Assembly (NCBI RefSeq): GCF_018350175.1
Contig: NC_058377.1
Location: 100,750,001-100,814,000, forward strand
DNA length: 64,000 nt
Reading direction: 5' to 3'
Source: Felis catus
Lineage: Eukaryota
Part shown: one piece after another, positions 1 through 64,000 of the stretch
Layout: each line of letters opens with the position of its first letter
How positions within the stretch are numbered: the first letter of the stretch is position 1
The notes under the pieces: model-generated
Databases searched by the model: none
Seen by the model: the letters and a program-made list of their open reading frames with translations, nothing else
What the model was told of the DNA's origin: nothing
Program-made: the position numbers and the translations under genes

Positions 1-245
1 AGTGTCAGGAAATTAATTAATCACTCAATGCAATTTTGTCAAAGGTGTGGATTTTCAAAAGAGATTTGATTTATTATATGGAGAATTACTCAATGCTTCT
101 AGTAGAGGTGACAGTTCAAAGTATTTAGTCAATTCACCACATTTTGAAATCTACTGTTGTAATAAACCAGTTATTTGATCACTGATTTCTGGTCACTTCA
201 ATGTGTTATAAAAGAACTATGAGCAACAGGTGAAGAAACATAGTG

Positions 246-653
246 TTGTGGGTTGAATAGTGCCCCCCAAATATCCAAGTCCATCCAGAAGCTCAGAATA
301 TGACCTTATTTGAAAACAGGATCTTTACAGATGTAATAAAGGTGAAGATTGAGATGAGATCGCCCTGGATGAGGGTGGGCCCTAAATCCAATGAGTGTGT
401 CCTTATAAGAGACAGAAAAAGAACACATGGAGAGGTCTTTGTGAAGATTAGTGCTCTGCTGATACTGAGTAGGGGGCTCTAGGAGGATGCAAGGAAGACT
501 TCTCCCCTAGCATCTTCAGAGGGAGCAGGACCCTGCCAGCACCTTGATTTCAGGCTACTGGTCTTGAGAACTGTGAGGAAATGCATTGCCCTGGTTTAAG
601 CCACCACGTTTGTGATAACTTACTGCAGCAACTCTAAGAAACTTATCTAACAG
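246..653 (+). mobile_element. MLT1-type MaLR LTR
   Basis: TG..CA ends; MLT1 hallmarks ttgaatagtgcccccca, gaccttatttgaaaacagg, ccctaaatccaatga, ttcagagggagc, tttaagccacc. Confidence 0.75.
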
Positions 654-748
654 TAAACAGCAGACCATAAAATCCAAAATCCATAAATCCATTGGATTAC
701 CATGCTGGCATGATAAATCATTTCTCAATTCCATTTAAACATTGAGAA

Positions 749-1224
749 TGTTAGGTGATGAGATGTTTGTTTGTTTGTTGCTTGGTTGGTTGGTGGTTGG
801 TTTTTTTGGTGGTGATGGGGGCGGGGTTTCCCAGGATCCTGAGCTGATGGCCAATTCTTGAAGACGTCTTTGGTGCAAAAAGGTGATTTTATTAAAGCAC
901 AGGGACAGAACCCGTGGGCAGGAAGAGCTGCCCCAGGACCACAAGGAGAGACTAGTTATATACTATGGAGTTGGAAAGAGGTGAAGTCCAAGGGAAGTTT
1001 CCAGTGAGATTTTCAGATGCCAAAGAAGATTCCCAAGATAGCGGAGGCCTAGCTATTGTCAGGCTAAGGTTGTTTTTCCCTCTAGCAAATCATTAGCATT
1101 AAGACAGAAGGCAGTTCCCTGAGGAACATTTTGCTCTGGCTGCCTCAAGTATTTGTCAATGGGCTGCAGGTTATAAAGAAATTTAATTCCTTTGCCAGTT
1201 CCTTCTGCCTTTGTTTCATGCATC
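749..1224 (-). mobile_element. Probable carnivore ERV solo LTR
   Basis: Antisense polyA-signal (tttatta) and TATA (ttatata) arrangement typical of a reversed LTR; family not pinned down. Confidence 0.45.
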
Positions 1225-1429
1225 ATTAGGGTCATGGAGGAATTCTACAAAGTGGTGGCTAATTAGGAATGTAAATATGGAAGAATTAGTAATAAGCGGA
1301 GAGGCACTGTTTCTAAGACCTGGCCAAGTTCTTTGTTCCTTCTTCCAAGGGCTTTTTGTACTGTATTATAGTATTGGAAGTGATGTGAAACATGATGACG
1401 GAGTATCAAGTTAAAAGTATTTTATATGA

Positions 1430-1669
1430 GGGGCACCTGGGTGGCTCAGTCGGTTAAGCGTCTGACTTCAGCTTAGGTCACGATCTCGCGGTCCGTGAGT
1501 TCAAGCCCCGCGTCGGGCTCTGGGCTGGCGGCTCAGAGCCTGGAGCCTGCTTCGGATTCTGTGTCTTTCTCTCTCCCTGCCCCTCCCCCCACTCTTGCGC
1601 TCTCTCTCTCGCTCTCTCTCTCTCTCTGTCTTTTTCTGTCTCTCTTGCTCAAAAATAAACACTAAAAAA
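1430..1669 (+). mobile_element. CAN-SINE (SINEC_Fc)
   Basis: ggggcacctgggtggctcagtcgg head, (CT)n tract, A tail. Confidence 0.9.
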
Positions 1670-2884
1670 GATTTTTTTTTCAAAAAGACATCAGATATGT
1701 TTAAGTTTAAAAATTTTAATTTAGATACTAAAAAAGAAAAAAAGATAATAAATCATTGCCTACTATTGAAGGTTGCTGGGGTGTCAAGGCATTGCTCTGA
1801 AAACTGATAAATAAGGGAAATAAATATTTATTTTGTCTTTCTATTATGAGTTGCATTTCAGGGTTACCTAACAGTTTGTGAGGGGAAATTCAGGGAGAGT
1901 AAAAGCAGAAAAGAGGATGGAATTAGAAAATCGCGATTTCAGAACTCCTAATGTTAAAACATGCACCAAGGCAATGGTTTCAAGAAATACTAAAATCATT
2001 ACGCAAAATGTTGGTGGGGAATGCTAAAATGAGGTGATCTAGCTGACAGGACCTGCATCCACAGATGGGACCGAGGATCCCTAGAAGACGATCAGTTAAC
2101 AGGTGCTTTTGTGATCCAATGCCATGGGAGGAATCAGAACCACGTCTGAACAATGCTTGCCGAAGAGAAGTTACAAGACTGAATCGGAACTAATAAAGCT
2201 TCTTGAGGTGTCAGTTTATAAAACCCAGGGCAGGAACAAGTCAAATGACACCAATTAAAGCAGTAAGCCCAATGCAGAGAATGCAGCCTTCTGCAAAGGG
2301 TCCAAGTCTTCCGCAAAATTACCTGAACGCACATACCGGTCCACATGTGTGTGCATGCCCGAGCGCCCCGCCCCCAGGGAACTGTTACATGATACATTGA
2401 GCATTTACATAATAAAGGAAACTGAGTTATAACAACAGAATACGTGTAGAATTTTGTAAGGATATATTTTTTGTTAGGTGAAATTTTGACGAGGGTATTT
2501 ACTCAAATGTTCATTGTACCAACTGTCACACTTTTCATAAGTTCCTATTAATGACTCAGTTGTCTTAGCAAGTGGATTGATAGAGAAATATAATATTCCG
2601 TAAATATTATTATATTGTAGAGGACTCAAATTAATAAGACTGGAAGTCAGGGACTCACTGTCCATTAAATGCTCTGGCCCTCAGGACAAAGAGCAAGCCA
2701 CATTAGTCTTGTTTTCCAGGCTGCACACGGGACTCTTGGCCAAGAAATACATTTAGGATGGAAAAAAACAATCAGCACGGCCAGCAGTTCTTGTGGATCT
2801 TGTTTTGAGGCTTCTAACATTGGCTCAAGGGCTTTTTGTTTCCTTGAATATTTTCAAAAGAAAAAAAACATTAACTTTTAAAAT

Positions 2885-3081
2885 AAGTTTTTATAATTTT
2901 ATTTTGAGAGAGACAGAAACAGGGCAAGCGGTCAAGGGCAGAGAGAGGGGAGAGAGAGAAAATCCCAGGCAGGCTCTGTGCTGCCAGCATGGAGCCTTAT
3001 GTGGGGCTCGAAGCCATGAGATCATTATCTGAGCAGAAACCAAAGTCGGACGCTTAACTGACTGAGCCACCCAGGCGCCCC
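2885..3081 (-). mobile_element. CAN-SINE
   Basis: Reversed head gagccacccaggcgcccc. Confidence 0.85.
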
Positions 3082-3442
3082 GCCGTTAAACTTTTAAAAA
3101 TTACATCGATAAACCTTTTTTATTCTTAAGCTATATCATCTCAGATTATTTCTGCAGAGCGGAAATTATTCAATGATAATTTCTTAATGAAAATGTACTA
3201 TAAAAGTATTCCACTAATGGCATCCCATATTTTGTTATTGTTCCAATACGCACTTAGTAGCATAAACAGAGCTTTAAAGAACACCCATTGATATACCCAA
3301 GTAGGCTTCCTTCTTTTCCTTTCTGCCATGAATAATGTCACTTGGAAATATCCAAGTTATAATTTTGCAAGCAGATTTAGAAAGCACAAAACATCACGAC
3401 GAACTGATTAATTATTGGGATGCGTAAAAACACGGTGTGTAT

Positions 3443-4177
3443 TTTTTTTTTAAGTTTTTACTTAAATTCCAATTAGTTAACATACGATGTAATATTAGTT
3501 TCAGGTATAGAATTCAGTGATTCATCACTTACATACAACACCTAGTGCTCATCACAAGTGCCCTCCTTAGTACCCATCACCCATTTCACTCATCCCCCCA
3601 CCCACCCCCGCTCCAGCAGCCCTCAGTTCCTTTCTATAGTTAAGAGTTTGTTTTCCTGGTTTGCCTCTCTTTTTCCCCCCACATTCATCTGTTTTGTTTC
3701 TGACAGAAACAAAATAAATAAAATAAATGAAATCATATAGTATTTGTCTTTCTCTGACTGACTTATTTTGGTTAGCATAATACTCTCTATCTCCATCAAC
3801 TGCAGGTGTTGCTGAGGATGTAGAAAAAGGGGAACCCTCTTACACTGTTGGTGGGAATGCAAACTGGTGCAGTCACTCTGGAAACAGTATGGACATTCCT
3901 CAATAAGTTAAAACCAGAACTACCCAACGACCCAGCAATTGCGCTATTAAATATCTATCCAAAGGACACAAAAATACTGATTTGAAGGAATACACATACT
4001 CTGATGTTTATAATGGCATTATCTAAAAGAGCCAAACTATGGAAATCACCCAAATGTCCACGGATTGATGACTGGATAAAGAGGAGTATATATGTCTAGA
4101 CATATATCATAGACATAGACACTCACACAATGGAATCTTGCTCTGCCATAAAAAAAGAACAAAATCTTGCCATTTGC
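3443..4177 (-). mobile_element. 5'-truncated L1 with 5' inversion (twin priming)
   Basis: Reversed L1 3'UTR 3443-3797 followed by forward ORF2-end sequence 3798-4177. Confidence 0.8.
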
Positions 4178-4335
4178 TGAGTATGCATTTGAAAATAAGT
4201 AGTATTTGCTGTTTCCTTTGCCCCAAACTCCACACTCTTTCCCCCAATGTTTGTACGTCTTCCTCTCTCACTTCATCATGGTACAGGCTCAAATAGTACC
4301 TCACTGTGGTCTTGTCTGGCCTCCTTATTTAAAAT

Positions 4336-4557
4336 GGGGCACCTGGGTGGCTCAGTTAAGCTTCTGACTTTGGCTCAAGTCATAATCTCATGGTTCATGA
4401 GTTTGAGCCCCGCATCGGGCCGGCTCTGTGCTGACAGCTCAGAACCTGGAGCCTGCTTCAGATTCTGTGTCTCCTTCTCTTTCTGCCCCTCCCTTCCTCA
4501 CACCATGTGTCTCACTCTCTCAAAAATAAGTAAACATTAAATAATTTTTAAAAAAAT
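4336..4557 (+). mobile_element. CAN-SINE
   Basis: Head, CT tract and A tail. Confidence 0.88.
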
Positions 4558-5488
4558 GATATCTTCAGTTATATACTTATAGCATTTATAATTACTAAAA
4601 AATGATCACATATTTATTTGTACTCCCCATTAAATAGAAATTTGTTGACAAAGGGACATTCTTTCTCTTCTTCCCCAATATCTAAGATAGTACCTAGCTC
4701 ATTATAAACTTATAATACATAATTACTTACCCTCATCAGGTACCCAACCACTTTTCCCTGGTTCCTGTAGCAAAACACAAAATTCAGAGAACAGTCCTTG
4801 CTTTAATTCTGAGCATGTACAACCTTCAGTCTTTATTCAATTGTATTGCTTGTTACTACAGAGAAATTATACATCTTTTGAAAGAAAAGTTTTAATGTGA
4901 TCCACTTCCTTATTATTCTTATATCAACAGTGTAGCCTTGTATTTAATGGATATGTAAAAAACGTTTGCCAAATGCATCAATGCGATAAAACTTTAACAA
5001 AACTACCTGTAAATTTTTCTAAAGGAGAATACTTGAGATATTTTCCATTTGCCGTTAATTTCACCATGCTGCTCCTGATGTTGAAAATGTCAAGATTTCT
5101 GATATAATAAACCTGATAAAGACAGGAAGTTGAGAGGAGTGTAAATTTCTTTTGGTTTGTTTGTATTCTGTTTTGTTGTGATTGAAGTTTCAAGAATCAC
5201 TTCTAAAACATCCTTATCATTCTTTGTGAACTATCTCCTCTCTGCACTGAAATTCCTCATAGTTCTGGTAGTTTGGCTCTATTCCCAGTTCCTTTGGAAG
5301 GCCATATTTATTGTTCAATGAAGAATCATGGTGCACTGACTTTATGCTACTCATTCATCTAAGAGCTTGGGATATATTAGTGAACAAAGCAATGAATGAT
5401 CTCTGCTTTCCTGGAACTTTTATCTTAGCAGAAGAAAACAAGCAATGTACAAATAAAGAAATAAGTAAGGATTAAAATATATATTTGA

Positions 5489-5699
5489 GGGGCTCCTGGA
5501 GGCTCAGTTGGTAAGCATCCAACTCTTGACTTTGGCTCAGCTCATGATCTCAAGATTCGTGAGCTCAAGCCCTGCCTGGGACTCTGGGCTGATGGTGTAG
5601 AGCCTGCTTGGGTTTCTCCCTCTCTCTCTCTCTCTCTCTCTCTGCCCCTCCCCCCACTCACACACACACACTCTTGCTCTCAAAATAAATAAATAAAGT
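5489..5699 (+). mobile_element. CAN-SINE, unit 1-specific
   Basis: TSD-like aaatat(at)atttga; empty site near 41790. Confidence 0.85.
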
Positions 5700-6248
5700 A
5701 AATATATTTGAAACATGTGAAGTACTTTAAACACTATATTGGGTAGTAGAGTAGCCCCAGTGGTAAAACAGTATGTTTTGGAGGGTATCACTGAAAAGCT
5801 GCGTTTGAACAAAAACTTAAGGGAAAGCATTTCAGTGTGCAGGAAACAGGAGAAAAGACCATAAAGAAAGAGTCGGTAATATTTTTTGGAAAACATAAAG
5901 CAAAACACAAAAACAAAGAGGTCAGACTAGATTGAAGAAGCAGAGGTGGTTAGGAGTAATAGAATAGGACAAGGTTTCAAAGGGACTATTTTCCCAACTC
6001 GATATTTAACTTTTTAAATATTTCTGCTTTAACTCTCAGTGAATCATGATGACCTAAAGGAAGGATATTCACCCTTCTCCAACAGGGTCAGAGTGGATGG
6101 CAGGGAGGAAGACACTTATGCCTGCTATATGGTAGCCACTCAATATTTGATAAGGATGGTTTTTATAATTCCATAACTTTTATAATGGTTGTAGGTATAT
6201 ATGGGACTAATCAGGGGTTGGAGAAGTGATTTTAAAATATAACATTTT

Positions 6249-6455
6249 GGGGGCACCTGGATGGCTCAGTTGGCTAAGTGTCTGACTCTTGGTTTTGGCT
6301 CAGGTCATGATCTCATGGTTCATGAGTTCAAGCCCCACACTGGGCTCTGTGCTGACAGTGTGGAGCCTGCTTGGTATTCTCTCTCTCTCCCTGTCTCTCT
6401 GCCCCTCCCACACACTCTCTCTCTCCTTTTCTTCCAGACTAAATTAATAAAATCT
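6249..6455 (+). mobile_element. CAN-SINE shared with 42340
   Basis: Near-identical copy at 42340-42548 with the same flanks. Confidence 0.88.
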
Positions 6456-6489
6456 AAAATACATTTATATAATTTTTTGTATAAAATTT

Positions 6490-6630
6490 TCCTAATGCTG
6501 CTCCAGGGTTTCAAGCATTACGTCAGAGAAAAATGATTAATTTTAATTGTTTATTTCATGACCTCAAGAGAATGGGGCAAGACATAATCTCTAGGGCTCA
6601 TGTCCCAAAGGTTGTACTATAGATATAAGA
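6490..6630 (+). promoter_or_regulatory. Candidate OR5D18 promoter (homeodomain plus O/E-like sites)
   Basis: TAATGC and TAATTG followed by ctccaggg, cctcaagag, tctctaggg, tcccaaagg and a TATA-like tatagatataa; donor-like gtaagt near 6957; conserved at ~42580-42720. Confidence 0.45.
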
Positions 6631-8543
6631 ATATATCCATCAGTCCCAACCAAGAGTGGCCTTACCTTTGCCATTAGCAGGTTTGTTTTCAGATTCTAGA
6701 GACCGATTGATATTAATTTCAATGTAGGGATCTGGGAAGCAGCACGGTGGGGGAAACTTACCCTTAGATCTGGACAGTTCTTGAGAATTATTTAGTCACT
6801 GCAGAAGTAACATATCTGGAACATGCAAGGAAAAGAAAGTGCATTTATGCTACACGGTTTTGTCTTAGAAGGCCTGGCTCAGATAAACAAGGGCTACCCT
6901 GGGTGGGAGGATAGAAGAGGTTCGAGAACTTCAGGAATGTGCATTGTTCTGTTTCTGTAAGTTATGGAAGAAATAGTCAAGGTAAGATAGAGAAGATTTA
7001 AGTAAAATGAAACTAGCAGATATTGAATACACTCTCTAGTGAAAAAAATTAAAAGGGACCAGCTTTAATTAAGACGATAAAGCAGAAAAAAATAGAGAAA
7101 AATTAGAACAAAATAGGGAAAACAAAGGTAAGAAAATTTCAGCTGTTATATTTCTTGGACTCAATGGTAGAGAAAGATTTTACCAACAATTTAATAATAG
7201 TATTTGGGATGCAAGAATCATCATGTTGAATATCACATTCATTTAAAATAAAACCTGAAAAGCCTTAGTAAGTTAAATATTATATTAAGCAAGAAGTGTG
7301 ATAATGAGAACATCTAGCTTCATGATGGATGTCTTTTGAGGTTGTCTTTAATACTCAGATGTATGACTATAGGGACAGAGAGGTCCTTTAAGCTCTCAGT
7401 CTTGAATATGATCTGATATCTTTATTGATGGGCCATCTGAAACTATTTCTTGGGTTGTGGGACCAAAGATAACCTTACCATTGAGAGGATTAAGAGTTTT
7501 CTGCTGTGGTAAGATCTTAGAGGTGTTGGGCACCAACTGGAGAAGTACAATGATACTTTTGTATTACTATTTTCTTCTAAAATGCCTTCATAGTGTATTA
7601 CTACCTCGAGTGTTTAAAAAATCCTTCTCCTTCACAGATACTATATGGACAGAATGAATATCCTGCATGTCTTGAAGGGAAAGGAGAGGTGAGAAAAGAG
7701 AGAGAAAGAGAGAGATTCCTAGGCAAGGAAAGTTTCTAAGTCACTTATTACTACTTTAGTTATTTCTGAGAGAGGAAATTTCCCTAATTCTTGTTCTTAT
7801 TTCATCATGATGCTGATTTCTAGTGCAGCTCTTTGGTCTGTACATTGTCAGTAGACTATTTCCCATAGGCCCAGAGACTCTGGCTTGTCACAAATTACAA
7901 GTATGATCATCAATAAAAGAAATATCTTGGTATCTAGACCTGGAACAGGGGTCAGAGTCTGGTGTGGAGGAATGGACATATGGTTGGGATTCTTATCAAG
8001 GCTCTAGTGGCAGGTATGTAGATTGGTCATTATTGGCATGTCATTGGGAAAGTCAAGGTGTCTCCAGAAGTTTTGTCACCTCTAGAACAAGGAAGTAGAC
8101 ATGATTATCTTTAGCATCTAATCTAATTATTTATCAAGTAATGAGGTCACATTGACAATTTGGAGCCCATTAGTTGAGGAGAATACTCTGAAAAAATGAA
8201 TTAAGGTTTATTTTGATATCAGATTCACTGAGTCAGAAAGAAAAAGATTAATGTGTTGTATGAAATGAATAATAAAGGCAAAAATATAAAATGTTAAAGG
8301 TGTTTATGCTTAATGTCACAGTGTAAACCTCTGATGTAAAAATTAATTTGGAAATTTCTCATGTTTGTACTGCTTATAGGGCTGACATAATCAGTCATTA
8401 TATTATATTAGGTGTGTCTTTTATGCACTTATAATGTGCAAGGAAGGCTGAAAGGGTTATGCTAATATTTGATTTAAAATAACCATAAATCCCTTTATCT
8501 CATACTTTTATATGTAAATATTAAAAATTACAGTTAAGAATTT

Positions 8544-8763
8544 ATTTTTTTTTTCAAGGTTTGTTTATTTATTTTTTTGGGACAGAGAGAGACAGAGCAT
8601 GAACGGGGGAGGGGCAGAGAGAGAGGGAGACACAGAATCAGAAGTAGGCTCCAGGCTCCGAGCCATCAGCCCAGAGCCTGACGCGGGGCTTGAACTCACG
8701 GACCGCGAGATCGTGACCTGGCTGAAGTCGGACGCTTAACCGACTGCGCCACCCAGGCGCCCC
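8544..8763 (-). mobile_element. Young SINEC_Fc, unit 1-specific
   Basis: TSD tacagttaagaattta. Confidence 0.92.
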
Positions 8764-8786
8764 TACAGTTAAGAATTTAAACAACT

Positions 8787-8894
8787 TTTAAAGATTTTAT
8801 TTTTATGTAATCTCTACACCCAACATGGGGTTCGAACTTACAATGCCAAGACCAAGAGTCACATGCTCTACTGGTTGAGTCAGTCAGGCATCCC
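8787..8894 (-). mobile_element. Old short CAN-SINE (paralog ~44200-44567)
   Basis: taatctctacacccaac..gagtcacatgctcta..caggcatccc. Confidence 0.7.
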
Positions 8895-9146
8895 GAGAAC
8901 TTAAAAAATTTTAATTCAGTAATTGTATTACTTTTAAACTTAATGAACATTTCAAAAATGATTTTGTGTTTTCAAATATTAGACATTTAGCATATCTTAC
9001 ATGAAAATACATAGAGAAATTATGAAAAGATATTTTGCTTCATCTTCCAGTCTTGGTAAGGGGTAGTTAGGAAGCTTTTTAGATGTTCACTCCCTTACTA
9101 TTTTTATTTTCAGGACCGATTCAGACTCTGGCAAACAGAAACCATC

Positions 9147-10082
9147 ATGTTACTGTCAGAGAGAAATAAAACTGGGGCTGTGTTCACTCTCTTGGGCTTC
9201 TCAGATTACCCAGAACTGCAAGTCCCTCTCTTCTTGATTTTTTTGGCCATCTACAGTGTCACTGTTGTAGGAAATATTGGGATGATAGTTATAATCAAGA
9301 TTAACTCCAAACTGCACACCCCCATGTACTTTTTCCTCAGCCACCTCTCATTTGTGGATTTCTGCTATTCCTCCATCATTGTTCCCAAGACCCTGGCAAA
9401 CCTAGTTGTAGAAGACAGGACCATTTCATTTCCAGGATGTATAGTACAATATTTTTTCTTTTGTACCTTTGTGGTAGCTGAATCCTTTTTATTGGCTGTG
9501 ATGGCCTATGACCGCTTTGTGGCCATCTGCAAACCTCTGCTCTACACAGTGGCCATGTCCCAGAAATTCTGTGCCATGCTGGTGGTTGGATCATACGCAT
9601 GGGGAGTAGCATGTTCCCTGATACTCATATGTTCTGCTATCAGGTTATCTTTCCAGGGTTTCAACACAATCAATCACTTCTTCTGTGAGTTCTCTGCATT
9701 GCTGTCCCTGTCTTGCTCTGATATTTACATCAATCAGTTGCTGCTTTTCATTTTTGCCACCTTCAACGTGGTCAGCACACTGCTTATCATTCTCATGTCT
9801 TATGTATTTATCATTGTCACCATCCTCAAGATGCGTTCAGCCAGTGGTCGTCGCAAAGCCTTCTCCACCTGTGCCTCCCACCTGACAGCCATCACCATCT
9901 TCTATGGGACCATTGTCTTCCTCTACTGTGTTCCTAACTCCAAAAACTCGAGGAACACAGTGAAAGTGGCGTCTGTGTTTTACACAGTGGTGATCCCTAT
10001 GCTGAATCCCTTGATCTACAGTCTGAGAAATAAAGACATCAAGGATACAGTCAGCAAGATAACTGAAGCCTTTTCTTTTTGA
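9147..10082 (+). CDS. OR5D18: Olfactory receptor, OR5D18-like (copy 1), 311 aa
   Basis: Intact ORF with OR motifs [48 protein letters not shown]-terminus [10 protein letters not shown] and CVPNSKNSR match human OR5D18 as I recall it. Splice acceptor tttttattttcag ends at 9113. Confidence 0.93.
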
Positions 10083-10810
10083 GCATATTATTGCAGTACA
10101 TTGTCCTTGAAATGTAAATCAAGTGGGCCCATAATTGTTGATTGTAAGATAAGTTTAAATATAATGAAGAGTTGATGTACAATGGATTGGATGTGGATTT
10201 TGATCCAAGAGACTTACCTTGATGTTATCTTTTGCTCACTGGAAAAAAAAAATCAGAAGCCTCTCTGACCTTTGGTTTTTAATCCAAAAAATTGAGATAA
10301 TATAAACTAGCCTCTATTCTGATTCTGAAGACTAAAACTTAATTTAGATATCATGTGAAATACCTTGTATAATCTCAGTAATCATTAATTTTATTCCCCT
10401 TTCTTATAACATACCTCAAGTAGATTAGGTCTCAGTAAACTCATAAATATATCTCCAAAAGTGCAACTAGCAGTTAAAATAAAACATAGTCTTCATCTCC
10501 AAGGAATGCACAGTCCAGTGTCGACAGTAGGACAGTGAAGAAAGTGGCCATTGTATAAGGTGGGAAATAAAAAGTATCATAGAGTTTTTGAAAGAAAGAA
10601 AAGTTCAAGTCCATTTAGGGACTTTAGAGTAATGACTGCAAAAAATAGGTATCACCTGAACTTGGCTTTGGATAACAAATTGGACAGTTTCAGGAGACAA
10701 CAGGTATGAGTTTCATTCAGAAGAGCAAAGCATCACAAAATCATGAGGTCAGAATGTAATACTGAATCAGTAATCTAAAAAGTATTTTATTGAGTGATTA
10801 CTATATAACA

Positions 10811-10886
10811 TGTGTGTGTGTGTGTGTGTGTGTGTTGTGTGTGTGTGTTGTGTGTGTGTGTTGTGTGTGTGTGTTGTATTGTGTGT
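10811..10886. repeat. Interrupted (TG)n microsatellite (paralog 46487-46570)
   Basis: Direct observation. Confidence 0.9.
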
Positions 10887-11036
10887 CTAGGTTACTTGGC
10901 ATGAGTGGAAATTTAATAAGACATTGTCTAGATCCTGAATGTGTTTCAAAGGAGCTCCATTGTGGCAGTGTGATAAGTTATGATGACATACATCAAAGGC
11001 TTTTAAAGATGTTAGACTGGATTTCAGGAAATCTCT

Positions 11037-11249
11037 TTTTTTAATTTTTAAAAATTTTTTGAGACAGAGAGATAGAGAGAGGAAATGAGTGGGAGAGAGG
11101 GGCAGAGAGAGAGAGAGACAGAGAATCTTAAGCAATCTCCATGCTCATCATGGAGCCTGATGTGGGGTCAATCCTACAACCCTTGGATCATGACCTGAGC
11201 TGAAATCAAGATCAGCATGGCTCACCCAGCTGAGCTATCCAAGTGCCCC
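11037..11249 (-). mobile_element. Older CAN-SINE (paralog ~46700-47135)
   Basis: Reversed SINE shared by both duplication units. Confidence 0.75.
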
Positions 11250-11437
11250 TGGATTTCAGAAAAACTTACGCAAAGAATAAGCATGATGAGTGTCTGCCCA
11301 ACCTGTCTTTCATAGTAACATTCTGCCTATGAAGACATCACAAACATTATCAATCCTTTATCATTTTTTTTTCCTGAACATGAACATAATCTCTGACTCC
11401 TTCTCAACTGAACTCCCCCCTTAAGAAAAAGTGCTCA

Positions 11438-11637
11438 GAGTCTCCTGGTGGCTCAGTCGGTTAAGCCCCTGACTTTGTCTCAGGTCTTGATCTCAGGGTT
11501 CATGAGTTGGAGCCCTTACATCAGGCTCTCTGGTCTCAGTGTGGAGCCCACTTTGAATCTTCTGTCCCCCTCTCTCTCTTCCCCTCCCTGGCATGCTTTC
11601 TCTCTCTGTCTCTCAAAAATAAAACAAACATTAAAAA
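11438..11637 (+). mobile_element. CAN-SINE, unit 1-specific
   Basis: TSD-like aaaaa[g/c]tgctca; empty site near 47320. Confidence 0.82.
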
Positions 11638-12624
11638 ACTGCTCAAAACCAATTGCTTCCATAACTATTCAAAAATAAAATAAAGTCAGATAGTGTATAG
11701 GAAGATGGCGGCGTAGGAGGACGCTGGGCTCACCGCACGTCCTGCTGATCACTTAGATTCCACCTACACCTGCCTAAATAACCCAGAAAACTGCCAGAGG
11801 ATTAGCAGAACAGAGTCGCCGGAGCCAAGCGCAGACGAGAGGCCCACGGAAGAGGGTAGGAAGGGCGGCGAGGCGGTGCGCACTCCACGGACTGGCGGGA
11901 GGGAGCCGGGGCAGAGGGGCGGCTCGCCGGCCAAGCAGAGCCCCCGAGTCTGGCTTGCAAAAGCGGAGGGGCCTGACAGACTGTGTTCCCACAGCAAACG
12001 CGACTTAGCGTCTGGGAGGACATAAGTTAGCAGCTCTGCTCGGAAAGCGGGAAGGCTGGAGGAAAAGGCAGGGAGAGCTGCTGAGGTCCCTGACGACAGA
12101 GGTCAGTTTGGTGGGGAACAAAGGCGCTCGCCAGTGCCATCTCCCTCGCCCATCCCCCAGCCAAAATCCCAAAGAGAACCAGTTCCTGCCAGGGAACTTG
12201 CTGGCTCCGTGCAAACACCCAACTCTGTGCTTCTGTGGAGCCAAACCTCCGGCAGCGGCAGCGGATCTGACTCCCTCCTGCTGCCACAGGGCCCCTCCTG
12301 AAGTGGATCACCTAAGGATAAGCGAGCTGAGCCTGCCCCTCCCACCCCTGTGCACCTTGCCTACCCACCCCAGCTAATACGCCAGATCCCCAGCACCACA
12401 ACCCTGGCAGTGTGCAAGTAGCCCAGACAGGCCACGCCACCCCACAGTGAATCCCGCCCCTAGGAGAGGGGAAGAGAAGGCACACACCAGTCTGATTGTG
12501 GCCCCAGCGGTGGGCTGGGGGCAGACATCAGGTCTGACTGTGGCCCCGCCCACCAACTCCAGTTATACACCACAGCACAGGGGAAGTGCCCTGCAGGTCC
12601 TCACCACGCCAGGGACTATCCAAA

Positions 12625-13520
12625 ATGACCAAGCGGAAGAATTCCCCTCAGAAGAATCTCCAGGAAATAACAACAGCTAATGAGCTGATCAAAAAGGATT
12701 TAAATAATATAACAGAAAGTGAATTTAGAATAATAGTCATAAAATTAATCACTGGGCTTGAAAACAGTATAGAGTACAGCAGAGAATCTCTTGCTACAGA
12801 GATCAAGGGACTAAGGAACAGTCACGAGGAGCTGAAAAACACTTTAAATGAAATGCAAAACAAAATTGAAACCACAACGGCTCGGATTGAAGAGGCAGAG
12901 GACAGAATAGGTGAACTAGAAGATAAAGTTATGGAAAAAGAAGAAGCTGAGAAAAAGAGAGATAAAAAAAAAATCCAGGAGTATGAGGGGAAAATTAGAG
13001 AACTAAGTGATACACTAAAAAGAAATAATATACGCATAATTGGTATCCCAGAGGAGGAAGAGAGAGGGAAAGGTGCTGAAGGGGTACTTGAAGAAATAAA
13101 GCTGAGAACTTCCCTGAACTGGGGAAGGAAAAAGGGATTGAAATCCAAGAGGCACAGAGAACTCCCTTCAGACGTAACTTGAATCGATCTTCTGCACGAC
13201 ATATCATAGTGAAACTGGCAAAATACAAGGATAAAGAGAAAATTCTGAAAGCAGCAAGGGGTAAACGTGCCCTCACATATAAAGGGAGACCTATAAGACT
13301 CGTGACTGATCTCTCTTTTGAAACTTGGCAGGCCAGAAAGAATTGGCACGAGATTTTCAGGGTGCTAGATAGAAAAAATATGCAGCCGAGAATCCTTTAT
13401 CCAGCAAGTCTGTCATTTAGAATAGAAGGAGAGATAAAGGTCTTCCCAAACAAACAAAAACTGAAGGAATTTGTCACCACTAAACCAGCCCTACAAGAGA
13501 TCCTAAGGGGGACCCTGTGA
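12625..13520 (+). pseudogene. L1 ORF1p, frameshifted near 13099
   Basis: MTKRKNSPQ... coiled coil, then RNNIRIIGIPE; continues in another frame (ORF 13179-13520, ILYPASLSF, KPALQEIL). Confidence 0.9.
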
Positions 13521-13570
13521 GACAAAGTCCCAGAGACATCACTACAAGCATAAAACATACAGACATCACA

Positions 13571-16500
13571 ATGACTCTAAACCCGTATCTTTCTATAATA
13601 ACACTGAATGTAAATGGATTAAATGCGCCAACCAAAAGACATAGGGTATCAGAATGGATAAAAAAAAACAAGACCCATCTATTTGCTGTCTACAAGAGAC
13701 TCATTTTAGTCCTGAGGACACCTTTAGATTGAGAGTGAGGGGATGGAAAACTATTTATCATGCTACTGGAAGCCAAAAGAAAGCTGGAGTAGCCATACTT
13801 ATATCAGACAAACTAGACTTTAAATTAAAGGCTGTAACAAGAGATGAAGAAGGACATTATATAATAGTTACAGGGTCTATCCATCAGGAAGAGCTAACAA
13901 TTATAAATGTCTATGCGCTGAATACTGGAGCCCCCAAATATATAAAACAATTACTCATAAACATAAGCAACCTTATTGATAAGAATGTGGTAATTGCAGG
14001 GGACTTTAACACCCCACTTACAGAAATGGATAGATCATCTAGACACACGGTCAATAAAGAAACAAGGGCCCTGAATGAGACATTGGATCAGATGGACTTG
14101 ACAGATATATTTAGAACTCTGCATCCCAAAGCAACAGAATATACTTTCTTCTTGAGTGCACATGGAACATTCTCCAAGATAGATCATATACTGGGTCACA
14201 AAACAGCCCTTCAGAAGTTTACAAGAATTGAAATTATACCGTGCATACTTTCAGACCACAATGTTATGAAGCTTGAAATCAACCACAGAAAAAAGTCTGG
14301 AAAACCTCCAAAAGCCTGGAGGTTAAAGAACACCCTACTAACGAATGAGTGGGTCAACCAGGCAATTAGAGAAGAAATTAAAAAATATATGGAAACAAAC
14401 GAAAATGAAAATACAACAATCCAAACGCTGTGGGTCGCAGCGAAGGCAGTCCTGAGAGGAAAATACATTGCAATCCAGGCCTATCTCAAGAAACAAGAAA
14501 AATCCCAAATACAAAATCTAACAGCACACCTAAAGGAACTAGAAGCAGAACAGCAAAGGCAGCCTAAACCCATCAGAAGAAGAGAAATAATAAAGATCAG
14601 AGCAGAAATAAACAATATAGAATCTAAAAAAACTGTAGAGCAGATCAACGAAACCAAGAGTTGGTTTTTTGAAAAAATAAACAAAATTGACAAACCTCTA
14701 GCCAGGCTTCTCAAAAAGAAAAGGGAGATGACCCAAATAGATAAAATCATGAATGAAAATGGAATTATTACAACCAATCCCTCAGAGATACAAACAATTA
14801 TCAGGGAATACTATGAAAAATTATATGCCAACAAATTGGACAACCTGGAAGAAATGGACAAATTCCTGAACACCCACACTCTTCCAAAACTCAATCAGGA
14901 GGAAATAGAAAGCTTGAACAGACCCATAACCAGCAAAGAAATTGAATCGGTTATCAAAAATCTCCCAACAAATAAGAGTCCAGGACCAGATGGCTTCCCA
15001 GGGGAGTTCTACCAGACGTTTAAAGCAGAGATAATACCTATCCTTCTCAAGCTATTCCAAGAAATAAAAAGGGAAGGAAAACTTCCAGACTCATTCTATG
15101 AAGCCAGTATTACTTTGATTCCTAAACCAGACAGAGACCCAGTCAAAAAAGAGAACTACAGGCCAATATCCCTGATGAATATGGATGCAAAAATTCTCAA
15201 TAAGATACTAGCAAATCGAATTCAACGGCATATAAAAAGAATTATTCACCATGATCAAGTGGGATTCATTCCTGGGATGCAGGGCTGGTTCAACATTCTC
15301 AAATCAATCAACGTGATACATCACATTAACAAAAAAAAAGAGAAGAACCATATGATCCGGTCAATCGATGCAGAAAAAGCCTTTGACAAAATCCAGCCCT
15401 CTTTCTTAATAAAAACCCTTGAGAAAGTCGGGATAGAAGGAACATACTTAAAGATCATAAAAGCCATTTATGAAAAGCCCACAGCTAACATCATCCTCAA
15501 CGGGGAAAAACTGAGAGCTTTCTCCCTGAGATCAGGAACACGACAGGGATGCCCACTCTCACCGCTACTGTTTAATATAGTGTTGGAAGTTCTAGCATCA
15601 GCAATCAGACAACAAAAGGAAATCAAAGGCATCAAAATTGGCAAAGATGAAGTCAAGCTTTCGCTTTTTGCAGATGACATGATATTATACATGGAAAATC
15701 CGATAGACTCCACCGAAAGTCTGCTAGAACTGATACATGAATTCAGCAAAGTTGCAGGATACAAAATCAATGTACAGAAATCAGTTGCATTCTTATACAC
15801 TAACAATGAAGCAACAGAAAGACAAATAAAGAAACTGATCCCATTCACAATTGCACCAAGAAGCATAAAATACCTAGGAATAAATCTAACCAAAGATGTA
15901 AAGGATCTGTATGCTGAAAACTACAGAAAGCTTATGAAGGAAATTGAAGAAGATTTAAAGAAATGGAAAGACATTCCCTGCTCATGGATTGGAAAAATAA
16001 ATATTGTCAAAATGTCAATACTACCCAAAGCTATCTACACATTCAATGCAATCCCAATCAAAATTGCACCAGCATTCTTCTCGAAACTAGAACAAGCAAT
16101 CCTAAAATTCATATGGAACCACAAAAGGCCCCGAATAGCCAAAGGAATTTTGAAGAAGAAGACCAAAGCAGGAGGCATCACAATCCCAGACGTTAGCCTC
16201 TACTACAAAGCTGTCATCATCAAGACAGCATGGTATTGGCACAGAAACAGACACATAGACCAATGGAATAGAATAGAAACCCCAGAACTAGACCCACAAA
16301 CGTATGGCCAACTCATCTTTGACAAAGCAGGAAAGAACATCCAATGGAAAAAAGACAGCCTCTTTAACAAATGGTGCTGGGAGAAGTGGACAGCAACATG
16401 CAGAAGGTTGAAACTAGACCATTTTATCACACCATTCACAAAAATAAACTCAAAATGGATAAAGGACCTAAATGTGAGACAGGAAACCATCAAAACCTTA

Positions 16501-17397
16501 GAGGAGAAAGCAGGAAAAGACCTCTCTGACCTCAGCCGTAGCAATCTCTTACTCGACACATCCCCAAAGGCAAGGGAATTAAAAGCAAAAGTGAATTGCT
16601 GGGACCTTATGAAGATAAAAAGCTTCTGTACAGCAAAGGAAACAACCAACAAAACTAAAAGGCAACCAACGGAATGGGAAAAGATATTCACAAATGACAT
16701 ATCGGACAAAGGGCTAGTCTCCAAAATCTATAAAGAGCTCACCAAACTCCACACCCGAAAAACAAATAACCCAGTGAAGAAATGGGCAGGAAACATGAAT
16801 AGACACTTCTCCAAAGAAGACATCCGGATGGCCAACAGGCACATGAAAAGATGTTCAGCGTCGCTCCTTATCAGGGACATACAAATCAAAACCACACTCA
16901 GGTATCACCTCACGCCAGTCAGAGTGGCCAAAATGAACAAATCAGGAGACTCTAGATGCTGGAGAGGATGTGGAGAAACGGGAACCCTCTTGCACTGTTG
17001 GTGGGAATGCAAATTGGTGCAGCCGCTCTGGAAAGCAGTGTGGAGGTTCCTCAGAAAATTAAAAATAGACCTACCCTATGACCCAGCAATAGCACTGCTA
17101 GGAATTTATCCAAGGGATACAGGAGTACTGATGCATAGGGCCACTTGTACCCCAATGTTCATAGCAGCACTCTCAACAATAGCCAAATTATGGAAAGAGC
17201 CTAAATGTCCATCAACTGATGAATGGATAAAGAAATTGTGGTTTATATACACAATGGAATACTACGTGGCAATGAGAAAAAATGAAATATGGCCTTTTGT
17301 ACCAACGTGGATGGAACTGGAGAGTGTGATGCTAAGTGAAATAAGCCATACAGAGAAAGACAGATACCATATGTTTTCACTCTTATGTGGATCCTGA
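13571..17397 (+). CDS. L1 ORF2p (APE endonuclease, reverse transcriptase, C-terminal Cys domain) with a +2 frameshift in the A-run at ~13660-13668
   Basis: [18 protein letters not shown] start; 1247 uninterrupted codons 13654-17397 containing GDFN, SDH, QGCPLSP, FADD and CWRGC..HCWWEC. Confidence 0.9.
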
Positions 17398-19144
17398 GAA
17401 ACTTAACAGGAACCCATGGGGGAGGGGAAGGAAAAAAAAAAAAGAGGTTAGAGTGGGAGAGAGCCAAAGCATAAGAGACTGTTAAAAACTGAGAACAAAC
17501 TGAGGGTTGATGGGGGGTGGGAGGGAGGAGAGGGTGGGTGATGGGTATTGAGGAGGGCACCTTTTGGGATGAGCACTGGGTGTTGTATGGAAACCAATTT
17601 GTCAATAAATTTCATATAAAAATAGAATCATAAAAAAATAAATAAAGTCAGATAGTTATTAGCACCAAGGCCTATTTATTTTATCTGCCAAATTCAACAT
17701 ACTGAGCCTCTGTAATATTAATAAGTCATGTTGCTTGAATGCCTTATACCTGGTTCTTTTTCTCTTTACTCAATAAGGACAGTTAAAATTGCAAACAAGT
17801 TATTAATAAAATGAAAAGCAATACATTTCTGCTGTTCTAGTAAAGGGGAACTATTTTATATGGGCTCAGGAAAGTTACTTAAAATGTGCATATTATTTTG
17901 AACTTATGATCATTATTAAAATGCTCTATTTATATACATCATAAAATAAGGAATCACTTAAATAACCATTTTACATGGAAAGATACAATCTAAGAAACAG
18001 TGTTTTAGAAATGGATGTCTGAGGAGGGAATGCATTTCTCTTCTTTGACTTCAGTTTCTCTGCATATCCACAAATTTATCTTTCACTTTCCTTTGGTCCT
18101 TTTTTTTTTTTCAAGACACTCAATACATTTTAGTGAGCCTTTTAGTTTACAACATGAGGTGAAAGGATAGTCAGTCCTCTTTAACCAATATTTTACACAG
18201 CTGTAGGAAAATATTTCAAACTTTAGGGAATTATAACAGATAACATATATTACAGGTTGGGAAGCAGGTAAACAATATCTTCATTCTTCAATTTTCCAGT
18301 TGAGTCTTCCTTTCCAATAGTACCCAGCTCTAATTAGTTACATACATTTCTTCAAGGCCATGTTTCATTGTTGCTGATGTCTTCAGACCTGAAACTTTGC
18401 TATTTCAGTCAATATCTGCGAATTCTGCTTCAAAAATGTGTTTTGCATTGGGTGGAATTTTGGCACCTTTCTTTCCATAAGCCCATTGTGGATCAATCTC
18501 TAGTTAAGCCTTTTCTCCTTTACTCACTTATACACTTATACAATAAATTAACTCATTATTCATAAATTAATACAATTTACGTGCACTTATACAATCCTAA
18601 TTTTCCTCAAAATTTAGGAAATTATTTACATTGAATTATTTTTGAAATATTTATATGGAATTAGGAATTCTTTACTTTGAATCAAAAAAGGGTAATCCCT
18701 CTTTGGAGAGACTCTTACTTTACTTCTGTTCTGCTTGGACAAAGGACGATCATTTTGGGGTAAAAGTAACACCAACCATTTCGCTCTTACTCTGAGGAAA
18801 CCAAAGCCCGTAACACGTAAGTGATCCGGCCAAGGTTGTAAAAGCAATTGTTGACAGAAACGAAAGCAATCGGTTAAGACTCCAGACATATCTTCTACGA
18901 AACTCTAGCGGACAATCTTGTGTTTTCCTTCATTTCAAGTTGCCACATTTCAGTCTCTTTATGATAGATTCTGTTGCTTCTATATAGAACATGACATATT
19001 AGCCTCTGAAATTTTTGGTTGTGTGCCTCTCAATTTTGAAAATAATTTAATATTGAATATAAAATATTGCATCATAATTTTAAATAGCAGCCAAAAGTGT
19101 GATTTCTCTTACATAATATAATTCACTTAAAATACATAAATAAA

Positions 19145-19373
19145 GGGGCACCTGGGTGGCTCAGTGAATTAAGCATCCGACTTTGGCTCAGGTCATGATC
19201 TCACCATTCATGAGTTCAAGCCCGGTGTCGGGCTCTGTGCTGACAGCTCTGAGCCTGGAGCCTGCTTCACGTTCTGTGTTTCCCTCTCTCTCTGCCCCTC
19301 CCCCACTCACATTCCATCTCTCTCTCTGTCTCAAAGAATAAATACACATTAATTTTTTTTAATCTTAAAAAAA
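19145..19373 (+). mobile_element. CAN-SINE at a homology breakpoint
   Basis: Standard head and tail; no clear TSD. Confidence 0.88.
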
Positions 19374-20531
19374 GATAAAATGTGTTAATAGTTGTATTCA
19401 GAACAGTAACTGGGTCATAGAAAGTGGTCACTGTGAGCATTGGTTACTCTTCTTAGCAAAGGTGGTTTGTTATTCGCACCTATTTCTGGTATTTGACAGA
19501 AGTCTGGTTTGACTTCAGCCCCGTGCCTTCCAGCTTCTGAATATAACACAGGCAAAGTTGATAAGACATACTCATCTATTTCATAACGACGGTCTGATCT
19601 CTGGTTAACAGAGCAATGGTGGGTGCAGCAAAAAGTGCTCTACAATGTATCATGGACTCTGGGAGGAAACTTGTTGGGTTATAATAACAGGTGCCAAGCT
19701 GTTTATAGATTTTCCTCCTGTTTATATCTCATGGAAGGTGTTGTAGTTTCGGGATAGTAGTGTTCTCTTGACATCTCATTGATATATCAGAGAGATCAGT
19801 AGTTGTTTTGGGAAGCTTAGGGAACATGAGTCCCAGAGATACACACACACAAAACCATAAAGCATTTCCGTGGTAACATCTCCAGAACCAGGGGAACCAC
19901 ACTTCTCCCACAGGTAGCTGGACTACACTCTGTTTTCTTGGGGATGGGCATAAGTGATATTTTCCGGGAGCTGAATGCTTTTTCTCTATTTGTTCCTCAT
20001 GAGTGTAATTTACTATGGCCATTTCTATGAAAACGAGGAACCGTAGAGGAGGAGAGTAGTATCAAACATATTTTTAAAAGTCTGCATTAAAGTCCGCATT
20101 TCACTCTTTCTTGATTAGAGAGTGTTTTAAGAAATGCCGTGCTTCAATCACTTCTTTATGAAAACGTTTCTCCTGTGTGTCCCGAGACACAGTCTCAAAG
20201 GGGAACGTTAACTGTTTAATCTGCAGGACCAACAACCTTGTAACAGCTACTAGTGTAAGAGGGAAAAGGGTGGGAAGCAAATCGGGGAGAATGCATGGTC
20301 TCTCCTCGCCTTCCTCCTCTCGCACACTGACTCCATCCATGGAACCTGGAAAAGACCACGTGGAGGTTCCCCTGACAGTGAGCCTGGAGCCTGGAGTCTC
20401 TCTGATGCTGAGAGCTGCAGGAAGGGGCCCTCAGGACTGTTCCTGGAGGGACACAGACTTGGGGACCACCTGTGAGGCAGAAAGGAGAGGAATTACTTTG
20501 ATCCTGTGCACAAAATGAGAAATGTCTTTGC

Positions 20532-20790
20532 ATAGCAGGTTTCTCATCCTTGATACTATTGACCTTCTGGGTCAGATAATATTTGGGTGTTTGCGTGTGC
20601 TCTTGGTATGTGTGTGGGGGGTGGCGGGGGTGGGGCAGCCATGTGCACCATAGACTGTTCAGCAAAATCCCTGGTCTCTACCCACTAGATGTCACTAGCA
20701 CCCCTTCCTATTGGGAGAACCCAAAAACGTCTTGGGACAGAGCCACAGGTCCCAGAGGCATCAAAATATCTCCTGCTCCAGAACCACTTC
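20532..20790 (+). mobile_element. MER20-like hAT DNA transposon relic
   Basis: caggtttctca..actattgac..cagataat..atccctggtctctacccactagatg..gaaccact. Confidence 0.7.
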
Positions 20791-21344
20791 TCTATAAATA
20801 GTCAACAGCCTGATTTTTCACCTTTAGACTTGAAAACAGGCAAGGTTTCAACCTTGTGTACTATGTTGGGCTCAGAAAAAGACACCTCACTTTTACTGAC
20901 CATTGAAGAGAGAGAACCATATTATCAGAACAACTATTTGTTTTCAGACTGGGATTTCTCAACGCGCATATCTTTTACCTTTTTGAAATCATTTGACCAA
21001 AGGGGGACATACCTAGTGGCTTGAATCTTAGTGAAGACCGTGTTTCCTCCAGGAATAATCCACTGGGGACTCCACCTCATAAAGCAGGTTCTAATTTCTT
21101 TTCAAATGATTAGAAGAAAATATTTATTGTCATGGGTTTTGTAAGGATTAAACAGGCAGCAAATTATGTATGCATATACAATATTTTATGTGTACATTCT
21201 GGCTTAATGTTTTTTAACTTACCGTTTTATCATAATGATTATTCAGGCCATTAAAGGGCCTTCAAAAACATCCTGTAAATAGTTGCATAGATTTCCATAA
21301 TATATATGTACCCTAGCTTTCACCATTTCCCTCTTGTTTTTCAA

Positions 21345-21539
21345 ATCTTTTTAATATTTATCTATTTTTGAGACAGCATGTGTGAGCAGGGAAGGGGTAG
21401 AGAGAGGGAGACAGAGGATGCAAAACAGACCCCTGCACTGAAGACAGACAAGCAGATGCTGGGGTACAACTCACAAACTGTGAGATCATAACCTGAGCTG
21501 AAGTCAAACACTTAACCGACTGAGCCACCCACGTGCCCC
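21345..21539 (-). mobile_element. CAN-SINE
   Basis: TSD accatttccctcttg. Confidence 0.85.
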
Positions 21540-22349
21540 TGACCATTTCCCTCTTGCTGGACATATTATTGCTGAAATTTACTCTCATAAATAATGCTAC
21601 AATGCAGCAGGAAGACTTTTGGTAATACTTCCCTATGTACATCTTGGATTCGTTCTTCAAATAGATTTAAAACTGAATTTATTTGTCTAATAGGTTAAGG
21701 CTTCAGAGTCAGAGTTACAGGAAGTTTGAGACCAAGTACAAACTCCCTGAACAAAAAAAGACAAGAAAGACCATGATTAGGAGAATCACTATGTTACTTT
21801 ATAGAAAAAAAAAGCTTGTGTGGAGGATAAAAGCTACTTCCCCATCAAAAACATATGGATAAAAAATGAACACTTGTGGGTTAACAGTCTTCAACTGACA
21901 TGCTTCTCATCATTTCAGTGGAAAACAGGGAAGGATGTGGTGTATTTCAAAACATTATTTTCTGAGATCTCACTAGATTCAGTACTCAATAAACAGTCTG
22001 CCAGGAAAAAGGGGTTTGAGTTTCATAACACATTGTGGCTAATTATGTCTGAGGTCTTTCTAGCGATTCAGTGTCAAGCTGTAAATTGTGTAGGAGTCGC
22101 TTAAGGAATCATATACACCGTGATGGATGTGGATGTTTCTGTGTGATCTGTGAATCAACGTGTGCTCTTTCCACAATGCCTGCACTTTTCCTAAACTTCA
22201 CAAAAGCCATGTCCTAATTCTTTGCGGAAAAACTTATCTTACGTGTTTTCATGTCTTTTTTTTTAAGAGACTGCCAAAAAAAAGGATTTGAGATCATACA
22301 GTGGAGGATAACTATAAATATTTTTCTCCAACCTCAATCAAATGGGACC

Positions 22350-23285
22350 ATGGGCAAGGGAAACTGCTCCGGTGTGACCGAGTTCATTCTCCTCGGATTC
22401 GCAGAAGCCCCTGAGTTGAGAGTTGCCCTCTTCTCTGTGTTCTTTCTCATCTATGGAGTCACGGTGCTGGGCAACCTGGGCATGATGGCAGTGATTCAGG
22501 TCAGCTGTCACCTTCACACTCCCATGTACTTTTTCCTCAGCCACTTATCCTTTGTGGATTTTTGCTACTCCACCGTCATCGTGCCAAAGATGCTAACTAA
22601 TATCTTAAACGAGGACAAAACCATTTCCTTCCTGGGGTGCAGCGTGCAATTCTACTTGTTTTGTACATGTGTGGTAAGTGAGGTCTTCCTGTTGGCGGTC
22701 ATGGCCTATGACCGCTTCGTGGCCATCTGGAACCCACTGTTGTACACGGTCACCATGTCCCGGAATCTCTGTGTGGAGGTGGTGTCTTGTTGCTACCTGT
22801 GTGGGATGGTGTGTTCTCTGATCCACTTGTGTTTAGCTCTTGAGATCACATCCTACAGATCAAATGTGATTGACCACTTCTTCTGCGATCTGCCTCCTCT
22901 CTTGTCCCTTGCTTGCTCTGATGTGACTATGAATGAACTGCTGCTGTACATCGTGGCCACCTTCAATGAGATCACCACCATTGTGATCATCCTCACCTCC
23001 TACTTGCTAATTCTCATCACCATCCTGAGGATGCACTCTGCCGAGGGAAGGCGCAAAGCCTTTTCCACCTGTGCCTCCCACCTCACAGCCATCCTTGTCT
23101 TCCACGGAACAATCCTTTTCACTTACTGCCGGCCCAGTTCTGGCAACAGTATGGATACTGACAAGGTGGCCACGGTGTTCTACACTGTAGTGATTCCCAT
23201 GCTCAACCCCCTCATCTATAGCCTCCGGAACAAGGATGTGAAGGAAGCGCTCAGAAAAATGGTGAGCTCCAAAATATTTTCCTAG
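22350..23285 (+). CDS. Olfactory receptor, OR5L1/OR5L2-like (G2), 311 aa
   Basis: ORF 22251-23285; likely start is accATGG at 22350 (MGKGNCS with N-glycosylation sequon). OR5L-type CRPSSGNS and [10 protein letters not shown]; all OR motifs present except AIC>AIW. Confidence 0.93.
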
Positions 23286-23814
23286 AAAATATTTTCTTTG
23301 CGAGACTCAAGTTCCCACAGGGCAGGCTGGTTGAGCGGTGAATGGGTGGTTGTAGTGTTTGAGTGGAGGGTAGAGCCAGGGGGTAGGTAGTTAAGAGCGA
23401 TTCTTTTTGATTCACTTACCTTTATGAATCTTCCATTTGCCTCAAAGTTAGGACTGAGTATATTTCAAATTTTAAGCCTACTTCTTTTCTTTTCTTCAAT
23501 CTATAATCTTTGAAATGGATAGGAGTAATGGATTCCTAAGACATGTTTGGTTTGCTCTATAACCTTCATAAGCTTAATGAAGAACTCTTGAGAATCATGC
23601 TCTCTTTCAGTATCTATGATGGAAAATTCATTCCTTTTCAAAATTGAATTCCTGCCATTTTACAATGAAGAACACATCTTTGTCCAACAGTTGATACATA
23701 GAGTGCGATTTCCACATGCACACATGTCATTTTTATCTTTTTATTCTTTTTGATACATTTATTGCTTATTTTTTGTTTTCCTTATTATTTGTCTCAGTGT
23801 ACAGTGTTTTTGGA

Positions 23815-23937
23815 ACTTCAGATAGTATCTCATCTGAAAAAGTGGAGTTAATCTTAATTACTTCACATGGATGTTAGTAAAATTAAATTGCATGTCATGT
23901 GCAAAGAGCCTAGAATAATCCCTGGCACATAAATAGT
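23815..23937 (+). mobile_element. MIR relic (copy at +8713)
   Basis: ctcatctgaaaaagtgg..atgtgcaaagagcctagaa..cctggcacata. Confidence 0.6.
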
Positions 23938-24005
23938 TTTCTGTTTCTCTCTCTTCCTTCCCTTATATTGTCCTAATATTACATATATACTTTTGGTCAC
24001 ATGTG

Positions 24006-24039
<34 letters not shown>

Positions 24040-24224
24040 GATTTGCCATCATTGAATAACCCTTACTACAAGTAGCTGCATTTCTGACTTAGGTCACTTG
24101 TCACATTTTTGTTGTTTGTTTCCTCAATTTTTGTCTCCATTATAACTCTCCATTTGGATCAAACGCTGTCACTTAAAATTGGAATTCTAAGCTATTTGTA
24201 GAAAACATAAATATTTCATTTTCA

Positions 24225-24990
24225 AGCCAAAATATGGAAAGACCCTAAATGTCAACCAACTGATGAATGCACAAAGAAGATGTGATATATCTATATCTAT
24301 ATCTATATCTGTATCTATATCTATATCTATATCTATCATCTATATCTAGAGAGAGAGAGGAATATTACTGAGCCACCAAAAAGAGTGAAATCTTGCTATT
24401 TGCAACAACCTGGATGGAATTAGAGATGATTATGCTGAGTGAAATAAGTCAGTCAAAGGCAAATACCATATTATTTTCTCTCATATGTGGAATTTTTTTT
24501 TAATTTTTTTTTCAACGTTTATTTATTTTTGGGACAGAGAGAGACAGCGCATGAACAGGGGAGGGGCAGAGAGAGAGGGAGACACAGAATCTGAAACAGG
24601 CTCCAGGCTCTGAGCCATCAGCCCAGAGCCTGACGCGGGGCTCAAACTCCCAGACCGCGAGATCATGACCTGGCTAAAGTTCGACGCCCAACCGACTGTG
24701 CCACCCAGGCGCCCCTCATATGTGGAATTTAAGAAACAAAGCAGATGAATATAGTGGGGAAAAAAGAGAGCTAAACCATAGAATAGTCTCTTAACTAGGG
24801 AAGAAACTGAATGTTGCCAGATGGGAGGTGGGTGGGGGAATGGATTAAACGTGTGATGGATACTAAGGAGGGCAGTTGTGATGAGCACTGGGTGTTGGAT
24901 GTAAGTGATAAATCACTGAAATCTACATCTGGAATTGATATTACACTGTATGTTAACTAAATGGAATTTAAATAAAAACCTGAAAAAAAA
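24225..24990 (+). mobile_element. Carnivore L1 3' fragment inserted in the OR pseudogene
   Basis: ORF2 end, 3'UTR and A tail; TSD tcattttca at 24216-24224 and 24991-24999; internal (TATATC)n at ~24285-24347. Confidence 0.85.
24496..24715 (-). mobile_element. SINEC_Fc nested in the L1 fragment
   Basis: TSD tcatatgtggaattt. Confidence 0.9.
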
Positions 24991-27029
24991 TCATTTTCAG
25001 GGTGCATACTGGACTTTATGTTACATCCCTGTGGTTCCTGAATTAATTCTGCTATGACAGTGTGTGACAGCTTCGTGGCCATTTGCAACACTTTGCATTA
25101 CACAGGTGCTGTGCCCCAGAAACCCCGTGCCCTACTACAGGTTGTATCAAATGCATGGGGAGTAGCATGTTTCCTGAAACTCACATGTTCTGCTTTCGAG
25201 GTATCTTTTAGTGCTTCATCACAGTCACTTCTGTGAGTTCTCCTCACTAATGTCTCTTTCTTGTTCTGAGTCTTATGTCAGCCAGTTGCTTCTCGCTGCT
25301 TCTCACAATGAGGTGAGCACAGAGCTCTTCTTCCTCCTGTCTTATGAGGTTTTCATTGCCACCTCTCCAGACACATTCATCAGGTGAGCATCAAGAAATC
25401 CTCTTCAACTGTCAGCTTCACACTTGACCGATCACCGTTTTCTACGGCACCATTCTCTTCTCCTAGTCTCTGCCCTACCTCCTAAACCTCCAGGCACACA
25501 AAGTGTTACCTGTTATATACGGTGGTGATCCTCTTGTTGAAGCCCCTTATCTATAGACTGAGATATAAGGACACGAAAGACACAGTCAGACACTTTTTTT
25601 TTCCATAGTGAATGGTAAACACTTACCTCTGTTATTATAGAACATCTTTCTGTGATTTTTGAAGGAGCTGTCAATCAAGCTCATTTTTAAACATCACTTA
25701 GATTGTCCAAAAGACAGAATACTTACAATGGGAAGAATATGAATTTTAGGTCTGAGAAATCATACCTGGCTCTGATAATATAAAATCGGCCAGTTGGTTT
25801 ATCTGAACCAGTCTTTATCTACAAAAATGATATAATGTGATGTAACTCATGGAGTGGAATGTGAAAAAAAATAAAATGTAGACAGCATATCTGGCATTTG
25901 TATATGTGCAATACATGCTAGTTGTATTCTCTTCTCTTCACTGCTAAGCGATAGGTTGCAGGTGTTAAATACACAGCCACTTTTGCAGTTTAAATTCAAT
26001 GAAATTGATGAAAGGAAAGAAATACATAGTCTTCTTTTCAAAAACCTCACAAGCCAGTAGTATTAGTAAATATCATAATGTTTGGTCAGGAGACACGTCA
26101 AAATCATATGTGGATATCAAAGAGATTATTTCATAATTGTGTGCATCCTTTGCTTGAACTTGAAGGATGGGCAGGTTTTGAAAAGACACAGAAGAGAAAG
26201 ACACAAGGTGTATTCAGGAGTAAAGAACAGGAACAACATTTGAGAGGTGAGCATGAATAATAAAGCCAATGATTCAGCAATATTGTGAGCTACTGTTTTG
26301 TGTCATATGCATTCAAGGTATCTTGTTAGGTGCTGGAAGGAATGAGAATTTGCATAAGATACACTTATTATTCTCAATTCCTTCAAAAAGAGTTCCCTTG
26401 TGGAGGGTGCAAATATTACAAGAAGTTTAGAAATACTAGCGTGTTTCCTAGAATAGTGAGAACAAAAACAAACCAAATATATTCACGTTCTATGTTTTAG
26501 GCTCCCTAAACATTTATTTTCCTTAAATGTTGTTTTAAATTGTCATTTGTAAATTATAATCTTAACAAGTAATTAATCAAACTTAGGTTATTGTGTCTAT
26601 TAGGAAAGATTAGCTTCTCTCTGGTAGTAGTAACATTTATTATAAGATGGCCTCATAGATAAAGGTGTCTAATTTTCAAAAATCTTATGACATCATATTT
26701 ATCTTTCTTCTGTCATTAATTTTGCTTGAATTACTTACGTATCCTTTGTTTGGTACTCTTTGTCATTGGTAAATCCCAAATTAGTCCAGAAAATTATTAT
26801 GAGAAAAAATAATAGCTGTGTTGGTTGAGGGTAAAATAAACACTGGATAATAACCATATATTGGTTCATGAAATAATTTGGAATGGTTCTGTGATCTTAA
26901 ACTTACAGTAATTAATTAAAGTCAACTTATTTCAGAAGTAGAACTATATAATTATGACCCAAACTATCTTATATATTTGCATATATTCACGTATATGAAA
27001 CTGCCTTCTTTTACACATTGTCACTTGAT

Positions 27030-28040
27030 TTGAACTTACCTGGAACGCTTGTAGTAAAGTAGCAGAAATGTTATATTGTTCTTGATTGGAGTCAATGATG
27101 AAAATGAAAACTAACCTATGAAATTTAATAGATGCTTCTAAGTGTTTAGAGGGAAATATATGTCTTTGAATAACTGTATTAGAAATGAAGAAAACTCTCA
27201 AAATTAGAATCTTAGCTTCCACATTAAGAATCAAAAAAAAAAAAAAAAGAAAAAAGAAAAGAAAAGAAAAAGAAAAAAAGAACAAGGGAGGTTATAATAA
27301 AGACCAGATTATCAGTCAATAAAGTAGAAAAATTAAAAGTAGAGATCATTGAGTTTGCACTGTGAAAAGATTACTACCATTGACAAAATTTTAGCTAGAA
27401 TTACTAGGAGAAAAGGAAACCAGAAACAAATTAGTACAATTAGTAAGGATAGTAATCTTGCAAAAATTTTATGCCAACAATTTAGTCAACTTAGATGATA
27501 CAGACAGATTTGAAAAAGATAAATTTTCCCAAGATGACAAAGAAGTAGAAAATCTGAATAGATATGTGACAATAAATTCAATTTGTAATGAAAATATTCT
27601 CACACTCCTTCCATCAATATCCAGACAATTACTCTTACTAAATATCTATGTAGGCAATAACACTGGTTGTTACACAGATGGCTTCACCAGTTACTTTTAC
27701 TAAATAACTACATAAGCAATGGTACCATTGTGAGTTACTTTATTTAGGAGACAGAGACCGTGATCCTTTTTCCAATTCATGCAGTTATATCAGTATTACC
27801 CTGATACCAAAGCCAAACAAAGGCAACACACAGAGGAAAACAGAAAGCAAAATCCCTCATGGATACAAACCCAAGAATTCTCAACAAATCCTTGTATCCA
27901 ATAATAAGATAAAATAGATGCACTAAAACATAAAAAGGCTTATGAGCCACACCAAGGGAGATTTATCTCAGAAATGCGAAGTTGGTTTAACATATGAAAA
28001 ACAATGTAATATATCACTTACATAGAATGATGGAGATGGG
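27030..28040 (+). mobile_element. Ancient L1M ORF2 fragment (copy ~35743-36750)
   Basis: Decayed KFYANNLVNLDD, EVENLNR and SITLIPKP motifs. Confidence 0.7.
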
Positions 28041-31000
28041 GAACCGGATGGAATGTCTCCTCAGCCTTGGGTGCCATCTTTGGCACATCAATTTTGTAAA
28101 ATATAATCATATTATATGGTAGTTGAGAGAATACCAATGTATTTCCTTGAAACTACATTTTACCACATATACCTTTACAAATTTATGTGCACAGCCAGTG
28201 ATACACAGAGACGAATGGAAAACTGTGGCCTAGATTGATCTTTTAAAGTCAGAAGAACACATCTGGGAAAGATATCTGAGGGGTCCCATTTGATGACTTC
28301 CACCATTGCACATGCATTGGAAAAAAAAATGCAGTCTCAGAAATCTCTCTGGATTTATTTTTTTTTCCATACATTCATATGGGTGGAAAACCAGATGGAC
28401 CTCAATTTCTTTTATTGATCATTTATTTTGAATGTGTCCAAGTTTCAACCGCCTGTAAGATAAGCATAAAAACTGGAATTGCTCTCCTGGCTGGTTACTA
28501 GGAAGCTAAAGTAAGTGAATATTTGTATAATAGTTAGAATGGGTTCCAACACATAGCAAGTGTGAGTTATTATATGGTTTTCTGACCACTGGAGTCATTA
28601 TTTTTTTGACTTTTTTGTTATTTAAAGGAATTCTGATGCAGCTGTAGTCCCCGTGCCCTACAGGAATCTAGGGGATGTTGTAATGTTATAAGAAAGGAAG
28701 AACTTCTAAGAGATATGCATGGCATGTCATTATGGCAATATGAGCTGTGTCCCACACATACGACACTTAATGTGACCTCTATCACGTAGCACCACAAATT
28801 CTGGGAGGAAGCATATGTGGTTTTAAACCATTGTTTCCCAATTTGGGATAATTTAAAAAATAAATTTCCTGATGATATTCCATAGAGATGAACTATTAGT
28901 TGTGTTATATCATACATCACCTTGGTTTAATTTTTATATATTTTGTTATACCATAGAGATTAGTAATTGTTTTGGAGCTTAATGGGCCCATTCCCCAGGA
29001 GCTTAAATTACAGTACAAGTAAGTGTCTGCCTGCTATATACATCTTATATCTTCAGCACCAGGGACAAAACTAGGTCACTCAGGTTTGTTAGCAAGAACT
29101 AGGTTTTGGTTACTTGAAAATAGAAATGAATATATTTTGTCCATAAACAATTATTTTAAAGATATATTGAACTCAACTCTCTTCTAATTAGAGAATGTTT
29201 TAACAGGACCCATATTTCTGTGCAGTTACTGTTTAGAGTGCTTTTGTGTTTTGGTATTCAGAAACAATTAATGGTGAATTTGGAACCGTTTTCTCTGTAA
29301 CATAAAACATGGATGTGTGTAAAAGAATGCTAAATAAACAAATGGTATCTCTCTCTCTCTCTCTCGCTCTCTCTCTCATCTCTTACCACCCATTTTTCAG
29401 ACCGATCTCTATCACAGCATCTAACATGTATGACCATTGAGAGCGTCCTTAGTTTTCATATTAATGCTGAGGTTTGCATTTCTGTTCCTGCCAGATGGTT
29501 ATCGAGAGTCAGGACTTATGAACTCTCTGTGGTTAGAAAAAGAGATGAATTCTTTTGGATTTGTTTTGGGTTTGTTATGAAATGGTTTCTTATTATCAGC
29601 CTAGGAGATTATGAAGCAAAACATTTGCCAGGTTGAATATCCTCTTTGAGAAGTAGGCAAGTAGGTCAGGTATTTTGCTTTGTTTTGTTTTTGTTCTTGG
29701 TCAGGTAATGGAAAACTGTGACTTAAGGGAAGTGATATGTTTCCATGTCTTTAAGGTTCGCTCAAGAGACCGAGAAGATACCAAGATATGCTTCCATTCC
29801 AGAACCTCTTCACTCAATTTTCATTACGCATAAGTGGAGAAGTCATGATTCTAGTCCTTGTGCTGTCTAGAAGTGGGAGCAGAGAATAGAATCCCTCAAT
29901 TTTTATTTGCCTTTTCCTTTAAGAAGGGCCTCAGTGGTAGATCTCCCTTATATAGAGCATACAATGTAATCATTTTTGCAACCAACTACTTAAACAATCT
30001 CTATCATGTGTATTCATATCTCTATGGGTGCATCTTCATTTGCGTCTATATGTATATGCTGAGTGTACTATTCAGTATCCTTTTTATTTAAAAAAAACAC
30101 CTCATAAAAGGGATTTTACATAGTATGATAATTTTCTGTCCTAGATATGACGCCCCAAAGTTTAACACTTGCTCCACTTCTGAAAATATTTTTTATGGTA
30201 AATATTATAAACAGTAATGCAATACAGTTTTGGACATGATTTTTCACAACTTTATCAATGTAACTAAATATCTTTTAATAGCTTATGAGGAATAAAATCT
30301 ATCAAAAAAATATCAGATAGCTTTTATTGTTGTCAGGGTCAAGACTTGGATATATACCCCTTCATTACTTTCCAGAAAAAGGTATTCAAGAGATCTATCT
30401 CTCTGAATCTTTATTAGCATAGATTGTTATTATCATAATTAATTAAGCTAGTAAATCAATTAACCACATAGTGGATTTGATAGGCACAATTCTCACTTTC
30501 AATGTATATTTTAAATCTCTTGTTTCATAATTCAGATTTTAACGAGTTTTTGTGAGCTACAAACATCAAAATTTCTATCACACTTTTCCATAATAGAATA
30601 TGAGAAAACTTTGTTTCAAATTTATGTTCCTGATAGAGTCACGTAAAAATAAAAAAACAAAAAAGTATTTGGAGCATCAGAGTAGGTGTTACTCTCCTGA
30701 ACAGAGCTTATTAAGTTTCTTCAGAGAACAGATGCTAGTGTCTGTATGGCTTTGAAATATATCATTGAATCTATCTTAAATTCCACCCAGAAACTGAACT
30801 TAATCATAGATAAAGTGATAGATAAGGGTTGGAATCATTCAAGCTTTCTACTGATGCCTAAGTCAGTTTTGGTCAGTGGGATCCACTGAGTCTTTAACCT
30901 TTTGAATTACTTGACCACTGTGCTTCTGTTGTATCTTATACATACATTGTTTGATATCAATGTTATATTCTACTGAAATTAATGTTAGCCTGTTTTTTCC

Positions 31001-31062
31001 TCCCTTTTTAGAAGAAAGACAATATTTATCATTTGTTTCCCTAAGTCTGACACCTGGCAGGA

Positions 31063-31998
31063 ATGGGCACGGGAAACTGCTCCAGTGTGACCGAGTTCAT
31101 TCTCCTCGGATTCGCAGAAGCCCCCGAGTTGAGAGTCGCCCTCTTCTCTGTGTTCCTCCTCATCTATGGAGTCACGGTGCTGGGCAACCTGGGGATGATG
31201 GCAGTGATTCAGGTCAGCTGTCACCTTCACACTCCCATGTACTTTTTCCTCAGCCACTTATCCTTTGTGGATTCTTGCTACTCCACCGTCATCGTGCCAA
31301 AGATGCTAACTAATATCTTAAACGAGGACAAAACCATTTCCTTCCTGGGGTGCTGCGTGCAATTCTACTTGTTTTGTACATGTGTGGTAAGTGAGGTCTT
31401 CCTGTTGGCGGTCATGGCCTATGACCGCTTCGTGGCCATCTGGAACCCACTGTTGTACACGGTCACCATGTCCCGGAATCTCTGTGTGGAGCTGGTGTCT
31501 TGTTGCTACCTGTGTGGGATGGTGTGTTCTCTGATCCACTTGTGTTTAGCTCTTGAGATCACATCCTACAGATCAAATGTGATTGACCACTTCTTCTGCG
31601 ATCTGCCCCCTCTCTTGTCCCTTGCTTGCTCTGATGTCACTATGAATGAACTCATGGTATTCATTGTGGCCACCTTCAATGAGATCACCACCATCGTGAT
31701 CATCCTCACCTCCTACTTGCTAATTCTCATCACCATCCTGAGGATGCACTCTGCCGAGGGAAGGCGCAAAGCCTTTTCCACCTGTGCCTCCCACCTCACA
31801 GCCATCCTTGTCTTCCACGGAACAATCCTTTTCACTTACTGCCGGCCCAGTTCTGGCAACAGTATGGATACTGACAAGGTGGCCACGGTGTTCTACACTG
31901 CAGTGATTCCCATGCTCAACCCCCTCATCTATAGCCTCCGGAACAAGGATGTGAAGGAAGCGCTCAGAAAAATGGTGAGCTCCAAAATATTTTCCTAG
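31063..31998 (+). CDS. Olfactory receptor, OR5L-like (G3), 311 aa, hybrid gene
   Basis: Intact ORF; acceptor ctggcag 2 nt before the ATG; 5' flank shared with G4, 3' flank shared with G2. Confidence 0.93.
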
Positions 31999-32718
31999 AA
32001 AATATTTTCTTTGCGAGACTCAAGTTCCCACAGGGCAGGCTGGTTGAGCGGTGAATGGGTGGTTGTAGTGTTTGAGTGGAGGGTAGAGCCAGGGGGTAGG
32101 TAGTTAAGAGCGATTCTTTTTGATTCACTTACCTTTATGAATCTTCCATTTGCCTCAAAGTTAGGACTGAGTATATTTCAAATTTTAAGCCTACTTCTTT
32201 TCTTTTCTTCAATCTATAATCTTTGAAATGGATAGGAGTAATGGATTCCTAAGACATGTTTGGTTTGCTCTATAACCTTCATAAGCTTAATGAAGAACTC
32301 TTGAGAATCATGCTCTCTTTCAGTATCTACGATGGAAAATTCATTCCTTTTCAAAATTGAATTCCTGCCATTTTACAATGAAGAACACATCTTTGTCCAA
32401 CAGTTGATACATAGAGTGCGATTTCCACATGCACACATGTCATTTTTATCTTTTTATTCTTTTTGATACATTTATTGCTTATTTTTTGTTTTCCTTATTA
32501 TTTGTCTCAGTGTACAGTGTTTTTGGAACTTCAGATAGTATCTCATCTGAAAAAGTGGAGTTAATCTTAATTACTTCACATGGATGTTAGTAAAATTAAA
32601 TTGCATGTCATGTGCAAAGAGCCTAGAATAATCCCTGGCACATAAATAGTTTTCTGTTTCTCTCTCTTCCTTCCCTTATATTGTCCTAATATTACATATA
32701 TACTTTTGGTCACATGTG

Positions 32719-32752
<34 letters not shown>

Positions 32753-32902
32753 GATTTGCCATCATTGAATAACCCTTACTACAAGTAGCTGCATTTCTGA
32801 CTTAGGTCACTTGTCACATTTTTGTTGTTTGTTTCCTCAATTTTTGTCTCCATTATAACTCTCCATTTGGATCAAACGCTGTCACTTAAAATTGGAATTC
32901 TA

Positions 32903-34303
32903 AGCTATTTGTAGAAAACATAAATATTTCATTTTCAAGCCAAAATATGGAAAGACCCTAAATGTCAACCAACTGATGAATGCACAAAGAAGATGTGATA
33001 TATCTATATCTATATCTATATCTGTATCTATATCTATATCTATATCTATCATCTATATCTAGAGAGAGAGAGGAATATTACTGAGCCACCAAAAAGAGTG
33101 AAATCTTGCTATTTGCAACAACCTGGATGGAATTAGAGATGATTATGCTGAGTGAAATAAGTCAGTCAAAGGCAAATACCATATTATTTTCTCTCATATG
33201 TGGAATTTTTTTTTAATTTTTTTTTCAACGTTTATTTATTTTTGGGACAGAGAGAGACAGCGCATGAACAGGGGAGGGGCAGAGAGAGAGGGAGACACAG
33301 AATCTGAAACAGGCTCCAGGCTCTGAGCCATCAGCCCAGAGCCTGACGCGGGGCTCAAACTCCCAGACCGCGAGATCATGACCTGGCTAAAGTTCGACGC
33401 CCAACCGACTGTGCCACCCAGGCGCCCCTCATATGTGGAATTTAAGAAACAAAGCAGATGAATATAGTGGGGAAAAAAGAGAGCTAAACCATAGAATAGT
33501 CTCTTAACTAGGGAAGAAACTGAATGTTGCCAGATGGGAGGTGGGTGGGGGAATGGATTAAACGTGTGATGGATACTAAGGAGGGCAGTTGTGATGAGCA
33601 CTGGGTGTTGGATGTAAGTGATAAATCACTGAAATCTACATCTGGAATTGATATTACACTGTATGTTAACTAAATGGAATTTAAATAAAAACCTGAAAAA
33701 AAATCATTTTCAGGGTGCATACTGGACTTTATGTTACATCCCTGTGGTTCCTGAATTAATTCTGCTATGACAGTGTGTGACAGCTTCGTGGCCATTTGCA
33801 ACACTTTGCATTACACAGGTGCTGTGCCCCAGAAACCCCGTGCCCTACTACAGGTTGTATCAAATGCATGGGGAGTAGCATGTTTCCTGAAACTCACATG
33901 TTCTGCTTTTGAGGTATCTTTTAGTGCTTCATCACAGTCACTTCTGTGAGTTCTCCTCACTAATGTCTCTTTCTTGTTCTGAGTCTTATGTCAGCCAGTT
34001 GCTTCTCGCTGCTTCTCACAATGAGGTGAGCACAGAGCTCTTCTTCCTCCTGTCTTATGAGGTTTTCATTGCCACCTCTCCAGACACATTCATCAGGTGA
34101 GCATCAAGAAATCCTCTTCAACTGTCAGCTTCACACTTGACCGATCACCGTTTTCTACGGCACCATTCTCTTCTCCTAGTCTCTGCCCTACCTCCTAAAC
34201 CTCCAGGCACACAAAGTGTTACCTGTTATATACGGTGGTGATCCTCTTGTTGAAGCCCCTTATCTATAGACTGAGATATAAGGACACGAAAGACACAGTC
34301 AGA
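32903..34303 (+). pseudogene. Duplicate of the OR5D16-like pseudogene
   Basis: Offset +8713 from the first copy and near-identical (ORF 33767 equals ORF 25054). Confidence 0.8.
32938..33703 (+). mobile_element. Duplicate L1 3' fragment with nested SINE (33209-33428, minus strand)
   Basis: Matches 24225-24990 at offset +8713. Confidence 0.85.
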
Positions 34304-37300
34304 CACTTTTTTTTTCCATAGTGAATGGTAAACACTTACCTCTGTTATTATAGAACATCTTTCTGTGATTTTTGAAGGAGCTGTCAATCAAGCTCATTTT
34401 TAAACATCACTTAGATTGTCCAAAAGACAGAATACTTACAATGGGAAGAATATGAATTTTAGGTCTGAGAAATCATACCTGGCTCTGATAATATAAAATC
34501 GGCCAGTTGGTTTATCTGAACCAGTCTTTATCTACAAAAATGATATAATGTGATGTAACTCATGGAGTGGAATGTGAAAAAAAATAAAATGTAGACAGCA
34601 TATCTGGCATTTGTATATGTGCAATACATGCTAGTTGTATTCTCTTCTCTTCACTGCTAAGCGATAGGTTGCAGGTGTTAAATACACAGCCACTTTTGCA
34701 GTTTAAATTCAATGAAATTGATGAAAGGAAAGAAATACATAGTCTTCTTTTCAAAAACCTCACAAGCCAGTAGTATTAGTAAATATCATAATGTTTGGTC
34801 AGGAGACACGTCAAAATCATATGTGGATATCAAAGAGATTATTTCATAATTGTGTGCATCCTTTGCTTGAACTTGAAGGATGGGCAGGTTTTGAAAAGAC
34901 ACAGAAGAGAAAGACACAAGGTGTATTCAGGAGTAAAGAACAGGAACAACATTTGAGAGGTGAGCATGAATAATAAAGCCAATGATTCAGCAATATTGTG
35001 AGCTACTGTTTTGTGTCATATGCATTCAAGGTATCTTGTTAGGTGCTGGAAGGAATGAGAATTTGCATAAGATACACTTATTATTCTCAATTCCTTCAAA
35101 AAGAGTTCCCTTGTGGAGGGTGCAAATATTACAAGAAGTTTAGAAATACTAGCGTGTTTCCTAGAATAGTGAGAACAAAAACAAACCAAATATATTCACG
35201 TTCTATGTTTTAGGCTCCCTAAACATTTATTTTCCTTAAATGTTGTTTTAAATTGTCATTTGTAAATTATAATCTTAACAAGTAATTAATCAAACTTAGG
35301 TTATTGTGTCTATTAGGAAAGATTAGCTTCTCTCTGGTAGTAGTAACATTTATTATAAGATGGCCTCATAGATAAAGGTGTCTAATTTTCAAAAATCTTA
35401 TGACATCATATTTATCTTTCTTCTGTCATTAATTTTGCTTGAATTACTTACGTATCCTTTGTTTGGTACTCTTTGTCACTGGTAAATCCCAAATTAGTCC
35501 AGAAAATTATTATGAGAAAAAATAATAGCTGTGTTGGTTGAGGGTAAAATAAACACTGGATAATAACCATATATTGGTTCATGAAATAATTTGGAATGGT
35601 TCTGTGATCTTAAACTTACAGTAATTAATTAAAGTCAACTTATTTCAGAAGTAGAACTATATAATTATGACCCAAACTATCTTATATATTTGCATATATT
35701 CACGTATATGAAACTGCCTTCTTTTACACATTGTCACTTGATTTGAACTTACCTGGAACGCTTGTAGTAAAGTAGCAGAAATGTTATATTGTTCTTGATT
35801 GGAGTCAATGATGAAAATGAAAACTAACCTATGAAATTTAATAGATGCTTCTAAGTGTTTAGAGGGAAATATATGTCTTTAAATAACTGTATTAGAAATG
35901 AAGAAAACTCTCAAAATTAGAATCTTAGCTTCCACATTAAGAATCAAAAAAAAAAAAAAAAGAAAAAAGAAAAGAAAAGAAAAAGAAAAAAAGAACAAGG
36001 GAGGTTATAATAAAGACCAGATTATCAGTCAATAAAGTAGAAAAATTAAAAGTAGAGATCATTGAGTTTGCACTGTGAAAAGATTACTACCATTGACAAA
36101 ATTTTAGCTAGAATTACTAGGAGAAAAGGAAACCAGAAACAAATTAGTACAATTAGTAAGGATAGTAATCTTGCAAAAATTTTATGCCAACAATTTAGTC
36201 AACTTAGATGATACAGACAGATTTGAAAAAGATAAATTTTCCCAAGATGACAAAGAAGTAGAAAATCTGAATAGATATGTGACAGTAAATTCAATTTGTA
36301 ATGAAAATATTCTCACACTCCTTCCATCAATATCCAGACAATTACTCTTACTAAATATCTATGTAGGCAATAACACTGGTTGTTACACAGATGGCTTCAC
36401 CAGTTACTTTTACTAAATAACTACATAAGCAATGGTACCAATTGTGAGTTACTCTATTTAGGAGATAGAGACTGTGATCCTTTTTCCAATTCATGCAGTT
36501 ATATCAGTATTACCCTGATACCAAAGCCAAACAAAGGCAACACACAGAGGAAAACAGAAACCAAAATCCCTCATGGATACAAACCCAAGAATTCTCAACA
36601 AATCCTTGTATCCAATAATAAGATAAAATAGATGCACTAAAACAAATAAAAGGCTTATGAGCCACACCAAGGGAGATTTATCTCAGAAATGCGAAGTTGG
36701 TTTAACATATGAAAAACAATGTAATATATCATTTACATAGAATGATGGAGATGGGGAACCAGATGGAATGTCTCCTCAGCCTTGGGTGCCGTCTTTGGCA
36801 CATCAATTTTGTAAAATATAATCATATTATATGGTAGTTGAGAGAATACCAATGTATTTCCTTGAAACTACATTTTACCACATATACCTTTACAAATTTA
36901 TGTGCACAGCCAGTGATACACAGAGACGAATGGAAAACTGTGGCCTAGATTGATCTTTTAAAGTCAGAAGAACACATCTGGGAAAGATATCTGAGGGGTC
37001 CCATTTGATGACTTCCACCATTGCACATGCATTAGAAAAAAAAAATGCAGTCTCAGAAATCTCTCTGGATTTATTTATTTTTTCCATACATTCATATGGG
37101 TGGAAAACCAGATGGGCCTCAATTTCTTTTATTGATCATTTATTTTGAATGTGTCCAAGTTTCAACCGCTTGTAAGATAAGCATAAAAACTGGAATTGCT
37201 CTCCTGGCTGGTTACTAGGAAGCTAAAGTAAGTGAATATTTGTATAATAGTTAGAATGGGTTCCAACACATAACAATTGTGAGTATTATACGGTTTTCTG

Positions 37301-39782
37301 ACCACTGGAGTCATTATTTTTTTGTTATTTAAAGGAATTCTGATGCAGCTGTAGTCCCCGTGCCCTATAGTAATCTAGGGGATGTTGTAATGTTATAAGA
37401 AAGGAAGAACTTCTAAGAGATATGCATGGCATGTCATTATGGCAATATGAGCTGTGTCCCACACATACGACACTTAATGTGACCTCTATCACGTAGCACC
37501 ACAAATTCTGGGAGGAAGCATATATGGTTTTAAACCATTGTTTCCCAATTTGGGATAATTTAAAAAATAAATTTCCTGATGATATTCCATAGAGATGAAC
37601 TATTAGTTGTGTTATATCATACATCACCTTGGTTTAATTTTTATATATTTTGTTATACCATAGAGATTAGTAATTGTTTTGGAGCTTAATGGGCCCATTC
37701 CCCAGGAGCTTAAATTACAGTACAAGTGTCTGCCTACTATATACATCTCATATCTTCAGCACCAGGGACAAAACGTAGGTCACTCAGGTTTGTTAGCAAG
37801 AACTAGGTTTTGGTTACTTGAAAATAGAAATGAATATATTTTGTCCATAAACAATTATTTTAAAGATATATTGAACTCAACTCTCTTCTAATTAGAGAAT
37901 GTTTTAACAGGACCCATATTTCTGTGCAGTTACTGTTTAGAGTGCTTTTGTGTTTTGGTATTCAGAAACAATTAATGGTGAATTTGGAACCGTTTTCTCT
38001 GTAACATAAAACATGGATGTGTGTAAAAGAATGCTAAATAAACAAATGGTATCTCTCTCTCTCTCGCTCTCTCTCTCTCCCTCTCGCTCTCTCTCTCATC
38101 TCTTACCACCCATTTTTCAGACCGATCTCTATCACAGCATCTAACATGTATGACCATTGAGAGCGTCCTTAGTTTTCATATTAATGCTGAGGTTTGCATT
38201 TCTGTTCCTGCCAGATGGTTATCGAGAGTCAGGACTTATGAACGCTCTGTGGTTAGAAAAAGAGATGAATTCTTTTGGATTTGTTTTGGTTTTGTTATGA
38301 AATGGTTTCTTATTATCAGCCTAGGAGATTATGAAGCAAAACATTTGCCAGGTTGAATATCCTCTTTGAGAAGTAGGCAAGTAGGTCAGGTATTTTGCTT
38401 TGTTTTGTTTTTGTTCTTGGTCAGGTAATGGAAAACTGTGACTTAAGGGAAGTGATATGTTTCCATGTCTTTAAGGTTCGCTCAAGAGACCGAGAAGATA
38501 CCAAGATATGCTTCCATTCCAGAACCTCTTCACTCAATTTTCATTACGCATAAGTGGAGAAGTCATGATTCTAGTCCTTGTGCTGTCTAGAAGTGGGAGC
38601 AGAGAATAGAATCCCTCAATTTTTATTTGCCTTTTCCTTTAAGAAGGGCCTCAGTGGTAGATCTCCCTTATATAGAGCATACAATGTAATCATTTTTGCA
38701 ACCAACTACTTAAACAATCTCTATCATGTGTATTCATATCTCTATGGGTGCATCTTCATTTGCGTCTATATGTATATGCTGAGTGTACTATTCAGTATCC
38801 TTTTTATTTAAAAAAAACACCTCATAAAAGGGATTTTACATAGTATGATAATTTTCTGTCCTAGATATGACGCCCCAAAGTTTAACACTTGCTCCACTTC
38901 TGAAAATATTTTTTATGGTAAATATTATAAACAGTAATGCAATACAGTTTTGGACATGATTTTTCACAACTTTATCAATGTAACTAAATATCTTTTAATA
39001 GCTTATGAGGAATAAAATCTATCAAAAAAATATCAGATAGCTTTTATTGTTGTCAGGGTCAAGACTTGGATATATACCCCTTCATTACTTTCCAGAAAAA
39101 GGTATTCAAGAGATCTATCTCTCTGAATCTTTATTAGCATAGATCGTTATTATCATAATTAATTAAGCTAGTAAATCAATTAACCACATAGTGGATTTGA
39201 TAGGCACAATTCTCACTTTCAATGTATATTTTAAATCTCTTGTTTCATAATTCAGATTTTAACGAGTTTTTGTGAGCCACAAACATCAAAAATTCTATCA
39301 CACTTTTCCATAATAGAATATGAGAAAACTTTGTTTCAAATTTATGTTCCTGATAGAGTCACGTAAAAATAAAAAACAAAAGAGTGTTTAGAGAATCAGA
39401 GTAGGTGTTACTCTCCTGGACAGAGCTTATTAAGTTTCTTCAGAGAACACATGTTAGTGTCTGTATGGCTTTGAAATATATCATTGAATCTATCTTAAAT
39501 TCCACCCAGAAACTGAACTTAATCATAGATAAAGTGATAGATAAGGGTTGGAATCATTCAAGGTTTCTGCTGATGCCTAAGTCAACTTTGGTCAGTGGGA
39601 TCCACTGAGACTTTTAAACTTTTGAATTACTTGACCACTGTGTTTCTGTTGTATCTTATAGATACATTGTTTGATATCAATGTTATATTTTTCTGAAATT
39701 AATGTTAGCCTGTTTTTTCCTCCCTTTTTAGAAGAAAGACAATATTTATCATTTGTTTCCCTAAGTCTGACACCTGGCAGGA

Positions 39783-40733
39783 ATGGGCACGGGAAACTGC
39801 TCCAGTGTGACCGAGTTCATTCTCCTCGGATTCGCAGAAGCCCCCGAGTTGAGAGTCGCCCTCTTCTCTGTGTTCCTTCTCAGCTATGGAGTCACGGTGC
39901 TGGGCAACCTGGGCATGATGGCAGTGATTCAGGTCAGCTGTCACCTTCACACTCCCATGTACTTTTTCCTCAGCCACTTGTCCTTTGTGGACTTTTGCTA
40001 CTCCACCGTCATCGTGCCAAATGTGCTGTCCAGTATCTTAAACAAGGGCAAAGCCATCTCCTTCCTGGGATGCATGGTGCAATTCTATTTCTTTTGTGCC
40101 TATGCAATCACTGAGGTCTTCCTTTTGGCTGTGATGGCCTATGACCGCTTCGTGGCCATCTGCAACCCACTGTTGTACATGGTCACCATGTCCCAGAATC
40201 TCTGTTTGGAGCTGGTGTCTTGTTGCTACCTGTGTGGGATGGTGTGTTCTCTGATCCACTTGTGTTTAGCTCTTGAGATCACATCCTACAGATCAAATGT
40301 GATTGACCACTTCTTCTGCGATCTGCCCCCTCTCTTGTCCCTTGCTTGCTCTGATGTCACTATGAATGAACTGCTGCTGTACATCGTGGCCACCTTCAAT
40401 GAGATCACCACCATCGTGATCATCCTCACCTCCTACTTGCTAATTCTCATCACCATCCTGAGGATGCACTCTGCCGAGGGAAGGCACAAAGCCTTTTCCA
40501 CCTGTGCCTCCCACCTCACAGCCATCCTTGTCTTCCACGGAACAATCCTTTTCACTTACTGCCGGCCCAGTTCTGGCAACAGTGTGGATACTGACAAGGT
40601 GGCCACAGTGTTCTACACTGTAGTGATTCCCATGCTCAACCCCCTCATCTATAGCCTCCGGAACAAGGATGTGAAGGAAGCACTCAAGAAAGTGTTGGGA
40701 TCTAGATTACCTTTTGAAAAACTATTTTCTTAA
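39783..40733 (+). CDS. Olfactory receptor, OR5L-like (G4), 316 aa
   Basis: Intact ORF with canonical [10 protein letters not shown]; C-terminus [15 protein letters not shown]. Confidence 0.93.
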
Positions 40734-41216
40734 CTAGATTCAGAGTCTAGTCTCTCATCTGAGACTTTAATGACGGGCTGGATTTGGGTGGGTGTGAATG
40801 GAAAAGTAAAGTAAGGAAATAAAACTTGGGGACTCTGCATGCTGTTTTGTTTTCCACTTGGTTATCTAATTAAGCCATATAATATCTTTCATGGATAATT
40901 TAAATACACCTTTTATGGGACCATATCTGTGTTATTCTTATACCAGTAGTGTAGCTTTGCAATTAATTGTTATGCAAAAAAATTTTCCAAATGGTTCAAC
41001 ATGATAAAACTTTAGAATAACTACATGTAAATTTTTCTAAAGGAGAATACTTGAGATATTTTCCATTTGCTGGTAATTTCACCATGCTGCTCCTGATCTT
41101 GAAAATGTCAAAAAATAAAAATAAAAAAAGAAAAAGAAAAGAAAGCAAAAGAAAAGAAGAGAACATAAAAGATCAAGATTTCTGTTATAATAAACCTGAT
41201 AAAGACAGGAAGTTCC

Positions 41217-41444
41217 GGGGTGCCTGGGTGGCTCGCTTGGTTGAGTGTCCGACTTCAGCTCAGGTCATGATCTCACAGTTTGTGAGTTCGAACTCCACGT
41301 CAGGCTCTGTGTTGACAGCTCAGAGCCTGGAGTCTGCTTGAGATTCTGTGTTTCCTCCTCTCTCTGCCCGTCCCATGCTCATGCTTGTCTCTCTCTGTCT
41401 CTCAATAATAAATAAACGTTAAGGAAAAAAAAAATTTAAAAAAA
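41217..41444 (+). mobile_element. CAN-SINE, unit 2-specific
   Basis: TSD aggaagttc; empty site near 5125. Confidence 0.88.
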
Positions 41445-42339
41445 GGAAGTTCAGAGGAGTGGACATTTTTTTTTTGGTTTGTTTGTATTTTGTTTTAATG
41501 TGACTGCAGTTTCAAGAACCACTTTTAAAACATCCTTATCATTCTTTGTGAACTATCTCCTCTCTGCACTGAAATTTCTCATAGTTCTGGTAGTTTGGTT
41601 CTATTCCCAGTTCCTCTGGAAAGTCATATTTATTGTTCAATGAAGATTCATGGTGCACTGACTTTATGCTACTCATTCATCTAGGAACTTGGGATATATT
41701 AGTGAAAAAAGCAATGAATGATCTTCGCTTTCCTGGAACTTTTATTTTAGCAGGCAATATACAATTAAAGAAATTAATTATTATTAAAAATACATTTAAG
41801 CCATGTGAAGTATTTTAATCACTCATTGGGTAGTAGAGTAACTCCTAATGTAAAACAGTATGTTCATAGAAGATTTCACTGAAAAGCTGCATTTGAACAA
41901 AAACTTAAGGGAAAGCATTTCAGTGTGCAGGAAACATGAGGAGAAAAGACCATAAAGAAAGAGACAGTAATATTTTTTGGAAAACAAAAAACAATACACA
42001 AAATCAAAGAGGTCAGACTAGATTGAAGAAGCAGAGGTGGTTAAGAGTAATAGAATAGGACAAGGTTTCAAAGGGACTATTTTCCCAACTCGATATTTAA
42101 CTTTTTAAATATTTCTGCTTTAACTCTCAGTGAATCATGATGACCTAAAGGAAGGATATTCACCCTTCTCCAACAGGGTCAGAGTGGATGGCAGGGAGGA
42201 AGACACTTATGCCTGCTATATGGTAGCCACTCAATATTTGATAAAGATGGTTTTTATAATTCCATAACTTTTGTAATGGTTGTAGGTATATATGGGACTA
42301 ATCAGGGGTTGGAGAAGTGATTTTAAAATATAACATTTT

Positions 42340-42548
42340 GGGGGCACCTGGATGGCTCAGTTGTTTAAGTGTCTGACTCTTGGTTTTGGCTCAGGTCATG
42401 ATCTCATGGTTCATGAGTTCAAACCCCACATTGGGCTCTATGCTGACAGTGTGGAGCCTGCTTGGTATTCTCTCTCTCTCCCTGTCTCTCTGCCCCTTCT
42501 ACACTCTCTCTCTCTCCTTTTCTTCCAGACTAAATTAATAAACAAAAA
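42340..42548 (+). mobile_element. CAN-SINE shared with 6249
   Basis: Same flanks and near-identical body. Confidence 0.88.
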
Positions 42549-44307
42549 TATATTTATATAATTTTTTGTATAAAATTTTCCTAATGCTGCTCCAGAGTTT
42601 CAAGCATTATGTCAGAGAAAAATGATTAATTTTAATTGTTTATTTCATGACCTCAAGAGAATGGGGCAAGACATAATCTCTAGGGCTCATGTCCCAAAGG
42701 TTGCACTATAGATATACGAATATACCATCAGTCCCAACCAAGAGTGGCCTTACTTTTGCCATCAGCAGGTTTGTTTTCAGATTCTAGAGACCGGTTGATA
42801 TTAATTTCAATGTAGGGATCTGGGAAGCAGCACGGTAGGGAAACTTACCCTTAGTTCTAGACAGTTCTTGAGAATTATTTAGTCATTACAAAAGTAACAT
42901 ATCTGAACCAGCAAGGAAGAGAAAGTACATTTATGCTACAAGGTTTTGTCTTAGAGGGCCTGGCTCAGATGAACAAGGGGTACCCTGGGTGGGAGGATAG
43001 AAGAGGTCTGAGAACTTCAGGAATGTGCATTGTTCTGTTTCTGTAAGTTACAGAAGATATAGTCAAGGTAGGATAGAGAAGATTTAAATAAAATGAAACT
43101 AGCAGAGATTGAATAGACTCTCTAGTGAAAAAAAATTAAAAGGGGCCAGCTTTAATTAAGACGATAAAGCAGAAAAAAATTAGAGAAAAATTAGAACAAA
43201 ATAGGGAAACAAAGGCAAGAAGATTTCAGCTGTTATATTTCTTGGACTCAATGGTAGAGAAAGATTTTACCAACAATGTAATAATAGTATTTGGGATGCA
43301 AGAATCATCATGTTGAATATCACATTCATTTAAAATGAAACCTGAAAAGCCTTAGTAAGTTAAATATTATATTAAGCAAGAAGTGTGATAATGAGAACAT
43401 CTAGCTTCATGATGGATGTCTTTTGAGGTTGTCTTTAATACTCAGACGTATGACTGACTATAGGGACAGAGAGGTCCATTAAGCTCTCAGTCTTGAATAT
43501 GATCTGATATCTTTATTGATGGGCCATCTGAAACTATTTCTTGGGTTGTGGGTCCAGAGATACCCTTAACAGAGAGATGATTAACAGTTTTCTGGTGTCT
43601 AGACCTAGAACATGGGTCAGAGTCTGGTGTGTAGGAATAGACACATGGCTGGAACTCCAATCAGGGCACTAGTCACAGATACGTAGATTAGTCCCTACTT
43701 GCATATCATTGGGAAAGTCAAGGTTTCTTTTATCACCCCTAGAATAAGGAAGTGGACATGATTATCTTTATCACCTATTCTAATTATTTATCAAGCGATG
43801 AGGAAAGATTGAGAATTAAGAGCCCATTTGTTGAGAAGAATATCCTGAAAAACAAGTTAAGGTTTATTTGATATCAGATTTACTGAGTCAGAAAGAAAAA
43901 GATTAAAGTACTTTGTGAAATGTAACATAAAGTGTTATGGGTGTTTTTTCTTAATGTCATAGTGTAAACATATGTTGTAGACATTAATTTGTTTGGAAAT
44001 TCCTCATTTTTGTACTGATTATAAGGCTGGCATAATCAGTCATTATATTATCCTAGGTGTATCTTTTATGAACTTCTAATGTTCAAGGGAAACTGAAAAC
44101 TTTATGGGAAGTTTGATTTAAAATAACCATAAATCCCTTTATCTCATATACTACTTATAAATATTAAAATTTACAGTTGAGTACTTAAACAATCTTTAAA
44201 GGTTTTATCTATCAACCTATTTATTTATTTATTTGTTTGTTTGTTTGTTTATTTATTTACATAATCTCTACACCCAATGTGGGTCTTGAACTTAAAACGC
44301 CGAGATT

Positions 44308-44520
44308 GGGGCGCCTGGGTGGCGCAGTAGGTTAAGCGTCCGACTTCAGCCAGGTCACGATCTCGCGGTCCGTGAGTTCGAGCCCCGCGTCGGGCTCTGG
44401 GCTGATGCTCAGAGCCTGGAGCCTGTTTCTGATTCTGTGTCTCCCTCTCTCTCTGCCCCTCCCCCATTCATGCTTTGTCTCTCTCTGTCCCAAAAATAAA
44501 CGTTGAAAAAAAAATTTTTA
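44308..44520 (+). mobile_element. Young SINEC_Fc nested in an older SINE
   Basis: TSD aaaacgccgagat. Confidence 0.92.
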
Positions 44521-44821
44521 AAAACGCCGAGATCAAGAGCCGCATGCTCTAGTCAGCCAGGCACCCCAAAGACTTAAAATTTTTTAATTCAATAATTATA
44601 TTGATTTTTAACTTAAAGAGCATTTGAAAACTGTTTTGCATATTTTCAAATATTAGCTAGTTAGCATATCTTGCTAACAAACACATAAAGAAATTATGAA
44701 AAGACATTTTGCTTCATCTTCCAGTGGTGTAAGGGGCAGATAGGCAAGCTTCTTAGTTGTTCACTCTCTTTAATATTTTTATTTTCAGGACCAGTTCAGA
44801 TTCTGACAAGCAGAAACCATC

Positions 44822-45763
44822 ATGTTACCATCAGATAGAAATAAAACTGGGGCTGTGTTCACTCTCTTGGGCTTCTCAGATTACCCAGAACTGCAAGTCC
44901 CTCTCTTCTTGATTTTTTTGGCCATCTACAGTGTCACTGTTGTAGGAAATATTGGGATGATAGTTATAATCAAGATTAACTTCAAACTGCACACCCCCAT
45001 GTACTTTTTCCTCAGCCACCTCTCATTTGTGGATTTCTGCTATTCCTCCATCATTGTTCCCAAGACCCTGGCAAACCTAGTTGTAGAAGACAGGACCATT
45101 TCACTTTCAGGATGTGTAGTCCAATTCTTTTTCTTTTGCACCTTTGTGGTAGCTGAATCCTTTTTATTGGCTGTGATGGCCTATGACCGTTTTGTGGCCA
45201 TCTGCAACCCTCTGCTCTACACAGTGGCCATGTCCCAGAAACTCTGTGCCATGCTGGTGGTCGGATCATACGCATGGGGAGTAGCATGTTCCCTGATACT
45301 CACATGTTCTGCTATCAGGTTATCTTTCCAGGGTTTCAACACAATCAATCACTTCTTCTGTGAGTTCTCTGCATTGCTGTCCCTGTCTTGCTCTGATATT
45401 TACATCAATCAGTTGCTGCTTTTCATTTTTGCCACCTTTAATGAGGTCAGCACACTGCTCATCATTCTCATGTCTTATGTGTTTATCATTGTCACCATCC
45501 TCAAGATGCGTTCAGCCAGTGGTCGTCGCAAAGCCTTCTCCACCTGTGCCTCCCACTTGACAGCCATCACCATCTTCCACGGAACCATCCTCTTCCTCTA
45601 CTGTGTTCCTAACTCCAAAAACTCCAGGCATACAGTCAAAGTGGCGTCTGTGTTTTACACAGTGGTGATCCCTATGCTGAATCCCTTGATCTACAGTCTG
45701 AGAAATAAGGATGTCAAGGATACAGTCAGCAAGATAATGGATACTAAAATATTTTTTTCTTAA
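44822..45763 (+). CDS. OR5D18: Olfactory receptor, OR5D18-like (copy 2), 313 aa
   Basis: Intact ORF, close paralog of 9147-10082; keeps TFNE, IFHGT and the DTK C-terminus like human OR5D18. Confidence 0.93.
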
Positions 45764-46500
45764 GCATATTATTTGATTAGAGTTTGGCCCTGAAATATAA
45801 ATTGTGTACCCATAAAGGTTGATTATAAAGATACATTTAAAAATAATGAAGAGTCGATGTACAATGAAAAGAATGCACATTTTTATTCAAAGAGACTGAC
45901 CTTGATGCTCTCTCTTGCTTACTGGAAAAAAAGTCAGCAATCCCCCCTCATCTTTGGTTTTTAATCCACAAAAATGAGGTAACATAAGTTAGCTCCTAAT
46001 CTGATTGTGAGGTCTAAAAGGTAATATAAATATTATGTGGATACTTTGTGTAATATCAATAAACATTAATTTAATTTCCCTTTCTTGTAACATACCTGGA
46101 GTAGACTAGGCTCTCAATAAACATATGAATTTATCTCCTAAAAGTAAAAGTAGCAGTTAAAATGGGACATAGCATTCCTTTCTGCCAATGTAAAAGCCAG
46201 TGTTAACAGTAGGGCAGTGAAGAAAGTGGCCTTTGTATAAAGTGGGAATGAAAAGTACCACCAAGTGTTTGAAAGAAAAGTTCAAGTCCCTAGGGGACTC
46301 TAAATAACCCCTCAAAAAAACTAGGTGTTGTTTGAACTTGACTTTGGATAACAAGATGAACAGAGTTTCAGGACACAACATATGAGTTTTATTCAGAAGA
46401 GCAAAGCATTGCAAAATCAGGGAGGTCAGAATGCAATACTGAGTCACTTATCAAACAAACATTTTATTGAATGATTACTATATAACATGTGTGTGTGTGC

Positions 46501-46536
<36 letters not shown>

Positions 46537-46867
46537 ACGTGTGTGTGAATGTGTGTGTTGCATTGTGTGTATAGGTTACTGGGCATGAGTGGAAAGTTGA
46601 TAAGAATGTGTTTTCAAAGAAGCTCCATTGTGGCAGTTTGATAAGCTATCATAGGCTCCACCAAAGGCTTAAAGATGTTAGATTGGATTTCACAAACTCT
46701 CTTTATTTATTTATTTATTTATTTTAGAGGAAAGAGAGAGTGAAGGGCAGAGGGAGAGAGCAAGAGAGAGAGAGAATCTTAAGCAGGTTCTATGCTTAGC
46801 ACAGAGCCTGATGTAGGGCCAAGTCCCACAATCTTGGAATCAAGACCTTAGTCAAAATCAAGAGTTG

Positions 46868-47090
46868 GGGGGGCGCCTAGGTGGCGCAGTCGGTTAAGCG
46901 TCCCACTTCAGCCAGGTCATGATCTCGCGGTCCGTGAGTTCGAGCCCCGCGTCGGGCTCTGGGCTGATGGCTCAGAGCCTGGAGCCTGTTTCCGATTCTG
47001 TGTCTCCCTCTCTCTCTGCCTCTCGCCCGTTCATGCTTTGTCTCTCTCTGTCCCAAAAATAATTAAACGTTGAAAAAAAAATTAAAAAAA
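46868..47090 (+). mobile_element. Young SINEC_Fc nested in an older SINE
   Basis: TSD aaaatcaagagttgg. Confidence 0.92.
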
Positions 47091-49008
47091 AAATCAAGAG
47101 TTGGATGCTCAACTGACAATCCACTCAGGAGCCCCTGGATTTCAGAATATCTTATATGCAAAAAATAAGCATAATGAGTTCCTGCCCATCCTATGTTTCA
47201 TACTATTATTCTGCCTATGAAGATGTCAAAAACATTATCAAAACTTTATTAATTATTTTCCTAAACATGAGCATAATCTTTGAATCCTTCTGAACTAAAC
47301 TACTACCTTAAAAAAAAGTTCTCAAAACGAATTGTTTATATACTTTAGTCAAAATACAATAAAAATAAAAATACTAATTAGCATCAAGGCCTACTTAATC
47401 TGGAAAATTTAAAATACCAGATTTCTATAATATTAATAACACAGTTTACTTAAACACCTTGTACGTGCTTCTTTTTCTCTCTACTCAATATAGATAGTTA
47501 AAATTTCAAACAAATTATTACTATATTGAAAAACATAAATTTCCTGGTATTCTGGTAAGGGAGAACAATTTTATATGGGCTCGATAAAGTTACTTGAAAT
47601 GTGCATATTATTTTGAACTTATGATCATTATTAAAATGTTCTATTTATATACATCATAAAATAAGGAATCACTTAAATAACCATTTTCATGGAAAGATAC
47701 AATCTAAGAAACAGTGTTTTAGAAATGGATGTCTGAGGAGGGAATACATTTCTCTTCTATTGACTTCGGTTTCTCTGCATATCCACAAATTTATCTTTCA
47801 CTTTCCTTTGGTCCTTTTTTTTTTTTCAAGACACTGAATACTTTTTAGTGAGCCTTTTAGTTTACAACATGAGGTAAAAGGATACTCAGTCTCTTTAGCC
47901 AATATTTTACACAGCTGTAGGAAAATATTTCAAACTTTAGGGAATTATAATGGATTACATATATTACAGGTTGGGGAGCAGGTAAACAATCTCTGTGTTC
48001 TTGAATTTTCCAGTTCAGTCTTCCCTCCCAATAGTACCCAGCTCTAATTAGTTACATACATTTCTTCAAGGCCATGTTTCATTGTTGCTGATGTCTTCAG
48101 ACCTGAAACCTCGCTATTTCAGTCAATGTCTGCGAATTCCGCTTCAAAAATGCGTTTTGCACTGGGTGGAATTTTGGCACCTTTCTTTCCATAAGCCCAT
48201 TCTGGATCAATCTCTAGTTAAGCCTTTTCTCCTTTACTCACTTATACACTTATACAACAAATTAACTCATTATTCATAAATGAATACAATTTTCCTACAC
48301 TTATACAATCCTAATTTTCCTCAAAATTTAGGAAATTATTTATGTGACTCTTACATTGAATCAAAGATGAGTAATTTCTCTTTAGAGAGACTCTCATTGT
48401 ACTTGTGTCTTGCTTGGACAAGGGATGATCATTTGGGGGTAAAAGTAACACCAACCATTTAGCTCTTACTCTGAGGAAACCAAAGCCTGTAACACGTAAG
48501 TGACCCGGCCAAGGTTGTAAAAGCAATTGTTGACAGAAATGAAAGCAATTGGTTAAGACTCCAGACATATCTTCTACTAAACTCTAGCAGACAATCTTGT
48601 GTTTTCTTTCATTTCAAGTTGCCACATTTCAAATTCATTATGACAGATTCTGTTGCTTCTATATAGAACATGACATATTAGCCTCCAAATTTTTTGGTTG
48701 TGTGCTTCTCAGTTTTGGAAAGAATTTAAGTCTGCATACAAAATATTTCATCATAAATTTAAATAGCACAAAAAGCGTGATTTCTGTTGTGTGGCATAAT
48801 TCATTTAAATTACATAAATAAGAACATCTGAAAGCAGATTTGTGTCACTCTTCTTCCTCAACTCATGTTCAATGTTACCCCAATCCATTGAATATTATTT
48901 TATAAATGACATTCATACTTTTAATCTCTTGAATTAATATTGCTCTTGGCAATATTGAAAGTTCTTTTTCATAGATTAAGTTAACCTTGTAATAATACAA
49001 TAATAATT

Positions 49009-49229
49009 GGGGGCGCCTGGGTGGCTCAGTCGGTTAAGCGTCCGACTTCGGCTCAGGTCATGATCTCACGGTCCGTGAGTTCGAGCCCCGCGTCAGGCTC
49101 TGTGCTGACAGCTCAGAGCCTGGAGCCTGTTTCAGATTCTGTGTCTCCCTTTCTCTCTGCCCCTCCCCTGTTCATGCTCTGTCTCTCTCTGTCTCAAAAA
49201 TAAATGTTAAAAAAAAAATTAAAAAAAAA
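49009..49229 (+). mobile_element. SINEC_Fc
   Basis: TSD aataataattg. Confidence 0.9.
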
Positions 49230-49714
49230 TAATAATAATTGCATCACTAATCAAAAACATAATTGCATTTGCAAATTTTGATAAAATACAATTACCCAAA
49301 ATTGAAAAAAAAATGTGTTTGCAAATATTTATTTTCATGAGAAGTATCATGAGTATATATTTGGATTTTTTATTTCAGTTAATTAAATGTATCCATGGAA
49401 AGATACCACTTAATGCTAGAAAGCAAGAGGGTTGAGCATCATCTCTATTTCTACTTCTTAAAAAGAAAATACTGAGACTTTTTGGTCATGTTAAGAGTAA
49501 ATGAGACTAGAAACTGTGTCAGAAATTGTGCTGTATTAGTAAGGTCACTCAAATCTTTCAACTCACCCAAGTTATGTGCCAGTTCCTCACAATGACTTTT
49601 TATCAGAAATTTAAAAAATAACGCATTAAACAAAATTTATACCAAGTTTCTCCGATTTTGTTGAAGGGCAAAATTTTGGAAATTAATTCTCTCAACAGGG
49701 TTTGTTTACCCAGT

Positions 49715-50212
49715 CTGGTAGATTGCAAACATAGCCAAAATTCTCCAGTCCTCTGGTGTCTATGCCACCGTGCAGCTCTTCTGATTACATGGTGGAGTCA
49801 GTTTCCCCACTCCTGGAGGGTAGTCTGCTTTTCTGAGTAGCTTTGGCTAATGGAGAGTAGTTGCAATGACGTTGTTCAAGTTTTAAGCTTCTGAGAGGCA
49901 ACATGGCTTTTTCATAACCTTGGGGATTTTCACAATCTCTCAGGAAAGTTGCCGTGTTAACAGGCACAACCTGTCACCCTTACCTCCAGCATATGATCTG
50001 ACATCTAGCCAAGTGCCCTAGGTGGGTGTAAAGTCCTCTTAGATCACCTAAACTGCCAAGCTCATATCATATACATAAGCAAACCAAGCCAAGATCAATC
50101 ATGTCATGATCAGATCTGCAGTACTATCTTACAGACTTACGCAACAGTGACCTATTCAATTAACAGTTGTTGTTTTCAACTAATATGTTTGGAAGTGGTT
50201 TCTCATACAAAT
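49715..50212 (+). mobile_element. Old MLT1-type LTR relic
   Basis: tggtagattgcaaacatagcca start and tatgtttggaagtggttt near the end. Confidence 0.5.
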
Positions 50213-50231
50213 GTTGGAATCACTCACTTTC

Positions 50232-50420
50232 TCTTTTGTTTGTTTGTTTATTTGTTTATATTGAGAGACACAGAGGGAGCGCGAGCAGGGAAGGGGCAGA
50301 GAGAGGGAGAGAGAGACTCGCAGGCAGGCTCCCTGCTCAGAGCAGTGCAGGATGCGGGGCTCAATCTCACAATGGTAAGATAATGACCTGAGCCAAAACT
50401 GAGTCAAACGCTTACACTGA
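50232..50420 (-). mobile_element. CAN-SINE lacking its 5' head
   Basis: Ends at cgcttacactga without gccacccaggcgcccc. Confidence 0.8.
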
Positions 50421-51010
50421 ACAACAAAATTAAGAAAATCACTGTGTTAATTTATAGAAAAAAAATGTGAGCATGGAGTGTAAAAGCTAAACATCTAAAC
50501 ATATGGGTAAAAAATCAACACTTGTGGGTTAACAACTTTCAACAGACATGCTTCTCAACATTTCAGTGGAAAACAGGGAAGGACGTGGTGTATTTTAAAA
50601 CATTATTTTCTGAGATCTCACTAGATTCAGTACTCATTAAACACTCTGCCAGGAAAACGGGATTTGAGTTTCATAACACAATGTGGCTAATTATGTTTGA
50701 GGTCTTTCTAATGATTCAGTGCTAAGCTGTAAATTGTGTAGGACTCGCTTAAGGAATCATATACACCGTGATGGATGTGGATGTTTCTGTGTGATCTGTG
50801 AATCAACGTGTGACCTTACGCATCTTTCCACAATGCCTGCACTTTTCCTAAACTTCACAAAAGCCGTGTCCTAATTCTTTGCGGAAGAAAAAAACTATCT
50901 TATGCATTGTCATGTCTTTTTTTTTTAAGAGACAGCCAAAAAATGAGTCTGGGATCACACAATGGAGGATAACTATGAATATTTTTCTCCAACCTCAATC
51001 AAATGGGAAC

Positions 51011-51961
51011 ATGGGCACGGAAAACTGCTCCGGTGTGACCGAGTTCATTCTCCTCGGATTCTCAGAAGCCCCTGAGTTGAGAGTCGCCCTCTTCTCTGTG
51101 TTCCTTCTCAGCTATGGAGTCACGGTGCTGGGCAACCTGGGCATGATGGCAGTGATTCAGGTCAGCTGTCACCTTCACACTCCCATGTACTTTTTCCTCA
51201 GCCACTTGTCCTTTGTGGACTTTTGCTACTCCACTGTCATCGTGCCAAATGTGCTGTCCAGTATCTTAAACAAGGGCAAAGCCATCTCCTTCCTGGGATG
51301 CATGGTGCAATTCTATTTCTTTTGTGCCTATGCAATCACTGAGGTCTTCCTTTTGGCTGTGATGGCCTATGACCGCTTTGTGGCCATCTGGAACCCACTG
51401 CTGTACACGGTCACCATGTCACAGAATCTTTGTGTGGAGCTGGTGTCTTGTTGCTACCTGTGTGGGATGGTGTGCTCTCTGATCCACTTGTGTTTAGCTC
51501 TGGAGATCCCATCCTGCACATCAAATGTGATTGGCCACTTCTTCTGCGATCTGCCCCCTCTCTTATCCCTTGCTTGCTCTGATGTGACTATGAATGAACT
51601 GCTGCTGTACATCGTGGCCACCTTCAATGAGATCACCACCATCGTGATCATCCTCACCTCCTACTTGCTAATTCTCATCACCATCCTGAGGATGCACTCT
51701 GCCGAGGGAAGGCGCAAAGCCTTTTCCACCTGTGCCTCCCACCTCACAGCCATCCTTGTCTTCCACGGAACAATCCTTTTCACTTACTGCCGGCCCAGTT
51801 CTGGCAACAGTGTGGATACTGACAAGGTGGCCACGGTGTTCTACACTGTAGTGATTCCCATGCTCAACCCCCTCATCTATAGCCTCCAGAACAAGGATGT
51901 GAAGGAAGCACTCAAGAAAGTGTTGGGATCTAGATTACCTTTTGAAAAACTATTTTCTTAA
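51011..51961 (+). CDS. Olfactory receptor, OR5L-like (G6), 316 aa
   Basis: ORF 50879-51961; likely start aacATGG at 51011 (MGTENCS). 5' flank shared with G2, C-terminus and 3' flank shared with G4. Confidence 0.92.
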
Positions 51962-52414
51962 CTAGACATCAGATATTTAATGAGGGGCTGGTTTTGGGTG
52001 GATGTGAATGAAAAGTAAAGTAGGTAAAAATTTTATGAGTTGGGGGACTATGCATGCTTTTTTGTTTTCCACTTGCTTGTCTTATTAAGCCATATATTAT
52101 CTGTTTTATGGATGATTCAAATGCACCTGGTAATGTTGCTGCTCTCTCCAATCTCTAATTGCTTTGAGTGGGTTTGGGAGGCCTTGTTAGACTCTGTTTC
52201 TTGGCTTGAGAACAAATCAATATATTTCTAACAAAGTGCACATAGAAAGACAAGTCTTTTCATCATCGTTAAAGCATGCAACCTTTTCCATTAGACTAAT
52301 TTTTCTAGGGAATGCACACACATCTGTCTCATAACCTATGTATTTTAGTGAACATTTGGAGTAAATTTCTGTGTAATATTTTTAGTCATTTTTTAGAAGT
52401 TTTAAAGTTTCTTT

Positions 52415-52653
52415 TAAGGGTATTAAGAAGCACAAAGTTCCAGTCATAAAATTTAAGTCATGGGATGAAAAGTACAGCATAGGAAATACAGTCAATAATT
52501 TGTAATAATGTTGTGTGGTAACAGATGATAACCAAACCTACCATGGTGACGCTTGTGTAATGTATGGAATTGTTGAATCAGTATGTTGTACCCCTGAAAA
52601 TAATATAACATTGTATGTCAAGTATACTTCAATAAAATAAGAAGTTAAAAAAA
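52415..52653 (+). mobile_element. Old L1 3'UTR fragment
   Basis: gtcatgggatgaaaagtacagcatagg..tgtacccctgaaa..aataaa and A tail. Confidence 0.7.
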
Positions 52654-52977
52654 CTGTCTCTTCTACAAAATAGAGACAATACTATAATTTTCTGATAAAA
52701 TTTTCATGAAAATTAAATTATGTCTCTTAAATTATTAGCATTATATATGATATATTATAAATGATTAATAAAATATTTGCTGATATTACTATGGTTATTT
52801 TTAGTTTTACCTTTTATTCTCCATTCTATATTTTAATCCTTGATTAGATAAGTAGATTATGTATCTGATGCCTTACTTTTCTTCAGTTTCTGTGTTCTTA
52901 CTAATGTTTTCTTTTGCCTGATATTATTTTAGGCATTTACTCTTTTTTCAAATCTATTATATCCTAAACCTATTGAT

Positions 52978-53277
52978 TGCATTGGTTTCCCATGGCTTCT
53001 GGGAAAAAAAAAAGAAAGAGGACTATAAATTTGGTGGGTTCAAACAATAGACTTTATCCTCTTATAGGTTGTGAGGGCAGAACTTTGACATCACTGTTAC
53101 TGGGCCAACATCAAGGTGCCAAGAAAGCCATATACCTTTAGGAGCTTCTTGGGGACAATGCTTTCCTCAACTCTTGCAGTTTCTGGTGGCCGCAAGCATT
53201 CTTTGACTTGGGGTTGTACTACTTCAACCTTCAAGGCTGGTATCTTCAATTATCTTTGCTCTCTATCTTTATTAGTC

Positions 53278-53322
<45 letters not shown>

Positions 53323-53487
53323 AAAGAGACTGACTCTCTGAGGTCACCTGTGAAGGCATTTACAGCCCACTCAGGTAATCAGGGATAATCTCCTCATCTC
53401 AAAATCCTTAGCCTAATCACATCTGCAAATGACCTTCTCCCAAACAAGGTGGCATGTGCAGGTCCCAGGGATTAGAGCTTGACATAT
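52978..53487 (-). mobile_element. MLT1-type LTR with internal (TG)n at 53279-53319
   Basis: Reversed MLT1 hallmarks gataatctcctcatctcaaaatcctta, aatcacatctgcaaa, ccagggattag. Confidence 0.7.
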
Positions 53488-54134
53488 TAAAAAAAATGTC
53501 CATTTTCAAATTTCAGACATCCACCTTTTAAAGGCCAAAGTATAATGTACTTTTCCTGTGTTCCTACAATGTTAACACTCCCTTTGTTTTCTTACTTTCT
53601 TAAGATTTCATTTTATATTTGTTATTGACTATATTTTTATTGGACTTGCTAATTTAAACATAATATAGGTGTTTGTTGCTTAAGTGAAATAGGATGGAGC
53701 CAATTTCGATCCTGAAGAGTGATTTTGAGGAAGATGCTTAATCTTGCTTAACCTTGAGTCTCTCAAATATAAACTGAAGACAAGTTGCCTGACTCAGAGT
53801 TATCACTGAACTTAAACATAATAACAAAACTGCAAAGATCTGGCTCATAAAATGTACTCCTAATGCTTCTTAAAAAGATATCCTTGAGGGTAAGAGTTAC
53901 TTAGAAATATCCCAGTATTCCTGGCAAAGACAGCTACTCATTATTTCTTTGTAATTGATGAATACATAATGACCAAAAATGGAGTTATATATTGTGTGTA
54001 TGATAAAAATATGGCTCTATATTGCTTTTTAAATGTTGTAAATGGAGTGAGATTTCCCACCTCACCCATGAGACTTGGGTTTTAAGATAAAGGTAAGAGA
54101 AAAACATCTTTCACCTTTTGTCTTCCAACCAGAA

Positions 54135-54335
54135 CAGGGTTTCTCCACGTTGGCACTATTGGCCTTTCTCTCTAGATAATTCTGTGCTATAGGGGTCTGG
54201 TCTGTATATTATGGGATGTTTTGCAGCATCCCTGACCTCTACTCATTGGTTACCTTTACCACCCTTCCCTACCTTTGTAATAGACAAAAAGTCTCCCAAC
54301 ATTGTCCAATTTCACCTAGAGAGACAGCCACTTGA
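54135..54335 (+). mobile_element. MER20-like relic
   Basis: cagggtttctc..ggcactattg..gataattct..cagcatccctgacctctactca. Confidence 0.65.
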
Positions 54336-54636
54336 GCCAGGAGTCACGGGACTAGCAGGCTTCAGTATGTAAGAGCTCCAGTCTCTTCAGAGGGACCCTC
54401 GATATTGAGCTTTTGTGTGTTTAAAAAGCCTTTTTGGTTAGCCAGAAGCTCACATTTTACCCAGTTACTACTCTGATCTCTCTTCAGAATCTGCAATGTT
54501 CCTTTCAGAGACCTTGGGTTTTAGGGTCTCAGACACACAGAATAGCTTTAATCTGGGCTTGAATAGTTACTGGTCTCCATATCCTACTAAGACACAGGTG
54601 CAATTTTCATATGGAGAAGCTGATTATTTCGTTTTA

Positions 54637-54660
54637 AGAAAGAAAGACAGAAAGAAAGAG

Positions 54661-54707
<47 letters not shown>

Positions 54708-54715
54708 AAAAGAAA
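54637..54715. repeat. (GAAA)n microsatellite
   Basis: Direct observation. Confidence 0.9.
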
Positions 54716-55450
54716 ATCTCATTTACATTCAGCTTCACAAAAAAATTTAAATATCAGGTTTCTTTTTCCCTCCCAAGGTTACTTCATAGATAACATCCAC
54801 AATTGTCTGGGAATAATTGAGAAACACTGAGTGCTCCTCAAATATCTGAAAAGCAACTACACAAAAGTTTCTTTTTCTATTTCTTTAAGTGGTTTTGTTT
54901 TATTCGTATAATCTGATCACTCCCTTACTTGCAAACTATAGGAGTTGATATGTAATTCTCATTCTCTTACTATTTGCATCTCAATTTTCCGGTGGGGACC
55001 CAAACTCTCCTATTCTTAGTTGGCCTCTGTCTTTGCAAAGTTGATTTGCAACTCTCTTGGGAGCTTTTCAGGTATAATTTGAGGCCAGCGCCATTATTTG
55101 GAGGGCAGGGAGAGACCAGAAGGAAAAGGCAGGTCACTCCAGGTTGATAGGTACCAGTTTTAATTAACAAAGGGAACTTATATATGAAGCTTGTCTTGGA
55201 CAGTAGCAAGACAAAATGGGTCCCCGCACCCACCCACCAAATCTTAAAAGTTTATAAAAAGATCCTAACTGGGTTCAGTCACATTTACCATGCAGGTGTT
55301 CTTAATACCACATCATTAACTCAAGGCTAGGTCTTTGGAGCAGCCTCTGGGAGTGGGAAAGGCAGGCAAGACATACATTTCAAGGACAAGGGAGGGGGTG
55401 AGGAGCCTCTAAGTACCTGAGTCTAACTCATCAGTCATTCAGCAGTCACG

Positions 55451-56519
55451 TTTTTTGTTGTTGTTTTTAATTAATTAATTAATTAACTAATTAATTAAAA
55501 ATTAATTAACTAATCAGTTAATTAATATCCAAGTTAGCATATAATGCAATAATGATTTCAGGAGTAGATTCCAGTGATTCATTCCCTATGTATAACACCC
55601 AGTGCTCATCCCAAGTGTCTTGCTTAATGCCCTTTGCCCATTCAGCCCATCCCCCCACCCACAACTCCTCCAGCAACCCTGTTTGTTCTCTGTATTTAAA
55701 AGTCTCTTATGTTCTGTTCCTCTCCTTGTTTTTATATTATTTTTACTTCCCTTCCTTTATGTTCATCTGTAATGTATCTTAAATTCCATGTATGAGTGAA
55801 GTCATATATTTGTCTTTCTCTGACTAATTTCCCTTAACATAATACCCTCTAGTTCCATCCACTCAGTTGCAAATGGCAAGATTTCATTCATTCATTCCCG
55901 AGTAATACTCCATTGTATATATATACCACATCTTTATCCATTCATCCATCGATGGGCATTTGGGCTCTTTCCATACTTTGGCTATTGTCGATAGCACTGC
56001 TATAAACTTTGGGACTCATGTGCCCCTTTGAAACTGCACACCTGTATCCATTGGATAAATACCTNNNNNNNNNNNNNNNNNNNNNNNNNNNNNNNNNNNN
56101 NNNNNNNNNNNNNNNNNNNNNNNNNNNNNNNNNNNNNNNNNNNNNNNNNNNNNNNNNNNNNNNNNNNNNNNNNNNNNNNNNNNNNNNNNNNNNNNNNNNN
56201 NNNNNNNNNNNNNNNNNNNNNNNNNNNNNNNNNNNNNNNNNNNNNNNNNNNNNNNNNNNNNNNNNNNNNNNNNNNNNNNNNNNNNNNNNNNNNNNNNNNN
56301 NNNNNNNNNNNNNNNNNNNNNNNNNNNNNNNNNNNNNNNNNNNNNNNNNNNNNNNNNNNNNNNNNNNNNNNNNNNNNNNNNNNNNNNNNNNNNNNNNNNN
56401 TGTTTTGTGAGTGTTAAGTTTGATAAATGTATTGGATATTTCATTTGTGAATATCTTCTCCCATTTCATAGGTTGCCTTTTACTTTTGCTGATTGTTTCC
56501 TTTGCTGTGCAGAAGCTTT
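55451..56519 (-). mobile_element. L1 3' fragment spanning an assembly gap; tail decayed to (TTAA)n
   Basis: Reversed 3'UTR and ORF2 end (FCTAKETI, RQPMKWEKIF); probably inserted in an LTR-like element (~55100-55450 plus 56520-56547). Confidence 0.8.
56065..56400. other. Assembly gap (336 N)
   Basis: N run. Confidence 1.
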
Positions 56520-57320
56520 CACATCTTTTTGATGATGTTCCCCAGCATTCAGCCAATGGGATTTGAGGAAGTGTTAATGGCCAGTAATCAAGAGATGCAG
56601 TGACTGCTTTCTGAGTGGATTGGTTCGCGTGAGTGGTTAGTGAGCTAATAACTTAACTGAGGTTCTGTTAGAAATGGAGCTTCTTTTTGTTGATATAAAT
56701 CTTCTGGGCATATAGAAGTTCAAAGCTGCTTATAGTTCTCTTTGCCAAAATACCAAGATGTATATATACAGATCTAGCCTTATCTTTCTTCATGAGGCAA
56801 CACATTCTTTCTAAATCTCATTTTCAGGTCTACAATTATGCCGCACACTTTCCAAACTTTGTGTAATTGTTTATGTTGTTTCTTTTATCATCTCTTACTC
56901 ACTATTCTGTAATTGACAAAATTCTTAAATGTGCAGTTCAAGTTATCTTTCTTCTTTCTGTTTTGTACCCAAAACACTGTCTGGTACACATATTTACAGA
57001 GTAGATGCATTTATTAAAGAAAGATTCTCTGAGCTATTCTGGCCTTGGATGGCCAGAATCTCACTTGCACATAGATGCACACTTAGCACATATCAGAGTC
57101 ATTAACTTCAGTCATAATTGGTTTTCCACTGACATTTGACTTTTAGGGTCTTCTAATTTTCAACAGCTAGATAGAAATATTTTTGCTTCTTTCCAGTTTA
57201 TTCTACCATCCTATCACATAGAATAATACTCTGATAGCTGTTTGATAAATTGCTTTGAGCTGGTAAAATCAGACGAAAAATAACGTAATCTAATTTTATA
57301 TAAGAATCTATCATTTCATC

Positions 57321-57545
57321 GGGACGCCTGGGTGGCTCAGTCAGTTGAGCGCCTGACTTCGGCTCAGGTTATGATCTCGCAGTCTGTGAGTTCAAGCCCC
57401 GTGTCTGCTCTGTGCTGATAGCTCAGAGCCTGGAGCCTGCTTTGGATTCTGTGTCTCCTTCTCTCTCTGCCCCCACCCCCCCCACCCCCCCGCTCATGCT
57501 CTATCTCTGTCAAAAATAAATAAACATTTTTAAAAATTAAAAAAA
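57321..57545 (+). mobile_element. CAN-SINE
   Basis: TSD aatcta[t/c]catttca. Confidence 0.88.
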
Positions 57546-57664
57546 TAATAATCTACCATTTCAAAACTAAAAAATATAGTTTTCTTTGAGACATCTTCAA
57601 GTTATAGAAAAACACATTACATCATTTCATTTTGTGTTTTTGAGTTAAACAATTCCTCAGTAGA

Positions 57665-58012
57665 ACTGTTTAATTGCTCACGTATCTTTTCCCACTGGGA
57701 TTTGGATATCAGAGTGTGTATTCCTGGGATCCTAAATGAGATCTGAAAGCTAATCTCAGAAGACTCAAGGCAAAATATAAAAGGTGTTGCATTATCCTAA
57801 GGAAACACTGCCTTCCTAAGGGAGGCCCAGATTTCTTATATGGACATAAAAGGCCTGCACACATGGATTATGGAAAATCTTGCAATGGATTGTTTTTTTA
57901 ATATTGTCAAACTGTCAATAACTGTCAAAGCTGATTTTTCCAGTGAAAAATGAACTGATGCTGACAACAGAGTAGTAAGGTAAATGAAAGAAAGATAGTG
58001 ATCTGGTAAGTG
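57665..58012 (+). promoter_or_regulatory. Candidate OR promoter or enhancer with no OR CDS downstream in the window
   Basis: TAATTG plus clustered O/E-like sites (tcccactggga, ttcctggga, ctcaagg, tcctaagga, ttcctaaggga), TATAAAA at 57776 and donor-like gtaagt at 58006. Confidence 0.45.
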
Positions 58013-58126
58013 TTCTTCACATAATCCTGGGACATCAGAGTTGGGCAGGATTTCAAGTGCTCATCTTCATAAAATCGTTTATTTTACACACAGAAAACTG
58101 ATGTTTTGAGAAGACACATGCTTATA

Positions 58127-58338
58127 ATTTTTTAAAATGTTTTATTTATTTTTGAGACAGAAAGACACAGAGTATGAACGGGGAAGGGGCAGAGAGACAG
58201 GGAGACACAGAATCCAAAGCAGGCTCCAGACTCTGAACTGTCAGCACAGAGCCTGATGCGGGCCTCAACCCCACGAACTGTGAGATCACGACCTGAGCCA
58301 AAGTCGGATGTTTAGCTGACTGAGCCACTGAGGTGCCC
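58127..58338 (-). mobile_element. CAN-SINE
   Basis: TSD gagaagacac[a/c]tgctta. Confidence 0.88.
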
Positions 58339-59695
58339 AGAGAAGACACCTGCTTAGAATAACACAGGTTTTATTTCTCAAGGTATTTCCAGCAAAAGCA
58401 ACATTACCACCACCACCGACAACAAAAAAATCACATTTAATAGATGATATTCTTAAGACAATCTTCAGCATTATTGGACTCTGATTAGAAACCTAACTAT
58501 AAACACAGCTCTCATTGCTTCTTATTTTTTTTAAGTTGAGCAGACTGAAGTATAAATTGAGGCTAATGCATTTGTAGGTCATACTATTTATTCTATCCTG
58601 TAGTCATGTGTTCATACGAACAATTGTCAATACACAGGTGACAGGACTGGGGTAGGATTAGGGGAGTGGCTTTGAGGCAACAGAAAAATGCTTTACAAAG
58701 TTAGTGACTAGCGCTCAATATAGAGCTTTGACTGTCAGAATATACTATTTTACTAAACTCTTTTTGAAGCCCCCAATTTCATCCTCACCTACCAATTGCA
58801 TTGAAGAGCAGATTTTTTGGTTCCTCTTTGTACGCTTCTGACTCTTTTATATCTTCCATTCCTTTCCCCTTCTATTGTTCCATTTGACATTTATATTTCC
58901 TTTCCTGAAAGTCTTTTTAATCTGAATGTATATAACATCCTTGAAAGATCATTGTAAGCAAATATTCTCTATAAAAATTAATTTCTTCATTACCTTTGAT
59001 TCTGTGATTAGAAATAAAGGATTTGGTAGCAAATAAGTCCAGCAAAAAGTGGTTCTTCTCCATGGCTCAGACCCCCAACCTTATTTTAGCATTGGCCTTA
59101 AAGATGAGCCTCTTTTTTTCATGCCTACTTTTTGGTAGTCATTCTTCATAGATACCAAAAGAGGGCATGACATAACAAAGAAGCATTTCATCCACGTTTG
59201 CCTTTCTAGCCACTGGCTCTAATTTTATCCCTTTTGCCTTCACAGTGGTGGCCATTGTTCCACTTTTAGGTCAATTGACAATCTTATCTCTCATATTTGT
59301 AGACAGGAACAGATGAGCTGTCATTCAATGAGAGTTGATATTTTCTAAGGAGGATGCCATATGTATTTCAGGAAGGGAGAACTCCAAAGAGTTGACTAGT
59401 AGCTCAGAGATAGCACTTTCTCCAATTAACACTTTTTTTTTTAAAACAAAGTGTTTGGAGTGAGATACAGTATATGAGATAAAAATGGGAATATATGTGA
59501 ACACTGAAGGTATTTCAATGCTGAGCTTGTAGGGGACAAGGAATATTTAAGTGTAGGAAGAAGACTACGTAACACAAAATCTATTTTATACAGGTAATTC
59601 TTACAGTGGCTTATGAATTCATTTTGTAGCGTGTTTGAAAGTAGAATGAGAATTGATCGGAGAAAATGAGGCCAATTAAGAAGTTCAACTGAGGA

Positions 59696-59921
59696 GGGGC
59701 GCCTGGGTGGCGCAGTCGGTTAAGCGTCCGACTTCAGCCAGGTCACGATCTCGCGGTCCGGGAGTTCGAGCCCCGCGTCAGGCTCTGGGCTGATGGCTCA
59801 GAGCCTGGAGCCTGTTTCCAATTCTGTGTCTCCCTCTCTCTCTGGCCCTCCCCCGTTCATGCTCTGTCTCTCTCTGTCCCAAAAATAAGTAAACGTTGAA
59901 AAAAAAAAAAAAAAAAAAAAA
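59696..59921 (+). mobile_element. Very young SINEC_Fc
   Basis: Perfect 18-bp TSD aagaagttcaactgagga, pure ~24-nt A tail, intact CpGs. Confidence 0.95.
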
Positions 59922-59994
59922 AAGAAGTTCAACTGAGGAAATTGAGGGATGACATTACATAATGGAGTGTCGATGATAAGAAGGAAACGTTTCT

Positions 59995-60219
59995 GGGGCA
60001 CCTGGGTGGCTCAGTCGGTTGAGCATCCAAATTTGGCTCAGGTCGTGAGCCCATGGTCTGTTCGTTTGAGCCCTGCATCCAGCTCAGTGCTGACAGCTCA
60101 GAGCCTGGAACCTTCTTCAGATTCTGTGTCTAGTACTCTCTCTGCCCCTCTGCCATTCGCCCTCTGTCTCTGTCTCTCTCTCAAAAATAAATAAACATTA
60201 AATTTTATTTTTAAAAAAA
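59995..60219 (+). mobile_element. CAN-SINE
   Basis: TSD aagaaggaaac[g/a]tt. Confidence 0.88.
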
Positions 60220-60678
60220 GAAGGAAACATTGGATATTTGCCACGTTTTGCAGATTGTATCAATGGTTCTTCTCTGGCTTTGGGTAAGAGGAGGTATCTT
60301 ACTTGGACTAGCAGTGGAAGTGGCAGATATATATTCAAGACAGGAATCAGAATAGTCATATGTTGTAGGAAACAATAGTAATTAAATATAGTTTTTGGCA
60401 CACTGAAATGTACATGTGACTCTTTGTTAGGTCACTCTGAGTCGGACAGATGCTCATGTGAAAGTTATCACTGTCTACTTGGTACTGTAAGGAAAGGCAC
60501 AGAATTATGTTGGGAGAGTGTACATAGCGAGGAGAGAAGTAGGTTGAGAAGGAAGCCCTAGGAAAGTGCCACTGTGCATGAAGGAGGCTGAATAGGGGCA
60601 AGTTGACATTAGGAATGAAATCAAGAGAGGCGTACAAAAGCCAAGAGAGGAAGGTATTTTAAGATGAAAGGAGAGGTT

Positions 60679-60873
60679 GGGGCACCTGGGTAGCTCAGCA
60701 GGTTGAGTGTCTGCCATTAGGTCAGGTCGTGATATCACAGTTTGTGAGTTTAAGCCCTGCATCAGGCTCTCTGCTGTCAGTGCAGAGCCCACTTCAGATC
60801 CTCTGTCCCCCTCGCTCTCTACCCCTCCCCCACTCACACTCTATCAAAAATGAATAAACATGATTTAAAAAAA
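60679..60873 (+). mobile_element. CAN-SINE
   Basis: TSD gaaaggaga; sits in a decayed L2-like tract (~59600-61150). Confidence 0.85.
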
Positions 60874-61567
60874 GAAGAAAGGAGACGTCAAAGCTATTAC
60901 ATGAAATAGAGAAATAAATTTCATTACCTACTGAAAAATCTTTGACTTTGACAAATAGGACGTAGTTTGGAATTGAAACAAAAAGGGTTTTAAGTCATTG
61001 GGATAAAAATCCTATGTGAGTAGGCTGAAGTGAGAAAGTAGAAACCAGTGTAGATGTTTATAAGAAAACCTTGAAATAAGATGAAAGAAAATAAACGGAA
61101 GTAGATAGAGTAATATTTTTAAAGGTGACACTGACTTCAACGTTATGTGATGCAAGGTTATGAAGTAAAGATTAGTAGTAATGGGATAAGTATCTTAACT
61201 GATGCAGACATCAGAACTGGGTGCACAGTTGAAAGGATTAACCTCAGAAAATGTGCGGGCATGATATTCCATGAAAGGAAAAGAAAGGAGAGAGGAAGCC
61301 ATCGATGAATCCAAATGCTTATATCATGACTTGATGAGAAAGTTAAGCATATACTTCCTTGCTATCGGATCTTTTTCTCTACAAGACAGAAATCATTTTC
61401 TGGTAGTGAGAAGAAGAGACCCAAAAAGAGAATGAGACCTAAAAAGAATTATGAAGGTTTGCAATAGAGATTAAATGAAGGAAATAACTGTATGCTATGA
61501 AAAGTTAAACAACAATTTTATGAATGATATATACATATATGTAAATATAACTTAAAATCGTGACTTT

Positions 61568-62442
61568 TAGCCTAACACCTTCCAGTTCCATCCACGTTGT
61601 TGCAAATGGCAGGATTTCAGTCTTTCTCATTGCCAAGTAGTATTCCATTGTTTATATGTCCCACATCTTCTTCATCCATTCATCAGTTGATGGGCTTTTA
61701 GGCTCTTTTCATAATTTGGCTATTGTTCAAAGTGCTGCTATAAACATTAGGGTACATATGCCCCTATGAGTCAGCACTCCTGTAGCCTTTGGATAAATTC
61801 CTAGTAGTGCTATTGCTGGGTCATATGGTAGATCTATTTTCAATTTTTTGAGGAAGCTCCACACTGTTTTCCAGAGTGGCTGCACCAGTTTGCATTCCCA
61901 CCAATGGTGCAAGAGGGTTCCTGTTTCTCCACATCCTTGCCAAAATCTGTTGTTTCCTTAGATGTTAATTTTATCCACTCTGACTAGTTTGAGGTAGTAT
62001 CTTAATGTGGTTTTGATTTGTATTTCCCTGATGATGAGTGATGTTGAACATCTTTTCATGTGTCTGTTGGCTATGTGGATGTCTTCTTTGGAAAAGATTA
62101 TTATTTTTTTTCAGTCAGAGAAAGACAGATATCATATGTTTTAACTCCTATGTGGAATCTGAGAAACTTAACAGAAGACCATGAGGGAAGGGAAGGAGAA
62201 AAAATAGTTCCAAACAGAGAGGGACACAAACCATAAGAGGCTCTTAAATACAGAGAACAAACTGAGGGTTTATAGCCAGGGGGGTTGAAGGAGAGGGGAA
62301 AATGGATGGTGGGCATTGAGGAGGGCACTTGCTGGGATAAGCACTAGGTGTTGTACGTAAGTGATGAATCATGGGAATCTACCCCCAAAACCGAGAACAT
62401 GCTGTATACCCGGTATGTTAGCTAACTTGATGATATATTAAC
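61568..62442 (+). mobile_element. 5'-inverted (twin-primed) L1 fragment
   Basis: Reversed ORF2 end ~61568-62096, then forward 3' end ~62111-62442; TSD aaat[c/t]gtgacttt. Confidence 0.88.
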
Positions 62443-63669
62443 AAATTGTGACTTTTATACAAATATAAAATGAAACTTTCAGTGATTTTACTTCATCATT
62501 CATTCCCTAAGCTGTTCTAATTGGTATAAAAGATAATGCAAAGAATTATAGATCAAGAATTCATCATTAAGCAGGGCATTTAAGATGAACATGGCTGTTA
62601 TATATAAAGTGATGAATCACTGAATTCTACTCCTGAACATTTTACCATGTATATTAACTAACTAGAACTTAAATTAAAACTTGAAAAAAATTCACAAATA
62701 AATATACAAATAGACTAAAAACTGGCTATTTCCATAGAAGAGAGGGAAATCCATTATCTCTACACTTGACAAAATGCACATGTCCGTAGACAAGTATTGT
62801 GTTGCTATCAGTTCTCTGCGACTTACAGATTTCTAAACTAGAGTAAGGTCAGTCAAAGGCAAAAAGATAGAAAGGTAAGGACAGTGATCCTTTTTTCAAC
62901 ATCTTTTACAATTATTCCTGGCAGAGGGCATGGACACATTCCTGGATATCGTTATCATCTTCCCTGGATTGAATTTAATAAATCTGTAGGCATGAGAATT
63001 TCTCTAGCTATGTTCTGTAGCTTGAATTCCAGAAAAGGAAAACAGACATCTGGATCGACTCAGAATCGCCAGGCTGCCAGATTTAGAATCGTGAAGGAAC
63101 AAGATGGTGAGGATACGGAGACTGTGGAAGGAAATTCACTTAACACTTACAATTTGATTATAAGGCACTATCACTGTCATGTCATAGGTGATGAACTGAA
63201 GCTCGGTGGTTAAGTGGCCTGACCAAGGTCTCACAACTTCTGAGAGACAGAGCTGCGATTCAGTCACTTGTATGATTAACGCAGAACCTTTCTTCTTTAT
63301 ATCTTATCAGCAGATGTCGAACAACTCTTCGGAGTTGTTTTGTTCCTCAGAGGGGCAGCCACAGCTCAAGGTAAGGAACAGAAGTTCTGCTCCTCTTCTC
63401 ATAGAGGGCTTTGGCTGGAAGGGCAATGCTATCTGTTGTGAAAATAAAAACAACACAAATGGGAACAGAGGCTATCCACTCAATTTGCTGTATACCCACG
63501 TGGTTTAGCCACTATTACTTGACATTGGTGGAAGATGAGGGAGTCGAAGAATGTATAGCTCAACAACTGATTTGATGGCGGTGCCCTTAAATACAGAAAA
63601 CAATAGCTTTACGTGATAGAAGTGGCAGAGTGTTGATTTAATTAAGAAATTGAAAATCTGCATGTTTGA

Positions 63670-63798
63670 NNNNNNNNNNNNNNNNNNNNNNNNNNNNNNN
63701 NNNNNNNNNNNNNNNNNNNNNNNNNNNNNNNNNNNNNNNNNNNNNNNNNNNNNNNNNNNNNNNNNNNNNNNNNNNNNNNNNNNNNNNNNNNNNNNNNN
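63670..63798. other. Assembly gap (129 N)
   Basis: N run. Confidence 1.
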
Positions 63799-63803
63799 AA
63801 GAC

Positions 63804-63898
63804 AATCCATGTCTTGATAACACATGGGCATATCTACAGCTAGGGTAGGGTATATACATTTCATATATACATATATATGTATATATATATATACACAC

Positions 63899-63935
<37 letters not shown>

Positions 63936-63989
63936 GTATATACCCTACCCTAGCTGTAGATATGCCCATGTGTTATCAAGACATGGATT
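63804..63989. repeat. Perfect 66-bp inverted repeat around a (TA)n-rich spacer
   Basis: 63804-63869 is the reverse complement of 63924-63989. Confidence 0.92.
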
Positions 63990-64000
63990 TAGATAACAGT

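Follow-up and report, generated by a model that had tools for sequence, protein, structure and literature searches.

Persistence of two TM3 pocket motifs in tandem OR5L odorant receptor genes of the cat and other carnivores under likely gene conversion

Introduction

Tandem odorant receptor (OR) genes in the genome of Felis catus include paralogs that are almost identical over much of their coding sequences (CDS) and strongly different over a short segment around TM3. This locus raises the question of what is preserved in such a cluster, at which scale, and by which process. In an initial annotation, the segment was described as a 114-nt cassette spanning TM2, ECL1, and TM3 of OR5L genes, spared by gene conversion at each gene and kept distinct by selection, as in tandem opsin genes. 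Here, the locus was compared with OR5L genes of other mammals.

Materials and Methods

The analyzed DNA, herein referred to as the window, is a stretch of 64,000 nt (NCBI RefSeq assembly GCF_018350175.1, contig NC_058377.1, positions 100,750,001 to 100,814,000, forward strand). Relatives were collected by two protein searches aimed at the two cassettes and by two cluster look-ups, giving 321 proteins among the matches listed. Searches aimed at the cassettes favor the finding of a TM3 dimorphism over others; the TM5 sites were not favored. From 295 named proteins and four window proteins, 18 fragments or fusions and 8 duplicates were dropped, leaving 273 sequences in the alignment. Types were defined by residues 107 and 108: type X has C107 with V, L, or I at 108, and type Y has Y or F at 107 with A or G at 108. 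Differences at 107 and 108 are fixed by this definition, and 109 is free of it. Among the matches listed, 117 of the 273 sequences belong to type X, 129 to type Y, and 27 are intermediate.

The scaffold tree had 90 rows, drawn from 31 selected species plus a marsupial, and was built with residues 98–110 left out. Felid proteins were assigned to loci from their ends, using the N-terminus, the tail, and marks at codons 175–176 or 293. Carnivore DNA was taken from Table S4 of PMC13696124, in a portion covering under half of its genes and the first 400 nt per gene. A search of this portion with a term upstream of the motif gave 15 OR5L rows among at least 22 matches. Badger and coyote rows were identified by the headers of the table, and the remaining ones by their similarity to named proteins. 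A rough neutral model was run on a carnivore time tree with assumed dates.

Results

Organization of the Locus

Six intact OR genes, all on the forward strand, are present in the window (Table 1). Two of them, G1 and G5, are presumably OR5D-like. The other four are intact single-exon OR frames of 311–316 aa that contain the MAYDRF motif. Their nearest named relatives are OR5L1/5L2-like, and the best PDB match is the consensus OR5 (9WPM), consistent with family 5. By sequence, G2, G3, G4, and G6 are predicted to be class II odorant receptors of the OR5L subfamily. No further close OR5L copy was found in the genome search, the next matches being partial and 64–81% identical.

Table 1. Coordinates of genes, motifs, and exchanged or duplicated segments in the window
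Feature	Position	Strand	Description
G1	9147–10082 (start 9147)	+	OR5D-like
G2	22350–23285	+	Intact OR5L-like gene, 311 aa, ATG 22350; TM3 motif X (CVV), TM5 LLY, short tail
Tandem duplication, 8.7-kb period	22350–40742	+	22350–32022 vs. 31063–40742, 98.2%; OR5D-like pseudogene in each unit
X cassette of G2, felid-wide	22587–22700	+	Codons 80–117; left half is a shoulder, eroded in other lineages
Core X motif of G2	22665–22676	+	Codons 106–109 (TCVV); 108 is 3x36, 109 is 3x37
G3	31063–31998	+	Intact, X motif; 5' flank and N-terminus G4-like, 3' end G2-like
Core X motif of G3	31378–31389	+	
Second island, TM5 of G3	31651–31665	+	Codons 197–201, MVF replacing LLY; 6 differences, 3 silent; 199 is 5x39
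G4	39783–40733	+	Intact, 316 aa, ATG 39783; TM3 motif Y (YAI), long tail
Core Y motif of G4	40098–40109	+	Codons 106–109 (AYAI)
G5	44822–45763 (start 44822)	+	OR5D-like
G6	51011–51961	+	Intact, Y motif; upstream flank G2-like, downstream flank G4-like
143-nt tract in G6	51236–51378	+	Identical to G4 40008–40150; covers the whole cassette

The upstream flank of G3 differs from that of G4 at 19 of 499 nt, and its downstream flank is identical to that of G2 over 200 nt. Such a gene is the expected product of unequal crossing-over of G2 with G4, and G3 is likely a chimera of the two. The upstream flank of G6 differs from that of G2 at 46 of 487 nt and its downstream flank from that of G4 at 34 of 181 nt; with flanks 9–19% diverged from those of G2 and G4, G6 represents an old locus. 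Inside the CDS, G6 is exactly equal to G4 over nt 226–368, the whole cassette included, and 7 differences follow in the next 56 nt. The Y cassette was thus apparently moved whole, and recently, from G4 to G6 by conversion.

Several other features were observed in the window. The spacer at 23286–27200 and the matching part of 31999–39782 are separated by only 3–4 substitutions in the first 3.9 kb, vs. the 19 of 499 nt just upstream of G3 and G4. Either a long stretch was exchanged recently or the assembly has collapsed here. Each 8.7-kb unit contains one frameshifted OR5D-like pseudogene fragment (24991–25587 and 33704–34300) adjoining a SINE. A long L1 with an open ORF2 frame of 1,250 aa and ORF1 in two frames lies between G1 and G2 (12538–17397) and is not present in the paralogous block. 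Codon 127 (22728–22730 in G2) encodes Trp in G2, G3, and G6 vs. Cys in G4, Cys being the usual residue after DRF. Among 37 other felid rows, Trp127 occurs in one tiger entry only; it may be a harmful change, perhaps spread by conversion.

Divergence between G2 and G4

G2 and G4 are separated by 26 differences in the 114 nt of codons 80–117 and by 4 in the 369 nt of codons 145–267, a recount that reproduces the numbers of the initial annotation. Its distribution of the cassettes was also borne out: X is found in G2 and, with 1 difference, in G3 (31300–31413), whereas Y is found in G4 (40020–40133) and, with 0 differences, in G6 (51248–51361). The best 114-nt window contains 26 of the 46 differences between G2 and G4, which was equalled in none of 20,000 permutations. 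That synonymous changes take part in the peak was confirmed at third positions, where 14 of 24 differences fall within 38 codons (0/20,000 permutations); the strictest count, limited to purely synonymous codons, is borderline (7/16; 1,075/20,000). Silent sites differ at 11 of 26 positions in the cassette vs. 9 of 196 outside, for a window picked after the fact. Nor is dS uniform along the CDS, in keeping with the earlier proposal: it reaches 0.61 in the cassette (95% range about 0.28–1.4) vs. 0.037 in codons 118–300. With dN of 0.19, dN/dS in the cassette is about 0.3, a ratio with low power for three codons, and dN above dS at contact sites, the MHC-like criterion, was not seen across the cassette.

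The claim that conversion acts everywhere except in the cassette held for the homogenized scaffold and failed at three other segments: codons 301–311 differ between G2 and G4 at 13 of 33 nt, codons 118–144 contain 5 differing replacement sites, and G3 alone has the TM5 island. Inside the cassette, codons 80–84 contain 6 differences in 12 nt, forming a dense block similar to the core motif. The OR5D-like genes G1 and G5, a second converting pair, served as a replicate and are homogenized with only a weak rise at codons 81–118 (dS 0.12 vs. 0.02–0.18 elsewhere) and no comparable island. This pair differs by about 3% over most of the CDS; its nearby flanks differ by 14–22%, with a 2–7% patch at 5900–7400.

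Scaffold and Motif in Other Mammals

In codons 145–267, G2 and G4 differ by 1 residue, and either of them differs from any caniform OR5L by at least 8 (mean 13–14). This rules out plain constraint on the segment, and the likeness of G2 and G4 therefore reflects homogenization. For 39 of the 48 species labels with both types, the most similar X and Y proteins of the species resemble each other more than either resembles its own type in another family; this test failed in 9. In the scaffold tree, each of Felidae, Canidae, Mustelidae, Ursidae, Pinnipedia, Pholidota, and Strepsirrhini stays in one group. Types X and Y take 30 changes on this tree, vs. a mean of 30.25 for shuffled labels, and a Y clade was rejected by the AU test (p-AU 5e-37). 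Some recent changes are common to the X and Y genes of a single lineage; examples are V142L, found in Prionailurus, and T167, found in G2, G3, and G4. These comparisons suggest that conversion likely homogenizes OR5L coding sequences within each mammal lineage.

Among felids, X and Y were both recovered from Panthera, Neofelis, Lynx, Prionailurus, and Leopardus. The Y genes of jaguarundi and Geoffroy's cat have a loop that is largely or partly X-like. The X and Y rows of dog and arctic fox show 0 scaffold differences in 273 positions. Fixed X/Y differences are found at codons 107–109 in canids (17 X, 9 Y) and bears (7 X, 13 Y), at 106–108 in mustelids, and at 107–108 in seals and strepsirrhines. 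When 300 sites were compared in 25 groups, the within-species dimorphisms that recurred in most groups were those at 108 (17 groups), 109 (16), and 107 (15), followed by 199 (12), 229 (12), and 198 and 215 (11). Since site 229 (H/R), for which no pocket link was shown, is shared almost as widely, sharing at the protein level is by itself weak support for the motif.

In Carnivora, 109 of 127 rows have exactly CVV or YAI. A second dimorphism, LLY or MVF at codons 198–200 in TM5, assorts independently of the TM3 motif: all four combinations were found in Carnivora, in 36, 30, 30, and 27 rows that are not independent samples. Exact YAI was also found in bats, pangolins, elephant shrew, elephant, anteater, and porcupine; a marsupial sequence has exact CVV. 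Among the matches listed, the aromatic motif is absent from the retrieved anthropoid primates, horses, rhino, and hippo, and elephants have only Y; these taxa are among the 26 of 74 multi-copy species labels in which the X and Y pair is missing.

Silent Bases of the Motifs

In the covered portion of Table S4 (PMC13696124), the third base is C at codons 106 and 109 in 11 of 11 Y rows and A at codon 108 in 9 of 11. In 4 of 4 X rows, the third bases of codons 106, 108, and 109 are A, G, and A, as in the window. Exceptions were recorded at codon 106, which ends in T in a coyote Y sequence, and at codon 109, which ends in G in a panda-like X row. Four tandem copies in the order X-Y-X-Y were found in badger, where a 13-nt segment with 8 differences separates the neighbors OR342 and OR343, flanked by about 183 and 73 identical nt (counted by eye). 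The coyote pair OR237/OR233 shows 6 differences in 10 nt and has canid-specific silent bases in common up to codon 105 (by eye). The motif island in these two species is thus 10–13 nt long, and its silent bases match the felid ones.

Since silent bases are shared across Carnivora, the CVV/YAI pair has a single origin within this order, before the split of cats and dogs. This split dates to about 50–55 My. A placental-stem origin of the pair may be considered on the evidence of proteins.

Position of the Motif in the Binding Pocket

Residues 108 and 109 align without gaps to G108 and N109 of consOR1, and codons 107–109 correspond to positions 3x35–3x37, with 108 at 3x36 and 109 at 3x37. The divergence peak sits on pocket positions 108–109, in line with the proposed link to the TM3 pocket. 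Position 107 (3x35) presumably packs between helices. OR5L position 199 was equated with 5x39 by matching numbering at D180/E180.

In the accessible text of one structural study, N109 (3x37) of consOR1 engages menthol, and 3x37 of consOR51 governs basal activity and chain length, a bulky residue raising basal activity (10.1101/2023.11.16.567230). In the part of the Olfr412 study used here, V108 (3x36) touches the ligand and the size of this residue is proposed to shift the position of the odorant, alanine changes in TM3 lowered signaling only mildly, and the statements on L199 (5x39) disagree, one counting it as a contact and another denying direct binding (PMC13025043). Neither source, in its accessible parts, names position 107 (3x35) as a pocket contact. 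No ligand or functional difference for these receptors was found in the literature listing searched.

Discussion

The reading that we favor, with some confidence, is that two ancient versions of the TM3 motif, CVV and YAI, survive in tandem OR5L genes, selection keeping two tunings of the pocket while conversion homogenizes the CDS lineage by lineage. Conversion tracts would overwrite the neighbors on either side of the motif and would sometimes carry it whole to another copy, and outcomes leaving the cluster with a single motif would be selected against, presumably for ligand specificity. The island would then shrink to the codons of functional weight, and the 114-nt cassette of felids would be its less eroded state, so that the preserved thing would be the motif pair within the cluster, not the cassette at each gene. 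The TM5 dimorphism would behave alike, and its independent assortment would give a two-by-two set of pockets on one scaffold.

Several claims of the initial annotation were carried further by these comparisons. The paralogs are indeed old, their motifs having matching silent bases across Carnivora, and both persist across felids and beyond on scaffolds that group by mammal family, not by cassette type. The selected unit had been drawn too widely: the left half of the TM2-ECL1-TM3 cassette was overwritten in jaguarundi, Geoffroy's cat, and caniforms, the last of which keep only codons 106/107–109 distinct, and the 114-nt unit was rejected. Sparing of the cassette at each gene does not agree with its apparent copying from G4 to G6 within 143 identical nt; free crossing of the cassette by conversion tracts, named earlier as an observation against the claim, was found to the extent of this tract. 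The opsin-like model kept its local peak shared across species and lost the fixation of each variant at its own locus. The TM5 motif had been overlooked.

Under the rough neutral model, both motifs were retained in all seven carnivore groups in 0–6 of 20,000 runs when paralog coalescence was up to 30 My, and in 57–128 of 20,000 runs at 50 My. The scaffold dS of 0.04–0.08 suggests, with assumed mutation rates, roughly 10–30 My. The 26 of 74 labels without the pair and the dN/dS of about 0.3 argue against selection being universal.

A neutral heterology barrier, in which dense mismatches stop branch migration or resist repair so that tracts end at the edges of the island, would let it persist without selection, and we consider this unlikely. 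The 6–8 mismatches in 10–13 nt do form a dense block, the long and short C-terminal tails persist too, and some lineages appear to have lost a motif. However, the barrier is weakened by the fate of the similarly dense block at codons 80–84, which was overwritten in caniforms and largely in jaguarundi. The whole cassette was, moreover, apparently co-converted into G6, and several separate lineages eroded down to the same pocket codons.

Selection may also keep both motifs for basal activity, sensitivity, or trafficking and not for different odorants, a slightly less probable account. It agrees with the effect of a bulky 3x37 residue in consOR51 (10.1101/2023.11.16.567230) and with the absence of 107 from the contacts described in the texts cited above, but in two class II structures, as presented there, the ligand is contacted directly by 108 and 109.

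That each gene holds its own 114-nt cassette shielded from conversion, as in opsin exon 5, is very improbable, although felid X usually goes with a short tail (11 of 20 rows, 3 being unclassed) and Y with a long tail (15 of 17). Motif X is found in G6-like genes of Geoffroy's cat and of two species of Prionailurus, whereas G6 in the window carries Y; the long-tail gene of canids carries X in 5 rows and Y in 3; and in the covered rows of badger the order is X-Y-X-Y. Unless locus assignments from protein ends are wrong, fixed loci are already contradicted. Two observations belong to these same genes. The long-tail OR5L of dog has YAI in some entries and CVV in others (P0015, P0155, P0160, and P0161), and the accession XP_005631779 stands for a YAI protein in version 1 and a CVV protein in version 2; a segregating micro-conversion is possible. 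The felid X proteins P0236, P0239, P0252, and P0255, mostly G6-like, are without a residue near position 176, which suggests a G6-like locus damaged in these felids and intact in the window.

Convergence, with one gene duplicated in each lineage and YAI evolved from CVV independently, has next to no probability: each residue change is one transition and the scaffold tree alone permits it, but felids, canids, bears, mustelids, and seals have matching third bases at silent positions, which one-step routes would not produce. This refutes convergence within Carnivora, and 109 of 127 rows with exactly CVV or YAI also speak against it. Equally far-fetched is a mosaic produced by collapsed or mis-polished repeats, as the near identity of the 8.7-kb units (only 3 substitutions over the first 3.9 kb of spacer) might indicate, since dozens of independent assemblies show identical motifs and mosaics and an artefact could touch the copy number or the G6 tract in the window but not the general pattern.

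Beyond the persistence of the TM3 pair under selection and conversion, a wider and more tentative possibility is that placentals have kept, since their radiation, a two-by-two pocket library (TM3 CVV/YAI, TM5 LLY/MVF), reshuffled by germline micro-conversion, with selection acting on cluster content and modules trimmed to specificity residues.

Comparison with Known Systems

Short conversions shuffle groove motifs in MHC genes. OR5L resembles MHC in that short motifs, predicted here to contact ligands, recombine across loci and species, and differs from it in having two states, not high polymorphism, and in the lack of a replacement excess over the cassette. The closest system in biology is the partitioned conversion of bird gamma-c odorant receptors, described in the accessible part of its report for hundreds of genes with broad diverse regions in TM5–TM6 (bioRxiv 10.1101/2025.11.14.688425). 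Lineage-specific homogenized regions, seen here in the scaffold tree, and more diverse pocket regions are common to both; in contrast, mammals have 2–5 OR5L copies (four close ones here), two discrete motifs dominate, and there is no broad hypervariable pocket. In the same part of that report, human ORs are described as uniform along the gene, and no single motif is traced across families.

Exon 5 of primate red/green opsins, as far as covered in PMC3924837, has a divergence peak under conversion, with sites fixed at their loci for 30–40 My and proven function. OR5L is alike in its tandem paralogs under conversion and in a local peak at functional sites, here predicted, that is shared across species. 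Unlike in opsins, the motif moves between loci, the island measures 10–13 nt in one exon and predates the cat-dog split, and a function is deduced from position. The R/S paralogs of ATP1A1 in Leptodactylus, in the accessible account, concern one genus with 12 scattered paralog-tied substitutions and biochemical proof (bioRxiv 10.1101/2020.08.04.234435). There too, selection, which would act likewise in OR5L, holds few residue differences against conversion across species; OR5L variants, however, are not tied to one locus, as seen in the G6 tract, the felid G6-like genes, and the canid long-tail gene. Mosaic or homogenized mammalian OR paralogs produced by conversion are known (Sharon et al., 1999, cited in PMC1995454), with no long-lived pocket motif described in the part of the latter source used, and the accessible parts of PMC3308321 and PMC4158756 added nothing on the OR5L case. 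No report of a pocket dimorphism in OR5L was found in the largely open-access literature searched. The general pattern has precedents in opsins, in ATP1A1 of frogs, and in the gamma-c receptors of birds; for the OR5L case itself, none was found there.

Natural receptor pairs that differ at just three pocket residues provide a minimal test of tuning by 3x36 and 3x37 in class II receptors. Converting OR clusters can mislead the assignment of orthology and the counts of birth and death in this family. A general scan for narrow islands that outlast conversion in several families is suggested, as such islands may reveal specificity residues of receptors without a known ligand.

What the first reader, a model, noticed from the sequence alone, without database searches (positions are those of the whole stretch)
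22350..52127. Four OR5L genes carry all four combinations of two upstream and two downstream modules
Seen: G2 is U1 (..caaatgggaccATG) + D1 (KMVSSKIFS and its flank); G3 is U2 (..ctggcaggaATG) + D1; G4 is U2 + D2 ([15 protein letters not shown]); G6 is U1 + D2. Diagnostic codons 8 (ggt/agt) and 21 (cct/ccc) follow the upstream flank, while codons 34, 66, 70, 80-117, 138, 268 and the C-terminus follow the downstream flank. Both switches therefore map to codons ~21-34, at the start of TM1. Inference: G3 and G6 look like the duplication and deletion products of unequal crossover between G2-type and G4-type genes at one intragenic site. Each receptor type now sits behind each of two promoter/5'UTR modules, which could separate odorant specificity from expression zone or choice frequency.
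Basis: partly seen in the sequence, partly recalled or inferred. Interest (0 to 1): 0.85.

Follow-up and report, generated by a model that had tools for sequence, protein, structure and literature searches.

The report
Shuffled cat olfactory receptor gene cluster
Four near-identical smell-receptor genes in a cat-family genome do carry all four pairings of two upstream and two downstream flanks, but this comes from one very young unequal-crossover duplication plus ordinary gene conversion, both well-known ways in which receptor clusters evolve.

Summary
G2 is U1+D1, G3 is U2+D1, G4 is U2+D2 and G6 is U1+D2. In this assembly both switches fall between CDS bases 64 and 100 (codons 21-34).

- **G3:** it is a genuine unequal-crossover (NAHR) duplication hybrid. 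It sits at the junction of an 8,713-bp tandem repeat (22350-40742). The two intergenic copies differ by only 0.6%. An independent 1.4-kb ENA contig encodes a G3 allele, and no G3-type protein was found in any other felid.
- **G6:** it is not the same-site deletion partner. Its flanks belong to a much older tandem segmental duplication (4878-40911 vs 40899-52128) and are 12-16% diverged. Its type-2 body is nearly identical to G4 (1 difference in 305 bp). A native island (bases 369-555) is 7.5% diverged, with pS 0.16.
- **G6 relatives:** all eight G6-type proteins from other felids carry the type-1 patch and lack S34. Two of them keep the U1' leader.

So G6's switch is the edge of a recent G4-to-G6 gene-conversion tract. 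Any older fusion probably lay 3' of the patch.

This is a new member of a known kind and of moderate interest.

The parts
4878..40911 (+). Copy 1 of the old tandem segmental duplication S. It holds G1, a LINE-1 insertion, U1, G2, the young tandem repeat, G4 and D2.
   Evidence: Collinear blocks with 40899-52128 at 67-94% identity. The junction is clean at about 40905.
40899..52128 (+). Copy 2 of S. It holds G5, U1', G6 and D2'.
21767..22349 (+). U1, the proximal upstream flank of G2. It has a pyrimidine tract plus AG about 85 bp before the ATG.
   Evidence: Aligns with 50420-51010 at 11.8% substitutions. Sequence read.
22350..23285 (+). G2: OR5L, 311 aa, U1 + type-1 body + D1.
   Evidence: N-terminus MGKG matches the type-1 genes of other felids.
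22350..40742 (+). Young direct tandem repeat, period 8,713 bp, about 2.1 copies (G2 CDS, intergenic, G3 CDS, intergenic, G4 CDS).
   Evidence: Self-BLAST gives 98.2-98.4% over 9.7 kb. The intergenic copies differ at 47 of 7,777 positions (0.60%) plus 11 indels.
24976..25590 (+). Frameshifted, 5'-truncated OR pseudogene fragment in the G2-G3 spacer. Its copy lies at 33689-34303.
   Evidence: tblastn with G5 and G4: about 35% aa identity across three frames.
31063..31998 (+). G3: hybrid OR5L, 311 aa, U2 + G4-like 5' end + type-1 body + D1.
   Evidence: Identical to G4 from -90 to +95. Follows G2 from base 101 on. An independent allele, P0022, shares the G3-only residues C98 and MVF198-200.
31126..31162 (+). 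Interval holding the G3 switch (CDS bases 64-100).
   Evidence: The last G4-type site is base 63 (or 94). The first G2-type site is base 101. In allele P0022 the switch lies after codon 34.
31653..31665 (+). G3-only cassette (ELMVF; 6 changes in 13 bp).
   Evidence: No donor exists in the window. The same residues occur in other felid paralogues.
39783..40733 (+). G4: OR5L, 316 aa, U2 + type-2 body + D2.
   Evidence: The MGTG..S + type-2 + tail-2 form is found in 12 or more felid proteins.
40734..40911 (+). D2, the downstream flank of G4 and the right end of S copy 1.
   Evidence: Aligns with 51962-52128 at 15.7% substitutions plus 27 gap columns.
50420..51010 (+). U1', the proximal upstream flank of G6. 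An in-frame ATG at 50975 encodes the leader [12 protein letters not shown].
51011..51961 (+). G6: OR5L, 316 aa, U1' + D2', with a mosaic CDS.
51074..51378 (+). G4-derived conversion tract in G6 (CDS bases 64-368). It carries S34 and the type-2 TM2-TM3 patch.
   Evidence: 1 of 305 differences from G4, against 7.5% next door and 12-16% in the flanks. pS is 0.015.
51379..51565 (+). Native G6 segment (CDS bases 369-555).
   Evidence: 14 of 187 differences from both G4 and G2, pS 0.16-0.18. P167 and T170 are shared with G6-type proteins of other felids.
51566..51961 (+). 3' CDS of G6, homogenised with the unit-1 genes. The tail is identical to G4.
   Evidence: 4 of 396 differences from G4. Divergence starts 6 bp after the stop.

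Best explanation
This is an OR5D/OR5L olfactory-receptor cluster on a felid chromosome. It is being reshaped by two ordinary processes that act on the coding-sequence homology between old paralogues.

1. **Starting state (shown).** Two old OR5L paralogues have unalignable flanks. A is U1 + type-1 + D1. B is U2 + type-2 + D2. A decayed OR pseudogene lies between them.
2. **Old duplication (shown).** A tandem segmental duplication, S, copied everything from 4878 to about 40905. This produced G5 and G6.
3. **Old fusion (inferred).** In copy 2 the A' and B' genes fused by a deletion, leaving one gene with U1' and D2'. To judge from G6-type proteins in other cats, the join lay 3' of the TM2-TM3 patch.
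4. **Recent conversion (the pattern is shown; the direction is inferred from other felids).** In the Felis lineage, gene conversion from G4 overwrote G6 bases 64-368 and most of bases 556-951. This imported the type-2 patch and the young S34 change and left a native island at bases 369-555.
5. **Very recent unequal crossover (shown).** A crossover between the 5' end of G4 and G2 duplicated 8,713 bp and created the hybrid G3.

Both boundaries lie within 100 bp of the ATG. This is probably because coding homology, and therefore any exchange, begins at the ATG (inferred).
For: **G3**
- The repeat period equals the gene spacing, and the hybrid sits at the junction.
- The intergenic copies are 0.60% apart.
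- G3 equals G4 from -90 to +95 and follows G2 from base 101.
- An independent ENA contig encodes protein P0022, which has G3's hybrid make-up and its private residues.
- MGTG + type-1 + tail-1 is seen only in the window and in P0022, among 46 felid proteins.
- In the Iriomote cat the G2-type and G4-type proteins have consecutive GenBank accessions, GAB5577826 and 827.

**G6**
- The collinear duplication has a clean junction.
- The U1 flank is 11.8% and the D2 flank 15.7% diverged. G4 vs G6 divergence is 0.33% over bases 64-368, 7.5% over 369-555 and 1.0% over 556-951.
- Fisher tests give p = 9.5e-6 and 7e-5; the scan test gives p = 3e-4. pS runs 0.015, 0.160, 0.024 across these segments.
- All eight non-window MGTE-class proteins have the type-1 patch and I/F34. 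P0041 and P0167 carry the exact U1' leader together with the type-2 tail.
- S34 occurs only in Felis and Prionailurus G4-type genes, in G6 and in P0022.
Against: - No reads and no DNA from other felids could be examined. The copy number of the repeat and the G6 mosaic therefore rest on one assembly plus protein records.
- Orthology of the MGTE-class proteins is inferred from the N-terminus, the leader and accession order, not from synteny.
- G6 could always have had a type-2 patch that was merely re-homogenised with G4. Several other lineages would then each have converted to type 1.
- Divergence between the tandem copies is very uneven (0.1% to 4.8%), and a single clean event does not explain that.
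Confidence: 0.7

Rival explanations
1. G3 and G6 are the duplication and deletion products of two unequal crossovers between G2-type and G4-type genes at one and the same intragenic site (codons 21-34). G6's type-2 body descends from a B' copy.
For: - All four flank combinations exist, and both switches fall in bases 64-100.
- The structure of S implies that copy 2 once held both an A'-type 5' flank and a B'-type 3' flank.
Against: - G6 is 0.33% from G4 over bases 64-368, but 7.5% next door and 12-16% in the flanks.
- G6-type proteins elsewhere carry the type-1 patch, in two cases together with the U1' leader and the type-2 tail.
- S34 is a young G4-lineage state.
- The U1'+tail-2 gene is found in Prionailurus proteins and in a protein with puma-lineage-like residues, whereas G3 is specific to Felis. 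The two events are therefore far apart in time.
- The G3 switch itself differs between alleles.
Confidence: 0.1
2. U1+D2 (the G6 form) is the ancestral single gene of each duplication unit. The D1-pseudogene-U2 segment entered unit 1 later, for example by exchange with another OR5L locus. No deletion ever happened in unit 2.
For: - The hyena has a gene with a U1-like leader ([13 protein letters not shown]0020). P0065, with the same N-terminus, has a type-2-like tail.
- The window holds no relic of D1' or U2' in unit 2.
Against: - It needs an 8.7-kb insertion exactly inside a coding sequence.
- Type-1 and type-2 tails both occur across Carnivora.
- Patch pS between the two types (0.21) exceeds the unit-1/unit-2 flank divergence.
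- Pantherine proteins include MGTE + tail-1 and an extra tail-2 class (MGTG..G / MGME). This is what an undeleted A'-B' pair would look like.
Confidence: 0.08
3. Assembly artefact. The 8.7-kb repeat is a false duplication, or a chimeric join created G3, and G6's G4-like tract is a polishing error.
For: - A 4-kb stretch of the two copies is 99.9% identical.
- No read evidence could be obtained.
Against: - The copies differ by 67 substitutions and 11 indels, spread very unevenly.
- G3 has private changes, including a 6-base cassette with no donor in the window.
- An independent contig encodes a G3 allele.
- A type-1 patch that is 23% diverged would not attract G4 reads during polishing.
Confidence: 0.05

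Closest known systems
Human OR8U8/OR8U9 to OR8U1 (and OR51A2/OR51A4) NAHR fusion OR genes (Hasin et al. 2008, PMC2570968)
   Same: Unequal homologous recombination inside the roughly 0.9-kb coding exons of neighbouring paralogous OR genes makes an intact chimeric receptor. The chimera has one parent's 5' side and the other's 3' side, and the crossover lies in a stretch of identity.
   Different: OR8U1 is the deletion product. G3 is the reciprocal kind, a duplication product, and both parents are retained beside it. G6 has the flank pattern of a deletion product, but its present switch point comes from conversion.
Interlocus gene conversion producing mosaic OR coding regions (Sharon et al. 1999, as summarised in PMC1995454)
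   Same: Coding-region-limited exchange between paralogues whose flanks differ. It produces mosaics and homogenises sequence. This matches the G4-to-G6 tracts and the G2-G4 homogenisation over codons 123-299.
   Different: Here the tract carried the divergent TM2-TM3 patch into a gene that sits behind a different upstream region. The derived marker S34 and other-felid proteins give its direction.
Engineered OR coding-sequence swaps in mouse (Olfr2>Olfr1507, Ibarra-Soria et al. 2017, PMC5404925)
   Same: A receptor body is placed behind another gene's regulatory context.
   Different: The arrangement here is natural, not engineered. The bodies are not identical (about 12 aa differences within each pair), and no expression data were available.

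Membership tests
Class II olfactory receptor, OR5L subfamily (7TM GPCR) | Match to the OR 7TM family (PF13853 / PF00001), and closest named relatives are OR5L | tested here: met
   The precomputed Pfam domains for P0001 and P0002 are PF00001 and PF13853. The nearest named proteins are 'olfactory receptor 5L1-like' from felids and other carnivores, at 84-97% identity.
Class II olfactory receptor, OR5L subfamily (7TM GPCR) | Intact single-exon ORF of about 310-316 aa with the OR motifs ([29 protein letters not shown]) | tested here: met
   All four translations are open and contain these motifs.
NAHR duplication hybrid (G3) | A direct repeat whose period equals the spacing of the parent genes, with the hybrid at the junction | tested here: met
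   22350-32022 aligns with 31063-40742. The period is 8,713 bp.
NAHR duplication hybrid (G3) | The hybrid has the 5' flank of the downstream parent and the 3' flank of the upstream parent, and switches inside shared sequence | tested here: met
   U2 and bases 1-95 match G4. Base 101 to D1 matches G2.
NAHR duplication hybrid (G3) | Reads or long molecules span the junctions, and the copy number is confirmed | not testable with these tools
The only indirect support is the independent contig that encodes P0022.
   U1' aligns with U1 and D2' with D2.
   0.33% over bases 64-368, against 7.5% over bases 369-555 and 12-16% in the flanks.
   Protein level only. P0041 and P0167 have the U1' leader, the type-1 patch and the type-2 tail. 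All eight MGTE-class proteins have the type-1 patch.
Interlocus gene-conversion tract (G4 to G6) | A segment with significantly lower divergence than both neighbouring segments, also at synonymous sites | tested here: met
   Fisher p = 9.5e-6 and 3.4e-3. pS is 0.015 against 0.160.
Interlocus gene-conversion tract (G4 to G6) | A derived donor-lineage variant is present in the acceptor, and orthologues of the acceptor lack the tract | tested here: met
   S34 occurs only in Felis and Prionailurus G4-type proteins, in G6 and in P0022. G6-type proteins elsewhere have I/F34 and the type-1 patch. The evidence is from proteins, not DNA.

The most novel reading that the evidence does not exclude
The first roughly 100 bp of the OR5L coding exon, where homology between paralogues with unrelated flanks begins, may act as a recurrent exchange boundary. 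A crossover (G3) and a conversion tract (G6) both ended there. Whole receptor bodies would then be re-dealt as cassettes behind different regulatory regions. The resulting natural 2x2 set (U1 or U2 with type 1 or type 2) could show in one animal that zone or choice frequency follows the flank and not the receptor.
Probability: 0.15. Interest if true: 0.55.

Novelty: new member of a known kind. Interest (0 to 1): 0.36.

Why it matters
This locus shows, within one haplotype, both main engines of olfactory-receptor cluster evolution. One is a very young NAHR duplication that created an intact hybrid receptor. The other is coding-limited gene conversion that moved a divergent ligand-facing patch into a gene with a different upstream region.

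It also carries a caution. A neat "same breakpoint" pattern in paralogues can come from conversion edges near the limit of homology rather than from reciprocal crossovers.

The four flank-by-body combinations are real. If cat olfactory-epithelium expression data exist, they could serve as a natural test of cis-regulatory versus receptor effects on expression. Mouse swap experiments have already addressed that question.

Tried and rejected
No orthologous DNA from other felids could be fetched, so the cross-species work rests on protein records only.
- **RDP, GENECONV and GARD** are not installed. I used site patterns, Fisher tests, a scan statistic and NG86 pS/pN instead. The longest-identical-run test was not significant (p = 0.30), because one G6-private site at base 225 splits the tract.
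- **Flank homology.** I searched for U1-U2 and D1-D2 homology and found none (z 0.3 and 1.0).
- **ELMVF donor.** I looked for a donor of G3's ELMVF cassette in the window and found none.
- **Reciprocal products of one crossover.** Rejected, because the flank ages differ by more than 10-fold and U1'+tail-2 genes exist in other genera.
- **G6 as donor and G4 as acceptor.** Rejected, because G4-type genes across felids carry the type-2 patch while G6-type genes carry type 1.
- **RefSeq XP accession order.** Not used as gene order. Only the sequential GenBank GAB numbers of the Iriomote cat were used, and only as an inference.
- **Human sequence.** No contig that I took for human was met, and no human sequence was used.


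Full report
**What is there**

The window carries six intact, same-strand olfactory-receptor genes.
- Two are OR5D-like: G1 at 9147-10082 and G5 at 44822-45763.
- Four are OR5L: G2 at 22350-23285, G3 at 31063-31998, G4 at 39783-40733 and G6 at 51011-51961.

All six exact proteins sit on one 115,366,950-bp contig in NCBI. Their nearest named relatives are "olfactory receptor 5L1-like" proteins of many cat species. The genome is therefore a felid, apparently of the Felis lineage.

**The observation**

The four flank combinations are real.
- The U1 sequences of G2 and G6 align (21767-22349 vs 50420-51010).
- G3 and G4 share their whole upstream spacer.
- G2 and G3 share D1.
- G4 and G6 share about 178 bp of D2.
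- U1 vs U2 and D1 vs D2 have no detectable similarity.

The four-gene CDS alignment gives these site patterns:
- G2=G6 / G3=G4 occurs at bases 22 and 63 (codons 8 and 21).
- G2=G3 / G4=G6 occurs at 47 sites from base 101 (codon 34) to the tail. About 30 of them are packed into bases 240-351.
- G2=G4 / G3=G6 never occurs.

One small correction concerns the tails. The type-1 stop lies 15 bp before the position of the type-2 stop, and the first 15 bp of D1 align with the last five type-2 codons. The 311/316-aa difference is therefore a stop shift.

**G3 is a young unequal-crossover hybrid**

Self-comparison shows a direct repeat: 22350-32022 aligns with 31063-40742. Its period is 8,713 bp, which is exactly the gene spacing. 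The layout is G2 CDS, spacer, G3 CDS, spacer, G4 CDS. This is what NAHR between the downstream gene on one chromatid and the upstream gene on the other produces.

The two spacers differ at 47 of 7,777 positions (0.60%) plus 11 indels. G3 is identical to G4 from -90 to +95 and follows G2 from base 101.

Several results support G3 as a real and lineage-specific gene:
- An ENA contig of 1,378 bp from another data set encodes P0022. This protein has G3's hybrid make-up and its private residues C98 and MVF198-200, so G3 is not peculiar to this assembly.
- P0022 has S34 and H235, which are G4-like states. The apparent switch point therefore differs between alleles.
- Among 46 felid OR5L proteins, the combination MGTG + type-1 patch + type-1 tail occurs only in the window and in P0022.
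- In the Iriomote cat the G2-type and G4-type proteins carry consecutive GenBank accessions, GAB5577826 and 827. This suggests that no gene lies between them there. That step is an inference from submission order.

**G6 sits in a much older duplication**

Window 4878-40911 is collinear with 40899-52128. The junction is clean at about 40905, and block identities run from 67% to 94%. The differences between the two copies are:
- SINE insertions;
- a 6.15-kb LINE-1 present only in copy 1;
- the young 8.7-kb repeat;
- the absence from copy 2 of everything between the 5' part of an A-type gene and the 3' part of a B-type gene.

The duplicated unit ends about 178 bp after a B-type stop and includes an A-type upstream region. 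Copy 2 must therefore once have held both, or have been born with the deletion. This is inferred.

**G6's switch at codons 21-34 is not that deletion**

Divergence between G6 and its presumed parents is very uneven:

| Segment | Compared with | Differences | Divergence |
|---|---|---|---|
| U1 flank | G2 | 69 / 583 | 11.8% |
| CDS bases 1-63 | G4 | 4 / 63 | 6.3% |
| CDS bases 64-368 | G4 | 1 / 305 | 0.33% |
| CDS bases 369-555 | G4 | 14 / 187 | 7.5% |
| CDS bases 556-951 | G4 | 4 / 396 | 1.0% |
| D2 flank | G4 | 28 / 178, plus gaps | 15.7% |

Divergence in D2 begins 6 bp after the stop.

The contrast is significant. Fisher tests give p = 9.5e-6 and 7e-5, and the scan statistic gives p = 3e-4. 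It also holds at synonymous sites, where pS is 0.015, 0.160 and 0.024 over the three main CDS segments. Selection on the protein therefore cannot explain it.

The native island (bases 369-555) keeps P167 and T170, as in G6-type proteins of other cats.

Comparative proteins give the direction of transfer:
- The class with G6's N-terminus (MGTE) has eight members outside the window. All eight have the type-1 patch and I or F at codon 34.
- P0041 (Iriomote cat, GAB5577829) and P0167 (a Logan contig) start with [12 protein letters not shown]. This is the exact translation of G6's U1' leader and differs from G2's U1 at two residues. Both combine the type-1 patch with the type-2 tail.
- The G4 class (MGTG..S) has the type-2 patch across felids.
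- S34 is confined to Felis and Prionailurus G4-type genes, to G6 and to P0022.

The simplest reading is a recent G4-to-G6 conversion in the Felis lineage. Its 5' edge lies in bases 64-100. Any original A'xB' join lay 3' of the patch.

Pantherine proteins look like an unfused A'/B' pair. They include MGTE + type-1 tail and an extra tail-2 class, MGTG..G or MGME. This would date the fusion to the Felinae stem, but it is an inference from proteins only.

**Gene conversion is general in this family**

G2 and G4 have unalignable flanks, yet pS between them is only 0.023-0.036 over codons 123-299, against 0.21 over codons 22-122. Across felids, the N-terminus, patch, ELMVF/ELLLY cassette, codon 268 and tail occur in many combinations. 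I agree for G2 vs G4, but the G4-to-G6 tract carried that cassette with it.

**Why both boundaries sit near the ATG**

Homology between genes with different upstream regions starts at the ATG. An exchange that runs to the 5' limit of homology must therefore resolve within the first few tens of bases. This is an inference. The coincidence is also mild, about 1 in 10 for a second boundary landing in the first 100 of 936 bp.

**Function**

U1 and U2 each carry a pyrimidine tract plus AG some 15-85 bp before the ATG. The sequence immediately upstream is therefore intron end plus a short 5' UTR, and the promoters lie further up.
- G3 and G4 share all 7.8 kb of upstream spacer.
- G2 and G6 share most of the spacer back to G1 and G5, apart from repeat insertions.

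The genes therefore do sit in two regulatory contexts. Whether those contexts differ in zone or choice frequency could not be tested. In mouse, an engineered coding-sequence swap suggested that receptor sequence does not set the abundance of its own neuron type (PMC5404925).

**Comparison with what is known**
- NAHR fusion OR genes are described in human: OR8U8/OR8U9 to OR8U1, and OR51A2/OR51A4 (PMC2570968).
- Mosaic ORs made by gene conversion are described too (Sharon et al. 1999, via PMC1995454).
- A literature search found nothing on this cat locus.

The finding is a new, well-resolved example of known processes.

**Limits**
- No reads and no other-felid DNA were available.
- Divergence between the tandem copies is unexplained in detail. 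It is 0.1% over 4 kb but 4.8% between -505 and -91 of the ATGs.
- G3's ELMVF cassette has no donor in the window.

Noticed in passing
window 30558-30972 vs 39278-39692 (-505 to -91 of the G3 and G4 ATGs): There are 20 substitutions in 415 bp (4.8%) between the two otherwise 99.4-99.9% identical tandem copies. Perfect identity follows from -90 to +95. No third copy in the window could be the donor.
   Followed up: partly
window 31653-31665 (G3 codons 197-201): G3 has a private ELMVF cassette (6 changes in 13 bp) with no donor in the window. The same residues occur in G2-, G4- and G6-type proteins of other felids, so it behaves as a cassette shared across paralogues and species.
   Followed up: partly
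window ~11438-17590: A 6.15-kb LINE-1 lies on the + strand with an open 1,247-aa ORF2 (13654-17397). It is present only in copy 1 of the old duplication, so it inserted after that duplication.
   Followed up: no
window 5683-7507 vs 41771-43598, compared with 7928-11211 vs 43593-46863: Inside the old duplication, the block upstream of G1/G5 is 94% identical, whereas the blocks holding the G1 and G5 genes are about 80% identical. Yet the G1 and G5 proteins are 94% identical. Divergence is uneven here too.
   Followed up: no
window 23283-23300 and 40716-40733: The type-1 stop lies 15 bp before the position of the type-2 stop, and the first 15 bp of D1 align with the last five type-2 codons. The 311/316-aa length difference is a stop-codon shift, and A/B homology ends at the type-2 stop.
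   Followed up: yes
window 24976-25590 and 33689-34303: A frameshifted, 5'-truncated OR pseudogene fragment (about 35% aa identity to G5) lies in each copy of the spacer. The cluster therefore alternates OR5D-like and OR5L genes.
   Followed up: partly
proteins P0006/P0007 (jaguarundi), P0036 (tiger), P0102 (lion), P0040/P0043: Other felids carry further mosaics. Examples are a patch that switches type in its middle, a type-2 patch with a type-1 tail, and a type-1 patch with a type-2 tail. Lion has three type-1 genes. Exchange in this family is widespread and independent across lineages.
   Followed up: partly
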